A DNA stretch of 64,000 nt from an uncultured virus (IMG/VR IMGVR_UViG_3300030333_008421) (IMGVR_UViG_3300030333_008421), one strand, 5' to 3'. Positions 1 to 64,000 are shown, numbered from the stretch's first letter. The notes: generated by a model not told the origin, from the sequence alone. Made by a program: numbers and translations.

Positions 1-44
1 AATCTTTAAACAGTAAAATATATCACCTAAACCTGCAGGTTGTT

Positions 45-557
45 TTATGTACGCTCTTCTATACATTTTTCAGCCATTGCCATAAAAGACCAGTTTAAGT
101 CTCTTTCGCTAACAAAAATATTGTCCAAATCATCTCTACTCCACAAATAGTTTTCAATAATTTCGCCATCAAGAACATGGATATGTTTTCTATTATTCCA
201 TGGTAACCAATAAGATTGATGTTTATGCGGTAAATACAAAAATAATGTACCTCCAATAGCTAAATGATCAATCCAATAATCTAAAGCATCCACCCAATTA
301 GGTAAATGTTCCAAACAATGACTACTATAAATGTAATCAACTCCCTTTTTAGGTAAGTTCATAGCATGCCATTCGTTATTATCTGCTTCATCTATCCCTT
401 GTGCTCCAGGGTATTTCCACTCTTCTTTACAATAACCTATATCGTAACCTTGACCTTTGCATACATGAAGAGCGAAAGGGATAGCAAACTGAGAAGCATT
501 TCCCATAGCATTATACTTTGGGTATCTTCTAAAATTATAATCAATTGTTTCTATCAT
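45..557 (-). CDS. Class I SAM-dependent methyltransferase-like protein (glycan-cluster type)
   Basis: GYDIG motif I-like; DYIYSSHCLEH...GGTLFLYLP typical of Methyltransf_11-like proteins; last visible gene of the GT operon. Confidence 0.7.
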   Translation of the reverse strand: MIETIDYNFRRYPKYNAMGNASQFAIPFALHVCKGQGYDIGYCKEEWKYPGAQGIDEADNNEWHAMNLPKKGVDYIYSSHCLEHLPNWVDALDYWIDHLAIGGTLFLYLPHKHQSYWLPWNNRKHIHVLDGEIIENYLWSRDDLDNIFVSERDLNWSFMAMAEKCIEERT

Positions 558-1342
558 AAGCCAATCCAGTTAGGGTCAATTAAATCATCGGTTGGTGGGC
601 CATCTTTACCAAACCATTTTTTAGGATAATAAATCGTTTCTTTTTCTTTACCTAAATAACCAGCCCATGCTGAAAAACTGCTATTTGCCATAATAAGAGA
701 ATCGCATTGAGATAAGATATATAAATCTTCAAGTTCATCTCTTCCATTAGCTAAAACATTATGTGAATCAAACTTAAATTCTCTTTTAACTGAATTAATA
801 TCGTCAGTTGTGTAAATAAATGCAGTAGTTTTTGGGTTAAAATTTTCTTTTGCTTTATTATAATAATCAGCTTTAACAATATTAAAAATATTAGGGTTTT
901 CAAAATAATCACCCCTTCTAATATGTACACCGACAATCTTATCAACACCTAAATGATTTCTCAAAGATTCAATTGCTCTGGTGCCTCTTTTAGTATTTGT
1001 AAAATTGAATAGCTTTCTAATTTCCTCTCTATCTACATCTTTAAAGTATTTCCAACTTTGAAAGTAACCATCATATACTACGTCGTGCTCTATTCCTAGA
1101 AATGGAAGCTCTTTGTATTTGTATGAAGGCTCTCTACAAGCAATATTGAAACTTTGATCTACGCTTTCGAAGTTTTTGTAAAAACTGTCCTTGTAAATCT
1201 TAGGGTGGTTACCCTGCATAGCACCAAATTCAAGTTTATAGTTCATGACGAACTTTAAATTATTTTTCTTTGCGTGAGCATACACAGCTGCAATTTGATA
1301 TAGCTGATTTCCAATGCCTCCTTTTAATTGTATAGTAATCAT
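554..1342 (-). CDS. GT11 alpha-1,2-fucosyltransferase-like
   Basis: GGIGNQLYQ, DGYFQSWKYF, VGVHIRRGDY, ANSSFSAWAGYL are hallmark GT11 motifs. Confidence 0.9.
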   Translation of the reverse strand: MITIQLKGGIGNQLYQIAAVYAHAKKNNLKFVMNYKLEFGAMQGNHPKIYKDSFYKNFESVDQSFNIACREPSYKYKELPFLGIEHDVVYDGYFQSWKYFKDVDREEIRKLFNFTNTKRGTRAIESLRNHLGVDKIVGVHIRRGDYFENPNIFNIVKADYYNKAKENFNPKTTAFIYTTDDINSVKREFKFDSHNVLANGRDELEDLYILSQCDSLIMANSSFSAWAGYLGKEKETIYYPKKWFGKDGPPTDDLIDPNWIGL

Positions 1343-2172
1343 TCGAATAAAAATTTGTATTGTTTATAAATCCAATCTTCTGGTACCCTAAACTCTTCTA
1401 CCAATTCAAAATTTTTGTCAATAGCATCTTTTCTTTTATTATAAAAATCTACAGAAAGATTGCTTAATATATCATTTAATTCATCAATAGATTCAAAAAA
1501 TATAATTCCTTCGGGGTCAAAAAATTTACTTACTGAATTTTTATCACCATAATATATAGGAATAGATTTTGTTGCGAAAGCATCAAGAAGTTTTTCAGTC
1601 CAATAACCTGGTAGTATGGCATTTTCAATTGTTATAGAAAAATAATATTCATTTAGACCGTCTTCTTTATTTTTAATAACGTTATTAGGGTACTTTCCAA
1701 AACAATCTAAGTTATGTGTATTTTTAAATCTATCAACAATCTGATGTCTTAATCTATGGCCAACAGTGAAAGCTTTATCAGATGCAAAAATGCTTACTAG
1801 TTTTGATTTATTTTCTATATTTTCGTAATTATGTATCCAACATCTACCGTGAGGGTAATAAAGATAATTTTGTCCTTTTGCTATTAAGTTATCATCAAAA
1901 GTAAGTACGAAATCGTAAAGTTTATTATTACGTTCAATCCATGAATACATATGAGGATGAATACTTCTTGGTTCTAACAACCAAGCAACTTTACGTTTTA
2001 CACCAGAAGCTTTTTCTACGTCTTGTAAACATAAATCAGTAATAAAGCAACTCTTACTTACTGGCTCATTACCGGTTACCCATTCAACATATTTGTTTGT
2101 AGCTAAATGACAACTACTTCCTTCAAAAGGGGTAAAATTTTCATCTCTTATGTTTACCTTAACCATGACCAA
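1339..2172 (-). CDS. GT10 alpha-1,3-fucosyltransferase-like
   Basis: YYFSITIEN...GYWTEKLLDAF..KSIPIYYG GT10 signature. Confidence 0.8.
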   Translation of the reverse strand: MVMVKVNIRDENFTPFEGSSCHLATNKYVEWVTGNEPVSKSCFITDLCLQDVEKASGVKRKVAWLLEPRSIHPHMYSWIERNNKLYDFVLTFDDNLIAKGQNYLYYPHGRCWIHNYENIENKSKLVSIFASDKAFTVGHRLRHQIVDRFKNTHNLDCFGKYPNNVIKNKEDGLNEYYFSITIENAILPGYWTEKLLDAFATKSIPIYYGDKNSVSKFFDPEGIIFFESIDELNDILSNLSVDFYNKRKDAIDKNFELVEEFRVPEDWIYKQYKFLFE

Positions 2173-3020
2173 CTATCGATATATTCAGACAAAGATGCTT
2201 TGTCCATACTTTCTATTTTATCAATTTCTCTTTTGTTTTCAAGATAAGACTTTTGATTATCTATATCTACCGTAACGGTATTTTTTGTATGAGGAAAATG
2301 GTACATTATATCAGACTTTTTACCGGCTTTAACGATAGGCTTTTCTAAAATTTTAATACGACTTATAATTTCACTATCTTCATATCCCCAACCTTTAAAG
2401 TTTTCGTTAAATCCTTTTATATCTAAAAATGATTCTTTTTTTCCTATAATACAGCCACCCATGCTATTATTACCGGTTAAAGTAAAAAATGGAAATTTAA
2501 CAAAATTACCAGACCATCTTACATCTTTTAATTTGTCGATTCTTTCTTTATAAGCATCATAGGTCATACTTTTTAAAGTAGGAAGGTGTGTGCATTTTGA
2601 AAAGAAATCTTTTCCTTCTTGATCTAAATAAAAACAGTAACCGTTATAAGGGATACCAAATTCAGCTTCCTTTCTCTGAATATTTTTCTTTACTCTAAAA
2701 ATTTGTTCAGGATCTAAAATTACGTCTATATCAATAAAACATATGAAAGGTCTTGTAGCATATTGTAACCCAATGTTATAAGAACGACATTTTCTAAAAG
2801 CTCCTTCATTATTTTCATAAATTATTTTATCTGATTCATCAATTGGTACGTAATTTGCTAATGCAGGTGTTATTGCATCTTCTACAAAAATAAAATGAGA
2901 ATTTTTAGACCAACCTCTAAAGTAATTATAAACCAAAAAAGCGTTTAAGCCTCTTTCGTGATTATCAATTCTACAAGCTATTACAAAATCTATATCTGAA
3001 AAGTCAATTAAAGTTTCCAT
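2154..3020 (-). CDS. GT-A glycosyltransferase with GT7-C (galactosyltransferase) domain
   Basis: FIDID DxD motif; GFNENFKGWGYED. Confidence 0.8.
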   Translation of the reverse strand: METLIDFSDIDFVIACRIDNHERGLNAFLVYNYFRGWSKNSHFIFVEDAITPALANYVPIDESDKIIYENNEGAFRKCRSYNIGLQYATRPFICFIDIDVILDPEQIFRVKKNIQRKEAEFGIPYNGYCFYLDQEGKDFFSKCTHLPTLKSMTYDAYKERIDKLKDVRWSGNFVKFPFFTLTGNNSMGGCIIGKKESFLDIKGFNENFKGWGYEDSEIISRIKILEKPIVKAGKKSDIMYHFPHTKNTVTVDIDNQKSYLENKREIDKIESMDKASLSEYIDSWSWLR

Positions 3021-3877
3021 GATAAACTATAATGAGTTAAATTTTTAAGAGAATTCGGTTCTTTAGATAAATCTTGTACATAGTTTAATATCTTTTCATT
3101 TTCTTTATAATGAGGTTGTTCTTCTTTTTTGGACCCAGTACCATCAAAATGATGTAAGTGGAATATAACCTTCCCAGCTCCTTCAATTCTACCTACATTA
3201 TAACCCATTTTACTTACCCTGAACGGTGCTTCGTCGTCTTCATAACCCCAACCTAAAAAATTAGGATTGTATCCGTTACATTTAATTAGATTATCTCTGC
3301 GACCCATAACGCAGCCACCTTTACTTGCGACATGACCCACTAATATACCATCATAAACATTATTAATAAGAGAGTATAGATCACGAAGAGATTTATCTCT
3401 TGAACCTGTATAATTTTTAAACTTATCTGGTATTACTAAATCATCTAAAGATAATGATTCACAAAATTTATCTTTTACTTCTTTTTCTGCGCATAAAAAT
3501 AAACCGTTATAAGGAAAAATAAAACCAGCTTTAGAATCTTTATTTAACAAATCTTTAGTTTCATTTAATTGATTAGGGTTAATTATAATATCGGTATCTA
3601 AAAAGGTTAAAATATTAGATTTAGCAATTTTTATTGCTTTATTAAACCCTTCACCTTTACGCCATTCGGTATCACTTTTGGTAAAAATAGAAACATCATT
3701 TTTATCTAAATCGATAACGTCATGAATTTTACACTCGCTATCATCTTCGATAAAAATGTGGGTATAATTTTCACAAGTATTTTTATAAAAATTATACATT
3801 GCTTTAAGGTTAGCTCTTCTTTCGTCGTTATCTAATCTTACAAAAGTTAAAAAATTATTAGTACAAAGATCAATCAT
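3008..3877 (-). CDS. GT-A glycosyltransferase with GT7-C domain (paralogue of neighbour)
   Basis: FLDTD; PYNG; GYNPNFLGWGYED. Confidence 0.8.
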   Translation of the reverse strand: MIDLCTNNFLTFVRLDNDERRANLKAMYNFYKNTCENYTHIFIEDDSECKIHDVIDLDKNDVSIFTKSDTEWRKGEGFNKAIKIAKSNILTFLDTDIIINPNQLNETKDLLNKDSKAGFIFPYNGLFLCAEKEVKDKFCESLSLDDLVIPDKFKNYTGSRDKSLRDLYSLINNVYDGILVGHVASKGGCVMGRRDNLIKCNGYNPNFLGWGYEDDEAPFRVSKMGYNVGRIEGAGKVIFHLHHFDGTGSKKEEQPHYKENEKILNYVQDLSKEPNSLKNLTHYSLSWKL

Positions 3878-4820
3878 TATTCGTTGTTATAGTTTTAAGA
3901 ATAGAAGATACATCATCAAAGGATAAATCAGGTACAGGTTTATCAAATGCAGGTTTGTAACCGTGTTTAAGTTCAAAATATTCTACTGCTTTCCAAATGT
4001 TAGCTTCCCAATCAGCTCTACCTCTAATAGTACTATTATCTTCACTACAAGCAAGTTCATCAAGATAATCATAACTATCAGCTAAATCAGCCCACCACCA
4101 GTAAGGTGTTGAAAGGCTCTCTTTAGCAAGCATAAAAGAATGATCTACATGTTCGAAAGCATTATGGTAATTAGTATCCATTAAACCAACTTTATCAAAA
4201 CATGATCTATGGTAATATGTAAATGCACCTACGCAATGTCTGTTCAATGCAATTTGCACGTTACCATAGTCTACTATCTTTCTAGGATTAGGTTTACCAT
4301 TACGTTTATTAGCCGGTCCGTGATAACCATACATGAGATGTTTAATACCCGTAAGTTTACTTGCATTAATATATGCATCGAATACATTAGGGTTTTTAAT
4401 TATAATATCATCTTCAATTAAAAAGAAATGTTCTACTTCTTGTTTATCTCCTGGCCAATGAGCTAACTCCACAGACCCACCTGGCTTAAGCAAAGCTTTA
4501 ATAGCCATATTTTTCGCATAACCAACTGATTTTCGCCCACCAGTATAATGATAACCACCTATTAATTGATTTTTAGAAAATATTTGTCTTCGAGGACCGT
4601 GATCAGATTTGTCTTCAAAATCAGGACTATCCCCGTCATTAATTAATACAATTCTATGAAATTTATTTCTAGGTAATGAGTTTAAACACTTCTTTAGGAA
4701 CTCTTCTCTGTTGCATGTAATTATACCGACCCCAATGGTATCGGTTAAAGAAGGTGGCTTCCAAGAAGGTGTATTTTTAATAGTATCCCAATACCTTTGA
4801 TTAGCAGACGAAATAGCCAT
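3870..4820 (-). CDS. GT2-family glycosyltransferase
   Basis: GIITCNR...CLNSL, INDG, FLIEDD, VGLMD..Y.NAFEHVD. Confidence 0.8.
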   Translation of the reverse strand: MAISSANQRYWDTIKNTPSWKPPSLTDTIGVGIITCNREEFLKKCLNSLPRNKFHRIVLINDGDSPDFEDKSDHGPRRQIFSKNQLIGGYHYTGGRKSVGYAKNMAIKALLKPGGSVELAHWPGDKQEVEHFFLIEDDIIIKNPNVFDAYINASKLTGIKHLMYGYHGPANKRNGKPNPRKIVDYGNVQIALNRHCVGAFTYYHRSCFDKVGLMDTNYHNAFEHVDHSFMLAKESLSTPYWWWADLADSYDYLDELACSEDNSTIRGRADWEANIWKAVEYFELKHGYKPAFDKPVPDLSFDDVSSILKTITTNND

Positions 4821-4852
4821 GGTACACTATTATTTTAGCATAAATAATTAAG

Positions 4853-5956
4853 ATGTCAAGCGGCAACACTAATTATATTACTTTAGATAGTATTGCAGAA
4901 ATACAAGATATTGTACCTAGCGATTTTTTGTTTACCATATCAAATGGTATTGTTTACAAATTAGACTTTCAAAATTTTGTAGTTTCTTTAGACAATACGG
5001 ATTTTGCAAATACAATTGAATCTTTATCTGCTACTGCGGTTACTCTATCTAGAGCTTTTAGTGCTGTTAACAGTAGAATAAACTCTCTTTCTGGATATGA
5101 ATCTGTAGAAAGTCTTTTTGCTGAATCATCTGCTAGTTGGGATAGCACCACAGCTACTGTTGAAAGTTTAAGTTCAACATGTTGGCTACCTCAAAGTAAT
5201 GAATCTAAACCAATTCGCCCAGGAGCCATTCCATTTTATAACCCTACTAGCCCGTTTAGTTCTAAATGGGATATATTAAACCCAGGTGGTGTAGGAGATA
5301 CTATTATAGTCAATAATAGAGGTTTACCTAAATTTAGTGCAGCGGCTGGAGGGCAGTCACTAGTAGGTGGTCCTCAATACTTAGATCTTTCGGGGGTTAT
5401 GAAAATAACGACTAGACAAAAAAGTGGTGGTAGACAAGACGATTGGCAATGGGTTATAGGTGAAGGAGCTGAAGCTGGTAAAAACGCATATGAATACCCA
5501 GGTTATTCTAGAAATAGTAGTGCTTTTACATATGTTAAATATGCAACTTTAGATATTTTAAGTTTAAATACAGGTACAAAATACAATAATATACTGTTAA
5601 ATTATGATTTGATACCTACAGGTACATGGGCAGGTGCATCAGATTTTATAAGCTATCAATTACAAGTTCAAGTACAAAAAGGTAATGATGCTCCTGTAAC
5701 GTTCGATAAAAGAGATGGTAGTATTATTGAGATAGGTTCTAATTTGGATGAAAATAATAACCCGGTACCGATAAATGTAGTTTTAAGATACAAGGTAGCA
5801 ATGCCAACATTCTATTTCAGAAATAATGTACGTAGTCAGTACGGTATTAGGATGAGAACTAGAAATAACGTTAAGACTTTTACAGGTCCTTGGCCTGGTG
5901 AAAGTAATTTAAGATTATCGTATAATATTACTGGAACAGAAGTTGAAACTCAATAA
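4853..5956 (+). CDS. Probable virion structural (tail/fibre-like) protein
   Basis: Ser/Thr-rich N-half (LSATAVTLS, SSASWDSTT), Gly-rich linker, beta-rich C-domain; late TAAATA 6 nt upstream. Confidence 0.45.
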   Translation: MSSGNTNYITLDSIAEIQDIVPSDFLFTISNGIVYKLDFQNFVVSLDNTDFANTIESLSATAVTLSRAFSAVNSRINSLSGYESVESLFAESSASWDSTTATVESLSSTCWLPQSNESKPIRPGAIPFYNPTSPFSSKWDILNPGGVGDTIIVNNRGLPKFSAAAGGQSLVGGPQYLDLSGVMKITTRQKSGGRQDDWQWVIGEGAEAGKNAYEYPGYSRNSSAFTYVKYATLDILSLNTGTKYNNILLNYDLIPTGTWAGASDFISYQLQVQVQKGNDAPVTFDKRDGSIIEIGSNLDENNNPVPINVVLRYKVAMPTFYFRNNVRSQYGIRMRTRNNVKTFTGPWPGESNLRLSYNITGTEVETQ

Positions 5957-6702
5957 CGTTTAGACTTTTGAATCTTATCATAAAGATTCTGTTGCATTTG
6001 TTTTTCTTTCATCATCTGCATTTCTTGTTCTGCAAGTAGTTGTTCCATATCTCCAACTTGATTAGGATCAAGAATAGACGATTCATTATCGCCTAACATA
6101 TCACCTTCAGCATCAATATACTGTCTAATAAGATGTATACGTTCTTTAGGATTACCAAATACCTCCACAATAGCAGGGCAATCATCGGTAGGTAAAAACG
6201 GGGATGCTTTTAGGTTATTAAAATATTGTTGTTCAATTCCTTTGAATAGATGATCTATTTCTTTGATATGATTTTTATTTGTTGTTCTTGTCCCATCGTC
6301 AACAATTTCCACTGGAGCTACTTTAGTAATTGGTGTGAAGAAAATAACATCAATAAATTTTAAACTTTCACGAACTACAGGTATGCATTTCTTTACGAAA
6401 GATTCATCAACGTCATTAATAGACTTTTCATAAGCCCAAAGAGTATATACCAGAGTATCAAGAGGGCACCTATCGAATATAACTTTGTCGCCTTTTTCAT
6501 ATTCCATTACTGAATCTACAACATGATTCAAAATTTTCCATTGCGAGTCTGTATTAGTGTTATCACTATGAGGTAAATTTTCTTCTTTAATAAAATCTCT
6601 GTAAGAAGACTTTGGTGTGGTATACATAGGCCACTCTTTTAAAAAGTCTTTAATTAAAGTGGACTTACCTTGACAAGCTGAACCTGAGACTGCAATACGC
6701 AT
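5950..6702 (-). CDS. P-loop NMP/deoxynucleoside kinase-like ATPase (AAA_28/NadR-C type)
   Basis: GSACQGKST Walker A, IFDR motif, DDGTR; in operon with thyX. Confidence 0.7.
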   Translation of the reverse strand: MRIAVSGSACQGKSTLIKDFLKEWPMYTTPKSSYRDFIKEENLPHSDNTNTDSQWKILNHVVDSVMEYEKGDKVIFDRCPLDTLVYTLWAYEKSINDVDESFVKKCIPVVRESLKFIDVIFFTPITKVAPVEIVDDGTRTTNKNHIKEIDHLFKGIEQQYFNNLKASPFLPTDDCPAIVEVFGNPKERIHLIRQYIDAEGDMLGDNESSILDPNQVGDMEQLLAEQEMQMMKEKQMQQNLYDKIQKSKRY

Positions 6703-6717
6703 AATAAAATTTATTAA

Positions 6718-7065
6718 TTATCTAGGATATTCCATTCTATCATCTAGATCAGTATTTTTGTTTTCTTCAAAATGCATCATAGAAAGAATATTCCATGCTG
6801 CGGCTGCTAAATGATCTTCGCTCGTATCACCTTCCCAAAACTCCATCATATGTCTTTGAGCGCTATCATATAGAACTGAAAACGGTTGCCCTTTCACCCA
6901 ATTATTTTCTCCATAAGTTTCAGCTCCGTCTAGATATCGTTTCATTACTCTCTTAAGAGGTTTTTGAGGTATAAGACTCATACGTAATTTACCAGTCCTG
7001 TCATCTCGTTGAGAACCGGTTTCAAATTGAGTATTTTTATCAGATTGTTTATTCATCCCATTCAA
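6718..7065 (-). CDS. dATP/dGTP diphosphohydrolase N-terminal-domain protein (former DUF5664)
   Basis: FETGSQRD...GK.RMSLIP, GAETYGENNWVKG, RH...GD..EDHLAAAAWN; true start may be the second Met. Confidence 0.75.
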   Translation of the reverse strand: MNGMNKQSDKNTQFETGSQRDDRTGKLRMSLIPQKPLKRVMKRYLDGAETYGENNWVKGQPFSVLYDSAQRHMMEFWEGDTSEDHLAAAAWNILSMMHFEENKNTDLDDRMEYPR

Positions 7066-7690
7066 GAGCTTCAGCTACGGTTGGTAAGTTAGCAATAAGA
7101 ATATTTTTACATTCTTCCGCAATTAATCTATGTTCTTTTTGAGTATTTTGTTCAGTTCGTAAATCAATATAATGCACCCAAGATCTAATAGAACCTTTCA
7201 TGTACATTGTGGTTTGAGTAGCTAACGGTAGAACCATTCTAGCTTGCTCTTTAGCAACTCCTTGCGTTATTAGCTTTTCATAAGTCATTAATGCAGTATC
7301 AATGCTATGCTTAACTACATTGTTAATTACCGGTTCGTCAATAACGTCTTCGCTGCTTTGTCTGTTGCTCTCCGCTTGTTTTCTAAGTTCGATAGGTTCT
7401 ATATCAGTTGCTTGACTGTAACGTTGAGAGAACTCTTGGAATGAAAAACTTCTATGTCGTAAAATTTGTGCTGCTATAGCTCTTGATGTTTTGATCTCAA
7501 CAGTCATATCGACCATTTCAAAAGGAGACCAATGTTTATGCTTGATTAGGAATTTAAGAAGACGAGGAGCTGTTTGTTTGTTATCTTGATTGCTTGGATT
7601 GGATACTCTAGCACAATATGCAATTAATTCTTCAGCGCTACCGGAGGATAAAATATTAGGTTCTGTTATCGATATCAACTTAACTTCCAT
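7049..7690 (-). CDS. thyX: Flavin-dependent thymidylate synthase
   Basis: HWSPFE, QILRHRSFSFQEFSQRY ThyX motif, ARMVLP, TQKEHR. Confidence 0.97.
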   Translation of the reverse strand: MEVKLISITEPNILSSGSAEELIAYCARVSNPSNQDNKQTAPRLLKFLIKHKHWSPFEMVDMTVEIKTSRAIAAQILRHRSFSFQEFSQRYSQATDIEPIELRKQAESNRQSSEDVIDEPVINNVVKHSIDTALMTYEKLITQGVAKEQARMVLPLATQTTMYMKGSIRSWVHYIDLRTEQNTQKEHRLIAEECKNILIANLPTVAEALEWDE

Positions 7691-7698
7691 ATATCACA

Positions 7699-7726
7699 AT
7701 TATAAGGAAGTTCTCTAAAATATCAA
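7699..7726 (-). promoter_or_regulatory. Early sigma70-type promoter TTGATA-N16-TATAAT, 8 nt before thyX ATG
   Basis: Read on the reverse complement. Confidence 0.7.
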
Positions 7727-8292
7727 CGAATAAATTTAGCTATTGCTGGATACAACATACCGTATCTTTTTAAAAGTCTTAAAAGGTGTCTGCTAAATTT
7801 ATTGCTTGTTGCTACCCAACTACCTGCATTTTTTTCAGAATACCCTCTTTGATTTCTATACTCTACATATTTGTCCATAACCTGGTTTGCATAATGACCT
7901 ATATTGGAAAATCGTTTATCTCCGAACCTACTGTCTTTAATTTTACCATCTTCTATTTTAACGTCTGGGAATCTGTGAATATTGTTTGTTAACTCTTTTA
8001 AAGCTTTATTTTGATAAGTTCCCATGTTATTAATATTTTTATCTCTCCAATTAGAAAAAACTTTATTCCTATCAACTATACTTTTTGTACCACCTTCGTC
8101 AGTTTGACTTCGTTCAAATGGAGCTTTACCTTGTCCTATGTCTCTTAATTTACCTACGCCTTTAGTAAATCGATCACCCATATTATAAGCTGTTTTTAAA
8201 TTTTTGGGTAAATTTAATGGGTTAAGAATACGACCAACTCTTATATCTTTAAGTCGTTCTAACACCATAAATTTTTTAAAATTTACTTTCAT
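7723..8292 (-). CDS. Basic hypothetical protein with capsid-targeting-like leader
   Basis: MKVNFKKFMVLE N-terminus; coupled to upstream late gene. Confidence 0.55.
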   Translation of the reverse strand: MKVNFKKFMVLERLKDIRVGRILNPLNLPKNLKTAYNMGDRFTKGVGKLRDIGQGKAPFERSQTDEGGTKSIVDRNKVFSNWRDKNINNMGTYQNKALKELTNNIHRFPDVKIEDGKIKDSRFGDKRFSNIGHYANQVMDKYVEYRNQRGYSEKNAGSWVATSNKFSRHLLRLLKRYGMLYPAIAKFIR

Positions 8293-8903
8293 GCTTCAGG
8301 CTTTTTCTTTCCTTTAAAATAATTAGCAAAACTTTTAATACCTCTACCTAATTTTTGCATAGGTGCTGGTTTATATTTGTTTATATAATCGTTGTAAACG
8401 TCTACCCCTCTTCCAGCTTTACCTCTATACATACCAAACGCAGTTACAGGTATACGTGCTTTTTTAAGAAGATCATACATTTGAGCATCATCTATACCGT
8501 AACGGTTATTTAAATCTTGATAAGATTGCTCACCTTTTAAAAATTCGGTAGCATATAATCGAGATGCATTTTTCGCATCTGATGCAGCTTTACTGCGTTT
8601 ATCAAAATAATCTTTCCCAACTTTATACCCACCATATAACCTGCCTGCTTGTCTTATACCTGCTAAAGCTGCTTTTTTTGCTTTATCGCCTATACCTGGT
8701 TCTTTTGCATCTACATCTATTACGTCACCAAAACTAAAGCTTTTATCTGCAGGCGTCTCTTCTGGTGCTTCGGGGTTACCAAAAGGGTCAAGTTTTTTAT
8801 ATACTGGTTTATAATCTTTTCTAGGCCCGAAACCCTTTCGCATCATTTTACCTTCATTGATTACTTCATATTTTTCAGCTAATATGTTTGAATCTTTATT
8901 CAC
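8289..8903 (-). CDS. Basic hypothetical late protein with capsid-targeting-like leader
   Basis: MNKDSNILAEKYEVINE; TAAATA-N5-GTG. Confidence 0.55.
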   Translation of the reverse strand: MNKDSNILAEKYEVINEGKMMRKGFGPRKDYKPVYKKLDPFGNPEAPEETPADKSFSFGDVIDVDAKEPGIGDKAKKAALAGIRQAGRLYGGYKVGKDYFDKRSKAASDAKNASRLYATEFLKGEQSYQDLNNRYGIDDAQMYDLLKKARIPVTAFGMYRGKAGRGVDVYNDYINKYKPAPMQKLGRGIKSFANYFKGKKKPEA

Positions 8904-8915
8904 AATAGTATTTAA

Positions 8916-9551
8916 TCAATTAGCAATGAATAAACTGTTACAAAAGTCCCAGTTAACTACCTTAAAATAACGATCCATAAACTCTTTGTTAAAAGGACCG
9001 TCATCTAAGTAATATGCATGTTCCCACATATCATTACCAAAAACAGGTTGCCCTTGTCCATTCATTATAGGGTTATCTTGATTAGGTGTGGTCATTACTT
9101 CAAGTTTATCTTTACTTTTAACTAACCAAACCCAACCACTACCATATATGGAAGTACCTTTATCAACAAATTCTTTTCTAAAATTACTAAATGAACCAAA
9201 AGTAGATTTTATTGCTTTACCTAACTCCATTTTTGTAGTTAAATTTGAACCACCGGGGGTCATAAACTTCCAATACATTGAATGATTATAATAACCACCT
9301 GCATTATGGTTAACTTTAGCATCATACTTTTTAATATTTTTTAAAAGTTCATGAATAGGTGGTTTAGGTCTGTTGCCAAGTGCTTCATTTAAATTTTTAG
9401 TAAAATTACGATAATGAACATCGTAATGAAATTTCATAGTCTGTTTACTAATATGGGGTTCCAAATCTTTAAATGCGTAACCAAGTTTGTCCATATAATA
9501 TTTGGACGTATTTGCTTCTACTATTAAATCTGCGTATTTTTCAAAATTCAT
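8916..9551 (-). CDS. sodA: Mn/Fe superoxide dismutase (Mn-type signature) with extra N-terminal leader
   Basis: LEPHIS...H, NH..YW, GSGWVWL, TPNQDNP, DMWEHAYY; leader MNFEKYADLIVE. Confidence 0.93.
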   Translation of the reverse strand: MNFEKYADLIVEANTSKYYMDKLGYAFKDLEPHISKQTMKFHYDVHYRNFTKNLNEALGNRPKPPIHELLKNIKKYDAKVNHNAGGYYNHSMYWKFMTPGGSNLTTKMELGKAIKSTFGSFSNFRKEFVDKGTSIYGSGWVWLVKSKDKLEVMTTPNQDNPIMNGQGQPVFGNDMWEHAYYLDDGPFNKEFMDRYFKVVNWDFCNSLFIAN

Positions 9552-10303
9552 TTCTTTTTACCACCCTTCATGTTAGCACACCAATGATACATTTTACCCT
9601 TTTCTCCACCTGCTTTTTTAGCCTTAGATCTTAGAGATGATACGGAACCTTTACAACTAGCTCCTGATCTCTTTACTCTACCAGGTCTACTTTTTCCTTT
9701 AACTTTCCCGTCGGCATAATTTTCGTTAAAACGTGTACCTTCAGCTTTTTTAGCTTTAGCCATATTTTTAATACCTTTAAAGCCTTTAACAAGCGATTTT
9801 CTTATAGGTTTAATTTTAGCTAATTTTGCAACATCCCCGAAAGGTACTAATGATACTGCACTAATACCAGCATTAGCCATATGATCTTTTCTTTTACTTT
9901 TATCTAAACCTGCTCTTCCGAGTGATATACCGACATTAGCAAGATCAGCTACTGAACCTACGGTTGGTTCCAAACCAACAACGTCCAAAACCGTCTGAAG
10001 TTTATCTACAGCTTTACTTTCTTCTTCATCAACTGAGTCAGCCTTATCTAACTGTATTTCAGTTTTATCTAAAATATCACCTGGGTTAAATTTATCTCCT
10101 TTGTTAATAACCAAATATCTAACTAAATTACCAACTGTACCGGTTTCATCTTCCATAGGTTTTACCCCGAAAACGATACCTTTACTACCTGCATGATCAC
10201 ATTCAGGATTAGTGTTAACTATAAAATCACCCAATGTAAGTTCATTAGCATCGAGCTTTGTTTTTTCTAAGATTTCGTTAATCCTATTATTGAAAACGGA
10301 CAT
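9548..10303 (-). CDS. Modular late protein: SH3-like N-domain, pre-toxin-TG-like helical hairpin, basic C-terminal module
   Basis: LDVVGLEPTVGSVADLANVGISL...AGISAVSLVPFGD; C-terminal ENYADGK...HWCANMKGG. Confidence 0.55.
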   Translation of the reverse strand: MSVFNNRINEILEKTKLDANELTLGDFIVNTNPECDHAGSKGIVFGVKPMEDETGTVGNLVRYLVINKGDKFNPGDILDKTEIQLDKADSVDEEESKAVDKLQTVLDVVGLEPTVGSVADLANVGISLGRAGLDKSKRKDHMANAGISAVSLVPFGDVAKLAKIKPIRKSLVKGFKGIKNMAKAKKAEGTRFNENYADGKVKGKSRPGRVKRSGASCKGSVSSLRSKAKKAGGEKGKMYHWCANMKGGKKK

Positions 10304-10311
10304 ACAAGTAT

Positions 10312-10989
10312 TTATTCATTTTCTTCTTGCTCATCTTTAGTTTTATAGAAATATTGAGTGTTGTCACCCAAACTCCATTTGTCGCCAGTTTCTACCGAAT
10401 AATCTTTAGTGCATACGTTAAAATCTGGAACTTCAGTTTCTTCTGGTATTAAAGATTGTTCATACCATCTAATTCTATTATTAGGTTGAGCTGCAAATTG
10501 ACCGTTATCAAGCTTTATTATATTAAAGCTTTTATGTTCTTGTTGTAGTTCACTATACCCTGTATTCAATATGTTAGGTTCTGGGTGACATGAATCTATA
10601 GTGAGATAATAATTGCCTTTATAGAATTTTTTATCTTTAGATTGATACTTACAAGGTAAACCAACTAATGAATCTTTTTGTATAACTGAAATCCAATATG
10701 AAAATGCATCCCATAATTCTAACATTTCTAAAGGTAGTTGGTTGTCTTTATCATAGTCTTCTTTCCATACAAAAGCTGAAATAGGTAACTTATCATATAA
10801 TGCACCATATTCTAATAAAAGCGTTTCAAATAATAATGCTCTACCAGGTTTTGATTTTACTGTAACCCATGTACCTTCTACTAAATCACCTTCACCTTTT
10901 AGTTTACCGTTTTCTTCTTCTAAATCGTAAAGATATTCTTTTTTAACCCAGACTGGGGTAACAGGTAAATTAGCTACTAAAAAACTCAT
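10312..10989 (-). CDS. Conserved T4-like marine phage hypothetical protein
   Basis: Long clean ORF; motifs VKKEYLYD, GALYDKLPISAF, EHKS, NGQFAAQPNNR recalled from marine myophage proteins; TAAATA-N5-ATG. Confidence 0.55.
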   Translation of the reverse strand: MSFLVANLPVTPVWVKKEYLYDLEEENGKLKGEGDLVEGTWVTVKSKPGRALLFETLLLEYGALYDKLPISAFVWKEDYDKDNQLPLEMLELWDAFSYWISVIQKDSLVGLPCKYQSKDKKFYKGNYYLTIDSCHPEPNILNTGYSELQQEHKSFNIIKLDNGQFAAQPNNRIRWYEQSLIPEETEVPDFNVCTKDYSVETGDKWSLGDNTQYFYKTKDEQEENE

Positions 10990-11019
10990 GACACTATTTA
11001 GCTTTTAAAATCGGTACCT

Positions 11020-11625
11020 CTACAGCAGCTCCAATGCTTTTTTTATACATTCAATTTTTTTATTTTTATCGGGTTCCCAAGCTGGGTGATACACCCATTT
11101 ACCATTGTGATTAAATTCGTTTGAATCGTATATAAACATTTCAGAACAATATTTTTCATAATAAGTATCTATTTCTTCATGAATAGCATTTTGTTCCCAA
11201 TTTCTTGTATTATACCACCGTTCAAAAGATTCATTTTCTTTTATATTGGTTATAAAATTTCTTACAAACGGGGTATTTTTTAAAAGAAAGGCCCCTGTAT
11301 TTACGTTATATAATTCATCACCTACACCATCATTGCAAAAGAATATAGTTTTATTTGGTTTAACATAATCAAGAATATTATAATCGTAATTTGTTATTAA
11401 AGCATCCCCGTCTAAGAAAAATATCCATTCATAATTTTCTCTAAGCAATCTATCAATAGAAAAAATTTTATTCCACGCAGGAGCTCTACCATGGTTAAAT
11501 TCATTAATATCGAGTTTATATTCGAAACCTATTTTTGATGCATACTCTTTAGCTCTAGGAGATGTAATATTAATTAGATCATCGTAGTTATTACAAACTG
11601 ATTGAACTATAACATTATTCGACAT
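11020..11625 (-). CDS. GT34 (MNN10/GMA12-like) glycosyltransferase
   Basis: PAWNKI, WIFFLDGDALI, NTGAFLLKN, WEQNAI. Confidence 0.75.
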   Translation of the reverse strand: MSNNVIVQSVCNNYDDLINITSPRAKEYASKIGFEYKLDINEFNHGRAPAWNKIFSIDRLLRENYEWIFFLDGDALITNYDYNILDYVKPNKTIFFCNDGVGDELYNVNTGAFLLKNTPFVRNFITNIKENESFERWYNTRNWEQNAIHEEIDTYYEKYCSEMFIYDSNEFNHNGKWVYHPAWEPDKNKKIECIKKALELL

Positions 11626-12454
11626 CTATATTCCTTGATAATTTAATTTCTTGGTAATTATAAGGAAGCGGGAAATCATGCACGTCTGTTAATTTAACAA
11701 ATGAGTTAATAGCACTACACATAGCATTACCTTCAACTCTTACGTTACCCGGTTTTACGACCACCGGTGTAATATTTTTATCTTTCCAACCTAATTGCTC
11801 TACATAAGTAAATTCTTTAGCTTGATTTATTTGAGTTACACCATCAGGTAGTTGAAACTTTGATTGATCATAATCACCATTTTCGTCCCAATCGAATTCT
11901 TTAAACTCAGACATATCTTGGTAAACGTACATAATTTCAAATTTATCATTACCATACTGATTTTTAATATAATCAGAAACTTTGCAAAGTTGTTCAATGT
12001 CGTATTTTATAGGTGCACCGTCGTATTGACTTTCTTTCTTATCCCATTTCGACCAATACCAGACATACTTATGACGAACAAAAAGTAATCTGCGCTTATT
12101 CTCCTTAATGAGCTTAACTAATCTCTTACTTCGTCTTGTGTATATCTCGTTAGTAGCTTCGTGGTTAATCTCGCTAGTCTCTTGGTTGTTTTCATCTTGA
12201 TAATATATAACGTGAGCAAAATCTACACCCCCGTCTGGGTAAAAACCTTCAAATTCGTTTTTAAAAATATTAGGAAGTGCATCAATTCTTGTAACTTGCC
12301 AGTCAAAAGGAAATGAAGACTTCCTCATGTAATTTAAAGCTTGACCAACGCAACATCTGTGACCTAAACTTACCAAATAATCGTACTCTTTATCAAATAA
12401 AGAATTTTCCGGTGCTTTATAAAAGTTAGGTACGTGCCAATCGTCTTTTACCAT
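11615..12454 (-). CDS. DUF1796-like (putative papain-like) protein
   Basis: VSLGHRC...SFPFDW, FAH, YTRR..RL...LLFVR. Confidence 0.55.
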   Translation of the reverse strand: MVKDDWHVPNFYKAPENSLFDKEYDYLVSLGHRCCVGQALNYMRKSSFPFDWQVTRIDALPNIFKNEFEGFYPDGGVDFAHVIYYQDENNQETSEINHEATNEIYTRRSKRLVKLIKENKRRLLFVRHKYVWYWSKWDKKESQYDGAPIKYDIEQLCKVSDYIKNQYGNDKFEIMYVYQDMSEFKEFDWDENGDYDQSKFQLPDGVTQINQAKEFTYVEQLGWKDKNITPVVVKPGNVRVEGNAMCSAINSFVKLTDVHDFPLPYNYQEIKLSRNIDVE

Positions 12455-12476
12455 AATAATAATTAGTCCATAAGTA

Positions 12477-13223
12477 TTAAACCTTCAAGGCCATATCCCA
12501 TAACAATAAATGCAATCGTGGACTAAAGTTGAAGTGATATTCTTTTGCTAACTCAGCAACATCTGCTGCTACATCAATATGTTCATCACGACTACCTGCA
12601 CATGGCATTAACCATACTCGGCCGGGTGGTATATCAAACTTATCAACATACTCAGTCATAATTTCGTCCATATCTCTTCGACTTTGCACCACGAACTTAA
12701 ATCCTGAATTATGCATTGAATGCCAGTCTAATACTTCTTCTATATATCGTTTGTTTTTAGGGTCACCGTTTGATCTTAGTTTAGGTGAAGTTGTAAATGT
12801 TGCTTCAAATTCAGTAACCCACCTATCTTCAGGATAAAGAGTTGCATTAGTTTCAAAATCTATACGAGGTACAAATCCCCATTCTTGTTTTAGATAATCA
12901 ATAAATTTAAGAAGCTTTGCTTGTTGAATAAGAGGCTCGCCACCGGTTAATTTAAGTATAGCTCCATTTCGTAAATGTTCTTTATATCCTTGATCGTTCA
13001 TCATACATTCGATCTCGGAAAAAGTCATTTTATTCTTTACACTCCATGAAATATAACTATCACAACCATATGGTGCATCTTCAGATTTAAATCCAATGCA
13101 TGTTAGATTACACATAGACAATCTCATAAAAACTGAAGGGTACCCAACGAATTCACCTTCACCTTCGATAGTGTAAAATACCTTATCGTCACTAAGAAAG
13201 ATAGTTTCTTGACCTAAACTCAT
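12477..13223 (-). CDS. queE: 7-carboxy-7-deazaguanine synthase (radical SAM)
   Basis: FYTIEGEG..G.PSVFMR, CNLTC-x11-CD, LTGGEP, ETN, SPK, FKFVV, SPRLH..LW. Confidence 0.92.
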   Translation of the reverse strand: MSLGQETIFLSDDKVFYTIEGEGEFVGYPSVFMRLSMCNLTCIGFKSEDAPYGCDSYISWSVKNKMTFSEIECMMNDQGYKEHLRNGAILKLTGGEPLIQQAKLLKFIDYLKQEWGFVPRIDFETNATLYPEDRWVTEFEATFTTSPKLRSNGDPKNKRYIEEVLDWHSMHNSGFKFVVQSRRDMDEIMTEYVDKFDIPPGRVWLMPCAGSRDEHIDVAADVAELAKEYHFNFSPRLHLLLWDMALKV

Positions 13224-13230
13224 ATCGGTT

Positions 13231-13258
13231 ATTATAACACATAAAAGATAGTTTTCAA
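13231..13258 (-). promoter_or_regulatory. Early promoter TTGAAA-N16-TATAAT, 7 nt before queE ATG
   Basis: Read on the reverse complement. Confidence 0.7.
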
Positions 13259-13275
13259 GATTAAATATTAAAAGT

Positions 13276-14013
13276 ATGGCAAGAAAAGCTAAGCGGTTAG
13301 CCGCGGTTTTCGAGTCGGAACAACTACAAGGGGAAGACCTTCTTGTAGATTGGGATTTAAACTTTAATGTAAAGAATAGATATGCCCTTACAGAGAACCA
13401 AAAGAACTTTGTAAGTACCCTATTAGAACAGGATACTAAAATAGTATTTGCAGATGGATTTGCTGGAACAGCAAAAACTTATTTAAGTGTTTTCGGAGCA
13501 CTAACATTATTAGCAGCAGGAAAATTAGAGCAAATTATTTACATTAGAAGTGTAGTAGAATCGGCCAATCAAAAAATAGGGCATTTACCGGGGCAATTAG
13601 ATGAAAAATTTCTTCCCTATTCATTACCTATGATGGATAAACTGGATGAATTAGTAACTAAAACTACTGCTAATTCTTTATTCAAAAAAGAATATATCAA
13701 ATGTTTACCAGTTAATTTTACAAGAGGATTAACTTTTAAAAATTCTATTGTAGTAATAGATGAAGCGCAAAATCTAACAAGACAAGAAATAACTACCTTA
13801 TTAACTAGGTTTGGTGAAGGGTCTAGATATGTTGTTGTTGGTGATTCTAATCAATCAGATATTAACGGTAAGTCAGGATTTTCTCCCATTATAAAAGCCT
13901 TTACAAATGATATTAGTAAAGGTAATGGAATACATTCCTTCTTTTTTGATAATACTGATATTGTAAGAAGTAAAATACTCAAACATATAGTTCACGTATT
14001 ATCAGATGTTTGA
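13276..14013 (+). CDS. phoH: PhoH-like ATPase
   Basis: GFAGTAKT, GHLPG, RGLTF, IDEAQN, LTRFG, GDSNQSD, DIVRS. Confidence 0.93.
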   Translation: MARKAKRLAAVFESEQLQGEDLLVDWDLNFNVKNRYALTENQKNFVSTLLEQDTKIVFADGFAGTAKTYLSVFGALTLLAAGKLEQIIYIRSVVESANQKIGHLPGQLDEKFLPYSLPMMDKLDELVTKTTANSLFKKEYIKCLPVNFTRGLTFKNSIVVIDEAQNLTRQEITTLLTRFGEGSRYVVVGDSNQSDINGKSGFSPIIKAFTNDISKGNGIHSFFFDNTDIVRSKILKHIVHVLSDV

Positions 14014-14170
14014 TCGATATCTAAAAGTTCTTTAATTGCATCCTCGGGCGAAACAAACTTCAAACTTTCGCTCGATGGTTTTTCATCCTTGTCGGGTTTA
14101 GACAGGTCAGCTAGCTTCGAAAAGACGTCGCTAGCTAACTTGTTTATTGTTGGGTCCTTTTCTTTATGAA

Positions 14171-14998
14171 TCATCCTCTTGGTGGTGCTAACGGGTCAGA
14201 AGGTTTATCTGAACCCCAACTAGTACCTGCAAAAGGATCACCCAAACCCTGGCTTTTAACGTTACCAACGCGAGCTCCTATAACAGCATTTTTATCACGT
14301 TTTGCACCAGGTAATTGTTGTTGTTGCGATTCGTATTCTGATGGAGTCATTTTTTGTTTTTCATGAAAATCTTTTAGTGCCTCAGGAATAGTACCATCTG
14401 TATCGTAATTGTCTAATTCAGCGCCTTCTTCTTCTTTATAAAAATCTCTTGGATTAGGTTGCGTTCCACAATTTTCAGCATCTCTAAATTTATCCCAGTC
14501 AACTCTCGAAGGGTCTATTGGTTTTTCAGTAAGAGACTTAACATTAACGGTTTTATGAACTTCTCGATTAGTATACGTTGCACTATTCTTTTCGTGTTCC
14601 CAAACCTCAACCTTTTCTACCCAACACCTGTCTTTTGTAGCAGCTTTAATAAATGAATCTGCAACATCGAACACAAACTCAGCTGTCTTTTCAATACCCA
14701 CACCAGGCATTACTCTTAAATCAATAACACCAAGACCATCAAGCACTTTAAATTTTTCTAAATGTGGGTCATCCTTATCAATACAAGTTGTATGGTCAAA
14801 TTGTTTTTGTAATTTTTCTTTTAACCCTTTAAGACTTCCAAAATCTACAACCCAATTATTATTATCTAATTCACTTGCACCAAACCAAATTTTAGATTGT
14901 AATCTATAACCATGTAAAAATCTGCAATGTGACTTTGCTCTCGGCTGTCTGAAAGCACAACTACCCAATTCAATTATTTTAGTACTGTTAAAGCTCAT
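14171..14998 (-). CDS. queD: 6-carboxytetrahydropterin synthase with a long acidic C-terminal extension
   Basis: SHCRFLHGY, WVVDFG.LK, FDHT, GIEKTAE, VWEHEKNSA. Confidence 0.88.
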   Translation of the reverse strand: MSFNSTKIIELGSCAFRQPRAKSHCRFLHGYRLQSKIWFGASELDNNNWVVDFGSLKGLKEKLQKQFDHTTCIDKDDPHLEKFKVLDGLGVIDLRVMPGVGIEKTAEFVFDVADSFIKAATKDRCWVEKVEVWEHEKNSATYTNREVHKTVNVKSLTEKPIDPSRVDWDKFRDAENCGTQPNPRDFYKEEEGAELDNYDTDGTIPEALKDFHEKQKMTPSEYESQQQQLPGAKRDKNAVIGARVGNVKSQGLGDPFAGTSWGSDKPSDPLAPPRG

Positions 14999-15004
14999 CT
15001 AGTA

Positions 15005-15032
15005 ATGATAGAATCAAAGCTTAAGTTATCAA
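15005..15032 (-). promoter_or_regulatory. Early promoter TTGATA-N16-TATCAT, 6 nt before queD ATG
   Basis: Read on the reverse complement. Confidence 0.7.
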
Positions 15033-15317
15033 CTACTTTTTTTTCTTCTTTTTAAATGGTCTAGGGCAAGGGGTACCTTTTACGTGAGTATGACCACACC
15101 TTCCACAATATGTAGCTTTCTTAGCTTCTAATAATGCTTCTATATCTATATATTTTGATGCAATTTCATCCATTTTTGATATTTTAGAAGCTTGCTTCTT
15201 CATCTGCTTTCTATACTTGGGGTCATTCTTCCATTTACTAGATACTTTACCCTTCTTTTTGGCTTTGTTAATATTATCCCAAAGTCCTTTTTCTAAGATT
15301 TTATCTGTTTTACGCAT
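15033..15317 (-). CDS. Small highly basic protein with C-terminal CxxCxHxH..C module
   Basis: [11 protein letters not shown] and [33 protein letters not shown]. Confidence 0.6.
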
Positions 15318-15753
15318 TTTTTAAAACCTTTTTGTATAGATCTAATAAATCTTTATCATCTAAACCACTTTGTTTTAGATATTGTTCAATATCGTTTATG
15401 TTATTAGATTTTTGTATTTGATGCATTTCTTTCTTACCGACTTTTTCTTTTAACATCTTACTAATAAACTTCTTAAAGATCTTTACAGCTCTTGGCTTCG
15501 AAGGAGTTATTACCGGTTTTTTGACGTCAAATATACCTGGCATATCGCCACCGGGCATAAGAACCTTTAATATAGGTGGTAGCCCCATTGGGCCGCCGCA
15601 TGCTTCTAAAGAAAGCTCTTGCAAGACAAAACCTTCATATCCTTTGTCAGCTTCGAACCCTTTGTTTATAGTCGGATCGACTTTGAATCTAATATATTTT
15701 AACCCTTTTTCTAAAAGACAATCGGTTAAAATTGAATCAAAGTTTTTCATCAT
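15310..15753 (-). CDS. Hypothetical late protein with capsid-targeting-like leader
   Basis: [21 protein letters not shown]5-ATG. Confidence 0.55.
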
Positions 15754-15761
15754 ATTAGTAT

Positions 15762-16835
15762 TTAATGCTTTTCGTAATTTATAATATCAAGAAATACAGT
15801 GTAAAAAGGTTTATCGGTTTGGCCTACAAAACATGGATCATCTTCTTTATCGTGTTGCCACTGATCAAAATAAAATAGGTTATATCCATGTCTTGCTGCT
15901 ATAATACTATAATAAGGTTCTTCTGTTACGGGTATAATATCGTGATTATCTGTAAACATATTATACAGTTGCATATACTCATCAAATATAAGATCTAAAG
16001 TTTCAAATTTACCTCCAAAAATAGTTGCTAAAGTCCAGAAAGGATAATTATCCCACCGGTCTTTATCTAACCCAACAATTTTATCTTTTTCAAGATAAAA
16101 CTTCATCCTCTCTTCATCAATTGGAAATTGTTTGCCTATATTATTCCACCCGTAAAGTTTTTTGAGACTACGGCTCATCCAGTGATTATTACTTACCCAA
16201 TCAAATTCTTGAATACGATCATTAGCAGTAAGACTAACAATATTAAACCAATCTTTATCTTCAAGAACTCGTTTTAATCCTTCGGTAATTTTAGGTGTAA
16301 AAATATTGTTTTTATTTTCAGGGTAAAAATGACTATCTGGATATCTATTTTCTATTTCACCCGATACATGGTAAACGTATTCGCACCCTCCCATAGACTC
16401 GGGTATTTTGCACCATTCGGTTACACCGGCGTCTATCCACACTACCCTGTCGCAGCCCCATTCATTATCTTTTGCATTTTGACACCATTTTAATTTCCAA
16501 TGGCATAAAATTTCGTTACGAGGGCAGAACATAAAATGCTTTTTTTCATATTCATTTCTGTACCATACAAATTTCTTTTTGGTTTCTAATAATTCGTAAG
16601 AGCGAGGCCATTCAAATAAATCTAACCCTATAACTTTATATTGTTTAAATTTTACCCTTTCAAGAATCTCAGTTAACAAATCAACCATCCACGGCCAACA
16701 ATAAAGGTGCATTGGCATATCCAATTTACTCAGATTTTTTAGTGACGTTTCATATAGTTCTTCATCGTTATCTTTTCCCCCTATAAGCCAATCAGATCTT
16801 CCTACATAAACACATGTAACTAAAATAGGTTTCAT
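15762..16835 (-). CDS. HtrL/YibB (WlaTC)-like glycosyltransferase
   Basis: N-terminal LVT, K..W...A...N....VWIDAG, FGG, TEE; paralogue of 35763-36770. Confidence 0.6.
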   Translation of the reverse strand: MKPILVTCVYVGRSDWLIGGKDNDEELYETSLKNLSKLDMPMHLYCWPWMVDLLTEILERVKFKQYKVIGLDLFEWPRSYELLETKKKFVWYRNEYEKKHFMFCPRNEILCHWKLKWCQNAKDNEWGCDRVVWIDAGVTEWCKIPESMGGCEYVYHVSGEIENRYPDSHFYPENKNNIFTPKITEGLKRVLEDKDWFNIVSLTANDRIQEFDWVSNNHWMSRSLKKLYGWNNIGKQFPIDEERMKFYLEKDKIVGLDKDRWDNYPFWTLATIFGGKFETLDLIFDEYMQLYNMFTDNHDIIPVTEEPYYSIIAARHGYNLFYFDQWQHDKEDDPCFVGQTDKPFYTVFLDIINYEKH

Positions 16836-17461
16836 TACATAAATTTATATCCCAAATCGGTAAAATCTCTATGGTATCTAGAATTAATGGCATCTATAGA
16901 GTTACTTGAAAGTTTATCAACCAAATCATTAGTATTGATAGACGAACTGTTAACTAACGGTAATCCCTTTGGTATATTATATAGATCGCACATATTATTA
17001 AAATCATTTTCAAGATTTTCAAATTTTATTACATGATCATAGTCTATTTCATTAAAATATTCAACCTGTGGTAAATAATGATCGCATATAAAATTATCAC
17101 AACAGAATTTTTTAAACCAGTTATGAAATTCCCCGTCATCAAAGTAGGATTTATGTTCTCTAAAAAAATATTCAGAAATACACCTTGTATATGGATTTCT
17201 AATTATAGTAAATTTTTTATACTTTTCGTATCTTTCAGGGTTATTTTCTTTTATTAATTTAGGAATAAAATGATGTGAAGCAAAGATGCAATTGTATGTA
17301 TGATAATTTAGTAAAAAATAATCAGAAGATAAATCATAAAAATACTCGCTTGTATCTACTTCTTCTTTTATATTATGTATATTAAATTTTTGTTCTATGC
17401 TCGATCCCCCCGTTTTTGGAATATGAACAAAAAGTAAATTATGTTCATGAATAAAAGGCAT
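16835..17461 (-). CDS. Sulfotransferase family 2
   Basis: FVHIPKTGGSSI (5'-PSB), FTIIRNPYTRCISEY (3'-PB), HYLPQ, IKFENL; TAAATA-N5-ATG. Confidence 0.85.
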   Translation of the reverse strand: MPFIHEHNLLFVHIPKTGGSSIEQKFNIHNIKEEVDTSEYFYDLSSDYFLLNYHTYNCIFASHHFIPKLIKENNPERYEKYKKFTIIRNPYTRCISEYFFREHKSYFDDGEFHNWFKKFCCDNFICDHYLPQVEYFNEIDYDHVIKFENLENDFNNMCDLYNIPKGLPLVNSSSINTNDLVDKLSSNSIDAINSRYHRDFTDLGYKFM

Positions 17462-17477
17462 TTAATTATTTAAATGG

Positions 17478-17505
17478 TTGATTCTAAAAGTAAAGATACT
17501 ATCAT
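17478..17505 (+). promoter_or_regulatory. Early promoter TTGATT-N16-TATCAT, 7 nt before folE2 ATG (17513)
   Basis: Direct reading. Confidence 0.7.
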
Positions 17506-17512
17506 TTAGTTG

Positions 17513-18556
17513 ATGTCCGATAAAAATAACAGTTACGAATGGTTAGGTGAGGATGATGAACTTACTGGAGAAAAAGACATTATTGCTCAAGAAATAATGG
17601 GCAATGAATTTAGTAAGAGTTATTATCCACCAATTCGAGTTTATGATAGAACGGTAAAAGCTGATAAAAAATATATTTCTTCTTTACCCGATCTTCAAAA
17701 TGGACCTTCTAGTTTAATTCAAGGTGCGGCAGTACCTATTCAACAAGTAGGTATTCATAATTTTAAATTACCTCTTAATTATAAAAAGAGAAACGGTAAA
17801 ACTATTGAGTTAGAAACAAGTGTTACCGGTAGTGTTAGTTTAGAAGCACATAAGAAAGGTATTAACATGTCTCGTATTATGAGAAGTTTTTATGATCATA
17901 AGGACGAAGTATTCAGTATTAGTAAGATTAAAGACGTGTTAGAAACATACAGAAAGAATTTAAAATGTTTTGACTCTCGCATCATGTTAAAGATATCTTA
18001 CCCTATTAAACAAAAAAGTTTACGTAGTGGTTTAGAAGGTTACCAATATTATGACGTAGTATTTGAAGGTGATCTTACTAAAGATGGGGAATTCAAAAAA
18101 TATATTCATTTTGATTTTGTTTATTCATCTGCATGTCCATGCAGTTTTGAATTAAGTGAACATGCTGAAAAATATCGTAATAGAGCAACTGTTCCGCATA
18201 GTCAAAGAAGTGTAGCTCGTGTTAGTGTTAAGTTCGATGAAATGCTATGGATCGAAGATCTTCAAGAGTTATGCTTAGAAGCTCTTCAAACTGAAACGCA
18301 AGTTATGGTAAAGAGAGAAGATGAACAAGCATTTGCAGAAAAGAATGGTGCTTATCTTAAGTTTGTAGAAGATGCAGTAAGGTTAATGTATGAAAAGCTT
18401 TCTAGCGAATCTCGTATTACAGACTTTAAGATTGTAGCTTCACATAATGAAAGTCTTCATAGTCATAATGCAGTATCGGTTATTGTAAAAGGTGTTGAAG
18501 GTGGCTTTACTGCAGGTGTACCTAGAGACGTATTTGAATCAACAGGTTTGAGATAA
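17513..18556 (+). CDS. folE2: GTP cyclohydrolase IB (Zn-independent)
   Basis: [56 protein letters not shown]. Confidence 0.95.
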
Positions 18557-18580
18557 GGTAACAAATAGCTAAATACTATT

Positions 18581-19141
18581 GTGGCTGCTAAAAAGAAAGA
18601 CGGAGACGCTTATGGTTTTGAAAAAGCTATACTTAAAGTCTGTAGCTTAAGAGAAAGAAACTTATGGGGCCCTGCACATAAGGCTGCAGAAGACCCCGAA
18701 ACGGGAATTGTAATTAAACAAAAGCCAGCATACTTTGTTATTCAAGATTGTGCTAATATCACTAAACGATATTTGTTCATTATGTGTTATGGTTCTTTAA
18801 CTGACCCTATTGGACAACTTAAAGGTAAAGTAAGTGTAGAAGATATTGAAGATTTTGTAGCAAGATCTAAAAACAGAGCTGATTACGAAACGAAGCAATT
18901 GTTTAATCTTGTATTTCACGATATTGGTGAATATACTCCTAAAGCAGATTCTAATCCAGATGAACTCGACATGTCCTTTGATGTTATAGATGAGGAAAAC
19001 GTTTACGGTGATTACGAAGACTTGGGTAACGAGCGATTAAAAGAAATGGAAAAGCTCGAAGCGCAAGAAAAGCTTAAAATTGATTTAACTAACGATCAAG
19101 CAGTAATTGATAAGTTAGTAGAAGTATTTGTATTAGATTAA
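18581..19141 (+). CDS. Hypothetical late protein
   Basis: Clean ORF, acidic C-half; TAAATA-N5-GTG. Confidence 0.55.
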   Translation: MAAKKKDGDAYGFEKAILKVCSLRERNLWGPAHKAAEDPETGIVIKQKPAYFVIQDCANITKRYLFIMCYGSLTDPIGQLKGKVSVEDIEDFVARSKNRADYETKQLFNLVFHDIGEYTPKADSNPDELDMSFDVIDEENVYGDYEDLGNERLKEMEKLEAQEKLKIDLTNDQAVIDKLVEVFVLD

Positions 19142-19875
19142 TAAGTGTGACTTGTTAAAAGATCAATTTTACCTGCGGGTCCTCTTATATTAATATTAAA
19201 AGATACTGTAATACGAAACTTCTCTTCATCTTCTTTTGAATTTGGAAAGTAAGGGGTTGCAGCATGTCTTAACCACGATGGAAATAAAACTAACGTACCT
19301 CTTCTAAGTTCAGGTTTTACAGTAGGTGTATAATAAAGAGAACCAGAATCTTCTACTCTTGGTAACATTATAAAATTTTGATTTACCGGGCTATAGAAAG
19401 TTGTACCGCCTAAGTTAGAAGACACACCATTTAATGATTCAGTTGAAGGGTCCGAAACAATAATAATACCGCTTATAAAACTATTTGGGTGAAAATGTTC
19501 AGGGTTATTTCCATTTGGTCTGTAAATGTTAGACCACATTAAACTAATATCGAAAGTTTCTACTATTATTTTAGTTTGTTCTTCGTATACTCTAGCAGCT
19601 TCAAATATATCTTCGTTTAAAAAAGCAAACTCTTCACGTGTTTGTAAATCTGGGTTTGATTGATAACTATTTACCCCTGCATTTTTACAAAACCCTTCTA
19701 ATACATTTCTATCAAGAACAATATGATCTGCTTTAAAATGCGTTTCTGGGTCTTTACAATTCCTTTTAAACTCTTCAAGTACTGCTTTTTCTAATTTATC
19801 AACCGTACTTTCATCTAATCTGTTAAAAAGAAAGGGTGTCGGAAAGAAATTAGTTATTTCACTATGTTCTATCAC
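19138..19875 (-). CDS. 2OG-Fe(II) oxygenase (TIGR02466-like phage type)
   Basis: FPTP, WSNI, HFHPNSFISG, LVLFPSWLRH, RITVSFN. Confidence 0.85.
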   Translation of the reverse strand: MIEHSEITNFFPTPFLFNRLDESTVDKLEKAVLEEFKRNCKDPETHFKADHIVLDRNVLEGFCKNAGVNSYQSNPDLQTREEFAFLNEDIFEAARVYEEQTKIIVETFDISLMWSNIYRPNGNNPEHFHPNSFISGIIIVSDPSTESLNGVSSNLGGTTFYSPVNQNFIMLPRVEDSGSLYYTPTVKPELRRGTLVLFPSWLRHAATPYFPNSKEDEEKFRITVSFNINIRGPAGKIDLLTSHTY

Positions 19876-19883
19876 AACAAGAC

Positions 19884-20330
19884 TTAATCTTGTTCGTAGT
19901 TTTTATCAACGTCAATTAATTTGTCGATTTGTGAGAGAAACTCTTTACCAATTAAAACGGGGTATTCATTCTCAGATCTATCTGCAATAGAAAAAGGTAC
20001 ATCTTCATATTTTTCATCACCAAGTTCTATATCAAATAATACAACAGGTCTTAGTTCTTTGTTACCCGACCCGATATGAATAACAATTTCATCGACTTTT
20101 TCTTTTTTAAGTTTTTTATCGTCGATTGTTTTAATAATTATGTTCTTACCTCTTTTACTTACAACGCTACCATGCAAAACATTATATGCACCGTTTCCTG
20201 AATCAATTTTAGCATCAACTTCTCCGAGGCCGTCAATGCTAATACGTTCAATTAAACCGACAATGTCGTCTGAATCAACGTTTATTTCGTTAATTATATA
20301 ATCATGCCATATGTTCGCAAATCTATTCAC
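19884..20330 (-). CDS. Retropepsin-like (RimK-associated/RimB type) aspartic protease with capsid-targeting-like leader
   Basis: VGLIE, AKIDSGNG, RPVV, SIADRS...VLIG; likely GTG start at 20330 overlapping the Hc1 stop (ORF track start 20342). Confidence 0.75.
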   Translation of the reverse strand: MNRFANIWHDYIINEINVDSDDIVGLIERISIDGLGEVDAKIDSGNGAYNVLHGSVVSKRGKNIIIKTIDDKKLKKEKVDEIVIHIGSGNKELRPVVLFDIELGDEKYEDVPFSIADRSENEYPVLIGKEFLSQIDKLIDVDKNYEQD

Positions 20331-20502
20331 TTTTTCTATCATCTAAAATATTTTTACGTTCATCTCTCGCAATTTTTACTAATTCAGCTAAAGCTTTACG
20401 AGCTCTAGTTGAAGCTGACTTATTGCCCTTTTCAACATATAGGTCAACATTTTTAATGTAAGATGCCACTGTATCTAATATAAGTTGTTTTTTAGAATCC
20501 AT
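20323..20502 (-). CDS. Hc1-like histone H1-like nucleoid protein (59 aa, not in ORF track)
   Basis: Manual translation MDSKKQLILDTVASYIKNVDLYVEKGNKSASTRARKALAELVKIARDERKNILDDRKSE; EKGNK.A.TRARK motif; TATATA-N5-ATG. Confidence 0.8.
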   Translation of the reverse strand: MDSKKQLILDTVASYIKNVDLYVEKGNKSASTRARKALAELVKIARDERKNILDDRKSE

Positions 20503-20523
20503 AAAAATATATATGTTCTATTT

Positions 20524-20910
20524 TTATTTATCAATCTCTAGTTTATCTGACTCACTAAATTCCGGGTCATTACCTTTTAGTAGATAAGCTTTACCGTTAA
20601 CTGGTAATCTTCTTTCTATAGTAAGGAACTTAAGTTGCTCATTAGGAACTATCATTTTTGTTTTTCTATCAGTCATATAAAAAACCGTTGCTTTAAATCC
20701 TTTTCTTACTACTCTAGCTTGTCGACCACTAATATAAATTATATCATCATTTTCTATATTAGAACCTAAAAAGACTAACATTCCTTGAACAAAGTTCATT
20801 ATAAGATCTCTACAAAAAAACGTAGCAGCTACTCCGATAGCTACCCATAGATATTCATTACCTATATTTTGTATTACGGTTTCGAGTTGTTCTTTGTTAA
20901 CTCCTTCCAT
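20524..20910 (-). CDS. Minimal MscS-like mechanosensitive channel domain protein
   Basis: TM segment then RDLIMNFVQG...DDIIYISG..ARV..KG..AT...MIVPN (MscS middle beta-domain); TAAATA-N5-ATG. Confidence 0.65.
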   Translation of the reverse strand: MEGVNKEQLETVIQNIGNEYLWVAIGVAATFFCRDLIMNFVQGMLVFLGSNIENDDIIYISGRQARVVRKGFKATVFYMTDRKTKMIVPNEQLKFLTIERRLPVNGKAYLLKGNDPEFSESDKLEIDK

Positions 20911-20958
20911 AATATTATTTAAGATTGATTAGTAAGGATTTGAATAAATAATCTTCGT

Positions 20959-21651
20959 ATGAAGAAAGCACTATCTTTTCTCATTATGTCGGCTGTGTGT
21001 TTATTCACGCAAGTAAATGTTAAAGCTGAAGGTTTATCTTTGGTTGGAACGCTTCAATATGAAACCGAGCATTATGTTCGTGGTCTTAACTATTCTGATG
21101 ACGCTCTAGGCGTTGGAGTTAACGGAAGTTATGATCTTGGATTTGCAACAGGGTTCGGTGGAGTTTACAACGTTCCTCGCCTTGGTGGTAACGACAGCGT
21201 TAACCATTCGGTATTAGGTTTGAGTCGTCCATTTGAACTATTTGGTCTCACACTTGATAGTTCAATTGAGGTTCAGCATCATAATGCTGCAGTTGATAGC
21301 ACAGAAGTTGGTCTTGGTGTTACAGTTCCCAATCTACCTTTGATTGGTGACTATGCAAGCGTCGGGTTAACTTTATGGGATAATCAAGATCTTGATTATT
21401 CTGGTGTTACTGTTGACATTACAGGTAACCCTTATGATTTACCTGTTCTAAGTGACCTAAGCTTAACACCATATATTGAATTAGGTTCATTCGATTTACA
21501 TGACTACCAGAAATTTGGCGGTACATTAAATTTTAATGGGCTCGATTCTTTAAGCCCTTATGTGAACATTTTCTATCTTAATAGTGATGATTCACCTTGG
21601 GGAGACGAAAACGGTGTAACCGTATCAGCTGGTATCAATGTTTCTTTCTAA
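20959..21651 (+). CDS. Outer-membrane beta-barrel protein
   Basis: Signal peptide ending VKA, alternating beta-strands, HYVRG near N-terminus, C-terminal VSAGINVSF (BAM-type terminal Phe). Confidence 0.75.
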   Translation: MKKALSFLIMSAVCLFTQVNVKAEGLSLVGTLQYETEHYVRGLNYSDDALGVGVNGSYDLGFATGFGGVYNVPRLGGNDSVNHSVLGLSRPFELFGLTLDSSIEVQHHNAAVDSTEVGLGVTVPNLPLIGDYASVGLTLWDNQDLDYSGVTVDITGNPYDLPVLSDLSLTPYIELGSFDLHDYQKFGGTLNFNGLDSLSPYVNIFYLNSDDSPWGDENGVTVSAGINVSF

Positions 21652-21677
21652 TAATTATTAGAAAGAAGGGGAGTCAG

Positions 21678-21704
21678 GGGCTTACGAAAGTAAGCCCTTT
21701 TTTT
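21678..21704 (+). terminator. Intrinsic terminator
   Basis: GGGCTTAC-GAAA-GTAAGCCC followed by T7. Confidence 0.9.
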
Positions 21705-22005
21705 ATGGGTCATGTTTTTCCCCAGGCCTTCTTGTCTCTGCTGGAGGGTTTTGTGGTGGGGAATAAGAAGGCGGGGGTAAAGGTCTAGAAGGAGGTGGTG
21801 TTGGTCTAGAAGGTACTGAATCACGACTTGTTACATGATCCACTCTATTTCTTCTACTATGTCTATGATGAGGGTGATAATGGTCTACAACATAAACAGT
21901 ATGATTCGTATGATGTATATGCCCACCGCAACAATAATCTGATTCTACTACCTCCCAATTAGTGCACCCGGTAAATAAAAAAGCAATTGGGATTAGAATT
22001 CTCAT
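21703..22005 (-). CDS. Small lipoprotein, His-rich and Pro-rich
   Basis: MRILIPIAFLFTG/C lipobox; HHTNH...HYHPHHRH; PTPPPSRPLPPPSYSPP. Confidence 0.6.
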   Translation of the reverse strand: MRILIPIAFLFTGCTNWEVVESDYCCGGHIHHTNHTVYVVDHYHPHHRHSRRNRVDHVTSRDSVPSRPTPPPSRPLPPPSYSPPQNPPAETRRPGEKHDP

Positions 22006-22403
22006 AGTAGAGAATCTAAAGTTCTTTGCATCTTGCTGCTACCGTAAGTATCTTTATCACCTTTAAGTTGCTGAAAGCCTCTTTTAGCTTCTTCGTTTTC
22101 ATCGTTTGATTTTAAATCGTTTATTTTACGAGTAAGCATTTTTTTGTATTTTTCTACCGAACCATAATTTTTAATAGCATGTTTTTTGTCGGGGTTGGCT
22201 CTTAAAGCTTTTAAACTTTCGATATCTTTTTGCTTGTCTGACTTTTCATCCCCTTCTTCACCTTCTTCGCTAGGTTCCGCCATTTCGTCATCGTCAGTAT
22301 TACCAGTGTAAGTCCCACCATGTTGTCTATTTACTTGTAGGTCTAAAGGACCACCATACTCATTTATGAGTTGTTCGAATTTTTTGTTAAATAAAGTTTT
22401 CAT
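22002..22403 (-). CDS. Hypothetical protein with capsid-targeting-like leader
   Basis: MKTLFNKKFEQLINE. Confidence 0.55.
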   Translation of the reverse strand: MKTLFNKKFEQLINEYGGPLDLQVNRQHGGTYTGNTDDDEMAEPSEEGEEGDEKSDKQKDIESLKALRANPDKKHAIKNYGSVEKYKKMLTRKINDLKSNDENEEAKRGFQQLKGDKDTYGSSKMQRTLDSLL

Positions 22404-22404
22404 T

Positions 22405-22707
22405 TTACCAATTTTTGCAGCTTAAGTAACGCGCTGTACCTGGTTTTGCAGTTGAACATTTATGTCTTGCTCTAAAACTTTTACGTCGTTTAGGGTTGCT
22501 CTTTTTAATGCGTCTCTTTGGGTCTCCGTAGTGTATCCGTTTGTATCCCTTACCGGAAGGATTCTTTACACACTTCATATACTTTTTACTAGAAAGGTAA
22601 GAGCTAGCTTGTTTAGTAGTCTTAGTACAGCGACTGCCTTTCTTTTCAAGTATATCTGCTAATTCATATTCTTCACCTAGAAGTAATAATAAATCATCGA
22701 ACTGCAT
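22405..22707 (-). CDS. Small basic Cys-containing late protein (RKSFRARHKC family of large viruses)
   Basis: Start revised to ATG 22707 (TATAAATA-N5); GDP...KKSNPKRRKSFRARHKC...ARY.SCK.W. Confidence 0.65.
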   Translation of the reverse strand: MQFDDLLLLLGEEYELADILEKKGSRCTKTTKQASSYLSSKKYMKCVKNPSGKGYKRIHYGDPKRRIKKSNPKRRKSFRARHKCSTAKPGTARYLSCKNW

Positions 22708-22712
22708 ACAAG

Positions 22713-22724
22713 TATTTATAAATA
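22713..22724. promoter_or_regulatory. Palindromic bidirectional late promoter TATTTATAAATA
   Basis: Perfect 12-bp palindrome; ATG 22707 (-) and GTG 22730 (+) each lie exactly 5 nt away. Confidence 0.85.
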
Positions 22725-22729
22725 TTGGT

Positions 22730-23242
22730 GTGAAGCAAGACGATCTTAACATGAGAAAAATTCTTGAGTCAGGTGCATTAGCATTTAATTCAGGAGATGA
22801 ACCAGCTGGAGGTTACACTCAAGCTAATAGAGTACAGTTAAAGCCATATGATGATAACGATTCAGATGATTTACCTGGCGATACGGTTACTGTTGAAATC
22901 GATAATGAATTGTATGAACTTACACCAGATGAAGTTTCTTTAATAAAAATGATTACAAGTAAGAAACACGATAAAAGATTAGGTGTTGGTGATGAAGATG
23001 AAGAAAGTCGTGGTATATATAGTGTAATTGATACAGAATTAAAAAAAATTCAAGATTATGTTGCAGCAGGTAAAGCTCAAGGACAAGACTTTACTACGAG
23101 AGCAAAAGATTTTATTATGTCTGAAATAACACCATTAACTGCAAATTTATCGGAAACTGAATTAAATCATGTACATCATTATATTGATAAAACACTTGCT
23201 ATGTACACGGGTAGTAGAATTCAAAATCCAATGAGGAGTTAA
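22730..23242 (+). CDS. Acidic hypothetical late protein
   Basis: MKQDDLNMRKILE leader; late promoter. Confidence 0.55.
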   Translation: MKQDDLNMRKILESGALAFNSGDEPAGGYTQANRVQLKPYDDNDSDDLPGDTVTVEIDNELYELTPDEVSLIKMITSKKHDKRLGVGDEDEESRGIYSVIDTELKKIQDYVAAGKAQGQDFTTRAKDFIMSEITPLTANLSETELNHVHHYIDKTLAMYTGSRIQNPMRS

Positions 23243-23877
23243 AACTCGTAGTTAAACATTTCTATTTCTTTTAAACCTTTTTGTCTAACTATTTCTTTTG
23301 TTTCATCATCGTAAAATGTTCTATAATCTTCGGGATATTCTAAACCTAAAACATTTTCTTTATTTTTATTCATAACGTTTGGGTAATAGTATAAATCTCT
23401 TTGAACATAGTCGCACTTTTCAGCTATTATAGGCCACACCTCTTTTATTTCTTCGTACTTAAAAATTTCATCATAATGATACAGTTCATTGTTAAAGGTG
23501 TAATATGATTGCGATTTATATTTTGTTTCCAACCACCATTTAAAATCATTAAAATCTTTAGGATTAAATTCATTACCATACTGTGTAAAAAATCTGTCTA
23601 CATCGATGTCATGAAAATAAAAACTTAATGCATGAGACCAAGGGTTACGAACAAAGTTAAATTTATAATAATTATCTTTAACGTTCTCATAAAGCTCAGG
23701 TAAACGTTCTTTAAAATCACTAAATGAACCGTGCATACCTAAAACTACTTGCCATTTTTCATAACCTTTAGGATCATCTTTAAAATTTTTGTTATCTAAA
23801 AGTGATAATTGTATAGCATGACCACCTGTTTTAGGTACATGGAAGAATAGTAATTTTTTATGATGGTTAATCCACAT
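23239..23877 (-). CDS. Sulfotransferase family 2
   Basis: FFHVPKTGG, FVRNPWS..LS.Y, YR.FYDDET. Confidence 0.85.
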   Translation of the reverse strand: MWINHHKKLLFFHVPKTGGHAIQLSLLDNKNFKDDPKGYEKWQVVLGMHGSFSDFKERLPELYENVKDNYYKFNFVRNPWSHALSFYFHDIDVDRFFTQYGNEFNPKDFNDFKWWLETKYKSQSYYTFNNELYHYDEIFKYEEIKEVWPIIAEKCDYVQRDLYYYPNVMNKNKENVLGLEYPEDYRTFYDDETKEIVRQKGLKEIEMFNYEF

Positions 23878-24481
23878 TTACAGAAGGTAAGTTGGTAAGT
23901 TTTTGATAAACCGTATTTACAACAGCATTATTCTGTCTCAAGCTATCCGGTATATAAGGTAATAAATCTTCAACAGTTAAGTTATCTAATTTATTTCTTA
24001 TATCTGACGCACTCATAGGTGTGTCACCACCTACAGTACTAAACACATCAACAACGAACTCGACCCCTTCAGGTGCATATTTAGCAGCGTTTTTATATCT
24101 TGCTGCATCTTCACCCTTACCACCAACTCCTAAAATAATTTTATCTCCAGGTTGAGTTCTTTCAGCAAAATAATCATAAACAAATTTTACAGGTGCTGGG
24201 TCTTTATGAAAACGAATATTTCTTATCCCTTCATTCTCTGCATATATTCTAAATATGTCTTCTGCTACTTCAGCAGGAACGTATTTACCTGCTTCGGTCG
24301 TTCTTATGCTATTCGGATTTTGAGGATCACTTATAACAACTAGCACCTCATCAGCATCATTTGCATAATGCTTAAACATTTCGAAATGGCCTTTGTGAGG
24401 GGGTTTAAAACTCCCCGGGACTAAAGCTACTGTTCTACCGGGGGTATTTTCTTTAAAGAAAAATTGTTTAAACGTCTTCAC
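23867..24481 (-). CDS. HxGH nucleotidyltransferase (cytidylyltransferase/NMNAT/PPAT superfamily) with capsid-targeting-like leader
   Basis: PGSFKPPHKGH, MSASDIR; start revised to GTG 24481 giving MKTFKQFFFKE, preceded by TAAATA-N5. Confidence 0.8.
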   Translation of the reverse strand: MKTFKQFFFKENTPGRTVALVPGSFKPPHKGHFEMFKHYANDADEVLVVISDPQNPNSIRTTEAGKYVPAEVAEDIFRIYAENEGIRNIRFHKDPAPVKFVYDYFAERTQPGDKIILGVGGKGEDAARYKNAAKYAPEGVEFVVDVFSTVGGDTPMSASDIRNKLDNLTVEDLLPYIPDSLRQNNAVVNTVYQKLTNLPSVNVD

Positions 24482-24485
24482 TCTA

Positions 24486-25781
24486 TTATTTATTAAACTT
24501 CTTGTTATATTGAGCTTTAAATCTTTCGTCAAAATGATGACCTAGCTCTTTAATATATTCGGTAGTCATGCTTTTTTTATCATTTCTAATAATAAATTCA
24601 GGTTTAGCGGCTTCATTAAAAACAGAAAAATCGACTTTCAAAGGTAAACGATGTTCTATAAATTCTTCTAAGTCACAACCAAATAAAATATCGTATACAA
24701 ATAATTCAATATTGTAAAACTTTTGTAAAAGAGTTATAAAGAACGAAAATCTATTAAGTTTTAAATCTTTTTCATAGTTATGAATACCAAAATCCATATA
24801 CTCTTCATACCCTTCTTCTAATGCTTTAATGTAAGGTTCAAGTTCATCATCCGCAGCAGATAATTTACCAGGTAAGGTTTTTAAAAATCTTGTACCGAAC
24901 ATATCAATATTATTGTTAATTTTAATAAAGTTAGAAGCTCTTGTGTATTTTATAGAAGGTGTACAATTTATACCAAATTCATTATCTCTAATTGTAGCGA
25001 ATACCAACCCGTCGAAAGAAGCACCTACACCTCTATTACCTAATATTGCATCGTTTAAATTTTCTTCACCGTAAGTTATAATTTCTAAATTTACCTTTTT
25101 GGTCAAATTGGCAGCTCTTTGCAAAGTAGGTCTGTTTGCTGTAGCAAGATTACCATAAAAAACTATCTTACCGGGTTCAAAATTAGCAGTTTTTCGTTTT
25201 TCTATTTCATTAAGAGGTGTTGAATTTCTTAAAGCATATAATTTTCCGAATGACTCGTTTGCAAAACCTTGTTTACAAAAAGTGTAATTTTTAAAAACGT
25301 CAAAATAAGGGTTTTCAGGTGGTACATTATGACCTAAAGAATGGTATACCATGTTAGGATATTTTTCAATATTTTCTTCTTGATAAAACCAATCAGCAGC
25401 TGCTACTATTTCTTCATGAAAAAAGTTTTGTTCTTTTTGAATATAAACCATTAGTTTATCTTCGTTTCCTTTACCACCATACCCCATTTGAAATATTTCT
25501 GTTTCGAAAAAATTCTTTATATCAGGATAATATCCGTTAACAAAAGCTTCGGGTATAATAATTTTATAAGGTTTTTGCTCTTCAATAGTTTTCTTAAAAT
25601 AAAACCAATCAGGTTGATTTAGGTTACCACCTAATCTTGGTTCTATATAACCACCAATACCGTGATCATAAACTAATGGACCGTCTTTACATAAAAAGTA
25701 GGTAGTATCGTAGTTAAAAATAGTACAATCAGGAGAGAAATTATAGTCTTTTATCCTATCGTGGTATTTTACAAAACCCAT
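24486..25781 (-). CDS. Hypothetical protein (possibly divergent GT-B fold)
   Basis: 431-aa ORF, aromatic-rich, IVFYGN..T.NR and IRDNEF segments loosely GT-B-like; TAATTA-N5-ATG. Confidence 0.45.
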   Translation of the reverse strand: MGFVKYHDRIKDYNFSPDCTIFNYDTTYFLCKDGPLVYDHGIGGYIEPRLGGNLNQPDWFYFKKTIEEQKPYKIIIPEAFVNGYYPDIKNFFETEIFQMGYGGKGNEDKLMVYIQKEQNFFHEEIVAAADWFYQEENIEKYPNMVYHSLGHNVPPENPYFDVFKNYTFCKQGFANESFGKLYALRNSTPLNEIEKRKTANFEPGKIVFYGNLATANRPTLQRAANLTKKVNLEIITYGEENLNDAILGNRGVGASFDGLVFATIRDNEFGINCTPSIKYTRASNFIKINNNIDMFGTRFLKTLPGKLSAADDELEPYIKALEEGYEEYMDFGIHNYEKDLKLNRFSFFITLLQKFYNIELFVYDILFGCDLEEFIEHRLPLKVDFSVFNEAAKPEFIIRNDKKSMTTEYIKELGHHFDERFKAQYNKKFNK

Positions 25782-25789
25782 ATAGGTAA

Positions 25790-27109
25790 TTATTGAAAAT
25801 AAACGCCTTTACCAGGTCCAGGGTTTCTTGTATATGGGGTACCACCAGGGTCTTTACTACTTGCATTATAGTTTGTAGATTGAGCATTAACATTCTGATA
25901 ACCGTTACCAAAATTAACACCGGGTGCTGATTGTTCGTCTTCGGGAGACTGTCTAAATTTACTAGTCATACCCTGGGTAATAAAATCACCTGTTATTTTA
26001 AAAGGTGGGTCTGTGTTAATAACAATACCTTCGTGATCACTAGCATTACCGTAATCGGAGCTATAACTACGCAGCATTTCATTACCCAAATCAATGGTTG
26101 CTTTGTACATTAATGCACCGTTTATAGCATCAAGTACTGAATCAGCATCATAGATTGCACTTACGGGCATATCACCAGTAAAAACATTAAAATAATTTTC
26201 TTTACTAACCGCTGGAGAAGTCTTACCGTTAACAGCTTTTGTTGTTTTGTTTATAGGGTTATAAGCTGCTGCTAACCACTCACCTAAAGTTTTTGTTTCA
26301 ACCTGTTGCGGCTCAACTTTTATTTCCACGGGTTGATTTATAACAGATTCAAAATCAGGATCTTTTATCTTTTTAACGGGAATAGTAGATATAATATCAA
26401 AACCATATTCAAGACCTATAGGCTTAACCTTTTCAACTAAACTTTCTAAAGCATCTTTATCATAAGGAACGGCTTTTGAAGTACCCTTTTCAGGTTGCTT
26501 TAGACCAGAAACGGGGTTTATTACTTCTTTACGTTTAGCACCTTTACGAACTAAATTACCATGCCTATCATGCTTTTCCATGAACTGATTTATGCCATGT
26601 AAAGCTAAAAAGTCTTTATCATATTCTACAACATTAGTTGTTTGTTGTACAAATTCTGAATTAATAAACTTTGATGGGTCATTCCATAAACCTAAAGTTC
26701 TTAACTCTTGTCCAATCTGAGGTAAAGCTGTATTAAAAATACTTAAAATTATTTCACCAGATTTTACCATACCATGAGGTGAACCATCCTTAGTTTTAAA
26801 TCTATCTTCTAGTTTATCTATAGTAACACCTTCTACATCAATAGTAGCCATTGAACCTCTATCTAATGCAAACTGCCTGTTACCGTTTTCGTCTTCAACT
26901 AGTTTAATACTTACATTCGTGCCATCAATCTTTAGTGACCCACCTAACCTATCTAAATAAACAGGTGCTTCGTTGAATTTAGCAATAAGGTCTTCACCAT
27001 CTTTTACCTCAGGTAAATCAAAAGGGTGCTTCATATGACCTGCAGCACCGCCTTCATTTAATAAAACGTTGCTATAAGCTTCAAATATTAATTCATGTTC
27101 AAATTTCAT
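25790..27109 (-). CDS. Covalent nucleotidyltransferase (ATP-dependent ligase-like) protein with capsid-targeting-like leader
   Basis: LLNE/GGAAGHMKHPFD; motifs KIDG (I), NSEFV (III), HEGIVI (IV), FKITG (V). Confidence 0.65.
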   Translation of the reverse strand: MKFEHELIFEAYSNVLLNEGGAAGHMKHPFDLPEVKDGEDLIAKFNEAPVYLDRLGGSLKIDGTNVSIKLVEDENGNRQFALDRGSMATIDVEGVTIDKLEDRFKTKDGSPHGMVKSGEIILSIFNTALPQIGQELRTLGLWNDPSKFINSEFVQQTTNVVEYDKDFLALHGINQFMEKHDRHGNLVRKGAKRKEVINPVSGLKQPEKGTSKAVPYDKDALESLVEKVKPIGLEYGFDIISTIPVKKIKDPDFESVINQPVEIKVEPQQVETKTLGEWLAAAYNPINKTTKAVNGKTSPAVSKENYFNVFTGDMPVSAIYDADSVLDAINGALMYKATIDLGNEMLRSYSSDYGNASDHEGIVINTDPPFKITGDFITQGMTSKFRQSPEDEQSAPGVNFGNGYQNVNAQSTNYNASSKDPGGTPYTRNPGPGKGVYFQ

Positions 27110-28554
27110 TAGTCTGCTAATATTATTCTTGGTGATTTTGCAAATACAGTTTGAGATCTAAATTTACCCCCTTCAAATACATCGATATCTATATCGAATT
27201 TTATTTGAGGTACTCTTTCCAACTGAGAGTATATTTTTTCTAAATTTGGATCTTTACAATCAATAGCTACCATGGTAAAATTATTATCATTACCTGCAGT
27301 CAAGTAGTCAAACTCAACTACTTCTTGATATCCAATTATTGCTATAGCACCAACTAAACGTTGAAAGTTTTGATAATTTTCTCTGGGGTTAAATTGAGTA
27401 AAATCTCTTCCTGTAAAAAAGTTTCTTAACTGGTCTTTACCATTTTTAAATACATGACCGTAAGTTTTAAGTTCTGAAAATACGGTAATATAAGTGTCAA
27501 TATCGTCACCTGTTTCACTAAACAATGCTGCAATTTGTGACGGTAAGTTAGTAGATTTTTTAGCAGCGCTTGTTAATTTTGATTCTAAATCTGTTTTAAG
27601 TAACCCTATAAGTCTAACACCCGTGTCTCTTCTAGAAGGTTGAAGTGAAGTTTTGGAAATAGGTGTACCCATAATAGCTTCTAATTCAGAATTAATAATA
27701 GTATCATAAAGCCTACTACTTCTTTTACCTTGTATAATTTTTAAATCTTTCCTTACCTTATCAAACAATTTGTTTGCTTGTTCGATGTCACCTTCATTAA
27801 AAGTATCAATAACAATATCTACATGATTAAGAGTTTTTTTAATTTTATCATATTGTAGATCTGTGTATGAACTTCTCTTAGCTAATCTTTCTGAAACCTT
27901 ATTAATGGTACCGTCACCACCTAAAACTGCTCCTGAATCACTAGCACCGTTTGTTTTTATTTCTACTTCATATCCAGACCATTGTAAGTCGCCGCTATTT
28001 CCTTTTTTAGCTGTACCAAAGATAGCAAAAGTAGCTTCACCTAAACCTACAGATGTAGAAGCACCTGGTCTTATAGTTAAATGGGTTGCTTTAATTAAAT
28101 TCGATAATGCATTACCATTTTCGTTAAACTTATCTGGTAAATTATCAACAATCAAATCTACAAAATCCACAATATTGGTTATACCTACTTGATTGAATTC
28201 TAATAACCTGTCTTTTTCTTCAGCAAGATATTTTAGCAATTCAACTGCATGCGAAACATCAGATTCAACTACTAACTCAGTAAACTCTTTTTCAGACTTA
28301 GGTTGGTTACCCCAATCACCGTTATGGAAAATTTCTTTTACATATTTTGTTATGTCTTGCTGTGCTTCAATTTTTACACGCTTATGTAATTTTTCAGCAT
28401 ACTCATCTGGTAACGAATAAGACACCCTACCACCACCGCCACCAAAGTCAAAATCAACAGTTACATTTTCATTAACAGTTTGTCTCGGTGGTTTTGATAC
28501 TTTAGAACCAATTACATCCCCATAGACGTCAGATAGTGGTAAATATTTTTTCAT
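27109..28554 (-). CDS. Putative PD-(D/E)xK nuclease
   Basis: VGLGEATF...SGDLQWSGYEVEIKT gives the E...D...ExK catalytic arrangement; leader ending TVNE. Confidence 0.55.
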   Translation of the reverse strand: MKKYLPLSDVYGDVIGSKVSKPPRQTVNENVTVDFDFGGGGGRVSYSLPDEYAEKLHKRVKIEAQQDITKYVKEIFHNGDWGNQPKSEKEFTELVVESDVSHAVELLKYLAEEKDRLLEFNQVGITNIVDFVDLIVDNLPDKFNENGNALSNLIKATHLTIRPGASTSVGLGEATFAIFGTAKKGNSGDLQWSGYEVEIKTNGASDSGAVLGGDGTINKVSERLAKRSSYTDLQYDKIKKTLNHVDIVIDTFNEGDIEQANKLFDKVRKDLKIIQGKRSSRLYDTIINSELEAIMGTPISKTSLQPSRRDTGVRLIGLLKTDLESKLTSAAKKSTNLPSQIAALFSETGDDIDTYITVFSELKTYGHVFKNGKDQLRNFFTGRDFTQFNPRENYQNFQRLVGAIAIIGYQEVVEFDYLTAGNDNNFTMVAIDCKDPNLEKIYSQLERVPQIKFDIDIDVFEGGKFRSQTVFAKSPRIILAD

Positions 28555-28919
28555 TAGTAATTGATATCAGGGTCATCAGAGAACGTGTTCATATAGTTTT
28601 TCATCATAACTAACATTTCACGTCCATTGTTTTCATTAATTTCATTATCCAATATTTCTGGTGGTATAGTACCTTCAGTAGGATCTAAAACCATTGCTTT
28701 TCTAATTAATCTGATAAGTTCGACTTCGCCTTCTGGTGTAAGTTCTTTAAATCGCGGTTCTTCTGGTTCTTTAATATCAATATCAACCGTTTGTTTATCA
28801 ACCACTTCTTCCCCTGGTGGTAATTGTGGTACACCAGCTGGTACCTCGGGTTGTTCATTAAGAACATTTTTCTTGTTTTTAATTAATGATAAAAATTTGC
28901 TTTTTGTTTTTACGTTCAT
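28554..28919 (-). CDS. Hypothetical protein, basic leader ending VLNE then acidic body
   Basis: Coupled in late operon. Confidence 0.55.
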   Translation of the reverse strand: MNVKTKSKFLSLIKNKKNVLNEQPEVPAGVPQLPPGEEVVDKQTVDIDIKEPEEPRFKELTPEGEVELIRLIRKAMVLDPTEGTIPPEILDNEINENNGREMLVMMKNYMNTFSDDPDINY

Positions 28920-29428
28920 TTGCTTTCACCTCCGAAAACTTGGCTGTCAATAACTCTTTTAACTACATCCATTTTTTGATTTTGTGCATTCTTAAGTGCC
29001 TGTCCGTGTTTAGCTATCTCCTGATCCATTTTCATAATTTCTGGGTTACGTGTTACACCTTGTAAAGTTCTTTCTAAATCACCACTAGTGGTAGTATCAA
29101 ATTCTTGTTCTTTCATACCCGGACCCATTTGAGCTGAACCATATTGTGTTTCACCCATTTCATCTTCGTCTTCCACGTGTTCATCTGGCTTAACTGTTCT
29201 TGGTTCGTAAGGTCTTAATTCCATATCCATGTGAGTAGCAATAGTAGCTGCTTTAAGTAGGTTTTCCTTTTCTTCCGGTGTAGCACCTAGCATAGATCTA
29301 GTACCTAGCAATTGATAAGCTATATCACGTATCTTACGAGCATCACCGATCGATATGGAAATTCTTGCGTCTTTATTTTCTTTGAAGAATTTGTCAAACC
29401 CTTCACTTATAGCGTCATCGAACTTCAT
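28916..29428 (-). CDS. Hypothetical late protein with capsid-targeting-like leader
   Basis: MKFDDAISEGFDKFFKE; TAAATA-N6-ATG. Confidence 0.55.
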   Translation of the reverse strand: MKFDDAISEGFDKFFKENKDARISISIGDARKIRDIAYQLLGTRSMLGATPEEKENLLKAATIATHMDMELRPYEPRTVKPDEHVEDEDEMGETQYGSAQMGPGMKEQEFDTTTSGDLERTLQGVTRNPEIMKMDQEIAKHGQALKNAQNQKMDVVKRVIDSQVFGGESK

Positions 29429-29437
29429 TGTCTATAT

Positions 29438-30007
29438 TTATTTAAAGAGAAGTTGTTTTGTTTTAAAGTTATTAAAGTAATCGCGCGATAAGAAATTAAG
29501 TTCGTACTTTAAAGCAAACTTCTTTACTTTCGAAAACGTAAAGTCTTCAATTTTAAATTTATTCATAGTGGAATTAATTTTCAATACGGTGCCTCTAGCT
29601 CTACCGTCGTCTTTTAATAATAACTCTTTAAAGAAAATCAATGATCTTTGTGAGACAACCACTTTTACAGGTAACATGTTACGAATAGTAACTAGAAATG
29701 TTGAAAGAAACTTAAGATATTTGTGTTCATCTAGATATTTTAACAATTCACTTTCGTAAAACTGCGTATTATTGAAGTAAAGTACTAATTTATTATTTGT
29801 TACATGAGAATTAAAATATTCAACAATTGTTTTAATAATATGATGATAAAATAGCTTTTTTATATCTTTATTTGATAATCCTCTTTCTTGAAAAACTTCT
29901 AATAACTGAAATTTATGTAAATCATCAATTAATTCGTGTTCAAATAACTTATGTATATTTTGAAAATCTATAAGCTCTATATTATATGCAGATAAGCTTA
30001 AGTTCAC
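29438..30007 (-). CDS. Hypothetical protein
   Basis: Clean ORF with TTGATT-N17-TAAAAT-N6-GTG promoter. Confidence 0.5.
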   Translation of the reverse strand: MNLSLSAYNIELIDFQNIHKLFEHELIDDLHKFQLLEVFQERGLSNKDIKKLFYHHIIKTIVEYFNSHVTNNKLVLYFNNTQFYESELLKYLDEHKYLKFLSTFLVTIRNMLPVKVVVSQRSLIFFKELLLKDDGRARGTVLKINSTMNKFKIEDFTFSKVKKFALKYELNFLSRDYFNNFKTKQLLFK

Positions 30008-30038
30008 GTAGTGATTTTAAACTATGTACCAATGTAAA

Positions 30039-30449
30039 TCAACTTAACTTTATTTTACCGATTCTCAAATTAATAATACCATTGTAAAAATCTTCTTTCA
30101 GCAGTACATCATTGTCAAATTGCATTTTAGCTTCATAATATGCTAATTCGCTTTTACTCTGACAAAATTTTAATATTTCAAATGTAAATTTATCTTTACC
30201 GTATCTTTCTATATCTTCGTTTAATTTATCTGATGAACCTGTATATGTCTTCCAATCTGTTTCCACTTCAACATGTCTTTTATTCTTTCTACCCTTAAGA
30301 GGAGGACGTTTCTTAATTGTACGAGCTTGTTTCTTACCTATATATTTCTTCTGGTTAACTGTGTTTGTAATTAGATAAATGAAACCGTAGAAGTGTGCGG
30401 GTATCTCTTTCTCTTCGAGATTATAAGACCAGTGACCGTAGTTATCCAC
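30039..30449 (-). CDS. Small GIY-YIG nuclease-family protein
   Basis: GFIYLITN...KKYIGKK, Y.GSS, F.FEIL, E..Q, FYN. Confidence 0.8.
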   Translation of the reverse strand: MDNYGHWSYNLEEKEIPAHFYGFIYLITNTVNQKKYIGKKQARTIKKRPPLKGRKNKRHVEVETDWKTYTGSSDKLNEDIERYGKDKFTFEILKFCQSKSELAYYEAKMQFDNDVLLKEDFYNGIINLRIGKIKLS

Positions 30450-30457
30450 CCAAAGAT

Positions 30458-30691
30458 TTATTTCTTTTTGGATTTTCTTCTACTCTTTTTCTTTTTCTTC
30501 TTTTTCTTTTTACGTCTTTGTACGACTTTAGCACCTAAAAACTTTGGCATTCTTGAATCACCAGGTGCGTAAAAATCACCAGAAAAAACTGAACCGTCCC
30601 AAGACCCTAAAGCACCACCGGAACCAGCAGTATTACCACCTTCCATTTCTCTCAATATAGATCTTAAGAATGCATTTTTAAATATTGACAT
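30458..30691 (-). CDS. Small protein with poly-Lys/Arg tail (candidate DNA-condensing internal protein)
   Basis: MSIFKNAFLRSILRE leader; RRKKKKKKKKSRRKSKKK. Confidence 0.55.
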   Translation of the reverse strand: MSIFKNAFLRSILREMEGGNTAGSGGALGSWDGSVFSGDFYAPGDSRMPKFLGAKVVQRRKKKKKKKKKSRRKSKKK

Positions 30692-30720
30692 TACTGGATT
30701 CCTATCAATAATTATTTATA

Positions 30721-31134
30721 GTGTCCGATACATTAGACAAGTATAGTCAAGAGTTAGAAGAGCATTTATCAATTGATGAGTTTAATTTAAAAAATACTCA
30801 ATTAATGCTACCGGGTCGTAAACATATATGGGTGGGTAGGTTAATGAGGCATAAACGCGAGCTAAATCAACTTAAAGATCTTAAAAAAGAAAAGATTGCT
30901 ACTTTAACCCGTGCAGTACAAGAACAAAGTAATGTAAGATTAACAACACCTAATGCAGAAAAGGTTGCTGAAAATTCAGAAACAATTAAAGATATTAACA
31001 AACNNNNNNNNNNCAAACAAATCCAAGAACAGATACTTTTAATTGACTATCTAGAAAAGGTTGAAAAAATTATGAGTTCTATTGGGTTTGATATTAAAAA
31101 TATTATTGAAATTAATAAATTAGAAACATTATGA
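30721..31134 (+). CDS. uvsY: Recombination mediator UvsY-like (contains a 10-N gap)
   Basis: 137-aa helical protein, L.IDE..L, IDYLE...K......FDIKN.I C-terminal motif. Confidence 0.7.
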   Translation: MSDTLDKYSQELEEHLSIDEFNLKNTQLMLPGRKHIWVGRLMRHKRELNQLKDLKKEKIATLTRAVQEQSNVRLTTPNAEKVAENSETIKDINKXXXXKQIQEQILLIDYLEKVEKIMSSIGFDIKNIIEINKLETL

Positions 31135-31619
31135 GTTGGCTTGACATAAGACTTATATTATTTGATATCGACGGAGTATTGACTGATGGAAAGGCAGCAT
31201 ATAATGAAAAAGGTGAAGTAATATCTAAAACATATAATCAAAAAGATATTACAGGTTTAAGAAGATTAAAAAATGAGCTTAATATTAATGTAGCTTTATT
31301 TTCTGGAAGTTTAGACATAAACCCTGCTTTCGCTAAGCGAAGAAAATTTCCCTTTTTACATGTAAACCATAGTAAAGGTGAAAATAAGAGTCAAAAATTA
31401 AATGATATTTGTTTTGATTTTAATACACCAGCATCTCAAGTTGGGTTTGTGGGGGATGATATTCAAGATTTAGAAATAATGAAAAGAGTTGGTTTTGCTT
31501 TTTGCCCTGAAGATGCTATTCCAGAAATAAAAAGAATATCGTGCGTTTTACCCGTTAAAGGTGGAGAAGGGGTTGCAGCTCATCTATTTGAATATCTTTC
31601 AAACTCTAATAAATTGTAA
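31131..31619 (+). CDS. KdsC/YrbI-family HAD sugar-acid phosphate phosphatase
   Basis: LFDIDGVLTDG, VGDDIQD, CPEDA, GGEG. Confidence 0.85.
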   Translation: MSWLDIRLILFDIDGVLTDGKAAYNEKGEVISKTYNQKDITGLRRLKNELNINVALFSGSLDINPAFAKRRKFPFLHVNHSKGENKSQKLNDICFDFNTPASQVGFVGDDIQDLEIMKRVGFAFCPEDAIPEIKRISCVLPVKGGEGVAAHLFEYLSNSNKL

Positions 31620-31622
31620 CAA

Positions 31623-32354
31623 ATGAATGTTGTTATACCAATGGCTGGTAAAAGTACAGCTTTTAAAGAAGTTGGAATAGATACACCCAAACCATTCATC
31701 GATATAAAAGGTAAAACCATGGTGCAAAGAGCTTATGAAAGCTTAAACATCGACGGTGATTATCATTTTATGGTATTAAAAGAGCATGAAGAAAAATATA
31801 ATGCTTACGATATAATATCCAGTTTTTGTCCAGATGCACGAATAATTTTTATCGATGAAGTAACTAGTGGCCCAGCAGAGACATTATACAAATCAAAAGA
31901 CCATCTTAAAAACAACGGACCTTTAATCCAGACTAATGTAGATCAAGTTTTAGAATGGGATAGTAGCAGATTTATAAAGTTTATAAAAGAAAAGGACCCT
32001 GACGGGGCTGTTGTAACCATTAACACATGTGATCCTCATTACAGTTTTATTAAACTAAACCATCAACATATTGGAATGTTAATGTCTGAAAAAGAATGCA
32101 TTTCCAATAACGGATTAATAGGTACTCATTATTGGAAAAGTGCAGACTTATTTTATGACTCATTTGTAGGTGCAGATAAAAAAGGTTATCGTTACCCGAA
32201 AGGTGATGATGATGCTGAAATTTATGTTTCTTTAACTTACAACGATCTTATAGATAGAGGTTATATCATTCACGACTTTAAATTAAAACAATCTGAAAAA
32301 CAACATGTGGTCGGTGATCTTCCATCATTAAAACAATATGAAGACAAACTCTGA
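31623..32354 (+). CDS. Sugar-phosphate nucleotidyltransferase (NTP_transferase, GT-A fold)
   Basis: VIPMAGK...F...PKPFI, T.GPAET, NVDQ, SEKE.IS, EIYVS..YN. Confidence 0.8.
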   Translation: MNVVIPMAGKSTAFKEVGIDTPKPFIDIKGKTMVQRAYESLNIDGDYHFMVLKEHEEKYNAYDIISSFCPDARIIFIDEVTSGPAETLYKSKDHLKNNGPLIQTNVDQVLEWDSSRFIKFIKEKDPDGAVVTINTCDPHYSFIKLNHQHIGMLMSEKECISNNGLIGTHYWKSADLFYDSFVGADKKGYRYPKGDDDAEIYVSLTYNDLIDRGYIIHDFKLKQSEKQHVVGDLPSLKQYEDKL

Positions 32355-33153
32355 TTTATCTATTTTAGTTTTAAGTTCTGATGCATATCAACCAATTATA
32401 AAAATTTGGGACTTTTATTTTCAAAAAAATTGGAAAGATTGTCCTTATAAAGCATATACAGTATGCAATAAAACCAAATATGAAAGCGAAAAGGTTGAAT
32501 GTTTTGAAACGGGTGTTGAATATGATGAATTTGCTAATCATTTTAAACCTATGGTGCTTCATGCACTAAACAAAATAAAAACAAAGTATGTTTTGTTTAT
32601 GGTAGAAGACCAGATTATAGTTAATCCTGTAATAAACGAAAATATATCGCAAGCTCTTAACTATATGGATAAACACGACATTACAAAGTTAAGGTGTTTA
32701 TCTATGCCTGAACCAGATGAACCTTTAATTGAGGAAGAAGGTATTATTACTAATAAAAACTTCGGTTTTATATCTCTTGATAATGAGTACAGATGCTCTT
32801 TACAGTCTGCTATATGGAACAAGGAAAGGTTTATTGAATTATTAAATGTTCAAGAAGATTATTATTCAGGATGGAACCTGGAAGTAGGTCAACATTTTAG
32901 AGATCATTCCAAACAATGGAAGTTTATGGCATGTCGACACGGTAAAGGTGGGGATCTTTTAACTAGAGATTTATTTGAAGGTCAAACCGATTCACCTATT
33001 TTGCAGTACGTGGAATTAATAAGGTGGGGTCAATTAGATAGAATTTATGTAGACTTTTTTAGACAAATGTTTAAGGAAGATGGTGTGGATATAAACACGT
33101 CAGAGTACGAAAAGTTCGGAGTCTTTAAGAAAAAAGAAGATCTTCCACTATAA
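32338..33153 (+). CDS. Putative GT-A glycosyltransferase
   Basis: ILVLSSDAY, KTKYVLFMVED, SLQ.AIWNK, W.LE; polysaccharide-cluster type protein. Confidence 0.5.
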   Translation: MKTNSDLSILVLSSDAYQPIIKIWDFYFQKNWKDCPYKAYTVCNKTKYESEKVECFETGVEYDEFANHFKPMVLHALNKIKTKYVLFMVEDQIIVNPVINENISQALNYMDKHDITKLRCLSMPEPDEPLIEEEGIITNKNFGFISLDNEYRCSLQSAIWNKERFIELLNVQEDYYSGWNLEVGQHFRDHSKQWKFMACRHGKGGDLLTRDLFEGQTDSPILQYVELIRWGQLDRIYVDFFRQMFKEDGVDINTSEYEKFGVFKKKEDLPL

Positions 33154-33162
33154 ATAAAGCTA

Positions 33163-33453
33163 ATGAAAAAACTACATAAAGTCGGGGTGCTGTCCTTAGC
33201 TAATGTTTTAGCATTACTAGGGGCACTAACAGGGGCGATCAAAGTTGCAGTTTTTCCGGTATTAGCACTTATTGCTGGTGGCGGTTTGGGCGACTTAGAT
33301 GCAGCCATAAACACAATTGGTGATTCTGTAACTGCTAACATTAAAGACGTTGTTTCTTTTGCAGTTGCTGGATGGCTTGGTGGTGCAATATATGCATACC
33401 TATTAAACATAGTCTTAGGATGGCGTAAAGGTCTTGATATAGAAATTAAGTAA
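33163..33453 (+). CDS. Small two-TM membrane protein (DUF3566-like)
   Basis: L.KVGVLS.A...two hydrophobic helices...GLDIEI; TATAAATA-N6-ATG. Confidence 0.6.
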   Translation: MKKLHKVGVLSLANVLALLGALTGAIKVAVFPVLALIAGGGLGDLDAAINTIGDSVTANIKDVVSFAVAGWLGGAIYAYLLNIVLGWRKGLDIEIK

Positions 33454-33745
33454 TAATACTAATAACTTTACCTACATTATCCCAAGACACCCTGTCTATT
33501 TTTAGACAGGGATTTTTATCCACATTACCTAGTCTTAATCCGTATACTTTTTCTTGTCTTGTTACAATGTCATTAATAAAATCATCTAGATGTATTGTTT
33601 TTATCCAATGGTAATAAATGTCTTTATATTCATTTTCCGATACTTCTAATACAAAATCAGTTTCGAACGACAAACAAACGGCTCTTAAAGCCAGACTTTC
33701 TGAAGGTGGCTCCACTATGCCTTCATAAAATATTAAAGGCAGCAT
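33446..33745 (-). CDS. Hypothetical late protein
   Basis: ORF with TAAATA-N5-ATG. Confidence 0.5.
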   Translation of the reverse strand: MLPLIFYEGIVEPPSESLALRAVCLSFETDFVLEVSENEYKDIYYHWIKTIHLDDFINDIVTRQEKVYGLRLGNVDKNPCLKIDRVSWDNVGKVISIIT

Positions 33746-33758
33746 TTAAATATTTATC

Positions 33759-33786
33759 TTGAAAAGGGCGGTAAATTCTTTATAAT
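33759..33786 (+). promoter_or_regulatory. Early promoter TTGAAA-N16-TATAAT, 7 nt before uvsW ATG (33794)
   Basis: Direct reading. Confidence 0.7.
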
Positions 33787-33793
33787 CAGAGTG

Positions 33794-35236
33794 ATGGTTA
33801 CGTTCGAGTACGACACTAGAAAGCGTCAAGCTGTAATAAAAACAGAACATCTTAATTCAATTAGAGAACATTTTTCATTTGAAAATGAAGGCGCAAGATT
33901 CGCAAGACGTTACGGGAGATATATGCCTGCTCGTACTTATGTAATCACACCCGCAGGAAAATATGAAGTAGGCTTAACAGCAAATATTATTCAATACATT
34001 AAAAAAGAGTATCCTGAAGAAAAAATAGTCTTGGATAGTTCAATAAAAAAGGCTATTAAACCAAAATTTAAAAATTCATCTGATATTAAATTAAAATTAG
34101 AGTTAAGAGATTATCAAGATGAAATAGTAGAAGAATGTGTTGAAAAAGGTCGCGGTGTTATCATGTTAGCAACAGCAGGTGGTAAGACTTTAACCATGGC
34201 AAACTTACTAGAAAGAGGTTACGCTGAATCTAAACAAGATACTTGGAAAGTTTTAGTTATAGTTCCTGATTTAGGTCTTGTGAATCAAACATTTTCTGAT
34301 TTTGAAAATTATGGTGTGACTTTTTCATTCTCAAAGTGGACAGGTAATAACGATTTAGATATTACCAGTAATGTGGTTATAGCTAACTTAGGTATATTAC
34401 AGAGTGAAAAAACAGACTTAGAATGGATACAATTTTTAGACGTTTTGGTTATAGATGAATGTCATAAAGTCAGACGTTCAAACAAAGTAAACAAAATAAT
34501 TAAATCTATACAGACTCACAACAAGTTCGGATTTACAGGAACGTTACCAGATAATAATTCCGATCAGTGGAACATTATAGGCAAAATCGGGCCTGTAATA
34601 TACCAAAAAAGAAGTTATGAACTTCGTGTAGAAAAGTATGTAACTAATGCAGTTGCTCATATAATTAAGTTACATTACCACACTAAACCTAACTATAGTG
34701 TTGAGTTAAATGACCCAGGTGAAAGGTATAGACAAGAATTTGAATTTTTATTCGAAAATACTTTTCGTAATAATGTAATTGATAAACTAACAACGGGTGT
34801 TAAAAATAATTCGTTAATACTTGTCGATTATATTAAGCACGGAGAAGCTTTATATGAAAAACTTAAAAATAACAATGAAGGTAAACAAGTATACTTTATA
34901 AGAGGTGAAGTCGATGTTGAAGAGCGTGATAAAGTTAAAAAACTTATTGAGCGGGATAATAATATTATTTGTATTGCAATTAGCCGGATTTTTTCTACTG
35001 GGATCAGTATTAATAATTTACATTATATTGTATTTGCCTCTGGCGGTAAAGCAAAAATTAAAATTCTTCAGTCAATCGGAAGAGGATTACGACTGCATGA
35101 AAATAAAAACAAATTAGTTATTATAGATATAGCAGATCAGTTACGTTATGGTGGTACGCATTCTGATAAACGATTAGAATTATACCAACAAGAAAATATA
35201 AATCTTAAAATAACCAATATTAAGGAAAAGAGTTGA
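33794..35236 (+). CDS. uvsW: SF2 DNA helicase
   Basis: LRDYQ, ATAGGKT, DECH, GFTGT, FSTGISI, QSIGRGLR. Confidence 0.93.
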   Translation: MVTFEYDTRKRQAVIKTEHLNSIREHFSFENEGARFARRYGRYMPARTYVITPAGKYEVGLTANIIQYIKKEYPEEKIVLDSSIKKAIKPKFKNSSDIKLKLELRDYQDEIVEECVEKGRGVIMLATAGGKTLTMANLLERGYAESKQDTWKVLVIVPDLGLVNQTFSDFENYGVTFSFSKWTGNNDLDITSNVVIANLGILQSEKTDLEWIQFLDVLVIDECHKVRRSNKVNKIIKSIQTHNKFGFTGTLPDNNSDQWNIIGKIGPVIYQKRSYELRVEKYVTNAVAHIIKLHYHTKPNYSVELNDPGERYRQEFEFLFENTFRNNVIDKLTTGVKNNSLILVDYIKHGEALYEKLKNNNEGKQVYFIRGEVDVEERDKVKKLIERDNNIICIAISRIFSTGISINNLHYIVFASGGKAKIKILQSIGRGLRLHENKNKLVIIDIADQLRYGGTHSDKRLELYQQENINLKITNIKEKS

Positions 35237-35271
35237 TATTATACTTTCATATACTATAATATGATTTAGAT

Positions 35272-35757
35272 ATGCAATCAAAAAAGCCAAAAAACGGAGT
35301 TAAGATCAAGCCTAAGAGCAAAGAACACTACGTTAACTCTAAAGAATTTAAAGAAGCTATTGCAGAATATTATAAAACAGAAGTGTGTAGTGAAGAACTT
35401 GGTGAAATGATAACCAAAATTGCAAAAGGGTTAAGTTATGCACCAAATTTTATAAACTACTCATATAAAGATGAAATGATTGGTGATGCTGTCGTTAAAA
35501 TGTTTACAGCGTTGTTTAATAAAAAATTTAATCTAGAAGCAACTGATAGTGAAGGCAAAAAGTACAACCCATTTTCATACTTTACAACGATTGCATTTCA
35601 CGCTTTCATTAATCGTATTAAGAAAGAAAAACGTCATCACGAAGCTGTAAATGAATATAAAGAAAGAGTATATGAACAAACCTTAAATGACTCTGATAAT
35701 GCTACACAGAAAGTTTATGTTAAACCGGTAAGTGAAGATGATCTTTATTACGGTTAA
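35272..35757 (+). CDS. gp55: T4 gp55-like late-transcription sigma factor
   Basis: HYVN..EF, KIA.GLSY.PNFINYSYKDEMIGDA, NPFSYFT.IAF.AFINRIKKEK. Confidence 0.93.
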   Translation: MQSKKPKNGVKIKPKSKEHYVNSKEFKEAIAEYYKTEVCSEELGEMITKIAKGLSYAPNFINYSYKDEMIGDAVVKMFTALFNKKFNLEATDSEGKKYNPFSYFTTIAFHAFINRIKKEKRHHEAVNEYKERVYEQTLNDSDNATQKVYVKPVSEDDLYYG

Positions 35758-35762
35758 AGTTC

Positions 35763-36770
35763 TTAAGCATAAGAACTAATCATATCCCAAGTTTTATAAA
35801 ATCTTATTTTCTTATCCACATCAGGATCTTCACCCATATCAACAAACGACGGGTCATTTTTACTATCGTGATTCCATTCAGTAAAATCTAAAGTAAAATG
35901 GTTTCTAATTTTCCAATAAGCTGATAAAATAATTTCTTCAGTAAAGAAATCAGTTTTAGGTGGTCTTGTAGCAGCAAGTTTAATTAATGCTTTTTCGTAA
36001 AATTCGAACAAAGCTTTGAACTCGGTAGGTTTAATACCAATAACACCACCAACTAACTGCATTTCAATATGATCAAGTTTATCTACACCATATTCTTCTT
36101 GTAACAATTCTTCTAATACCTTTACATGGTGTTTATTATACCATAAATTGTTATGTTTAGATGTAAACATACCGTGCTTTTCGATTAGATTGTTTATACC
36201 TTTACCTATTTGTGGTGTATACATATTGTTTTTGTTATAGGGGTAATAATGCTTTTTGTTAAAGAAGTTATTAATTTCGACCCCACCTTTACTAAACGGG
36301 TTTAAACCCCAGTGAGTAATACCACTATCAACCCATACAACATTATCAGTATCATATGGGTTTTCATCTGCAATATCTTTTAAGAAGTATAATTTTCTGT
36401 GACATAACACTTCGTTACGAGCATGAAAAAACCCAGGTTCATCAGGATTAGTTTTTCTTCTTTCTTCTACTTCTTTTGTAGCATAGTCCCAATATATCTT
36501 TTTATGTTCACAAATCTTATCTGCAAATTTAAAATCACCAATAGGCGAGTTTTTAATAACCCACTTGTTTTCCACTCCTACAGAATCTAAGTAATCTAAA
36601 AATCTTCTTATTTTCCATTCACCCCTATCATCTGTATACACTACAGTTGGTAATCCAAAATTATAAATGTTTTGAAATGAAGAAAAATAATATTGTTCTT
36701 GCCAACAACGACCCCCATATTTGCCTTCTCTATCGCCGTAATATATTGCAGTTACTAAGGTTGTACTCAT
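35763..36770 (-). CDS. HtrL/YibB-like glycosyltransferase
   Basis: TTLVTAIY, K.YFL.....ENPYDT...WVDSG, VGG, TEE; start revised to ATG 36770 (TATATA-N5). Confidence 0.6.
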   Translation of the reverse strand: MSTTLVTAIYYGDREGKYGGRCWQEQYYFSSFQNIYNFGLPTVVYTDDRGEWKIRRFLDYLDSVGVENKWVIKNSPIGDFKFADKICEHKKIYWDYATKEVEERRKTNPDEPGFFHARNEVLCHRKLYFLKDIADENPYDTDNVVWVDSGITHWGLNPFSKGGVEINNFFNKKHYYPYNKNNMYTPQIGKGINNLIEKHGMFTSKHNNLWYNKHHVKVLEELLQEEYGVDKLDHIEMQLVGGVIGIKPTEFKALFEFYEKALIKLAATRPPKTDFFTEEIILSAYWKIRNHFTLDFTEWNHDSKNDPSFVDMGEDPDVDKKIRFYKTWDMISSYA

Positions 36771-36795
36771 AGGTTTATATACTATCATATTTACT

Positions 36796-37857
36796 GTGGG
36801 CAATATAAATTTCAAACAATCAAAAATATGTTGTATCTCAGATATTCATCTTGGAGTTCACCAAAATAACAATAACTGGCATAAAATTTTGATTGAATGG
36901 GCAACCTGGCTCGATAAAGAACTTAAAAAGAAGAAAATTTTCGATATAATGATTTGTGGTGATTTATTTCACTACAGGGATGAAATTGCAGTAAATAGTT
37001 TACAAGTTGCAAAACAGTTTTTTGATATTTTAGAAGATTATAATATTGTAATGATTACAGGTAATCATGACTGTTACTATAAAGATACCAGTACTGTTAA
37101 TTCATTATCGTTATTTGGTGGTTGGAAAAATATTACTGTAATTGATACCCTTACTGTAGATGATATTTTCGATAAAAGAGTTTCTTTTGTACCTTGGGGA
37201 GTTAATGTAAAGGATATTCCTAAATGTGATCTTGTTTTTGGTCATTTTGAACTCACCGACTTTAAAATGAACAATTTTAAAATTTGTGATCATGGTGATA
37301 GTCCTGAATCTCTTTTAGATAAATCAAAAATGATCATAACTGGTCATTTTCATTTACGGTCTGAACGAAAGTATGACGAAGGTAAAATTTTATATCTAGG
37401 TAACCCCTTTCAAATGGATTTTGGTGATGCGGAAAGTAGAAAAGGGTATTACATCTTAGACTTTGACGACATACAAAACCCTAAATTCACTGAAAATAAA
37501 GTATCACCAAAACATATTAAGTTACTTTTAAGTGACCTTATTAAACATGACGGGGTAACACCTGAACTTAAACAGCTGATAAAGGGTAATATAATAAAAT
37601 TGGTTATTGATAAAAATATTCAAGGTGATGATTTAGATATTATTATGATATGTTTGAATAACTTAAAGCCTTTTTCGATAACTGTTGACTACGAAATAAA
37701 TTTTAATAAATTTTCGGTAGAAGGCGAATTAGACTTTGAATATTCGGGTGTTGATTATGAATCAACCATAACAGAGTTTGTTACAATGTTGGATATTAAC
37801 AATAAAAAAGACGTCATTCAATATACAATAGATTTATATAAGTCATGCAAGGAGTAG
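36796..37857 (+). CDS. gp47: gp47 Mre11/SbcD-like nuclease
   Basis: SDIHLG, GDLF, GNHD, GHF, TGHFH metallophosphoesterase motifs; TTGTAC-N16-TATCAT-N7-GTG. Confidence 0.92.
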   Translation: MGNINFKQSKICCISDIHLGVHQNNNNWHKILIEWATWLDKELKKKKIFDIMICGDLFHYRDEIAVNSLQVAKQFFDILEDYNIVMITGNHDCYYKDTSTVNSLSLFGGWKNITVIDTLTVDDIFDKRVSFVPWGVNVKDIPKCDLVFGHFELTDFKMNNFKICDHGDSPESLLDKSKMIITGHFHLRSERKYDEGKILYLGNPFQMDFGDAESRKGYYILDFDDIQNPKFTENKVSPKHIKLLLSDLIKHDGVTPELKQLIKGNIIKLVIDKNIQGDDLDIIMICLNNLKPFSITVDYEINFNKFSVEGELDFEYSGVDYESTITEFVTMLDINNKKDVIQYTIDLYKSCKE

Positions 37858-38612
37858 GTATAGTAGTTTTTTCTTTAGGAGGTAAACCTTTAACTAGATG
37901 TATCAGAGGACTTGGAGATTTAACTGAGAACACAGTTTTAATCATAGATGGTAACAATCAAGCACCTGTAGATAAATCAAAGTTTAAGAATGTTATTACA
38001 TTTGCTAAAGAAAAGTATCCCAGTGCATGTTATAATGTTGGAATTAGGGAACTACTTAAAGACGAATCTATTGAACATATATTTTTGTTAAATGACAGTA
38101 TAGAAATAATTGACGAAACGGTTTTTGAAGATTACATTAATACTTCAAAGAAAATGAATCTTAAATGTCTTTATTATTGTGTAAAAGAAGACGACCCTTT
38201 TGGTGAAGATGTAAATGTCAGAATGAAACTCGACGTAAAAGACGATACCGTATCATTAAATTACGGTACAAGTGGTGGGTTTGTTTATACCCACACAGAC
38301 GTTTATGAAAAGGTAGGTTTCTTGGATGAAAGATATAGAGCTGCGATGGAATGGTCTGATTTTGCTTACAGGGTTTCACAGAAAAATCTTAGTACACCAT
38401 TTTTATGGTTTCCGAGTTTAGAAAGTGCAAAAAATAAAATTGTCACCAACGTTAATAACGATAAAAGATATGAAGAAGACTTTGAGGACAGGCTTGTCAG
38501 AGGTATGAAAATATTTTACCTAAAATTTAAATGTGAAATTAAAGATTTGGTGGATACTTTTTCTAAACAAGACGTGATTGATAAGTTGAAGAAAAAGGTA
38601 CGTACAGTATAA
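37845..38612 (+). CDS. GT2-like glycosyltransferase
   Basis: HIFLLND, VGFLDERY..AME..DF.YR, STPF.WF resemble the GT2 at 3870-4820. Confidence 0.6.
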   Translation: MQGVGIVVFSLGGKPLTRCIRGLGDLTENTVLIIDGNNQAPVDKSKFKNVITFAKEKYPSACYNVGIRELLKDESIEHIFLLNDSIEIIDETVFEDYINTSKKMNLKCLYYCVKEDDPFGEDVNVRMKLDVKDDTVSLNYGTSGGFVYTHTDVYEKVGFLDERYRAAMEWSDFAYRVSQKNLSTPFLWFPSLESAKNKIVTNVNNDKRYEEDFEDRLVRGMKIFYLKFKCEIKDLVDTFSKQDVIDKLKKKVRTV

Positions 38613-38621
38613 TTGTACTAG

Positions 38622-40436
38622 ATGAAGCAAATCTTCTTCGAAGAAGTAATAATCACAAATTTTCTGTCCGTAGGTAACGATGAAGTAAGAGTAAAATTTA
38701 CTAAAGGCTTCAATATTATTACTGGTAGGAATAAGGATAAAGAAGATCGTAGAAACGGGGTAGGTAAAAGTACGATCGCTGATTCTATTAATTTTGCACT
38801 TTTCGGGTCTACACTTAGGGAACTAAAAAAAGAACTTATTCCAAATAATCTTAATAATGATACTTGTTCCGTATCTTTATCATTTACTGTAGCAACACCT
38901 CAAAAAACAGACAAGTATACTATTAACAGGACTTTATCTCCTTCAAAATGTTATATATTCAAAAACGAAGAAGATATAACCAGAGATTCAATAATTAACA
39001 CTAACGAATATATAAAAGATTTAATTAGTTGTACTGAGGATGTATTTCAAAACTGTATTATAATGACAGTAAACAATACAATACCCTTTATGGCTAAAAA
39101 GAAGGTTGAAAAAAGAAAGTTTATTGAGGGTATTTTTAATTTACAAATTTTTAGTAACATGATTTCAATGCTTCGTAACGATTACAACGATACAAGAAAG
39201 CATTTTGATATCGAGTCTACTAGTTATGATGAAACCGGTGCAACTTTAACTAATTTAAATTTACAAAAAGAACAAGTAATTACAGAACGTAAAGGTAAAT
39301 TAGAAAAATACAAAACTAGACAAGAAAATAATAAACGTGATTTATTAGAAATAAAAAGTCAGTTAAAAACTATCGAAAAAGACGCAATAGAACAAAACGA
39401 ACAACTAATTGTAAAGATAGAAAATAAAATTAAGGAACTTGATTCAGATAAAGCTGAAAAACAGACCCATATTGGTAAAATTGTTGGTTTGCAAACTCAG
39501 TATGAAGAAATGCTTTCTAAAATAGGTACTGATGAAGAAGTATGCCCTACATGTCTTCGCAAAATAGAAGTACACGATTCAGATCACATTAATAAAGAAA
39601 AAAAGATAATAGAAAATCAAATTTCAGACTACAATGATAGGATAGAGTCTATTACTAAAGAAATTAACAATATAAAAAATATCCAAAATAAACTTTACAC
39701 GGGTGTAAATCAAACAAGACAAAAAATTAAAACCATTTCTGATGAAATAAATGAACAGAAGCTTCTTAAGCAAAAAGCTAAACAAATGTTAGAATGGCAA
39801 AGTCAATTAAAGTTAGATATTAAAGAATTAAAGACAAATGACACTAATTTTGATAGTATGATTAAAGACTATACCGGTAAAGTTGAAGATATTAAGAAGA
39901 AACTCGATAAAGTAAAGAATAAACTTAATATGCTTGACGTGGTAAAGTATGTTGTATCTGAAGAAGGTGTTAAGTCTTATATTGTAAAGAAGATATTGCA
40001 AGTCTTTAATCAAAAGCTTGCTTACTATCTTAAAAAAATGGATAGTAATTGTGTTTGTATTTTTAACGAATATTTTGAAGAACAAATAATTAATGAAAAA
40101 AATAAAATCTGTTCATATTTTAACTTTTCTGGAGCAGAGCGGAAAAATATCGATTTGGCTTGCTTATTTGCTTTCATGGATATAAGAAGATTACAAGGAG
40201 ATGTTTCATTTAACTTTAGTATGTATGATGAACTATTCGATAGTAGTCTTGATGAACGTGGTGTAGATTTAGTAACCAATATTTTACGCGAAAGAGTAGA
40301 AAAATACAATGAATGCGTATACGTTATAAGTCATAGAAAAGAAAGTGTAAAAGCAGCTACTGGTGAAGTTATATATTTGGAAAAATCAAACGGCATAACA
40401 CGAAAAGTCGATTATACAGAAATTGATAATGACTGA
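38622..40436 (+). CDS. gp46: gp46 Rad50/SbcC-like ATPase
   Basis: NFLSVGN, NGVGKST, coiled coil with CPTC hook, FSGAE, DELFDSSLD, ISH. Confidence 0.95.
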   Translation: MKQIFFEEVIITNFLSVGNDEVRVKFTKGFNIITGRNKDKEDRRNGVGKSTIADSINFALFGSTLRELKKELIPNNLNNDTCSVSLSFTVATPQKTDKYTINRTLSPSKCYIFKNEEDITRDSIINTNEYIKDLISCTEDVFQNCIIMTVNNTIPFMAKKKVEKRKFIEGIFNLQIFSNMISMLRNDYNDTRKHFDIESTSYDETGATLTNLNLQKEQVITERKGKLEKYKTRQENNKRDLLEIKSQLKTIEKDAIEQNEQLIVKIENKIKELDSDKAEKQTHIGKIVGLQTQYEEMLSKIGTDEEVCPTCLRKIEVHDSDHINKEKKIIENQISDYNDRIESITKEINNIKNIQNKLYTGVNQTRQKIKTISDEINEQKLLKQKAKQMLEWQSQLKLDIKELKTNDTNFDSMIKDYTGKVEDIKKKLDKVKNKLNMLDVVKYVVSEEGVKSYIVKKILQVFNQKLAYYLKKMDSNCVCIFNEYFEEQIINEKNKICSYFNFSGAERKNIDLACLFAFMDIRRLQGDVSFNFSMYDELFDSSLDERGVDLVTNILRERVEKYNECVYVISHRKESVKAATGEVIYLEKSNGITRKVDYTEIDND

Positions 40437-40457
40437 TTAACAAGTAAATAAAATTTA

Positions 40458-41681
40458 ATGTTTCAATCACCTTTACAGCAAAACAATCCATTCGGAGGGC
40501 ATAACCCTTTTGCAGGTAATTTCATTAATAAACAAAAAATTCAGATAGGTCAACCTGCCCCTGGTCCTGAAGGTACGCCACGTTTTATGAACTATGTAGC
40601 TGATTATGGTGGTTGTGGTTTTTGGCGTATTATATGGCCTGAATATTTGCTTAATGCAAGTATGAAGTGTATGGTTCATACATCCACTGTAATGACTATG
40701 GACCCTAATCACTATCAACGCGCAGTAGCCATAAAATTACAAAGACAAGCTTCACCAGATCAACTAAAGTTTGTAAGATACCTTAAGCAGATTTCAAGTC
40801 AAGTGGGGTTTAGGTTAATTTACGAAATTGATGATTTAGCTTTTAGAGAAGACATTCCAGATTACAACAAATACAAATTTGCATTTACGAGTGATGAAAT
40901 AAGAAACGGTATTCAAGAAATAATGGAACTGTGTGACGAAATGACCGTTACATGTAAGTTCATGAAAGATTATTACGAATCAAAAACTAATAGTCTACCC
41001 GTAACTGTTATACCCAACTATGTACCTAAATTTTGGATGGGTAATTTTTATAACCGTGAAAAGATAGAATTTGATTACGATAAGCATAAACGTAAACCTC
41101 GTGTAGTTTGGTCTGGTTCAGGTGCTCATATTGATGTAGATAATAGGATAAAAGGTAAAGATGATTTCTTTCACGTTAATGATGTTATAAGATCAACAGT
41201 TGACGATTTTCAGTGGGTATTTTTAGGTGCTATTTCACGCGACTTAACAGATTTAGTACAAAAAGGCAAAATTGAATTTCACCCATGGTGTGATTTATAT
41301 AATTACCCGGAAAAAATATACACACTAAATGCTAATATGATGGTAGCTCCTTTAAGAGATAATAATTTTAATAAATCTAAGAGTGACCTTAAACATCTTG
41401 AAGCAAGTTGTTTCGGTTTACCAGTTGCATGTCAAGATATTTGTACATATGAAAATGCACCCATTAAATTTAAAACCGGTGATGAAATGATTGATCAGAT
41501 TAAAACCGTTCTTAAAGATGAAAGAAGATTTATCAAAGAATCGGTAGCTGGTAGGAATTTTGCAGAATCAAGATTTTTAGAAAAAGAAGAAAATATTGGT
41601 AAATTTTTTGAAAATTATAATTACCCAGTGAATGATCCAAGGAGAAAATTTCTCAATAGTCTGCCAGAAAATAAAGCTTGA
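40458..41681 (+). CDS. GT-B (GT4-like) glycosyltransferase
   Basis: ADYGGCGFWR, YEIDD, VIPN, W.GSG.H, APL..N.FN.SKSDLK.LEA...G.P. Confidence 0.8.
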   Translation: MFQSPLQQNNPFGGHNPFAGNFINKQKIQIGQPAPGPEGTPRFMNYVADYGGCGFWRIIWPEYLLNASMKCMVHTSTVMTMDPNHYQRAVAIKLQRQASPDQLKFVRYLKQISSQVGFRLIYEIDDLAFREDIPDYNKYKFAFTSDEIRNGIQEIMELCDEMTVTCKFMKDYYESKTNSLPVTVIPNYVPKFWMGNFYNREKIEFDYDKHKRKPRVVWSGSGAHIDVDNRIKGKDDFFHVNDVIRSTVDDFQWVFLGAISRDLTDLVQKGKIEFHPWCDLYNYPEKIYTLNANMMVAPLRDNNFNKSKSDLKHLEASCFGLPVACQDICTYENAPIKFKTGDEMIDQIKTVLKDERRFIKESVAGRNFAESRFLEKEENIGKFFENYNYPVNDPRRKFLNSLPENKA

Positions 41682-41713
41682 TAAATCCTAAGAACCCTTT
41701 ATAATTAACGGGT

Positions 41714-44302
41714 ATGTATAGGAATGTTGTTTACGAGCCCTCACAAGAACAAATGCGACTGTTCACTTGGGATGAGGATGGAAATAGAATACAAGTAACG
41801 CAAAGTTACAACCCGTATCTTTATATTGAACCTAAAGATAGTAGGCATCAAACTGCAACTTCTATTTACAAGACACCTTTGCGTAAGGTGGTATTCAAAC
41901 GTGAATCTGAAAGAAGACAGTTTATTAAAAACAACAAAATAAAAAGGTTGTTTGAGCATTTACCAGTAAAGCAACAATTTTTATTAGATAATTTTTGGCA
42001 AGTAAATGAAACTGACGACTTTACGAAAAACCCAATCAAGATGCTTTTGTTAGATATTGAGACCTATTCACCTGATGGGTTTCCAAATATCGAAAATGCT
42101 AATCATGCGATTAATGTTATTACAGTTTACGATAATCTTGAAAAAAAGTTTTATACTTGGGGTACAAAAGAGTATAAAGGTAAAGGTAGAGACGATTTAG
42201 AATACGTTTATTGTGAAACTGAAAGGGTACTATTTGCAAAGTTCCTTGATTACCTTGAGAAAGATTACCCAGATATCTTAAGTGGATGGAACTCTGAGTT
42301 CTTCGATATTCCATATATTATAAAACGTTGTGAACGTATTATGGGTAGTGAAGAAATGAAGAGACTATCACCTGTAAACAATGTATATTATCGAAGCATT
42401 CAAGGTGCTTTTGGTAGGCAACAAATACGTTGGTATATTGAAGGTATAGCTTTGTTAGACTATTTAGATATATACAAAAAGTTCGCACCTTTAAGGGAAT
42501 CATATAAACTTGATGCAATTGGTGAACTTGAGTTAGGTGAACGAAAGGTGGAGTTTCAAGGTATGGATTTGGCAACCTTATCTGACGTTGATTGGGATAA
42601 GTTTATTGACTACAACATTCAGGACGTAAACCTACTCGTAAGATTAGAAGAAAAGCTACAATATTTGGGTTTGATACGAATGTTAGCTTATGTAGGGTGT
42701 GTTACCTTTGACGCAGCTATGGGTGCGTTATCGGTGATTAATGGGGCTTTTTGTATTCGTGCAAGACACAAACAACAAGTCATACCTACTTTTATACGAG
42801 GGGAAGACACGGGTAAGAATCCAGGTGCATATGTAGGTGAACCCCAACAAGGGTTCCAAAACTACATTCTATCTTTTGATGCTAACAGTCTATATCCTAA
42901 TGTGATGATATCGCTCAACTTATCACCTGAAACTAAGATTGGTAAAATACTAGAAAAAACTGATGATCAGGTTGTTATGGAGATGGTAAGTGGTAAAGTC
43001 AAAGAGTTTACTATTCCAACTTTTGTTAAGATGATAAAGGATTACAAACTTACAGTATCAAAAGCTAATATTGTATTCCATCAACAAGAAAAGGGTATCA
43101 TTCCTGAAATTGTAGATTATTATTATCAAAAACGCAAAGTGTTCAAAGATGAGTATGTTGACTTGAAAAAGAAACATGCAAGTATGAAGAAAAGCGATCC
43201 AGATTATGAAAAGATCGGGGTAGATTCACAACGAGCCGGGACCAAACAGTTAACGGTGAAAATTTTGATTAACTCAATATATGGATATTTCGGTAACAAA
43301 AATGCACCTATTGGGGATGACGATATTGCATCATCAGTTACATTAAGTGGTCAAGCAGTAATTAAACAAAGTAACGTAATTATTAGAGACTTTATCAAAC
43401 TTAAAACTGGTTTGAGTGATGAAGACTTAAAGAAGAAGGATCCTATCATTTATAATGACACAGATTCCTCTTATGCATCAATTGAGTTACTGATTAACCA
43501 TTTAGGGTTAAACTTCAAAAATGAAAAGGGTGAAGTTCATGATGATATATACAAGCTTGAAGACGAATTGGTAGCTTATTTGAATAAGCAAATAATGATT
43601 TGGGGTAAGAAGGTATTCAATAGTAAAGATTGTAGATTTGTATTCAAGCGTGAGTGTATTGGCGAAGTTGGTGTATTCTTACAGAAGAAACGTTATGTCA
43701 TGAACATACTTGATGACGAAGGTGCTAAGATAAACAAAACGAAGTATACTGGGGTAGAGGTAGTTAGAACTACGTTACCGAACTCATTAAAACCTCATAT
43801 GAAAAATGTAATTGAGATAATGCTCAGTACTCAAGACTACCAGCAAACCAATGAAGCAATGAAAGTGGTTTATGATAAATTCAAAGATTTGCCTATAACT
43901 GATATTGCAAGTGTAATGGGGTTAAAAGGGTATGAAAAATATGCAGGTCAATGTGATGGTATGAAGACAGTAAAGGGTATGCCAATACATGCAAAAGCAA
44001 GCTATTTTTACAATCAATTGGTAAAATTGCATAAACTTGATAAAAAATATGAACTGATTGGTTCGGGGGATAAGGTTAGATTTTTCTATGTTAAGAAACC
44101 AAACAAATATAATGTTGATTCTATTGCATATAAGTACGAATGGCCTGAAGAATTTGATGCATTTTTCAAACCAGATTACGATAAAATTTATGAAAAGTTA
44201 ATTTTTGCTCCTATCGAACGATTTTATAAAGCAGTTAACTGGAAATGTTATTTACCAAACCAGGCAGTGCAGTGTGATTTATTTAGCTTATTATCTGAAT
44301 AG
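41714..44302 (+). CDS. gp43: Family B DNA polymerase
   Basis: DIET, GWN..FFD, YN..D exonuclease; SFDANSLYP, K...NSIYG, YNDTDS, KKRY; TTGATA-N16-TATAAT-N8-ATG. Confidence 0.98.
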   Translation: MYRNVVYEPSQEQMRLFTWDEDGNRIQVTQSYNPYLYIEPKDSRHQTATSIYKTPLRKVVFKRESERRQFIKNNKIKRLFEHLPVKQQFLLDNFWQVNETDDFTKNPIKMLLLDIETYSPDGFPNIENANHAINVITVYDNLEKKFYTWGTKEYKGKGRDDLEYVYCETERVLFAKFLDYLEKDYPDILSGWNSEFFDIPYIIKRCERIMGSEEMKRLSPVNNVYYRSIQGAFGRQQIRWYIEGIALLDYLDIYKKFAPLRESYKLDAIGELELGERKVEFQGMDLATLSDVDWDKFIDYNIQDVNLLVRLEEKLQYLGLIRMLAYVGCVTFDAAMGALSVINGAFCIRARHKQQVIPTFIRGEDTGKNPGAYVGEPQQGFQNYILSFDANSLYPNVMISLNLSPETKIGKILEKTDDQVVMEMVSGKVKEFTIPTFVKMIKDYKLTVSKANIVFHQQEKGIIPEIVDYYYQKRKVFKDEYVDLKKKHASMKKSDPDYEKIGVDSQRAGTKQLTVKILINSIYGYFGNKNAPIGDDDIASSVTLSGQAVIKQSNVIIRDFIKLKTGLSDEDLKKKDPIIYNDTDSSYASIELLINHLGLNFKNEKGEVHDDIYKLEDELVAYLNKQIMIWGKKVFNSKDCRFVFKRECIGEVGVFLQKKRYVMNILDDEGAKINKTKYTGVEVVRTTLPNSLKPHMKNVIEIMLSTQDYQQTNEAMKVVYDKFKDLPITDIASVMGLKGYEKYAGQCDGMKTVKGMPIHAKASYFYNQLVKLHKLDKKYELIGSGDKVRFFYVKKPNKYNVDSIAYKYEWPEEFDAFFKPDYDKIYEKLIFAPIERFYKAVNWKCYLPNQAVQCDLFSLLSE

Positions 44303-44339
44303 TAGTTGATTCAAAGGGATGAATATATAAAATATTGTT

Positions 44340-44708
44340 ATGTCAGATGTAACACTAAAGATATTTGTTGACCAGGTAGGTCGAACCGTAATCGGTGATT
44401 TGGTATCAGAAGATGATTCCACCATTTCACTTAAGAACCCATGTACAATTTTTGTTCAACCTAATGAACAAGGCCAACTTCAGGTGCAAACAGTTCCTAT
44501 GTTTTTTAGAGAATTTTTGACCCTTGAAGGACGTGAGAAAGGCACTACTTGGACATTTAGGAAAAACACTATTATCGATAGTGATTGTGCTGAACATCTG
44601 GACGACAAACTAAAAAGCCAATATAGCCAAATTGTTACGACATTCTCTGCTCCGGACGCACCAAGCGAAGAGGCGGAACCAGAAGTAGTGAAATTGTTTG
44701 ATGATTAA
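44340..44708 (+). CDS. Small Sm-like-fold phage protein
   Basis: GRTVIG.L....D...LKNP Sm-like pattern; acidic tail VVKLFDD. Confidence 0.55.
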   Translation: MSDVTLKIFVDQVGRTVIGDLVSEDDSTISLKNPCTIFVQPNEQGQLQVQTVPMFFREFLTLEGREKGTTWTFRKNTIIDSDCAEHLDDKLKSQYSQIVTTFSAPDAPSEEAEPEVVKLFDD

Positions 44709-44721
44709 GTTATATTTCTTT

Positions 44722-44748
44722 AGCGCCTCTTAGGAGGCGCTTTTTTTT
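44722..44748 (+). terminator. Intrinsic terminator
   Basis: AGCGCCTC-TTAG-GAGGCGCT followed by T-run. Confidence 0.9.
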
Positions 44749-44894
44749 CTTTCTTGGATGGTTAGTTTTTCTTGTTTGTTGCCAAACGCGCTATGTCTTG
44801 GGTTGCAGCAGCATTGACATTTCGGTTTGTTGTCTCTTGTTTTTCCTACTCTACCTGTTTTATAGTTTATACGTTTTCTTATTGTCCTACTCAT
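44730..44894 (-). CDS. Small basic Cys-rich protein (54 aa, not in ORF track)
   Basis: Manual translation MSRTIRKRINYKTGRVGKTRDNKPKCQCCCNPRHSAFGNKQEKLTIQERKKSAS; fills the intergenic gap; GGAG upstream. Confidence 0.65.
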   Translation of the reverse strand: MSRTIRKRINYKTGRVGKTRDNKPKCQCCCNPRHSAFGNKQEKLTIQERKKSAS

Positions 44895-44987
44895 TAGTTT
44901 TAAACTCCGCTTTTTAAAGTATGAACATCCATATAGAATTATTTATTTTTGTCTTGATTACCCGTTTTTATAATCTATAATAACTAC

Positions 44988-46073
44988 ATGGCTAAAGATA
45001 AGATCGCAGATGTTTTTTCAAGTTTAGATAAACTTAACCCTGAAGCTACATACTTAAGTGAAAACGCACTATCTAATGTCGATACCTGGTATGATACAGG
45101 TTGTTATGCATTGAATGCTATCATAGGTGGTAGGTGTGTTGGTGGTGGTGTACCGAAAGGTAGATTAATTGGTTTTGCTGGACCATCTCAATCAGGTAAG
45201 ACTTATATTATTAATAAAATTTTAGGTAACGCACAGAAACAAGGTATCCACCCAGTTATTTTTGACACCGAGTTTGCTGTTGATAAAGAAAGTACAGAAG
45301 GCGTTGGTCTTGATGCCACTAAAACCAAATATGTACCCGTATATACAGTAGAACAATGTCGTAACCAAGTAGTAGCTTTGCTTGATAGTATTGTTGAAAA
45401 AGGGTTACAAGGTAGGTTTATTATTTCTATCGACTCTTTAGGTAACTTAGCATCACAAAAAGAGGTAGATGATGCTGCTAAAGATAAGAGTGCAATGGAT
45501 ATGGGTCTTAGAGCTAAACAGTTAAAGTCTATGATGAGAATTTTAACTTATAAGGCTGGGTTGTCAGGAACCACTATTTTGTTTAGTAATCATACCTATG
45601 ACGATCCTTCTGCGTTAATGCCTACGTTAGTTAAGACCGCTGCTGGTGGTAGTGGACCTCAGTATATGGCAAGTGTGTTGGTACAACTTGCTAATAAAAA
45701 GGAACGTCAAGATGCATCAAACGATAATGATGAAATGTTACCTGAATCACGAAACTATTCGGGTAGCACACTTCGGTTTTTGACAACCAAAAATCGTTTT
45801 GTACCTCCTTATTTGCAAGCAGAGATTTACCTTAACTTTAAAACCGGTTTAGACAAGTATAGTGGCTTGAAAGACATGGCTGTTAATCATGGGATATTAA
45901 CGCAGACCGGTAGTACATTTCAAATTGGTATCGAGAGTGAGGACGGAAAACGTAAGGTGGGAGATAAAATAGGTTATTATAAAAATTGGAGAAAAGATGT
46001 AGATCTTTGGGAAAATTTTATTATTCCTGAATTAGATAAAAAGTTGAAATTAGCATATAGCTACGGTAAATAA
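44988..46073 (+). CDS. uvsX: RecA-like recombinase
   Basis: DTG...LN, GPSQSGKT, FDTE, IDSLGNL, DMG.RAK.LKS, NHTY, GG.G..Y, KNRF; TTGATT-N16-TATAAT-N6-ATG. Confidence 0.95.
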   Translation: MAKDKIADVFSSLDKLNPEATYLSENALSNVDTWYDTGCYALNAIIGGRCVGGGVPKGRLIGFAGPSQSGKTYIINKILGNAQKQGIHPVIFDTEFAVDKESTEGVGLDATKTKYVPVYTVEQCRNQVVALLDSIVEKGLQGRFIISIDSLGNLASQKEVDDAAKDKSAMDMGLRAKQLKSMMRILTYKAGLSGTTILFSNHTYDDPSALMPTLVKTAAGGSGPQYMASVLVQLANKKERQDASNDNDEMLPESRNYSGSTLRFLTTKNRFVPPYLQAEIYLNFKTGLDKYSGLKDMAVNHGILTQTGSTFQIGIESEDGKRKVGDKIGYYKNWRKDVDLWENFIIPELDKKLKLAYSYGK

Positions 46074-46077
46074 CATC

Positions 46078-47682
46078 ATGGCAAATATTGCTTTTTACGG
46101 TTCGCACAATGGTGCTATCGCCCTTGAAGATAACGGGGAATATTATGTAATTGAACTTGAACGTTTTTTTAATATTAAAAATATTGGGTTAGCTCAATAT
46201 AAGCCGTTGCGTTTTAGAGAAGAAGCCGTATACGCAGTATTAGAGTATATTGAAAAAGAACTTGGTTATGTGCCACCCTTCGAAAATCTAATTCATATCA
46301 ATACGGAATGTGTACATGACGATATAACATATAGTTATAAAGATTTCATTCCTGCAAAAACTGTTTTAGAAGGGTGGCATCACCATGCACATGCAAGTGG
46401 TTCATTTTATCAATCTAATTTTAATGAAGCTATTATTTTTAGTTTTGACGGTGGTGGTAATGACGGATTTTTTAATATTTTTACAGCTAATAGAAAAGAC
46501 GGGGTAAAATATTTGGATAAAACAAACCCTGCAGAAAGACATGATTATGATTATGACTTTGGTTTTCCTTATATGTGTTTTGCACATTATTGCCCCGATA
46601 TTAAACAAGAATGGATTTCAGATGGTAATCTTGTTTATAGTGGGAAAATTATGGGGTTGTGTGGGTTCGGTAAAGTTAGACACGAATGGTTAAACGCATT
46701 TAAAGAGTTCTATTATTCAAAACCTGATGGTGAAGATTATGTTGAAAAACTTAATAACATTATAGGTAGAAAATGTAATTTGGTATTCGATGAAAATAAC
46801 AGATTAGAAAAAGAAGTTAGCTGGGATGTAGCAGCTACATCTCAACAGGCTTTTGAAGATGTATTTTTTGAAGTTGCAATGCCGTATATTGACAAATATA
46901 AAGATCTGCCAATTATTATTACCGGTGGTTGCGGTCTTAATATTCTACTTGCAACTAAAATTAAAGAGAAATTTCCTAATCGACCTAGCTTTGTAGCACC
47001 CAATACAAATGACTGTGGTATTGCGTTAGGTTTGCTAGCAGGTTTTAATAAACCCAAAGAACCTATTGATATTACATATGGTGGTACGGAACTAATGGAT
47101 AAAAATTGTTACCCGGCATGGATCGAAAGTAACGTTGCTAAACCTGTTAACTTTGAAGACATAGTAAACTATCTATGTGAAGGAAAAATATTTGGAGTTG
47201 CAAGAGGTAGGTGTGAACATGGTCCTAGAGCTCTAGGAAACAGGTCTATTATTTGTAACCCGGCTTTTCCTGAGATGAAAGATATATTGAATCATAAAGT
47301 TAAACACCGGGAGTGGTATAGGCCATTTGCCCCGGTAGTTAGACTTGAAGATGTTTCGAAATATTTTGAATGGGAAGGCGAAACAAGACATATGCTTTAT
47401 TGCCCAAGGGTACGTAAAGAATGGCAAAAGGAACTAAGCTCTATTACTCATGTAGACGGGACTGCAAGAGTACAAACCATTACAAGAGAACAGAATGAAT
47501 GGCTTTATGATCTTCTTACCGTATTTGAAGCTAAAGCAGGTCATGGGGTATTGTTAAATACATCGTTTAATATTGCAGGTAAACCTATTCTTAATACTAT
47601 AGCTGATGCAATGAAAGTGCTTGAAACTTCGCAGATGGATTTTATAATCATCGAAGATTTTTACTATGGAAAATACTGGTAA
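46078..47682 (+). CDS. O-carbamoyltransferase (NodU/CmcH/TobZ family)
   Basis: HHHAHA, DGGG, GKIMGL, GGCGLN, ND.GIALG, E.GPRALGNRSI, VKHREWYRPFAP, HVDGTARVQT, LLNTSFN; TAAATA-N5-ATG. Confidence 0.93.
   Translation: MANIAFYGSHNGAIALEDNGEYYVIELERFFNIKNIGLAQYKPLRFREEAVYAVLEYIEKELGYVPPFENLIHINTECVHDDITYSYKDFIPAKTVLEGWHHHAHASGSFYQSNFNEAIIFSFDGGGNDGFFNIFTANRKDGVKYLDKTNPAERHDYDYDFGFPYMCFAHYCPDIKQEWISDGNLVYSGKIMGLCGFGKVRHEWLNAFKEFYYSKPDGEDYVEKLNNIIGRKCNLVFDENNRLEKEVSWDVAATSQQAFEDVFFEVAMPYIDKYKDLPIIITGGCGLNILLATKIKEKFPNRPSFVAPNTNDCGIALGLLAGFNKPKEPIDITYGGTELMDKNCYPAWIESNVAKPVNFEDIVNYLCEGKIFGVARGRCEHGPRALGNRSIICNPAFPEMKDILNHKVKHREWYRPFAPVVRLEDVSKYFEWEGETRHMLYCPRVRKEWQKELSSITHVDGTARVQTITREQNEWLYDLLTVFEAKAGHGVLLNTSFNIAGKPILNTIADAMKVLETSQMDFIIIEDFYYGKYW
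47621..47648 (+). promoter_or_regulatory. Early promoter TTGAAA-N16-TATAAT inside the carbamoyltransferase 3' end, upstream of queC
   Basis: Same geometry as other early promoters; 17 nt before queC ATG. Confidence 0.55.
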
Positions 47683-48496
47683 TATAGAAGAAGCACCTCC
47701 ACCACAACGTAAGAGTGGGGTAATGATATTTAGCGGTGGTATGGATAGTGCCGCTATGCTTAGATTAGCACAATTTAGCGTTAATGATCTTTATTGTTTG
47801 ACTTTTGATTATGGTCAAAGACATAAAAGGGAAATAGAATGTGCGAAGACACAGATTCAACATGCTAAACTTTTATCTTTTAATCATTCATTTGAGGATT
47901 CATATATCGAACATGTTGTTATAGATATAACTAATCTTATCGAAATATTTGGTCGTAATAATTCTATAACTAATTTAGATATTCGAAACCCAGATGTTAC
48001 AAAAATGGTTGGAGAAGCTCAACCAGCAAGTTACGTACCTTTTAGGAACCAAATATTTTTATCGTTAGCATGTGCTTATGCTGAAACGGTAAACGCTAAT
48101 TATATATATCACGGTGCTACAAAAGTGGATAGTTTAGCAGGTTACTGGGACGCAAGTCAAGAATTTAAAGACGCATTTCAACATTTAATTCAATTGAATA
48201 GAAAATATGAAATGGAGATACAATGTCCATTATTAGAAATGGATAAAAAAGCTATTGTCGAATACGGCTATAGTAATTCAATTTCCTTTAAAGATACATA
48301 CACATGTTATAGTGGTGAAGATTTATGTGATGCAACCACACCAAGTAGTTCTTTAAGACTTAAAGGGTTCGCTGATGCAGGTTATATTGACCCGTTACCA
48401 TATAAACAAGACTTAACTGAGTTTTGGGAAAAACATAATTGCAAACCATACCATGATGAAGTATTCTTAAATACAGAAGGAACTAGAGGACCATAA
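47666..48496 (+). CDS. queC: 7-cyano-7-deazaguanine synthase with degenerate Zn motif
   Basis: FSGGMDS, FDYGQRH..E, YVPFRN, Y.D, PL....K, TYTCY; CGxCxSC replaced by DATTPSS. Confidence 0.9.
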   Translation: MENTGNIEEAPPPQRKSGVMIFSGGMDSAAMLRLAQFSVNDLYCLTFDYGQRHKREIECAKTQIQHAKLLSFNHSFEDSYIEHVVIDITNLIEIFGRNNSITNLDIRNPDVTKMVGEAQPASYVPFRNQIFLSLACAYAETVNANYIYHGATKVDSLAGYWDASQEFKDAFQHLIQLNRKYEMEIQCPLLEMDKKAIVEYGYSNSISFKDTYTCYSGEDLCDATTPSSSLRLKGFADAGYIDPLPYKQDLTEFWEKHNCKPYHDEVFLNTEGTRGP

Positions 48497-49209
48497 TGAG
48501 AACATTTACAGAAGAAGAATTATCAAAATTAGGTTTTCAGGGAAATATATACCCTGATCCTAATGCTTTTAGATCGCATAGACCATTTTTAAAACACTGT
48601 GTAGATTTATTATACGAGAAAAAAGGTAAACTTAATATTTTAGAAGTGGGTATCGGTGACGGTAGTTCTGAATATTTTTCCGAAATTACTAAAGAAGATA
48701 AAGCTAATGTGTGGGGTATTGAATTTTATCCTGCATTTTGGGAAGAGTATGAAGAAAAAAGAAAGGAACTAGTAAACGATAATTATCAAATGTCTCTTGA
48801 ATATGATTCGCAAGGTCCTTGGGTTTGGGGGACGCCTTTATTTGATAAAGTTGATAGATTCTATGATATTATTTTTATAGATTCCGGTAGTTACGAAAAT
48901 AGATGGAACTGGGTTAAGTATGCTTCTAAAGGTCATTCAGATATTTTTATGTTGCATGACAGTGAACACTGGCATAGACAGAAGAAATGGGCTTTCGACT
49001 ATATTAAAGAAAACTGGAAATATGTTTATGATAGTTGGCCTAAAGTAAACCCCGGTACTGTATTTGGTGCTAATTTTGACCTTGAGTGTAACTTAGCTTT
49101 TGAAAAGATACATGATGATTTAGCTGTTGATCCTTCAAACCCGCACCCTCAAGTTGGGGAATTGGATCCAGCAACTATGAATATGCCTATACAGGAATGG
49201 GCTGAATAA
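48496..49209 (+). CDS. Class I SAM-dependent methyltransferase-like
   Basis: ILEVGIGDGSS, YDIIFIDS, MLHDSE. Confidence 0.7.
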   Translation: MRTFTEEELSKLGFQGNIYPDPNAFRSHRPFLKHCVDLLYEKKGKLNILEVGIGDGSSEYFSEITKEDKANVWGIEFYPAFWEEYEEKRKELVNDNYQMSLEYDSQGPWVWGTPLFDKVDRFYDIIFIDSGSYENRWNWVKYASKGHSDIFMLHDSEHWHRQKKWAFDYIKENWKYVYDSWPKVNPGTVFGANFDLECNLAFEKIHDDLAVDPSNPHPQVGELDPATMNMPIQEWAE

Positions 49210-49212
49210 AAA

Positions 49213-49770
49213 TTAGTAATCTTCTAATTCATCAGCAACTTCAACTTCAGGGTCATCTTTGTCGTATTCAATATGACCCTCAAGTTCACCCAATTTATCA
49301 GGGTCGACATCAGGCTCAGGTTGCTCACCTTCAAATACTTCATCTAATATACCATTTAGAATCATTTGTTCTACAACTTTCTTTGCGAAAGCTTTATCAA
49401 CATATTCTGAAGCAAAATTAATAATATCATTTGCATCTTCAGGGCTGTTTTCTACGTATCTAATGATATCTTTTTCGACGCCTTTAAGTAAAGTGTCGTA
49501 TGCTTTTTCTGCTGGTTTAAATTTCCTACCTTTTAATTTAACTTTACCTTGAGAAGCTTTTTTATATCTTGTTGCTCTGCTTCTTGCTCCAGCACCACCA
49601 CGGATACCTTTTATTCTCATCATCATTTCATAATATGACTCTTTTCGTTCTTCTCCTGTATCAGGATCTATTACAGTCTTACGTTCTCTTTCCGTATATT
49701 TCTTTTTACGGCCTTCTTCTACGGTTTCTCTGTAAGATTCGAATAAAAATTGGTTATCCTTATCTTTCAT
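49213..49770 (-). CDS. Hypothetical late protein, basic N-half and acidic C-half
   Basis: MKDKDNQFLFESYRETVEE leader; TAAATA-N7-ATG. Confidence 0.55.
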   Translation of the reverse strand: MKDKDNQFLFESYRETVEEGRKKKYTERERKTVIDPDTGEERKESYYEMMMRIKGIRGGAGARSRATRYKKASQGKVKLKGRKFKPAEKAYDTLLKGVEKDIIRYVENSPEDANDIINFASEYVDKAFAKKVVEQMILNGILDEVFEGEQPEPDVDPDKLGELEGHIEYDKDDPEVEVADELEDY

Positions 49771-49807
49771 ATTGAATTATTTATTAGATTTGCTATAATA
49801 TAAACAA

Positions 49808-50452
49808 ATGTGTGCAATATTCGGTTCAACTGAAAGAAGTAAGTTTATTAGCTTATATGAACTTAACAAAGACCGTGGTGGTTACGCAACTACGTTTTCA
49901 GGTATTAAAAATGATACGATTACTACATTCAAACGCAAGATGTTTGATATTGATAATCTTTATCTAGAAGATTGGGATTATTATTTGGGTCATCACCAAG
50001 CTCCTACTAGTTCAGTAAGAAAGTATTCTGAGAAAACGTCGCACCCGTTTAATTATGGCAGATGGCATGTAGCTCATAATGGGGTACTTATGAATCATAA
50101 AGAAGTAACAGAGGCTAGTGATACCAGAGAAATAGATACGTCGTATATTCCTGCATTTATGGAGGAACTAGATTTAAGTCCTTTAGGTTTGAGTGATAAA
50201 GAACTATTGGAAGAGACATTTAGTGCATTTAAAGGAACGCATACTTGTTGGGTATGGGATGATAAGAATAGTAAAATATACTTAACTAAAAATGGTAGCA
50301 CGTTGTTTATGGATGGTGAAAATTTTTCATCAGTAGAGTTTGAAGGTAGTAAAAGCTTACTAGATGGTTATGTATATAGTCACCATAAAGGAAAAGGGTT
50401 TATAGAGTTAGTTCAATTTACAAATAGCAATCCTTTTGCTGTATTCAGTTGA
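49808..50452 (+). CDS. Class II (Ntn) glutamine amidotransferase
   Basis: M-CAIFG N-terminal Cys, RG, GH.QAPT, HPF, AHNGVL.N, DT; TTGAAT-N16-TATAAT-N8-ATG. Confidence 0.88.
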   Translation: MCAIFGSTERSKFISLYELNKDRGGYATTFSGIKNDTITTFKRKMFDIDNLYLEDWDYYLGHHQAPTSSVRKYSEKTSHPFNYGRWHVAHNGVLMNHKEVTEASDTREIDTSYIPAFMEELDLSPLGLSDKELLEETFSAFKGTHTCWVWDDKNSKIYLTKNGSTLFMDGENFSSVEFEGSKSLLDGYVYSHHKGKGFIELVQFTNSNPFAVFS

Positions 50453-50482
50453 TATCCTTTAATTGGACATTATTATATTTAC

Positions 50483-51559
50483 ATGAAGACAGCGTTAGTA
50501 TGTGGTGCAGGTGGGTTTATTGGTAACCACCTTGTTACAAGATTAAAAAAAGAAGGTTATTGGGTAAGAGGTGTAGATCTTAAGTATCCTGAATTTTCAC
50601 AAACACAAGCAGACGAGTTTGTTACAGGTGATCTTACCGGGCAAAAATTTGTAGACAGAATAGTTCGTACTGGTGATTATCATTCCAGTGTACCTGTTCA
50701 ATATCAAGAACAGTTTGATGAAATTTACCAATTAGCTGCTGATATGGGTGGTGCTGGCTATATCTTCACAGGTGATCATGATGCTAATGTCATGAGAAAC
50801 TCAGCAACTATTAATCTTAATATTCTAAACTCGGTTAACCAGCTCAATCAATACGTTAAGTTACCGTGGTATAGTGATTCGAGAGTTTACCCTTATGAAC
50901 AGAAAGAAACTCGTATTTTTTACAGTAGTTCTGCTTGTATGTATCCTGAACACAACCAACTAGACCCAGATAACCCGAATTGTGAAGAATCCTCTGCATA
51001 CCCTGCTAACCCTGACAGTGAGTACGGTTGGGAGAAGTTATTCTCCGAAAGGCTTTACATGGCATATCAAAGAAATTACGGCATTCCTTGTAGAATAGCA
51101 AGATTTCACAATATCTACGGACCTCAAGGAACGTGGCAAGGTGGTAGAGAAAAGGCTCCTGCAGCTATGTGTAGGAAAGTCGCTGAAACCGAAGATGGTG
51201 GTAGTATAGATGTTTGGGGTGATGGGTCACAAACACGTTCATTCTTATATATTGATGAATGTGTGGAGGGAATTAGACGTTTGATGGATTCTGATGTTTC
51301 AGAACCGTTAAATCTTGGATCTGATGAAATGGTGACCATTAACCAGTTAATTGAAACCGCTGAAACGGTTGCAGGTAAGAAATTAGTCAGAAATTATATT
51401 GACGGGCCACTAGGAGTAAGGGGTAGGAATAGCGATAACACACTAATCAAAGAAAAATTAGGTTGGGCCCCACATTACCCGTTACTTAAGGGTATTACTC
51501 ATACATATGACTGGATATATGATCAAATCAATATCAGCACGTTAAAAACCGAAGCTTGA
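50483..51559 (+). CDS. GDP-mannose 3,5-epimerase-like NAD-dependent epimerase
   Basis: GAGGFIG, QLAADMGGAG, YSSSACMYP, YGWEK, REKAPAA.CRK, GVRGRNSDN. Confidence 0.88.
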   Translation: MKTALVCGAGGFIGNHLVTRLKKEGYWVRGVDLKYPEFSQTQADEFVTGDLTGQKFVDRIVRTGDYHSSVPVQYQEQFDEIYQLAADMGGAGYIFTGDHDANVMRNSATINLNILNSVNQLNQYVKLPWYSDSRVYPYEQKETRIFYSSSACMYPEHNQLDPDNPNCEESSAYPANPDSEYGWEKLFSERLYMAYQRNYGIPCRIARFHNIYGPQGTWQGGREKAPAAMCRKVAETEDGGSIDVWGDGSQTRSFLYIDECVEGIRRLMDSDVSEPLNLGSDEMVTINQLIETAETVAGKKLVRNYIDGPLGVRGRNSDNTLIKEKLGWAPHYPLLKGITHTYDWIYDQINISTLKTEA

Positions 51560-51590
51560 TCATTTTAGTTAATGGTCTATCATAGTTTAT

Positions 51591-52922
51591 ATGTCTGATA
51601 AATCTCTGGACTTAGAATACTACGAAAATGTAGTGATGTACAAAAGTCTTACTGATCCTCGTTACTTGGGATCAATAATAGACTTTTTACAACCAAAATT
51701 CTTTGATAATAAAAATTATCAAGACATAATTAAGATTGCAAAAGCATTTTTCTTTAAGAGACAGTCTATACCTTCAGCTACTGAAATTGCTACATACTGT
51801 TCAACGCCTGAATTAAAGACTTCTCTTAAAGAAACGCTTCTTAAAATTGATCAACTTGATAAAACGTTTAATCAAGACGAGTTATATCATAGTACAGAAC
51901 GTTTTCTTAAAGAAAAAGCAGTATATCATACAATGCTTGAAGTTGCTGAAGACGTAAGTAAAGGTTTGGTAGATCCAACCGTTATATTTGAAAGGTTTAA
52001 CGAGTGTTGTTCTATAAACCTATCAGTCGATATTGGTTTTGACTTATTAGTTGATCACCAGAAGTTAATTGACAACCTTCAAATTGAAGAACCAACTGTA
52101 CCTTCAGGTTGGACTTGGGTTGACGAAATGTTAGACGGTGGGTTTTTAGAAAACGGTAGATCTATCTATGTGTTTGCTGGTGAAACTAATGTAGGTAAGT
52201 CAATCTTTCTAGGTAACATAGCAGTTAATATGGCTAAACAAGGTAAAACTGTATTAGTTGTATCTTTAGAAATGAGTGAGTTAATGTATGCTAAAAGATT
52301 AGCTGGAAATTTAACTGGTATCGAGATTAACAACTTGAGAACTGAAATACCGACATTAAAAAGTAAGTTAGAAGATCATATTAACTCTAATCCAACTGGT
52401 AAGATTTTAATTAAAGAGTTTCCACCAAGTACTATTACAGCAAATCAGTTGGGTGCATTTATGAAGAAGATAGAACAGAAGGGTATTAAGATTGATGCCT
52501 TGGTTCTTGACTATATTAACTTGATGCATTCACCTATAGGTAATAATAGTTATGAAAGAGTTAAATATGCAACAGAACAAGTAAGAGCTTTGTCGTATAC
52601 TCATAATTGTCCTATTATTACAGCCACACAGTTGAATAGAACTGGATATGATACTCAAGACCCTGGATTAGACACTATTGGTGAAAGTATGGGTTTAGCT
52701 ATGACAGCAGATGCTATATTTTCTATATTTCAAAACGAAGAAGATAGGGGGTTAGATCAAATACGGTTAGGGGTTATGAAGAACCGTTTTGGTCCTAACT
52801 TCGGTCAGACGGAAATGAGTATACATTACCCAACTTTAACAATTACTGACGGTGAAGTACAAGACTTGGGTAATGCGGCAGCTAATGTTATGGGTAATAT
52901 CGAGTTATTAGCTAATACTTGA
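51591..52922 (+). CDS. gp41: gp41 replicative DnaB-like helicase
   Basis: GETNVGKS, SLEMSE, IKEFP, LDYINL, TATQLNR, ESMG...TAD, KNRFG. Confidence 0.95.
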   Translation: MSDKSLDLEYYENVVMYKSLTDPRYLGSIIDFLQPKFFDNKNYQDIIKIAKAFFFKRQSIPSATEIATYCSTPELKTSLKETLLKIDQLDKTFNQDELYHSTERFLKEKAVYHTMLEVAEDVSKGLVDPTVIFERFNECCSINLSVDIGFDLLVDHQKLIDNLQIEEPTVPSGWTWVDEMLDGGFLENGRSIYVFAGETNVGKSIFLGNIAVNMAKQGKTVLVVSLEMSELMYAKRLAGNLTGIEINNLRTEIPTLKSKLEDHINSNPTGKILIKEFPPSTITANQLGAFMKKIEQKGIKIDALVLDYINLMHSPIGNNSYERVKYATEQVRALSYTHNCPIITATQLNRTGYDTQDPGLDTIGESMGLAMTADAIFSIFQNEEDRGLDQIRLGVMKNRFGPNFGQTEMSIHYPTLTITDGEVQDLGNAAANVMGNIELLANT

Positions 52923-52952
52923 TAACTATGTTTGTTTTTATAATTAATTGCA

Positions 52953-53861
52953 GTGAACGGTAAGAATTACATCTTTAGTGATTCGGATTTAGACGGGGTT
53001 GGCAGTGTAATGGTACTTAACTGGTTATTAGACTGTGGATTTCAATACAAAACTACCACGTTTAGAAACTTTAGAGAAGATTTCCTGTCTTTTCTTACTA
53101 ATAATAAGATAACTGATTTCGATCGTGTCTTTATTTGTGATTTGAACGTTAGCGAACATAGTGATTTACTTAATTATAAAAATATTACTGTTATTGATCA
53201 TCATAATGGTAAAGACAATTATGATGGCTTTAACAAAACTGAATTAATACTTGATAGCAACTATTCATCAACAACTAAATTAACATTAAAATATATTATT
53301 AACAATTATCCTAAGAGCGTAACTAAATTAACTAAGAAAAAAGCAAAATTAATAGAACTAATAGACGATTATGACTGCTATAGACTTGCTCATAAAGAAA
53401 GTATTGGGTTAAACCAGGTGCTTTGGAGTTATACTGGTAATAGAGTAGAAAAGTTTATAGAAGACTTTAAAGAAGGTTTTGAAGGGTTTAATTTGTATCA
53501 AAAAAACATGATTACTTTGGCAAATAAAAAGATAATCAACGCTTTAAAAACTGACGACGGCTTTATTTACGAAACAAACATAGATGGAAAACCAAAACGA
53601 CTAGTATCATTAGTATGTAATCATAATATTAATGAAATAGCTTGTGGTTTACTCAAAAAGTATAAATGCGACATTGCGTTTATAGTTAATCCTAAATCTA
53701 AGAGTGTAAGTGTTAGGAAAAGGAAGGGTGATAGTACTAATCTTTGTAAGTTGGCTTCGAAGTTGTGTGAAGGTGGGGGTCATACTGACTCTGCAGGCGG
53801 AAAGTTAAATGAAACATTTCTTAAATTTTCAAAACTTTTTAAACCTGTAGCGTTAGCATAA
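52953..53861 (+). CDS. DHH/DHHA1 phosphoesterase
   Basis: DSDLDG, ICDL, IDHH, DDYD, SVR, GGGH...AGG. Confidence 0.88.
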   Translation: MNGKNYIFSDSDLDGVGSVMVLNWLLDCGFQYKTTTFRNFREDFLSFLTNNKITDFDRVFICDLNVSEHSDLLNYKNITVIDHHNGKDNYDGFNKTELILDSNYSSTTKLTLKYIINNYPKSVTKLTKKKAKLIELIDDYDCYRLAHKESIGLNQVLWSYTGNRVEKFIEDFKEGFEGFNLYQKNMITLANKKIINALKTDDGFIYETNIDGKPKRLVSLVCNHNINEIACGLLKKYKCDIAFIVNPKSKSVSVRKRKGDSTNLCKLASKLCEGGGHTDSAGGKLNETFLKFSKLFKPVALA

Positions 53862-53863
53862 AA

Positions 53864-54157
53864 ATGAAAAATGACTCTTACAATCCGGTAGAATACGCCC
53901 GTGCTAAAGAAGTGGGGCACGCTTTCATGGGCTTTTGTTCTTTTGTTTCAATTATTAACAACAAAAAGATTAATTTACCTAATATCTTCATCATGTTGTT
54001 AAAAGATTCCAAATTACGTACCCTTTTTAAAGAATTACTTGAAATAGATACCGACTTTGAAATGGTAAAAATGTTTTTGTTTTATGAACCCTCGTTGCAT
54101 AAGAGTAAGTACATAATGAAGTACTTGAATAGTAAGAAAAAGAAATTGATAAGTTAA
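53864..54157 (+). CDS. Hypothetical protein
   Basis: 97-aa ORF filling the gap; position equals T4 gp33 but no motif recognised. Confidence 0.5.
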   Translation: MKNDSYNPVEYARAKEVGHAFMGFCSFVSIINNKKINLPNIFIMLLKDSKLRTLFKELLEIDTDFEMVKMFLFYEPSLHKSKYIMKYLNSKKKKLIS

Positions 54158-54178
54158 GAGGTCACTTATAATAAAGTA

Positions 54179-54841
54179 GTGACTGAGTTCGAACAACTAA
54201 TATACAACCTTCACCTAAAAGTTTCACGTACGGTTCAAAATAAACCTTATCGTTTTCGTAATAATTTCGAAAAATTGGGGGAAGATAAACAAATGTATTG
54301 CAAAAAACTAGCTCAGTTTTTTACTAAACATAAACACATAAACATTGAAACTTTTTTTAAGTCCCCGTACCATATTTACGAAGATAAACCTAATTTAGAC
54401 TTAAAATTTTATACTTCTTTAAAGGCATGTAAGCTTTATTTTGATTTTATTAAAAGTAAAAACAAACACGATATTAATTCAAAAGAAACCAAATCTTTTT
54501 ACAAAAACTCTGCTTTATTTGTAACAAAGTACTGTATTGAGAACAAAATAACGTGGGATGAATATATTATATACAAGGTAAACGAATTTGACAGGGTGAA
54601 TGCCTTTTTCAGTCACCTAAAAAACGGGGATGTATCAATTTACTTTCTTATGTCGTTTAATAATTTTGAACCGGAGTTTAAAAAACATGATAAAGAGGTT
54701 ATTATGCATATGCTTAATGATACAATTAACTCTATTAGTCAACACCGTTTAAAGTTTTACAATAAAAAGGAGGAAACAAAATTGTTTTTCGATAAGGTTT
54801 TTAATTTATGTAAAAACAAAGTTGACTCCTCGTTAGATTAA
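54179..54841 (+). CDS. Probable gp59-like helicase loader
   Basis: 220 aa, basic/aromatic, directly upstream of gp32 as in T4; weak N-terminal resemblance only. Confidence 0.45.
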   Translation: MTEFEQLIYNLHLKVSRTVQNKPYRFRNNFEKLGEDKQMYCKKLAQFFTKHKHINIETFFKSPYHIYEDKPNLDLKFYTSLKACKLYFDFIKSKNKHDINSKETKSFYKNSALFVTKYCIENKITWDEYIIYKVNEFDRVNAFFSHLKNGDVSIYFLMSFNNFEPEFKKHDKEVIMHMLNDTINSISQHRLKFYNKKEETKLFFDKVFNLCKNKVDSSLD

Positions 54842-54915
54842 TATATAATAGAGAAGTTATCGGTAACTAGCGGTTACCTTAACGAGAAAAACTAAAATAA
54901 CTAAGAAACTTAAAA
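54822..54915 (+). promoter_or_regulatory. gp32 promoter (TTGACT-N16-TATAAT) and structured/A-rich 5' leader, candidate autogenous operator
   Basis: Hairpin GGTAAC-TAGCG-GTTACC (54862-54878) then A-rich tract with AACT repeats up to the ATG. Confidence 0.6.
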
Positions 54916-55779
54916 ATGACAGATATTAAATCATTATTCGAAAGTATTAAGACCGAAATGACTAAGGACGATAAGGGTTCGAATCGTTCACAGTTTTTGA
55001 GGACGGAAGTAGGTAACACATACACAGTTCGTTTGTTGCCAAACGTGAAAGATGCAACTAAAACATTCTTTCACTATTACTCACACGGTTGGACATCGTT
55101 CGCAACCGGTCAGTATCTCAATCACATCAGCCCACAGACATGGGGTGAACGTGATCCTATCGGTGAAGCGCGTTATCGCATTACTAAAACAGGTACCGAA
55201 GAAGAAAAGGAAAAGGCTAAAGCAATTTTGCGTCGTGAAAATTGGTTGGCTAACGTCTATGTGGTTAACGACCCTGTTAATCCAGACAATAACGGTACGG
55301 TTAAGTTGTTGCGCTTTGGTAGACAGTTGCATAAAATCATTATGGAGGCTATGCAAGGTGATGAAGCCGATGAGTTGGGTTATCGAATCTTTGATCTCAG
55401 TAAGAATGGATGCGATTTTCGTATCAAAGTTGAGAAGCAAGGCGATTTTCCGACTTATGTCTCATCGAAGTTTGGTATGCCTAAAGCAATTGAAGGTGTG
55501 GACTCGGATAAAGCTCAAGAAATCTATGATAACCAGTCAGATCTTGAAACTGTATTTACAGTTAAGAGCTACGACGAACTAAATGAGATCTTGAACGAGC
55601 ATTTTTATTGTGTAAGTACTGATAGCAATGCTAAAGTCCAAACATCAACAGTCGAAACTAAGAAAGAGCCTGTTGTTGAAACACCTAAGCCAGTGGAAAG
55701 CACGACAAGTAGCACTTCTACTGACGATGACGATGAGGACATTGCAAGCTTGCTGAATAGTTTAGATGAAATGAACTAA
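54916..55779 (+). CDS. gp32: gp32 single-stranded DNA-binding protein
   Basis: VRLLP, Y.H, DPI.E, ANVYVV.DP..P.N.G.V...RFG, FD...G.DF..K, Y.SSKF, SY.EL, acidic tail. Confidence 0.9.
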   Translation: MTDIKSLFESIKTEMTKDDKGSNRSQFLRTEVGNTYTVRLLPNVKDATKTFFHYYSHGWTSFATGQYLNHISPQTWGERDPIGEARYRITKTGTEEEKEKAKAILRRENWLANVYVVNDPVNPDNNGTVKLLRFGRQLHKIIMEAMQGDEADELGYRIFDLSKNGCDFRIKVEKQGDFPTYVSSKFGMPKAIEGVDSDKAQEIYDNQSDLETVFTVKSYDELNEILNEHFYCVSTDSNAKVQTSTVETKKEPVVETPKPVESTTSSTSTDDDDEDIASLLNSLDEMN

Positions 55780-56270
55780 TGCAAGATGGTAAACAACAGA
55801 CTAGTAATGTAGACTATAACGCAGGTCTGGATCCTGGTGCGGTTAATGCTCAGGGTCCAGACCCTTCTTTTAATCCTATGGAGGATGCAATGGCCATTAG
55901 GTCAATGTTTGGTGCAATCCATAATGAACTCAATCAAGTAAACGAAAATTTAGTTGACCCTTCTGTAAATTTAAAAGCTAAACAAGTTAATAAGACAGTA
56001 ATGGATAGGGATATTCTAAATATCGTAGGTGTTACCCCTCAACAGCAACCAGTACCGCAAAATATACCTCAACCCTTCCAACCTCAGCCTGTACCACCGC
56101 CTCAACAAACAGGACAATTAGAAATACCTCAAGTAGACCCTAATCAACTTGAATTGAATTTCGATAATTCAGCAACAGCTAACAAAATATTTGAAAAGCT
56201 AGATGATATCGAGAGGAAGCTTATTAAAATCGAAAGTAAATTAAACTCTTTAGTAGATAAAAAAAAGTAG
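55779..56270 (+). CDS. Hypothetical Pro/Gln-rich protein with C-terminal coiled coil
   Basis: QQQPVPQ..., DPNQLELNF. Confidence 0.55.
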   Translation: MQDGKQQTSNVDYNAGLDPGAVNAQGPDPSFNPMEDAMAIRSMFGAIHNELNQVNENLVDPSVNLKAKQVNKTVMDRDILNIVGVTPQQQPVPQNIPQPFQPQPVPPPQQTGQLEIPQVDPNQLELNFDNSATANKIFEKLDDIERKLIKIESKLNSLVDKKK

Positions 56271-56304
56271 CTTGTAATCCCAAGCAGAGTGTCTATAATA
56301 AGTT

Positions 56305-57024
56305 ATGGTCATTTCTATCAAAGATAAGAGTCAATTTGTAAATGGGTATTTACGACCTATAAGTGCATTGACTGAAGCAATTATTATTAAAAATAACGAT
56401 AATAAACTTGAATGTATTGCTAATAACGAGCAAGGATTAATAATTTATGCCAGTTACGATATTGAATTAAAAGATGATATCGTACTAAACATACCAAACG
56501 TAAGAAAACTTGAAAAAGTTTTGTCTTTTATTGAAGGGAATGAAGTCGACCTTGAATATAAATCGAATTCGCTTTCTTATAAAGACAAAAAGCTCCGTTT
56601 TAAATATCATTTCTTAGATGATAATATTATTCAAGCTCCAAAATTAAGCGTAAGTAAAATAATGTCATTACCTCATAATATTACCTTTAAAATTGACTCA
56701 GGAAAGATTACCGAACTAGCAAAAGGAGCTGCATTTGTAGCTGAATCAGAAAAATTATACTTTAATATTGCTGATAATGAAATATTTGCTGAAATTACCG
56801 ATAAATCTAACTCATCTGTTGATAGCTACTCAATAAAAGTTGCAGATATTGAAGACGACACTAATGTAAGCTTCCCAATTCATTTTGATATTGTTAGATT
56901 GCTTGGAAGCGCAAACGGAGATGAAATTACAGTTAAGATTAATACCGATCAAGGCTTAAGCATGTTTGAAATTGAAAACGCAACCACAAAACTTAAGTAT
57001 ATTGTACCAGGTTTACAAGTATGA
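56305..57024 (+). CDS. gp45: gp45-like sliding clamp
   Basis: 239 aa, two repeated alpha/beta halves, LNI..V.KL...LS, C-terminal LKYIV; early promoter. Confidence 0.7.
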   Translation: MVISIKDKSQFVNGYLRPISALTEAIIIKNNDNKLECIANNEQGLIIYASYDIELKDDIVLNIPNVRKLEKVLSFIEGNEVDLEYKSNSLSYKDKKLRFKYHFLDDNIIQAPKLSVSKIMSLPHNITFKIDSGKITELAKGAAFVAESEKLYFNIADNEIFAEITDKSNSSVDSYSIKVADIEDDTNVSFPIHFDIVRLLGSANGDEITVKINTDQGLSMFEIENATTKLKYIVPGLQV

Positions 57025-57353
57025 AGAATAAAGTAAAGACATTAGGCTATTTTAAAAAGAGATTACGTGATAATGGCTTTATTGTACTAGATGTCTTTAG
57101 GGATTTTAGTGAAAATGATAAAAGAAAATGGACTGTTCTTATAAATCCAAAGTCTGAAAGCATTTTTTGTACTTGTTATGAGAGATATGATAGGGATTTT
57201 GATGTCGTTTTCGAATTTAATGACGGAGGAAATAAAATACCTAAAAATTTTGTTATGACCACCCCATCCATGGAATCAATTATTGAACAAATGATTCTAA
57301 AATGGAAAATTAATAATGATAATTCAAAGTCGCCTTACTTCAAACGTAAATGA
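57021..57353 (+). CDS. Hypothetical protein
   Basis: Coupled (ATGA) to gp45. Confidence 0.55.
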   Translation: MKNKVKTLGYFKKRLRDNGFIVLDVFRDFSENDKRKWTVLINPKSESIFCTCYERYDRDFDVVFEFNDGGNKIPKNFVMTTPSMESIIEQMILKWKINNDNSKSPYFKRK

Positions 57354-58204
57354 AGAAGGTACTTATTAATTTTAGAGCTAAAGGAAGCGGTACCAGTTAT
57401 GCAAGTGGTACATATGTCAAGTCACAAGCTGAAAATTCTATTACAGGAAAAGAAATCGGCGGGTTTGATGATGTATTCCAATACACATTAGACGATATTG
57501 ATAATAAATTTAAAGAAAAAAATAAATTTCTTTTTAAAATAGGTAAAGGTGTGGGGTTTTGGTGTTGGAAACCTTATATAGTTCTTGATGCTTTGAGTAA
57601 AGTAAACGAAGGCGACTTAGTTTTTTATTCAGACTCAGGGGCTTCTTTTGTTAAACCTGTTCAACCTTTAGTAGATCTTTGCGCTCAAACAGAAGGCGTA
57701 ATGGTATTTAGAGGCGGTAACCATTTTGATTCTAGAGAAAAACATCAAACTAAAAGAGACACTTTTTTCTATATGGGCTGTAAAGGAAAAAAATATGAAG
57801 AAACTTTTTCACGTGCAAGTTCTTTTATACTTTGGATAAAAAACGATTTTTCTGTACAGGTTGCAAAGGAATGGTTATATTATAATCAAGACCCTCGTTG
57901 TGTGTCTGATTTTCCAAGTATTTGTGGTGAGAAAGAAGTAAAAGGCTTTAGAGAACACAGACACGACCAATCTATATTAAGCGTTTTAACAAAAAAATTT
58001 AATATTAAATCGTTTTTATCTCCGTGTCAGTTTACTGGTCAGGGTTGGACTACCCATAATAACCCTTTAAACAAGTATGCACCTAATTTTATGAATAATC
58101 TTAGTTTAGAAAAGGACGAAGAAGTTCGACAATATAACATTGAACAGTCTGTCTTTGAAAAAAATTATGGTATGATAATTCACCATCATAGAAGAAGAGA
58201 TTAG
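57350..58204 (+). CDS. Putative GT-A glycosyltransferase
   Basis: G.GFW.WKPYI, FY.DSG, TKRD.F, EHRHDQSILS. Confidence 0.7.
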   Translation: MKKVLINFRAKGSGTSYASGTYVKSQAENSITGKEIGGFDDVFQYTLDDIDNKFKEKNKFLFKIGKGVGFWCWKPYIVLDALSKVNEGDLVFYSDSGASFVKPVQPLVDLCAQTEGVMVFRGGNHFDSREKHQTKRDTFFYMGCKGKKYEETFSRASSFILWIKNDFSVQVAKEWLYYNQDPRCVSDFPSICGEKEVKGFREHRHDQSILSVLTKKFNIKSFLSPCQFTGQGWTTHNNPLNKYAPNFMNNLSLEKDEEVRQYNIEQSVFEKNYGMIIHHHRRRD

Positions 58205-58236
58205 TTGAGGAGTTTAATTATCCATTAAATATTATT

Positions 58237-58575
58237 ATGGGTCGTAAAAAAGACAAACCTCAACCGACACCTACACGACAAAACGATGAAGGAATTCTCG
58301 ATTTAAATGAAGCACAGGTAAAGAAAGCTTTTGAACATTTAGTTAAAAGAAAACTTACCGTCGAACAGGGAGAAAAACTTAAAAATTTTAACAATCTAGA
58401 TAGAGTTTTATCTGAATACATGGATTGTTGCATTATTATGGGGTACGACACTAAAGGTGAAGGGGTGGTTAGATTTAATTGTAATAATAACCTTCAACAC
58501 GACGCGCTAGTAAACCTTTTGCAAAAGGTATATGCTTCGCAAATAGGGCCAGGTGGTCATAATAACCCTTTTTAA
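58237..58575 (+). CDS. Hypothetical late protein
   Basis: TAAATA-N5-ATG. Confidence 0.5.
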   Translation: MGRKKDKPQPTPTRQNDEGILDLNEAQVKKAFEHLVKRKLTVEQGEKLKNFNNLDRVLSEYMDCCIIMGYDTKGEGVVRFNCNNNLQHDALVNLLQKVYASQIGPGGHNNPF

Positions 58576-58611
58576 TTGATATTTTAAGGATTGTTCATAA
58601 AATAACTTTAT

Positions 58612-59661
58612 ATGAATGATGGTTCAGAAATTAAACCTGTTTCTCGTGTATTAATTATTGGAAAAGGCTTTATTGGTACACAATTATCAAATTTTCTTTC
58701 TCAGGATGAAGATATTGAAGTTCATTCTATTGCAAACGAACAAGTAAATTACTTAGATTCAGTAGAGTTAAATTCGTTTTTAGATTCATACCTTGGTGAA
58801 AATATACATTTTGATACTGTAATTAATTGTTCTGGGGTAACTGGTGAGCGAAATGTTGATGATGTAGAAAACGATAAAGAACTTGCTTATCTGTATAATG
58901 CAGTTTTACCATCTGTTATTGCAGGTGCTTGCGTTAATTTTGATATTAATAATTTTATAAACATTTCATCAGGTTGCATTTTTACAGGGCCAAAAGAGGA
59001 TGGAACCGGGTATACTGAAACTGATATACCTAATTTCGGTATGTTTAATGATGAATCGTCTTGGTACAGCAAAACTAAACATGCAGGTGAGTTAAACTTA
59101 ACAAGCGTTTTTAATACATACAATCTACGCATAAGAATGCCTATTGGTGAAATTTATCACCCAAGAAATACCATATTAAAAATGGCAAGATATAAAAATA
59201 TCTTGAATTCTGATAATAGTGTAACCTATCTTTACGATTTGTTTAATTTCGTTTATAATTTGATTCTTACAAACCAGCCTTTTACTGAAAATCAAATGCC
59301 ATACGGTATATACAACATAGTAAGTAATGGCACTTTTAATCCTAAAATGCTTTTTGAAGCTTTTAACAATAATAAGGAAGAGCTTCTTGAAGCAGACATC
59401 TTACCTAAAGGTTGGGATATAAAAAATATTAAATTTCTTGATGAATCGCAATTTAAGAAAAATAAAGTAACTAAAGTCGGTCGTAGTGTCTGTATTATGG
59501 ACAATACTCTTGCTAGTAACTTAGACATTCATAAGTTTGCTGATATCAATCAGGAATTTATTGACAAATTAGTTAAAAATATTGTTTTGGATAAGAAAAA
59601 TCAAGAATCAACAGTAGTTCAAACCGAATTTTCTGATCCCGAGCCAACGGAAGACATATGA
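58612..59661 (+). CDS. NDP-4-keto-rhamnose 3,5-epimerase/4-reductase (NRS/ER or RmlD-like)
   Basis: GKGFIG, INC.G.TG..NVD, SSGCIF, PNFG, YSKTK, LRIRMP. Confidence 0.78.
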   Translation: MNDGSEIKPVSRVLIIGKGFIGTQLSNFLSQDEDIEVHSIANEQVNYLDSVELNSFLDSYLGENIHFDTVINCSGVTGERNVDDVENDKELAYLYNAVLPSVIAGACVNFDINNFINISSGCIFTGPKEDGTGYTETDIPNFGMFNDESSWYSKTKHAGELNLTSVFNTYNLRIRMPIGEIYHPRNTILKMARYKNILNSDNSVTYLYDLFNFVYNLILTNQPFTENQMPYGIYNIVSNGTFNPKMLFEAFNNNKEELLEADILPKGWDIKNIKFLDESQFKKNKVTKVGRSVCIMDNTLASNLDIHKFADINQEFIDKLVKNIVLDKKNQESTVVQTEFSDPEPTEDI

Positions 59662-60617
59662 CTATTTTAGTTACAGGTGGCTATGGTTTTATTGGTAGTC
59701 ATTTAGTTAAAGAACTGAATGATAAAGGATATAAAGTCCTTATTTACGATTTACAAACTTATGCAACCGATTATGTGGACTTTGAATACGGTAAACCTCA
59801 GTGGAGAGTGTGGGGAGACATTCTAGATGTTAAAAAACTTAATTCAGTTTTAAAGACCCATAAGATAGATAAAATTATTCATCTTGCTGCTGAGTCGCAT
59901 GTAGATAATAGTATAAAAAATCCTAATAAGTTTGTTGAAACAAATGTACTAGGTACTGCAAACATATTAAACATTGCAAAAGATAAAAACATACCAATGG
60001 TTCATGTTTCAACCGACGAAGTTTATGGTACTTTAAGGTCAGACGATAAAAATTGGAACGAAAAACAACCTATTCAACCAAGGTCACCTTATTCAGCATC
60101 AAAAGCTGCATCAGATATGTTAGCGCTTTCTTATTATCATACATACGGTACAAATGTAAAGATAACAAGGTGCTGTAATAACTTTGGAATTAATCAACAC
60201 ATTGAAAAGTTAATACCCAAATCAATTTGTTCGAGTTTTAATAATAAAGAAATTTTAATTTATGGGGATGGCACAAATAAACGTGAGTGGATACATGCTC
60301 AAGATCATGCTAAAGGGGTGATCTTGGTAATGGAAAAGGGAGATCCCGGAGAAGTATATAACATAGGTACGGGTGAAGAGTATTCTAACAATCAAATATC
60401 GAGGATGATAGCTAAATACACAAAGACAAACGCTGTTACCCGTTATATTGATGATAGACTTGGACATGACTATAGGTACGCACTAAATTACGGAAAGATA
60501 AAGAGACTAGGTTTTAAACCTACGAGATCTATTAAAGATAGAAAAGAGTGGAATGAAATTATTAAATTTTACAAGAAATATACAGAAGCCGAAAGAAAGG
60601 TACCTGTACGCGGTTAA
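59658..60617 (+). CDS. rmlB: dTDP-glucose 4,6-dehydratase
   Basis: GGYGFIGS, HLAAESHVD.S, STDEVYG, SPYSASKA, EKLIP, REWI...DH, DRLGHD.RY. Confidence 0.93.
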   Translation: MTILVTGGYGFIGSHLVKELNDKGYKVLIYDLQTYATDYVDFEYGKPQWRVWGDILDVKKLNSVLKTHKIDKIIHLAAESHVDNSIKNPNKFVETNVLGTANILNIAKDKNIPMVHVSTDEVYGTLRSDDKNWNEKQPIQPRSPYSASKAASDMLALSYYHTYGTNVKITRCCNNFGINQHIEKLIPKSICSSFNNKEILIYGDGTNKREWIHAQDHAKGVILVMEKGDPGEVYNIGTGEEYSNNQISRMIAKYTKTNAVTRYIDDRLGHDYRYALNYGKIKRLGFKPTRSIKDRKEWNEIIKFYKKYTEAERKVPVRG

Positions 60618-60825
60618 AAATGGAGATTACGCAGGTCATTTTATTGCTTTCATCAATCGCATTGACAGCAAGTATATTTTTCTTACTTTGCCTAACAACC
60701 AAAAACTTGAAGTACCCATCAAAGACTTCGAAGAAGGAATTGAAAAAGAACTCTTAGAATTTGTCGAAGTAATGCCCAAGTACGTCTTTAAAGTAATTAA
60801 AGCTCAATACGAAAGTACTAACTAA
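60553..60825 (+). CDS. Hypothetical protein
   Basis: 90-aa ORF overlapping the rmlB end. Confidence 0.5.
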   Translation: MKLLNFTRNIQKPKERYLYAVKNGDYAGHFIAFINRIDSKYIFLTLPNNQKLEVPIKDFEEGIEKELLEFVEVMPKYVFKVIKAQYESTN

Positions 60826-60862
60826 TAGTTGACTATCTAGCGGATAACGCTATAATAATTAT

Positions 60863-61084
60863 ATGCTATCTATTAGAGATAAAATATTAAAGGCAAAGTC
60901 TCAAAAAGAAATAGAAACTTTATTAGAAGTATTTTCTAAATGGGAATTCGTTTCAACCAATACGAAGACTAAAGTCGTTCGAGCTGTTAAGCAAAGGGAA
61001 TTAGAACTTTCCGGTGCAGTTGTTAAAAAGACAAACAAAAAGAGAAAGGCGAAGAATGACAAATCTAATACTCGACGCAAATAA
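60863..61084 (+). CDS. Small basic hypothetical protein
   Basis: TTGACT-N16-TATAAT-N6-ATG. Confidence 0.6.
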   Translation: MLSIRDKILKAKSQKEIETLLEVFSKWEFVSTNTKTKVVRAVKQRELELSGAVVKKTNKKRKAKNDKSNTRRK

Positions 61085-62009
61085 TCTTCTTTATAGGATT
61101 TTTTGGGTAAACAAAAATAAGAGAAGTGGAGATCCTTCTTTATCTACTCTTATGTTTTTGAGATCGATAAAATCATATGCAGATAAATTTAAACCAGATG
61201 TAATTTATGCTGTTTGGGATAAAAAATTAAAATACCCATCTACTAATTTTCGAAAAAATCTTTCTACCGGTGATTATAAAAGTAATCGCGACGGTAATAT
61301 TGCAAAAGAAGCTCATCAAAATGACGGTGAGTTAAAATTACTTTTGGATAGTCTGGGTATCAAAAGTTTATACCCTAATCGAATGGAAGCTGATGATGTT
61401 ATTAGTTGGTTGGTAACTGAATATCAAACTGCAGTCACTAAAAACGTAATTGTATCTGTAGATAAGGATTTATATCAACTTATTAATAATAAAACAATGG
61501 TGTTTAACCCTATTCAAAAAGTAGCTATAACCGAAGCTAACTTTTCTAATTATACAAAAGGTGTGATGAAAGAAAACTTTTTAGATTACAAATCTCTTAT
61601 TGGTGATAATAGCGATAACTTAAAGGGTTTACATAAAGTAGGTCATAAACGCGCTTTAAATCTAATTGAGAAGTATAATAAAGCAGGTAGTTGGGAGAAA
61701 ATATTAACCGACGATAATCTCAACATTTACAAAAATAATAAACAGATGATGGACCTTTCTGTGGGTTGGAGATACTATGAAGATGAGGAAATTGAATATA
61801 AAAAACAAACCAAACAAGGTCTTCCTGATAAAAATTCATCAACATTTTTTGATTTATGTAAAAAATATGAACTTGGTACTATCTTAAAGAATAAAGACAA
61901 GTGGATTAGTTCTTTTTTTGCTAATGACGTAATGCAAAAAGTTGTCGATAAAGTTAACCTACTAAATAATAAATATATAAACAACAGATATGAACAACAA
62001 TATCAATAA
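61056..62009 (+). CDS. rnh: T4 RNase H / 5'-3' flap exonuclease
   Basis: ILDANNL, WD, YK.NR, EADD, SVDKDLYQL, GD.SDN..G...VG; start revised to ATG 61056. Confidence 0.9.
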   Translation: MTNLILDANNLLYRIFWVNKNKRSGDPSLSTLMFLRSIKSYADKFKPDVIYAVWDKKLKYPSTNFRKNLSTGDYKSNRDGNIAKEAHQNDGELKLLLDSLGIKSLYPNRMEADDVISWLVTEYQTAVTKNVIVSVDKDLYQLINNKTMVFNPIQKVAITEANFSNYTKGVMKENFLDYKSLIGDNSDNLKGLHKVGHKRALNLIEKYNKAGSWEKILTDDNLNIYKNNKQMMDLSVGWRYYEDEEIEYKKQTKQGLPDKNSSTFFDLCKKYELGTILKNKDKWISSFFANDVMQKVVDKVNLLNNKYINNRYEQQYQ

Positions 62010-62193
62010 CATGAACATGGTTAGGGCGATTCCTATTGCAAGCCCGATCTCCGGTGAAACCGTTTTTCCTAAAATGCATAGAATAGAGCGTGGAGGTAAA
62101 GTTTATACCGAAGCTCACTGGATTGATCCTGCTAGCGGTACTTTTATTCGAAAAGGTATCGTTTCAATTGAAGATGCACCTAGTCAATCTTGA
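61990..62193 (+). CDS. Small hypothetical protein
   Basis: 67-aa ORF with SPISG...W.DP.SG.FI.KG pattern. Confidence 0.55.
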   Translation: MNNNINNMNMVRAIPIASPISGETVFPKMHRIERGGKVYTEAHWIDPASGTFIRKGIVSIEDAPSQS

Positions 62194-62224
62194 TTAAAAT
62201 TGATACTAGCATATTATCAGGTAT

Positions 62225-63268
62225 ATGATTTTACCTGAAGCTTATATCATTCAAAAATTTTATCAGTACGCAGGTAAACCAAAGTATAACCGTCTTGCTA
62301 AAACTTATCAGGGCGGTTGTCCTATCTGTAGGGAAGGTAAATCATGGGGTAAAAAACGAAGATTATTTTATGTCGTAAAAGATAGTTTTTTTCATTGCCA
62401 TAATTGCGGTTGGCATTCAAATCCTATTAACTGGATAATGGAAGTAGCTAACTGTACCTTTGAAGATATTGTTAAAGAAAGTAATGAGTATGATCTTTTA
62501 CCCGAAGATGTAAGCGAACAGACCGATATAAACGCATTTGTAAGTAAAATTGTTTCACAAAAACTACCAGAAGATAGTATTAATTTATATGACAACAATC
62601 AAACAACATATTTTAATGGTAACCCTATAGTACAAACTGCATTAAAATATATAAAAGATAGAAAATTAAACGAAGCAGTTAACAAGCCTAAAAGTTTATA
62701 TGTTTCATTAAAAGATAAAACTCATAAAAATCGTTTAGTGTTACCTTTTTATGATCTAGATAATAAAATAATTCATTACCAAACCAGAACGTTATTAAAA
62801 GCTGATGATAAATTAAAGCCAAAATATCTTTCAAAAATAAACAGTGATAAAAGTGTGTTTAATATAAATCAAATAAATGAAAATCATGATAAAATTTATA
62901 TTTTCGAAGGGCCAATTGACTCATGCTTTACAATTAATGGTGTTGCAGTTGCGGGTATAACCGAAAAGAGTTCTAACTTGTATACTAAATTACAATATGA
63001 ACAACTTAATAAGTTTCCTTTTCATGATAAGATAATTGTGTTAGATTCTCAATGGCAAGACGATGCTTCGAAGAAGAAAAGTAAATTTTTATTAGAAGCT
63101 GGTTGCAAAGTGTTTATATGGCCTAAAAATATTGGTAAACGCTATAAAGATTTTAATGAACTCGCGGTAGACAACAATATAAACAAAATCCCTTCAAAAA
63201 TAATAGATGAAAATACCTATACTGGTTTGAAGGGACTAGTAATTTTATCAGGACTCAACAGAGTGTAG
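62225..63268 (+). CDS. gp61: gp61 DNA primase
   Basis: CPIC...CHNCG Zn finger, RLVLPF, Q.R, KY, EGPIDS TOPRIM, KDFN. Confidence 0.93.
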   Translation: MILPEAYIIQKFYQYAGKPKYNRLAKTYQGGCPICREGKSWGKKRRLFYVVKDSFFHCHNCGWHSNPINWIMEVANCTFEDIVKESNEYDLLPEDVSEQTDINAFVSKIVSQKLPEDSINLYDNNQTTYFNGNPIVQTALKYIKDRKLNEAVNKPKSLYVSLKDKTHKNRLVLPFYDLDNKIIHYQTRTLLKADDKLKPKYLSKINSDKSVFNINQINENHDKIYIFEGPIDSCFTINGVAVAGITEKSSNLYTKLQYEQLNKFPFHDKIIVLDSQWQDDASKKKSKFLLEAGCKVFIWPKNIGKRYKDFNELAVDNNINKIPSKIIDENTYTGLKGLVILSGLNRV

Positions 63269-63649
63269 ATAACCTTTTAAATTCTCAATAAGTGAGCTTA
63301 ATTCCATTGCCACCCTGGCAATTTTCTTAGTTTCAGCTCCAGCTATTTTATTGAATAAGGTATCGCAACTTGCTGCATGTAATTTAGATTGAACCGAATA
63401 ACCTTCTTCACTGTTAAGGTAGTTGGTAAAATCTTCCATTTTTCTAATAATTTCAGCAAGTTCTTTAGCTTGCACCGCATTATCATTTGCAACTACTTGC
63501 TCAGCATCCAATTGAGGGACATCTTCAACCTCAAAGTCACTTGTTTCTGTACCTGGCTCAAGCTGAGTTTCCATTGCTTCTGTATCAGTTATTTGTATTT
63601 CTTCGTCTTGCTCTAAAAGCCTAACAAAATGTTTACCGAAAAAGCTCAT
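63248..63649 (-). CDS. Hypothetical late protein with capsid-targeting-like leader
   Basis: MSFFGKHFVRLLE; TAAATA-N5-ATG. Confidence 0.55.
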   Translation of the reverse strand: MSFFGKHFVRLLEQDEEIQITDTEAMETQLEPGTETSDFEVEDVPQLDAEQVVANDNAVQAKELAEIIRKMEDFTNYLNSEEGYSVQSKLHAASCDTLFNKIAGAETKKIARVAMELSSLIENLKGYLHSVES

Positions 63650-63654
63650 GTTAT

Positions 63655-63676
63655 TATTTATGCCTCCCTATAAATA
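63655..63676. promoter_or_regulatory. Back-to-back divergent late promoters
   Basis: TATTTA-N8-TATAAATA; ATG 63649 (-) and ATG 63682 (+) each 5 nt away. Confidence 0.8.
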
Positions 63677-63681
63677 ATAAT

Positions 63682-64000
63682 ATGTCTAGTAGAAGACTTT
63701 TAGAAGAAGATCAGATTAAAATGTATAACAAATGGGTAAGAGGTATCGCTACTCGCGAACAAAAACCTACACATGTTACGGTATCAGATCTACTACAGGC
63801 GTCAGGTAGGAACGAAAACGATAAAGCCCCACTGGAATTACCCTATCCTATGACTCATATTGTGGAAGATATGGGCGGCTTGTATTTAGCTGCAGCAAAT
63901 CTACAAACAAAAGCTGAGCAAACTAAAAATAACCCTGTAGTTTTCGAAAGCGAAAATGCAGCTAAGAGTTTAGATGATTTTATCATAAAATGCAGAGCAA
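63682..64000 (+). CDS. Hypothetical late protein (truncated by window end)
   Basis: MSSRRLLEEDQIKMYNKW... open to window edge. Confidence 0.6.
   Translation, partial: MSSRRLLEEDQIKMYNKWVRGIATREQKPTHVTVSDLLQASGRNENDKAPLELPYPMTHIVEDMGGLYLAAANLQTKAEQTKNNPVVFESENAAKSLDDFIIKCRA

Follow-up and report, generated by a model that had tools for sequence, protein, structure and literature searches.

The 64,000-nucleotide stretch of DNA analyzed here (the window) belongs to an uncultured marine phage of a deeply divergent T4-like lineage, with a T4-like backbone and a gp43 that is only ~31% identical to that of any cultured phage, and represents ~30% of a genome estimated at ~210 kb from the CheckV completeness values of related fragments. 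Gene calling and profile searches located queE, a queD-like gene, folE2 and queC at the positions proposed in a preliminary description of the sequence, together with the other features listed here:

5950..6702, minus strand: AAA_28 kinase-like gene (PF13521, E 2e-10)
6718..7065, minus strand: MazG-like NTP pyrophosphohydrolase (phrog_18716 and phrog_801)
12477..13223, minus strand: QueE-like radical-SAM 7-carboxy-7-deazaguanine synthase, 248 aa (PHROG phrog_2076, "QueE-like radical SAM domain", E 4e-43)
13276..14013, plus strand: PhoH-like ATPase encoded in the queE-queD interval, not itself part of the pathway (PF02562, E 3e-53)
14171..14998, minus strand: QueD-like T-fold enzyme of the Cx3HGY class, 275 aa (PF01242, E 8e-18)
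17510..18556, plus strand: GTP cyclohydrolase IB (FolE2), 348 aa (PF02649, E 9e-74)
46078..47682, plus strand: NodU/CmcH-type carbamoyltransferase (PF16861, E 3e-61; PF02543; phrog_1601, E 1e-119)
47666..48496, plus strand: QueC-family ATP-dependent CDG-activating enzyme, YWD type, 276 aa (PF06508, E 3e-48)
48496..49209, plus strand: ORF of 237 aa lying downstream of queC and ahead of the Ntn gene
49808..50452, plus strand: stand-alone Ntn (class II) glutamine-amidotransferase-like protein, 214 aa (phrog_12378, E 4e-12)

The queD gene is linked to queE, queC and a GTP cyclohydrolase gene. In 80 related loci a QueE homologue adjoins QueD in 76, the PhoH-like ATPase is a fixed neighbor that accompanies QueD and QueE in 72, and FolE or FolE2 lies nearby in 68. 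The QueE-like protein itself scores slightly below the cut-off of Pfam Fer4_12. Upstream of QueC, the carbamoyltransferase is found in 23 of the 80 loci, and in the window its 3' end overlaps the start of queC by 17 nt; a role for it in the pathway would be conjectural. The 237-aa ORF that follows queC gave zero matches in Pfam and PHROG searches and was seen in just 12 of these loci. The AAA_28 kinase shares 26-30% identity with the gene immediately 3' of DpdA3 in seven IMG/VR loci, and it is possible, on a weak link, that this kinase and the MazG-like gene are nucleotide-handling accessories.

The QueD-like protein belongs to the PTPS family of T-fold enzymes (PF01242, 65 bits against a 22.4-bit cut-off). 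MAFFT alignment with E. coli QueD and HMMER alignment with PDB 4ntm and 7v0f gave the equivalences F16 = EcHis16, C25 = EcCys27, H29 = EcHis31 and Y31 = EcHis33, confirming that two of the three zinc histidines of E. coli QueD are replaced by F and Y, as had been proposed. The motif reads C-R-F-L-H-G-Y in place of Cx3HGH, with only the first of the two motif histidines present, and the third, N-terminal zinc histidine is the Phe at position 16; the catalytic residues C25, D68-H69, E134 and E136, as well as H29, are all there. The motif, including its Tyr, is invariant in the best 120 of 120 relatives (61-100% identity), and among the best 150 representatives at 50% identity all 137 motif-bearing sequences read Cx3HGY, with F at the first-His position in 116 and H in 10, and with the Asp-His dyad kept in 132. 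The core of the protein (residues 1-145) was modeled confidently by AF2, its best fold matches being 3jyg, QueD2 (7v0f) and E. coli QueD (Foldseek E 1e-8, prob 1.00 for the last of these), and is followed by a long, poorly ordered tail that ends in a conserved F-x-G-T-S-W-G peptide. The same F/Y type was detected in the soil phages Rhizobium RHph_N17 and Achromobacter Motura, in Microcystis phage Me-ZS1 from fresh water, in Stenotrophomonas phage Moby from wastewater and in the Baltic phages phiSM and immuto_2-6A. Judged from its sequences, F/Y-type QueD is an old, very large class. An identity as QueD2, the low-zinc paralogue defined by a Cx4HGH motif (PMC9894224), was rejected, since the window's motif lacks the one-residue insertion, having Cx3 spacing and a final Y. 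A literature search brought up no assays of Cx3HGY-class QueDs, nor of any QueC from the Cys-less groups described below.

QueC was aligned to PDB 2pg3 and 3bl5 and to E. coli QueC, taking cluster 1 of PF06508 in Libby et al. 2026 (PMC13329287) as the canonical reference. The first zinc Cys is kept (C214, in TCY), whereas the positions of EcC197, C200 and C203 are occupied by D, T and S, which bears out the earlier reading of the CGxCxSC segment and leaves the first Cys alone of the C(x)8CxxCxxC zinc motif. One column ahead of EcC197 lies C221, at a position that is variable in relatives (C, A or S). In the best 120 of 120 relatives (45-100% identity) the last three zinc positions are D/S, T/S and S. 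A further change, missed by the preliminary description, affects the canonical YPDC motif, which reads YWDA here; at this site Y and D are kept and P is replaced by W across 120/120 relatives, with G, A, T or S in place of C. On the other hand, QueC keeps SGGMDS, YGQRHKRE, VPFRN, Y160, K194 and Y215, and the canonical elements SGGxDS, YxQxHxxE, VPxRN, K165 and Y189 are each present here and in 120/120 relatives. The same full conservation was found for the residues described as essential by Libby et al. 2026 (Y35, R99, Y131 and Y189; PMC13329287) and for Q37, H39, E42, N100 and D133. The AF2 model of the protein has a pLDDT of 81 and a pTM of 0.82. Cys-less QueCs are also encoded by immuto_2-6A and RHph_N17. 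Because the altered motifs of both QueD and QueC are invariant in 120/120 relatives, the changes are due neither to decay nor to chance.

The Ntn protein begins with M-C-A-I-F-G, and its C2, R23-G24, H-x-Q-A-P-T and H-N-G elements are invariant in 20/20 aligned relatives; Gln takes the place of the H-x-R-x-x-T Arg in this protein, which scores below the Pfam cut-offs for GATase_6 (25.9 bits vs 27) and GATase_7 (21.6 vs 25). Its family, phrog_12378, is that of KVP40.0125, which adjoins the QueC of phage KVP40. An Ntn gene lies near QueC in 75 of the 80 related loci, in the order gp43 - UvsX - QueC - Ntn - gp41, and the two genes, separated by 1.3 kb in the window, are adjacent in most relatives. 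As they are two separate genes, identity with the one-polypeptide fused Gat-QueC was rejected. The YWDA site of QueC together with the conserved Ntn gene points to a two-protein system, probably fed by glutamine, in which the Ntn protein would be the nitrogen-supplying partner.

Neither tblastn (E >4), nor the DpdA3 profile (best E 0.58), nor PHROG searches (nil) detected a DpdA of any type in the 64-kb window, and QueF and DpdN were likewise absent from it. Both complete relatives, G002 and G003, encode DpdA3 (E 9e-57 and 2e-63; 42-50% identical to immuto DpdA3) along with QueF, and by analogy with them the likely purpose of the pathway is DNA modification. The DNA of phiSM carries dPreQ1/mdPreQ1 (PMC10516641), and the same paper, in its discussion, lists immuto_2-6A with those genomes that DpdA3 modifies completely, the base being fdPreQ1. 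In such cultured phages with modified DNA, the host could supply intermediates.

We consider it probable that the window encodes a pathway from GTP to a 7-deazaguanine, in which the loss of zinc ligands is a fixed trait of phage enzyme subfamilies, and whose product is used in DNA through DpdA3. FolE2 would produce dihydroneopterin triphosphate, which the Cx3HGY-class QueD would convert to CPH4 and QueE to CDG; YWD-type QueC and the separate Ntn amidotransferase would then amidate and dehydrate CDG to preQ0 or a close derivative, with glutamine-derived ammonia most likely provided by the Ntn protein. As in the complete relatives, a DpdA3 transglycosylase encoded outside the window would insert the base into phage DNA, where it would shield the DNA from restriction. 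What the sequences show directly is which genes are present, the state of their motifs, how far these and the gene order are conserved, and which genes the relatives carry; from this we infer what the enzymes do, that glutamine is needed, which base results and that it is used in DNA.

A further proposal, which we put forward tentatively, is that the Cx3HGY QueD and the Cys-less QueC are zinc-independent and that Ntn and QueC together constitute a glutamine-dependent preQ0 synthase of two subunits, a type so far undescribed. QueD may then employ iron or manganese held by His29, Tyr31 and His69 of the neighboring subunit, or may be metal-free, and QueC may fold without a structural zinc. If so, the FolE2-bearing sub-lineage would need no zinc at any step from GTP to preQ0.

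The preliminary description had also allowed for enzymes with altered chemistry, for which QueC offers some support in its YWDA site, lying on the substrate side with W in 120/120 relatives, and in its conserved stand-alone Ntn partner. Under this reading the pathway would not stop at preQ0: QueC and Ntn would release ADG or, in the manner of fused Gat-QueC, make the archaeosine base G+, and QueD might use a different metal, for instance iron, with Tyr as a ligand. QueC matches the Gat-QueC PHROG over its QueC portion (positions 140-363 of 418), and the Gat-QueC of phage 9g acts with DpdA to yield dG+ (PMC6884629). As for QueD, the paralogue QueD2 turns over ~100-fold faster with Fe(II) and holds its zinc by the HGH pair and His68 of the neighboring subunit, not by the N-terminal His (PMC9894224), and QueD keeps H29 and H69, the equivalents of QueD2 zinc-site residues. 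However, QueF, which needs preQ0, is present in the complete relatives that carry the same QueC and Ntn pair, and every residue essential for the conversion of CDG to preQ0 is retained in QueC; we regard altered chemistry as a doubtful alternative to the preQ0 pathway.

The identification of FolE2 in place of FolE holds (249 bits for PF02649, against a 25-bit cut-off). After an N-terminal extension of ~60 aa, the protein aligns over 250 residues with the solved FolE2 structures 2r5r, 3d2o and 8g6c; its CPCS, HSQRS and ESLHSH blocks, which we take to contain the residues binding metal, correspond to the CPCS, H(N/S)QRS and ES-H-H blocks conserved in the alignment. As a correction to the preliminary description, FolE2 is itself a metalloenzyme and still requires a metal. 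More than 100 clusters share >80% identity with this FolE2, and the phage type is abundant in marine data. Together with QueD and QueC, the swap gives this sub-lineage three enzymes of non-canonical type.

In this phage all three normally zinc-using enzymes are non-canonical, which fits the idea of a single, coherent zinc-sparing path to preQ0; scarcity of zinc, whether in the ocean water where the phage replicates or inside starved hosts, would then have been the selective force. Bacteria are known to have FolE2 and QueD2 as low-zinc paralogues (PMC9894224), and QueD2 (7v0f) is the best solved sequence match of the window's QueD, which, with the marine abundance of phage-type FolE2, speaks for such a route. 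In 63/80 of the related loci, however, the F/Y QueD has FolE close by, against only 5/80 with FolE2, and both complete relatives encode a canonical FolE with the C-x-H-H and second-Cys motifs. As the F/Y QueD and Cys-less QueC usually occur with canonical FolE, the three changes did not arise together, and the coherent low-zinc route is left unsupported; gene-content data already suggest gains of these traits at separate nodes. Moreover, the two variants are also found in the soil, freshwater, wastewater and Baltic phages, FolE2 has kept its need for a metal, and the zinc motifs of primase (CPIC...CHNC) and gp46 (CPTC) are retained, as the preliminary description correctly noted. We therefore find a single zinc-sparing route unlikely, although zinc economy is possible as a contributing pressure. 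The losses in QueD and QueC, apparently independent of each other and of the FolE to FolE2 swap, are better read as old traits fixed in large subfamilies of phage enzymes that evolve under purifying selection than as a co-ordinated low-zinc adaptation; of the three changes only the swap is specific to this sub-lineage.

Still less probable is a role of the pathway in supplying queuosine to host or phage tRNA, or in producing a free 7-deazapurine metabolite, in place of DNA modification. DpdA3 and QueF are missing not only from the window but also from all five closer-relative fragments, which are 11-38% complete. On the other hand, the window covers less than a third of the estimated genome, DpdA3 sits 20-100 kb from queD in relatives and is present in four of five long relatives as well as in both complete ones, and the pathway genes are located among DNA replication genes. 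That QueD and QueC are relics without activity, as the missing canonical metal ligands might suggest, is extremely improbable given their intact reading frames, the invariance of the replacement residues and of all other catalytic residues in 120/120 relatives even at 45-70% identity, the synteny kept across 80 loci and the confident structure models for the QueD core and QueC.

Among characterized phages, phiSM and immuto_2-6A follow the same logic of GTP cyclohydrolase, QueD, QueE and QueC (Cui, Hutinet et al., NAR 2023, PMC10516641) and share the Cx3HGY QueD class with the window phage, immuto_2-6A also sharing a Cys-less QueC. The window differs from them in encoding FolE2 instead of FolE and a YWD-type QueC with a separate Ntn amidotransferase, and in itself containing no DpdA3, QueF or DpdN. 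Vibrio phages KVP40 (KVP40.0124 / KVP40.0125) and 2.275.O, likewise T4-like or large phages, possess a YWD-type QueC and an adjoining stand-alone, PF00310-type Ntn protein of the same phrog_12378, but their QueCs are only ~30% identical to that of the window, keep all four zinc Cys and show Q at the H of YxQxHxxE, which the window QueC retains. The fused Gat-QueC of Enterobacteria phage 9g, also found in Providencia phage PSTCR7, combines an Ntn amidotransferase with QueC, as here, and has in common with the window's Ntn protein the M-C-G/A-I-F-G nucleophile and the H-N-G block; in contrast to the two genes of the window, it is a single protein that keeps YPD and four Cys, is accompanied by a canonical HGH QueD and leads to dG+ (PMC6884629).

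Outside phages, the window FolE2 belongs to the same family as the bacterial FolE2 of the Zur regulon; no sign of Zur-type regulation was seen in the phage. The A. baumannii QueD2 (7v0f), the second-best solved fold match of the window's QueD, resembles it in having a C-terminal extension, but QueD2 has a Cx4HGH motif with both histidines and an invariant Cys18 (PMC9894224), whereas the phage enzyme has Cx3HGY and a Phe at the N-terminal His position. A motif identical to that of the window's QueD defines the CxxxHGY cluster of IPR007115, labeled "PTPS-II-like" in the AGeNNT paper (PMC5445326, 2017), which reports FolE in the genomic neighborhood of nodes 5 and 56 of this cluster and gives for it no function, metal analysis or link to phage 7-deazaguanine. 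The CxxxHGY class is now placed in queE/queC/folE contexts, including those of two phages with published modified DNA.

The pathway encoded in the window is a variant of the known phage 7-deazaguanine pathway, made up of FolE2, a QueD of the Cx3HGY class and a Cys-less, YWD-type QueC (without the last three Cys of C(x)8CxxCxxC and with YWDA for YPDC), plus a separate class II glutamine-amidotransferase-like protein (Ntn). These genes lie in DNA of about 32% G+C, together with T4-type replication genes recognized from gene calls and PHROG.

Replication and 7-deazaguanine genes of the window (position, strand where noted, product, basis)
12477-13223 (-), QueE (PHROG)
14171-14998 (-), QueD-like protein (Pfam)
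17510-18556 (+), FolE2 (Pfam, 249 bits)
36796-40436, gp46/gp47 (PHROG)
41714-44302, gp43 polymerase (PHROG)
44988-46073, UvsX (PHROG)
47666-48496 (+), QueC (Pfam)
49808-50452 (+), Ntn amidotransferase-like gene (Pfam/PHROG search)
51591-52922, gp41 helicase (PHROG)
Within the window, gp55 and primase (PHROG)

No cultured phage has a gp43 polymerase more than about 31% identical to that of the window, the top matches being cyanomyophages, and the nearest IMG/VR record, the sole match of a single-protein scan, is a near-identical 29-kb fragment without a TGT match. Interspersed among the replication genes are unusually many glycosyltransferases, sulfotransferase-like genes and nucleotide-sugar epimerases and a cytidylyltransferase-like gene (1-6000, 15762-17461, 23239-25781, 31131-33153, 35763-36815, 37845-38612, 40458-41681, 50483-51559 and 58612-60617).

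Textbook QueD carries Cx3HGH and a catalytic zinc, and textbook QueC a zinc site of four Cys that is said to be needed for function. Alignment of the window QueD with E. coli QueD (MAFFT) and with PDB 4ntm and 7v0f (HMMER) equated F16 with EcHis16, C25 with EcCys27, H29 with EcHis31 and Y31 with EcHis33, so that Phe and Tyr stand at two of the three zinc histidines; the ligands and catalytic Cys of the E. coli enzyme are those set out in the portion of PMC9894224 available to us. A homology search gave 1841 proteins at E <= 1e-5, and the best 120 (61-100% identity) all kept C-A-F-R-Q ... H-C-x3-H-G-Y. An exhaustive search of 50%-identity representatives yielded 1355 matches at E <= 1e-3; among the best 150, the Cx3HG motif was present in 137, always with Tyr last, and the other 13, several of which start inside the domain, had no motif by pattern search. 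The first-His position was Phe in 116 of these 137 and His in 10, with another letter or no assignment by pattern in 11, and the Asp-His dyad was found in 132. The AF2 model shows a T-fold core, mostly at pLDDT >=90, whose top fold matches are 3jyg, QueD2 (7v0f) and E. coli QueD. We also rejected DpdL, a QueD paralogue marked by LxxxHRHxF, since the window protein has the catalytic Cys. The C-terminal tail (14171-14560, residues ~147-275), of a kind common in QueD-like proteins of the clade, is variable, of low complexity and modeled with low AF2 confidence; in many clade members its last residues form a conserved peptide, V-G ... G-x-x-N/D-P/L-F-x-G-T-S/T-W-G/S, that could serve as a docking site for a partner.

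In QueC, alignments with PDB 2pg3, 3bl5 and E. coli QueC showed that C(x)8CxxCxxC retains its first Cys alone, with Asp, Thr and Ser at the remaining three positions; C221 falls in the column just ahead of EcC197 and varies among relatives. The homologue set comprised 1158 proteins at E <= 1e-5, and in the best 120 EcC188 was always Cys, EcC203 always Ser, EcC197 Asp in 119 and Ser in one, and EcC200 Thr in 50 and Ser in 70. YPDC is replaced by YWDA in the window, a change overlooked in the preliminary description, and P132 is Trp in 120/120 of the same relatives. All 120 also keep Y35, Q37, H39, E42, R99, N100, Y131, D133, K165 and Y189, of which Y35, R99, Y131 and Y189 are essential in E. 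coli QueC according to the accessible text of Libby et al. 2026 (PMC13329287). Replacement thus affects the zinc motif and the Pro and Cys of YPDC but leaves the catalytic core intact; the AF2 model reached pLDDT 81 and pTM 0.82. The QueC* of Campylobacter phage CP220 was dismissed as a model of the Cys-less state, having kept its four Cys and PDC. The preliminary description was thus borne out on the motifs of both enzymes, and also in holding that Cys is not lost generally, the CxxC motifs of primase and gp46 being retained. Judged by these alignments, the zinc-ligand replacements in QueD and QueC are conserved variants and not decay.

Could QueD still bind metal? In the available part of PMC9894224, the catalytic zinc of A. 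baumannii QueD2 is bound by both His of HGH together with His68 from a neighboring protomer, the N-terminal His being no ligand, and turnover is about 100-fold higher with Fe(II). The window QueD retains H29 and H69, equivalents of QueD2 metal ligands, and Y31 could act as ligand of a harder metal. No universally conserved replacement ligand was found in the alignment of the Cx3HGY class, where C14, H135 and H24 were checked: C14 is not conserved, H135 is Asn in phiSM, and H24, which precedes the catalytic Cys, is His in 124/137 representatives. A CxxxHGY cluster has been recorded once, tagged 'PTPS-II-like', without functional study (PMC5445326), and our literature search turned up no assay for any Cx3HGY QueD or Cys-less QueC.

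The preliminary description had read these traits as a coherent zinc-sparing preQ0 route suited to low-zinc water. Its identification of the cyclohydrolase as FolE2 stands, with 249 bits, the blocks common to solved FolE2 structures retained and no FolE found in the window. The route itself is not supported, since the same QueD usually occurs with canonical FolE. At least 596 IMG/VR relatives of QueD were confirmed, and in the best 80 loci, examined up to 10 kb on each side, canonical FolE lay near QueD in 63 and FolE2 in five (identities of 99, 97, 86, 57 and a weak 29%); 12 had neither within the stretch covered and none had both. The complete genomes of two relatives, G002 (229.7 kb) and G003 (184.5 kb), encode F/Y QueD, Cys-less YWD QueC, Ntn, QueE, QueF, DpdA3 (a 7-deazaguanine DNA transglycosylase subfamily) and canonical FolE, the last retaining the C-x-H-H and second-Cys blocks, which we take from E. 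coli FolE to be zinc ligands. FolE, not FolE2, is likewise carried by a contig whose UvsX and gp43 share 90% and 91% identity with those of the window (loci L019 and L127). This distribution argues that the QueD and QueC states are older than the FolE2 swap and independent of it, and the swap itself is, on these comparisons, confined to the sub-lineage of the window. Phage-type FolE2 is common nonetheless, more than 100 clusters sharing over 80% identity with that of the window. Five FolE2 proteins 64-85% identical to the phage enzyme (P0445, P0458, P0464, P0465 and P0506) are labeled at NCBI as from MAGs of Coxiellaceae, Pirellulaceae, Rhodopirellula, Planctomycetaceae and Lentisphaeria; finding near-identical FolE2s in bins so far apart suggests that these MAGs took in phage contigs.

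The low-zinc-water reading also fits poorly with the sources of phages carrying F/Y QueD, which include soil, agricultural land, wastewater and the Baltic.

Phages with F/Y QueD and their sources
Rhizobium phage RHph_N17, agricultural land
Achromobacter phage Motura, soil
Microcystis phage Me-ZS1, Microcystis host (record names no source)
Stenotrophomonas phage Moby, wastewater
Cellulophaga phage phiSM, Baltic
Flavobacterium phages immuto_3-5A and immuto_2-6A (proteins identical), Baltic

Unlike the window, 9g-type phages (PSTCR7) and Bacillus phage BSTP12 have a canonical HGH QueD. The QueC of immuto_2-6A and RHph_N17 is Cys-less like that of the window but keeps YPDC, whereas those of KVP40 and Vibrio phage 2.275.O are YWD-type but have all four Cys. 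From these motif states we infer at least two separate losses of the zinc site, one in QueCs with YPDC and one in those with YWD. The fallback of the preliminary description, enzymes with altered chemistry, finds partial support for QueC, given YWDA and a conserved Ntn partner.

This partner was found in 75 of the best 80 loci among 329 IMG/VR relatives of QueC, within the stretch covered, alongside UvsX (74), gp41 (70) and gp43 (55), in the order gp43 - UvsX - (carbamoyltransferase) - QueC - Ntn - (epimerase) - gp41. Four of the five loci without Ntn stop less than 1 kb past QueC, and L081 gave no match in 8 kb downstream. Most of 57 distinct Ntn copies start with M-C-A/G-I-F/Y-G, and 20 aligned sequences all share C2, R-G, H-x-Q-A-P-T, H-N-G and D110. 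The protein belongs to phrog_12378, the family of KVP40.0125, which directly follows QueC in KVP40; Vibrio phage 2.275.O has the same pair. The consulted sections of PMC6884629 and PMC10516641 describe the fused Gat-QueC alone, and the word 'split' does not occur in PMC6884629. Conservation of Ntn beside YWD-type QueC points to a glutamine-fed form of the last step, in which Ntn would supply glutamine-derived ammonia to QueC; no mention of such an Ntn-partnered step was found in the literature as far as it was accessible. A complex prediction for QueC and Ntn (score 0.00, mark 0.32) speaks neither for nor against binding. The likely product of the pair is preQ0, because relatives with it also encode QueF.

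A NodU/CmcH-type carbamoyltransferase gene (46078-47682), present upstream of QueC in 23 of the same 80 loci, overlaps the start of queC by 17 nt, which may couple their translation; one idea this raises is that a base or sugar might be carbamoylated. Between queC and the Ntn gene, a 237-aa ORF (48496-49209) without a Pfam or PHROG match has a G-x-G-x-G-like stretch resembling a SAM-methyltransferase motif and occurs in just 12 of these 80 loci.

As to the purpose of the pathway, DpdA3 (phrog_19058) was detected in four of five long relatives, both complete ones included (E 6e-55 to 2e-63), Pfam TGT (PF01702) detecting it in none of the five. No DpdA was found in the window by tblastn with immuto DpdA3 and RHph_N17 DpdA or by PHROGs, nor DpdA3 by a profile of 63 sequences against the six-frame translation; the 64-kb window also gave no QueF, and five closer-relative fragments (11-38% complete) no DpdA3. 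Among the best 80 of 417 IMG/VR relatives, no DpdA3-bearing contig belongs to the sub-lineage of the window, since the best match to any window protein is 63% identical. DpdA3 lies about 23 kb from queE in G003, and by this synteny would fall past the left end of the window. DNA modification is therefore the best-supported use of the pathway, still by inference from relatives for this phage. Complete guanine replacement is a trait of the DpdA3 subfamily in the available text of PMC10516641, which reports dPreQ1/mdPreQ1 in phiSM DNA and, in its discussion, counts immuto_2-6A among genomes fully modified by DpdA3, with fdPreQ1 as the base.

Large phage families lack the zinc ligands of QueD and QueC, and among their members are enzymes from two cultured phages whose 7-deazaguanine DNA has been published. 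Provided that these enzymes work, either the metal need at both steps is less strict than has been believed, or other residues substitute. Motif rules for annotation are affected as well, as the window QueD and QueC each fail a family-defining motif. On the side of phage biology the outcome is more ordinary: a very abundant uncultured marine T4-like lineage joins the phages probably replacing guanine in DNA. No paper tying pelagimyophage/HTVC008M to queuosine was found among the best-ranked literature matches.

In G003, DpdA3, a GNAT acetyltransferase, an AAA_28 kinase and QueF form an operon in that order (23088-25921, equal to 3088-5921 of locus L097), and the adjoining GNAT hints at an acylated preQ1 base, which is not among the modifications named in the parts of the literature examined. 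Consecutive genes for an AAA_28 kinase-like protein, a MazG-like pyrophosphohydrolase and thymidylate synthase (phrog_85) lie at 5950-7690 (-) of the window, the kinase sharing 26-30% identity with the gene that immediately follows DpdA3 in seven IMG/VR loci. A run of 10 N at 31004-31013, within ORF 30721-31134, marks an assembly gap or masked stretch, and a GIY-YIG-like homing-endonuclease ORF (30039-30449 (-); phrog_447, phrog_7363) lies amid unknown genes. The window also encodes an Fe/Mn superoxide dismutase at 8916-9551 (-) (PF02777, E 2e-31; PF00081, E 1e-18).
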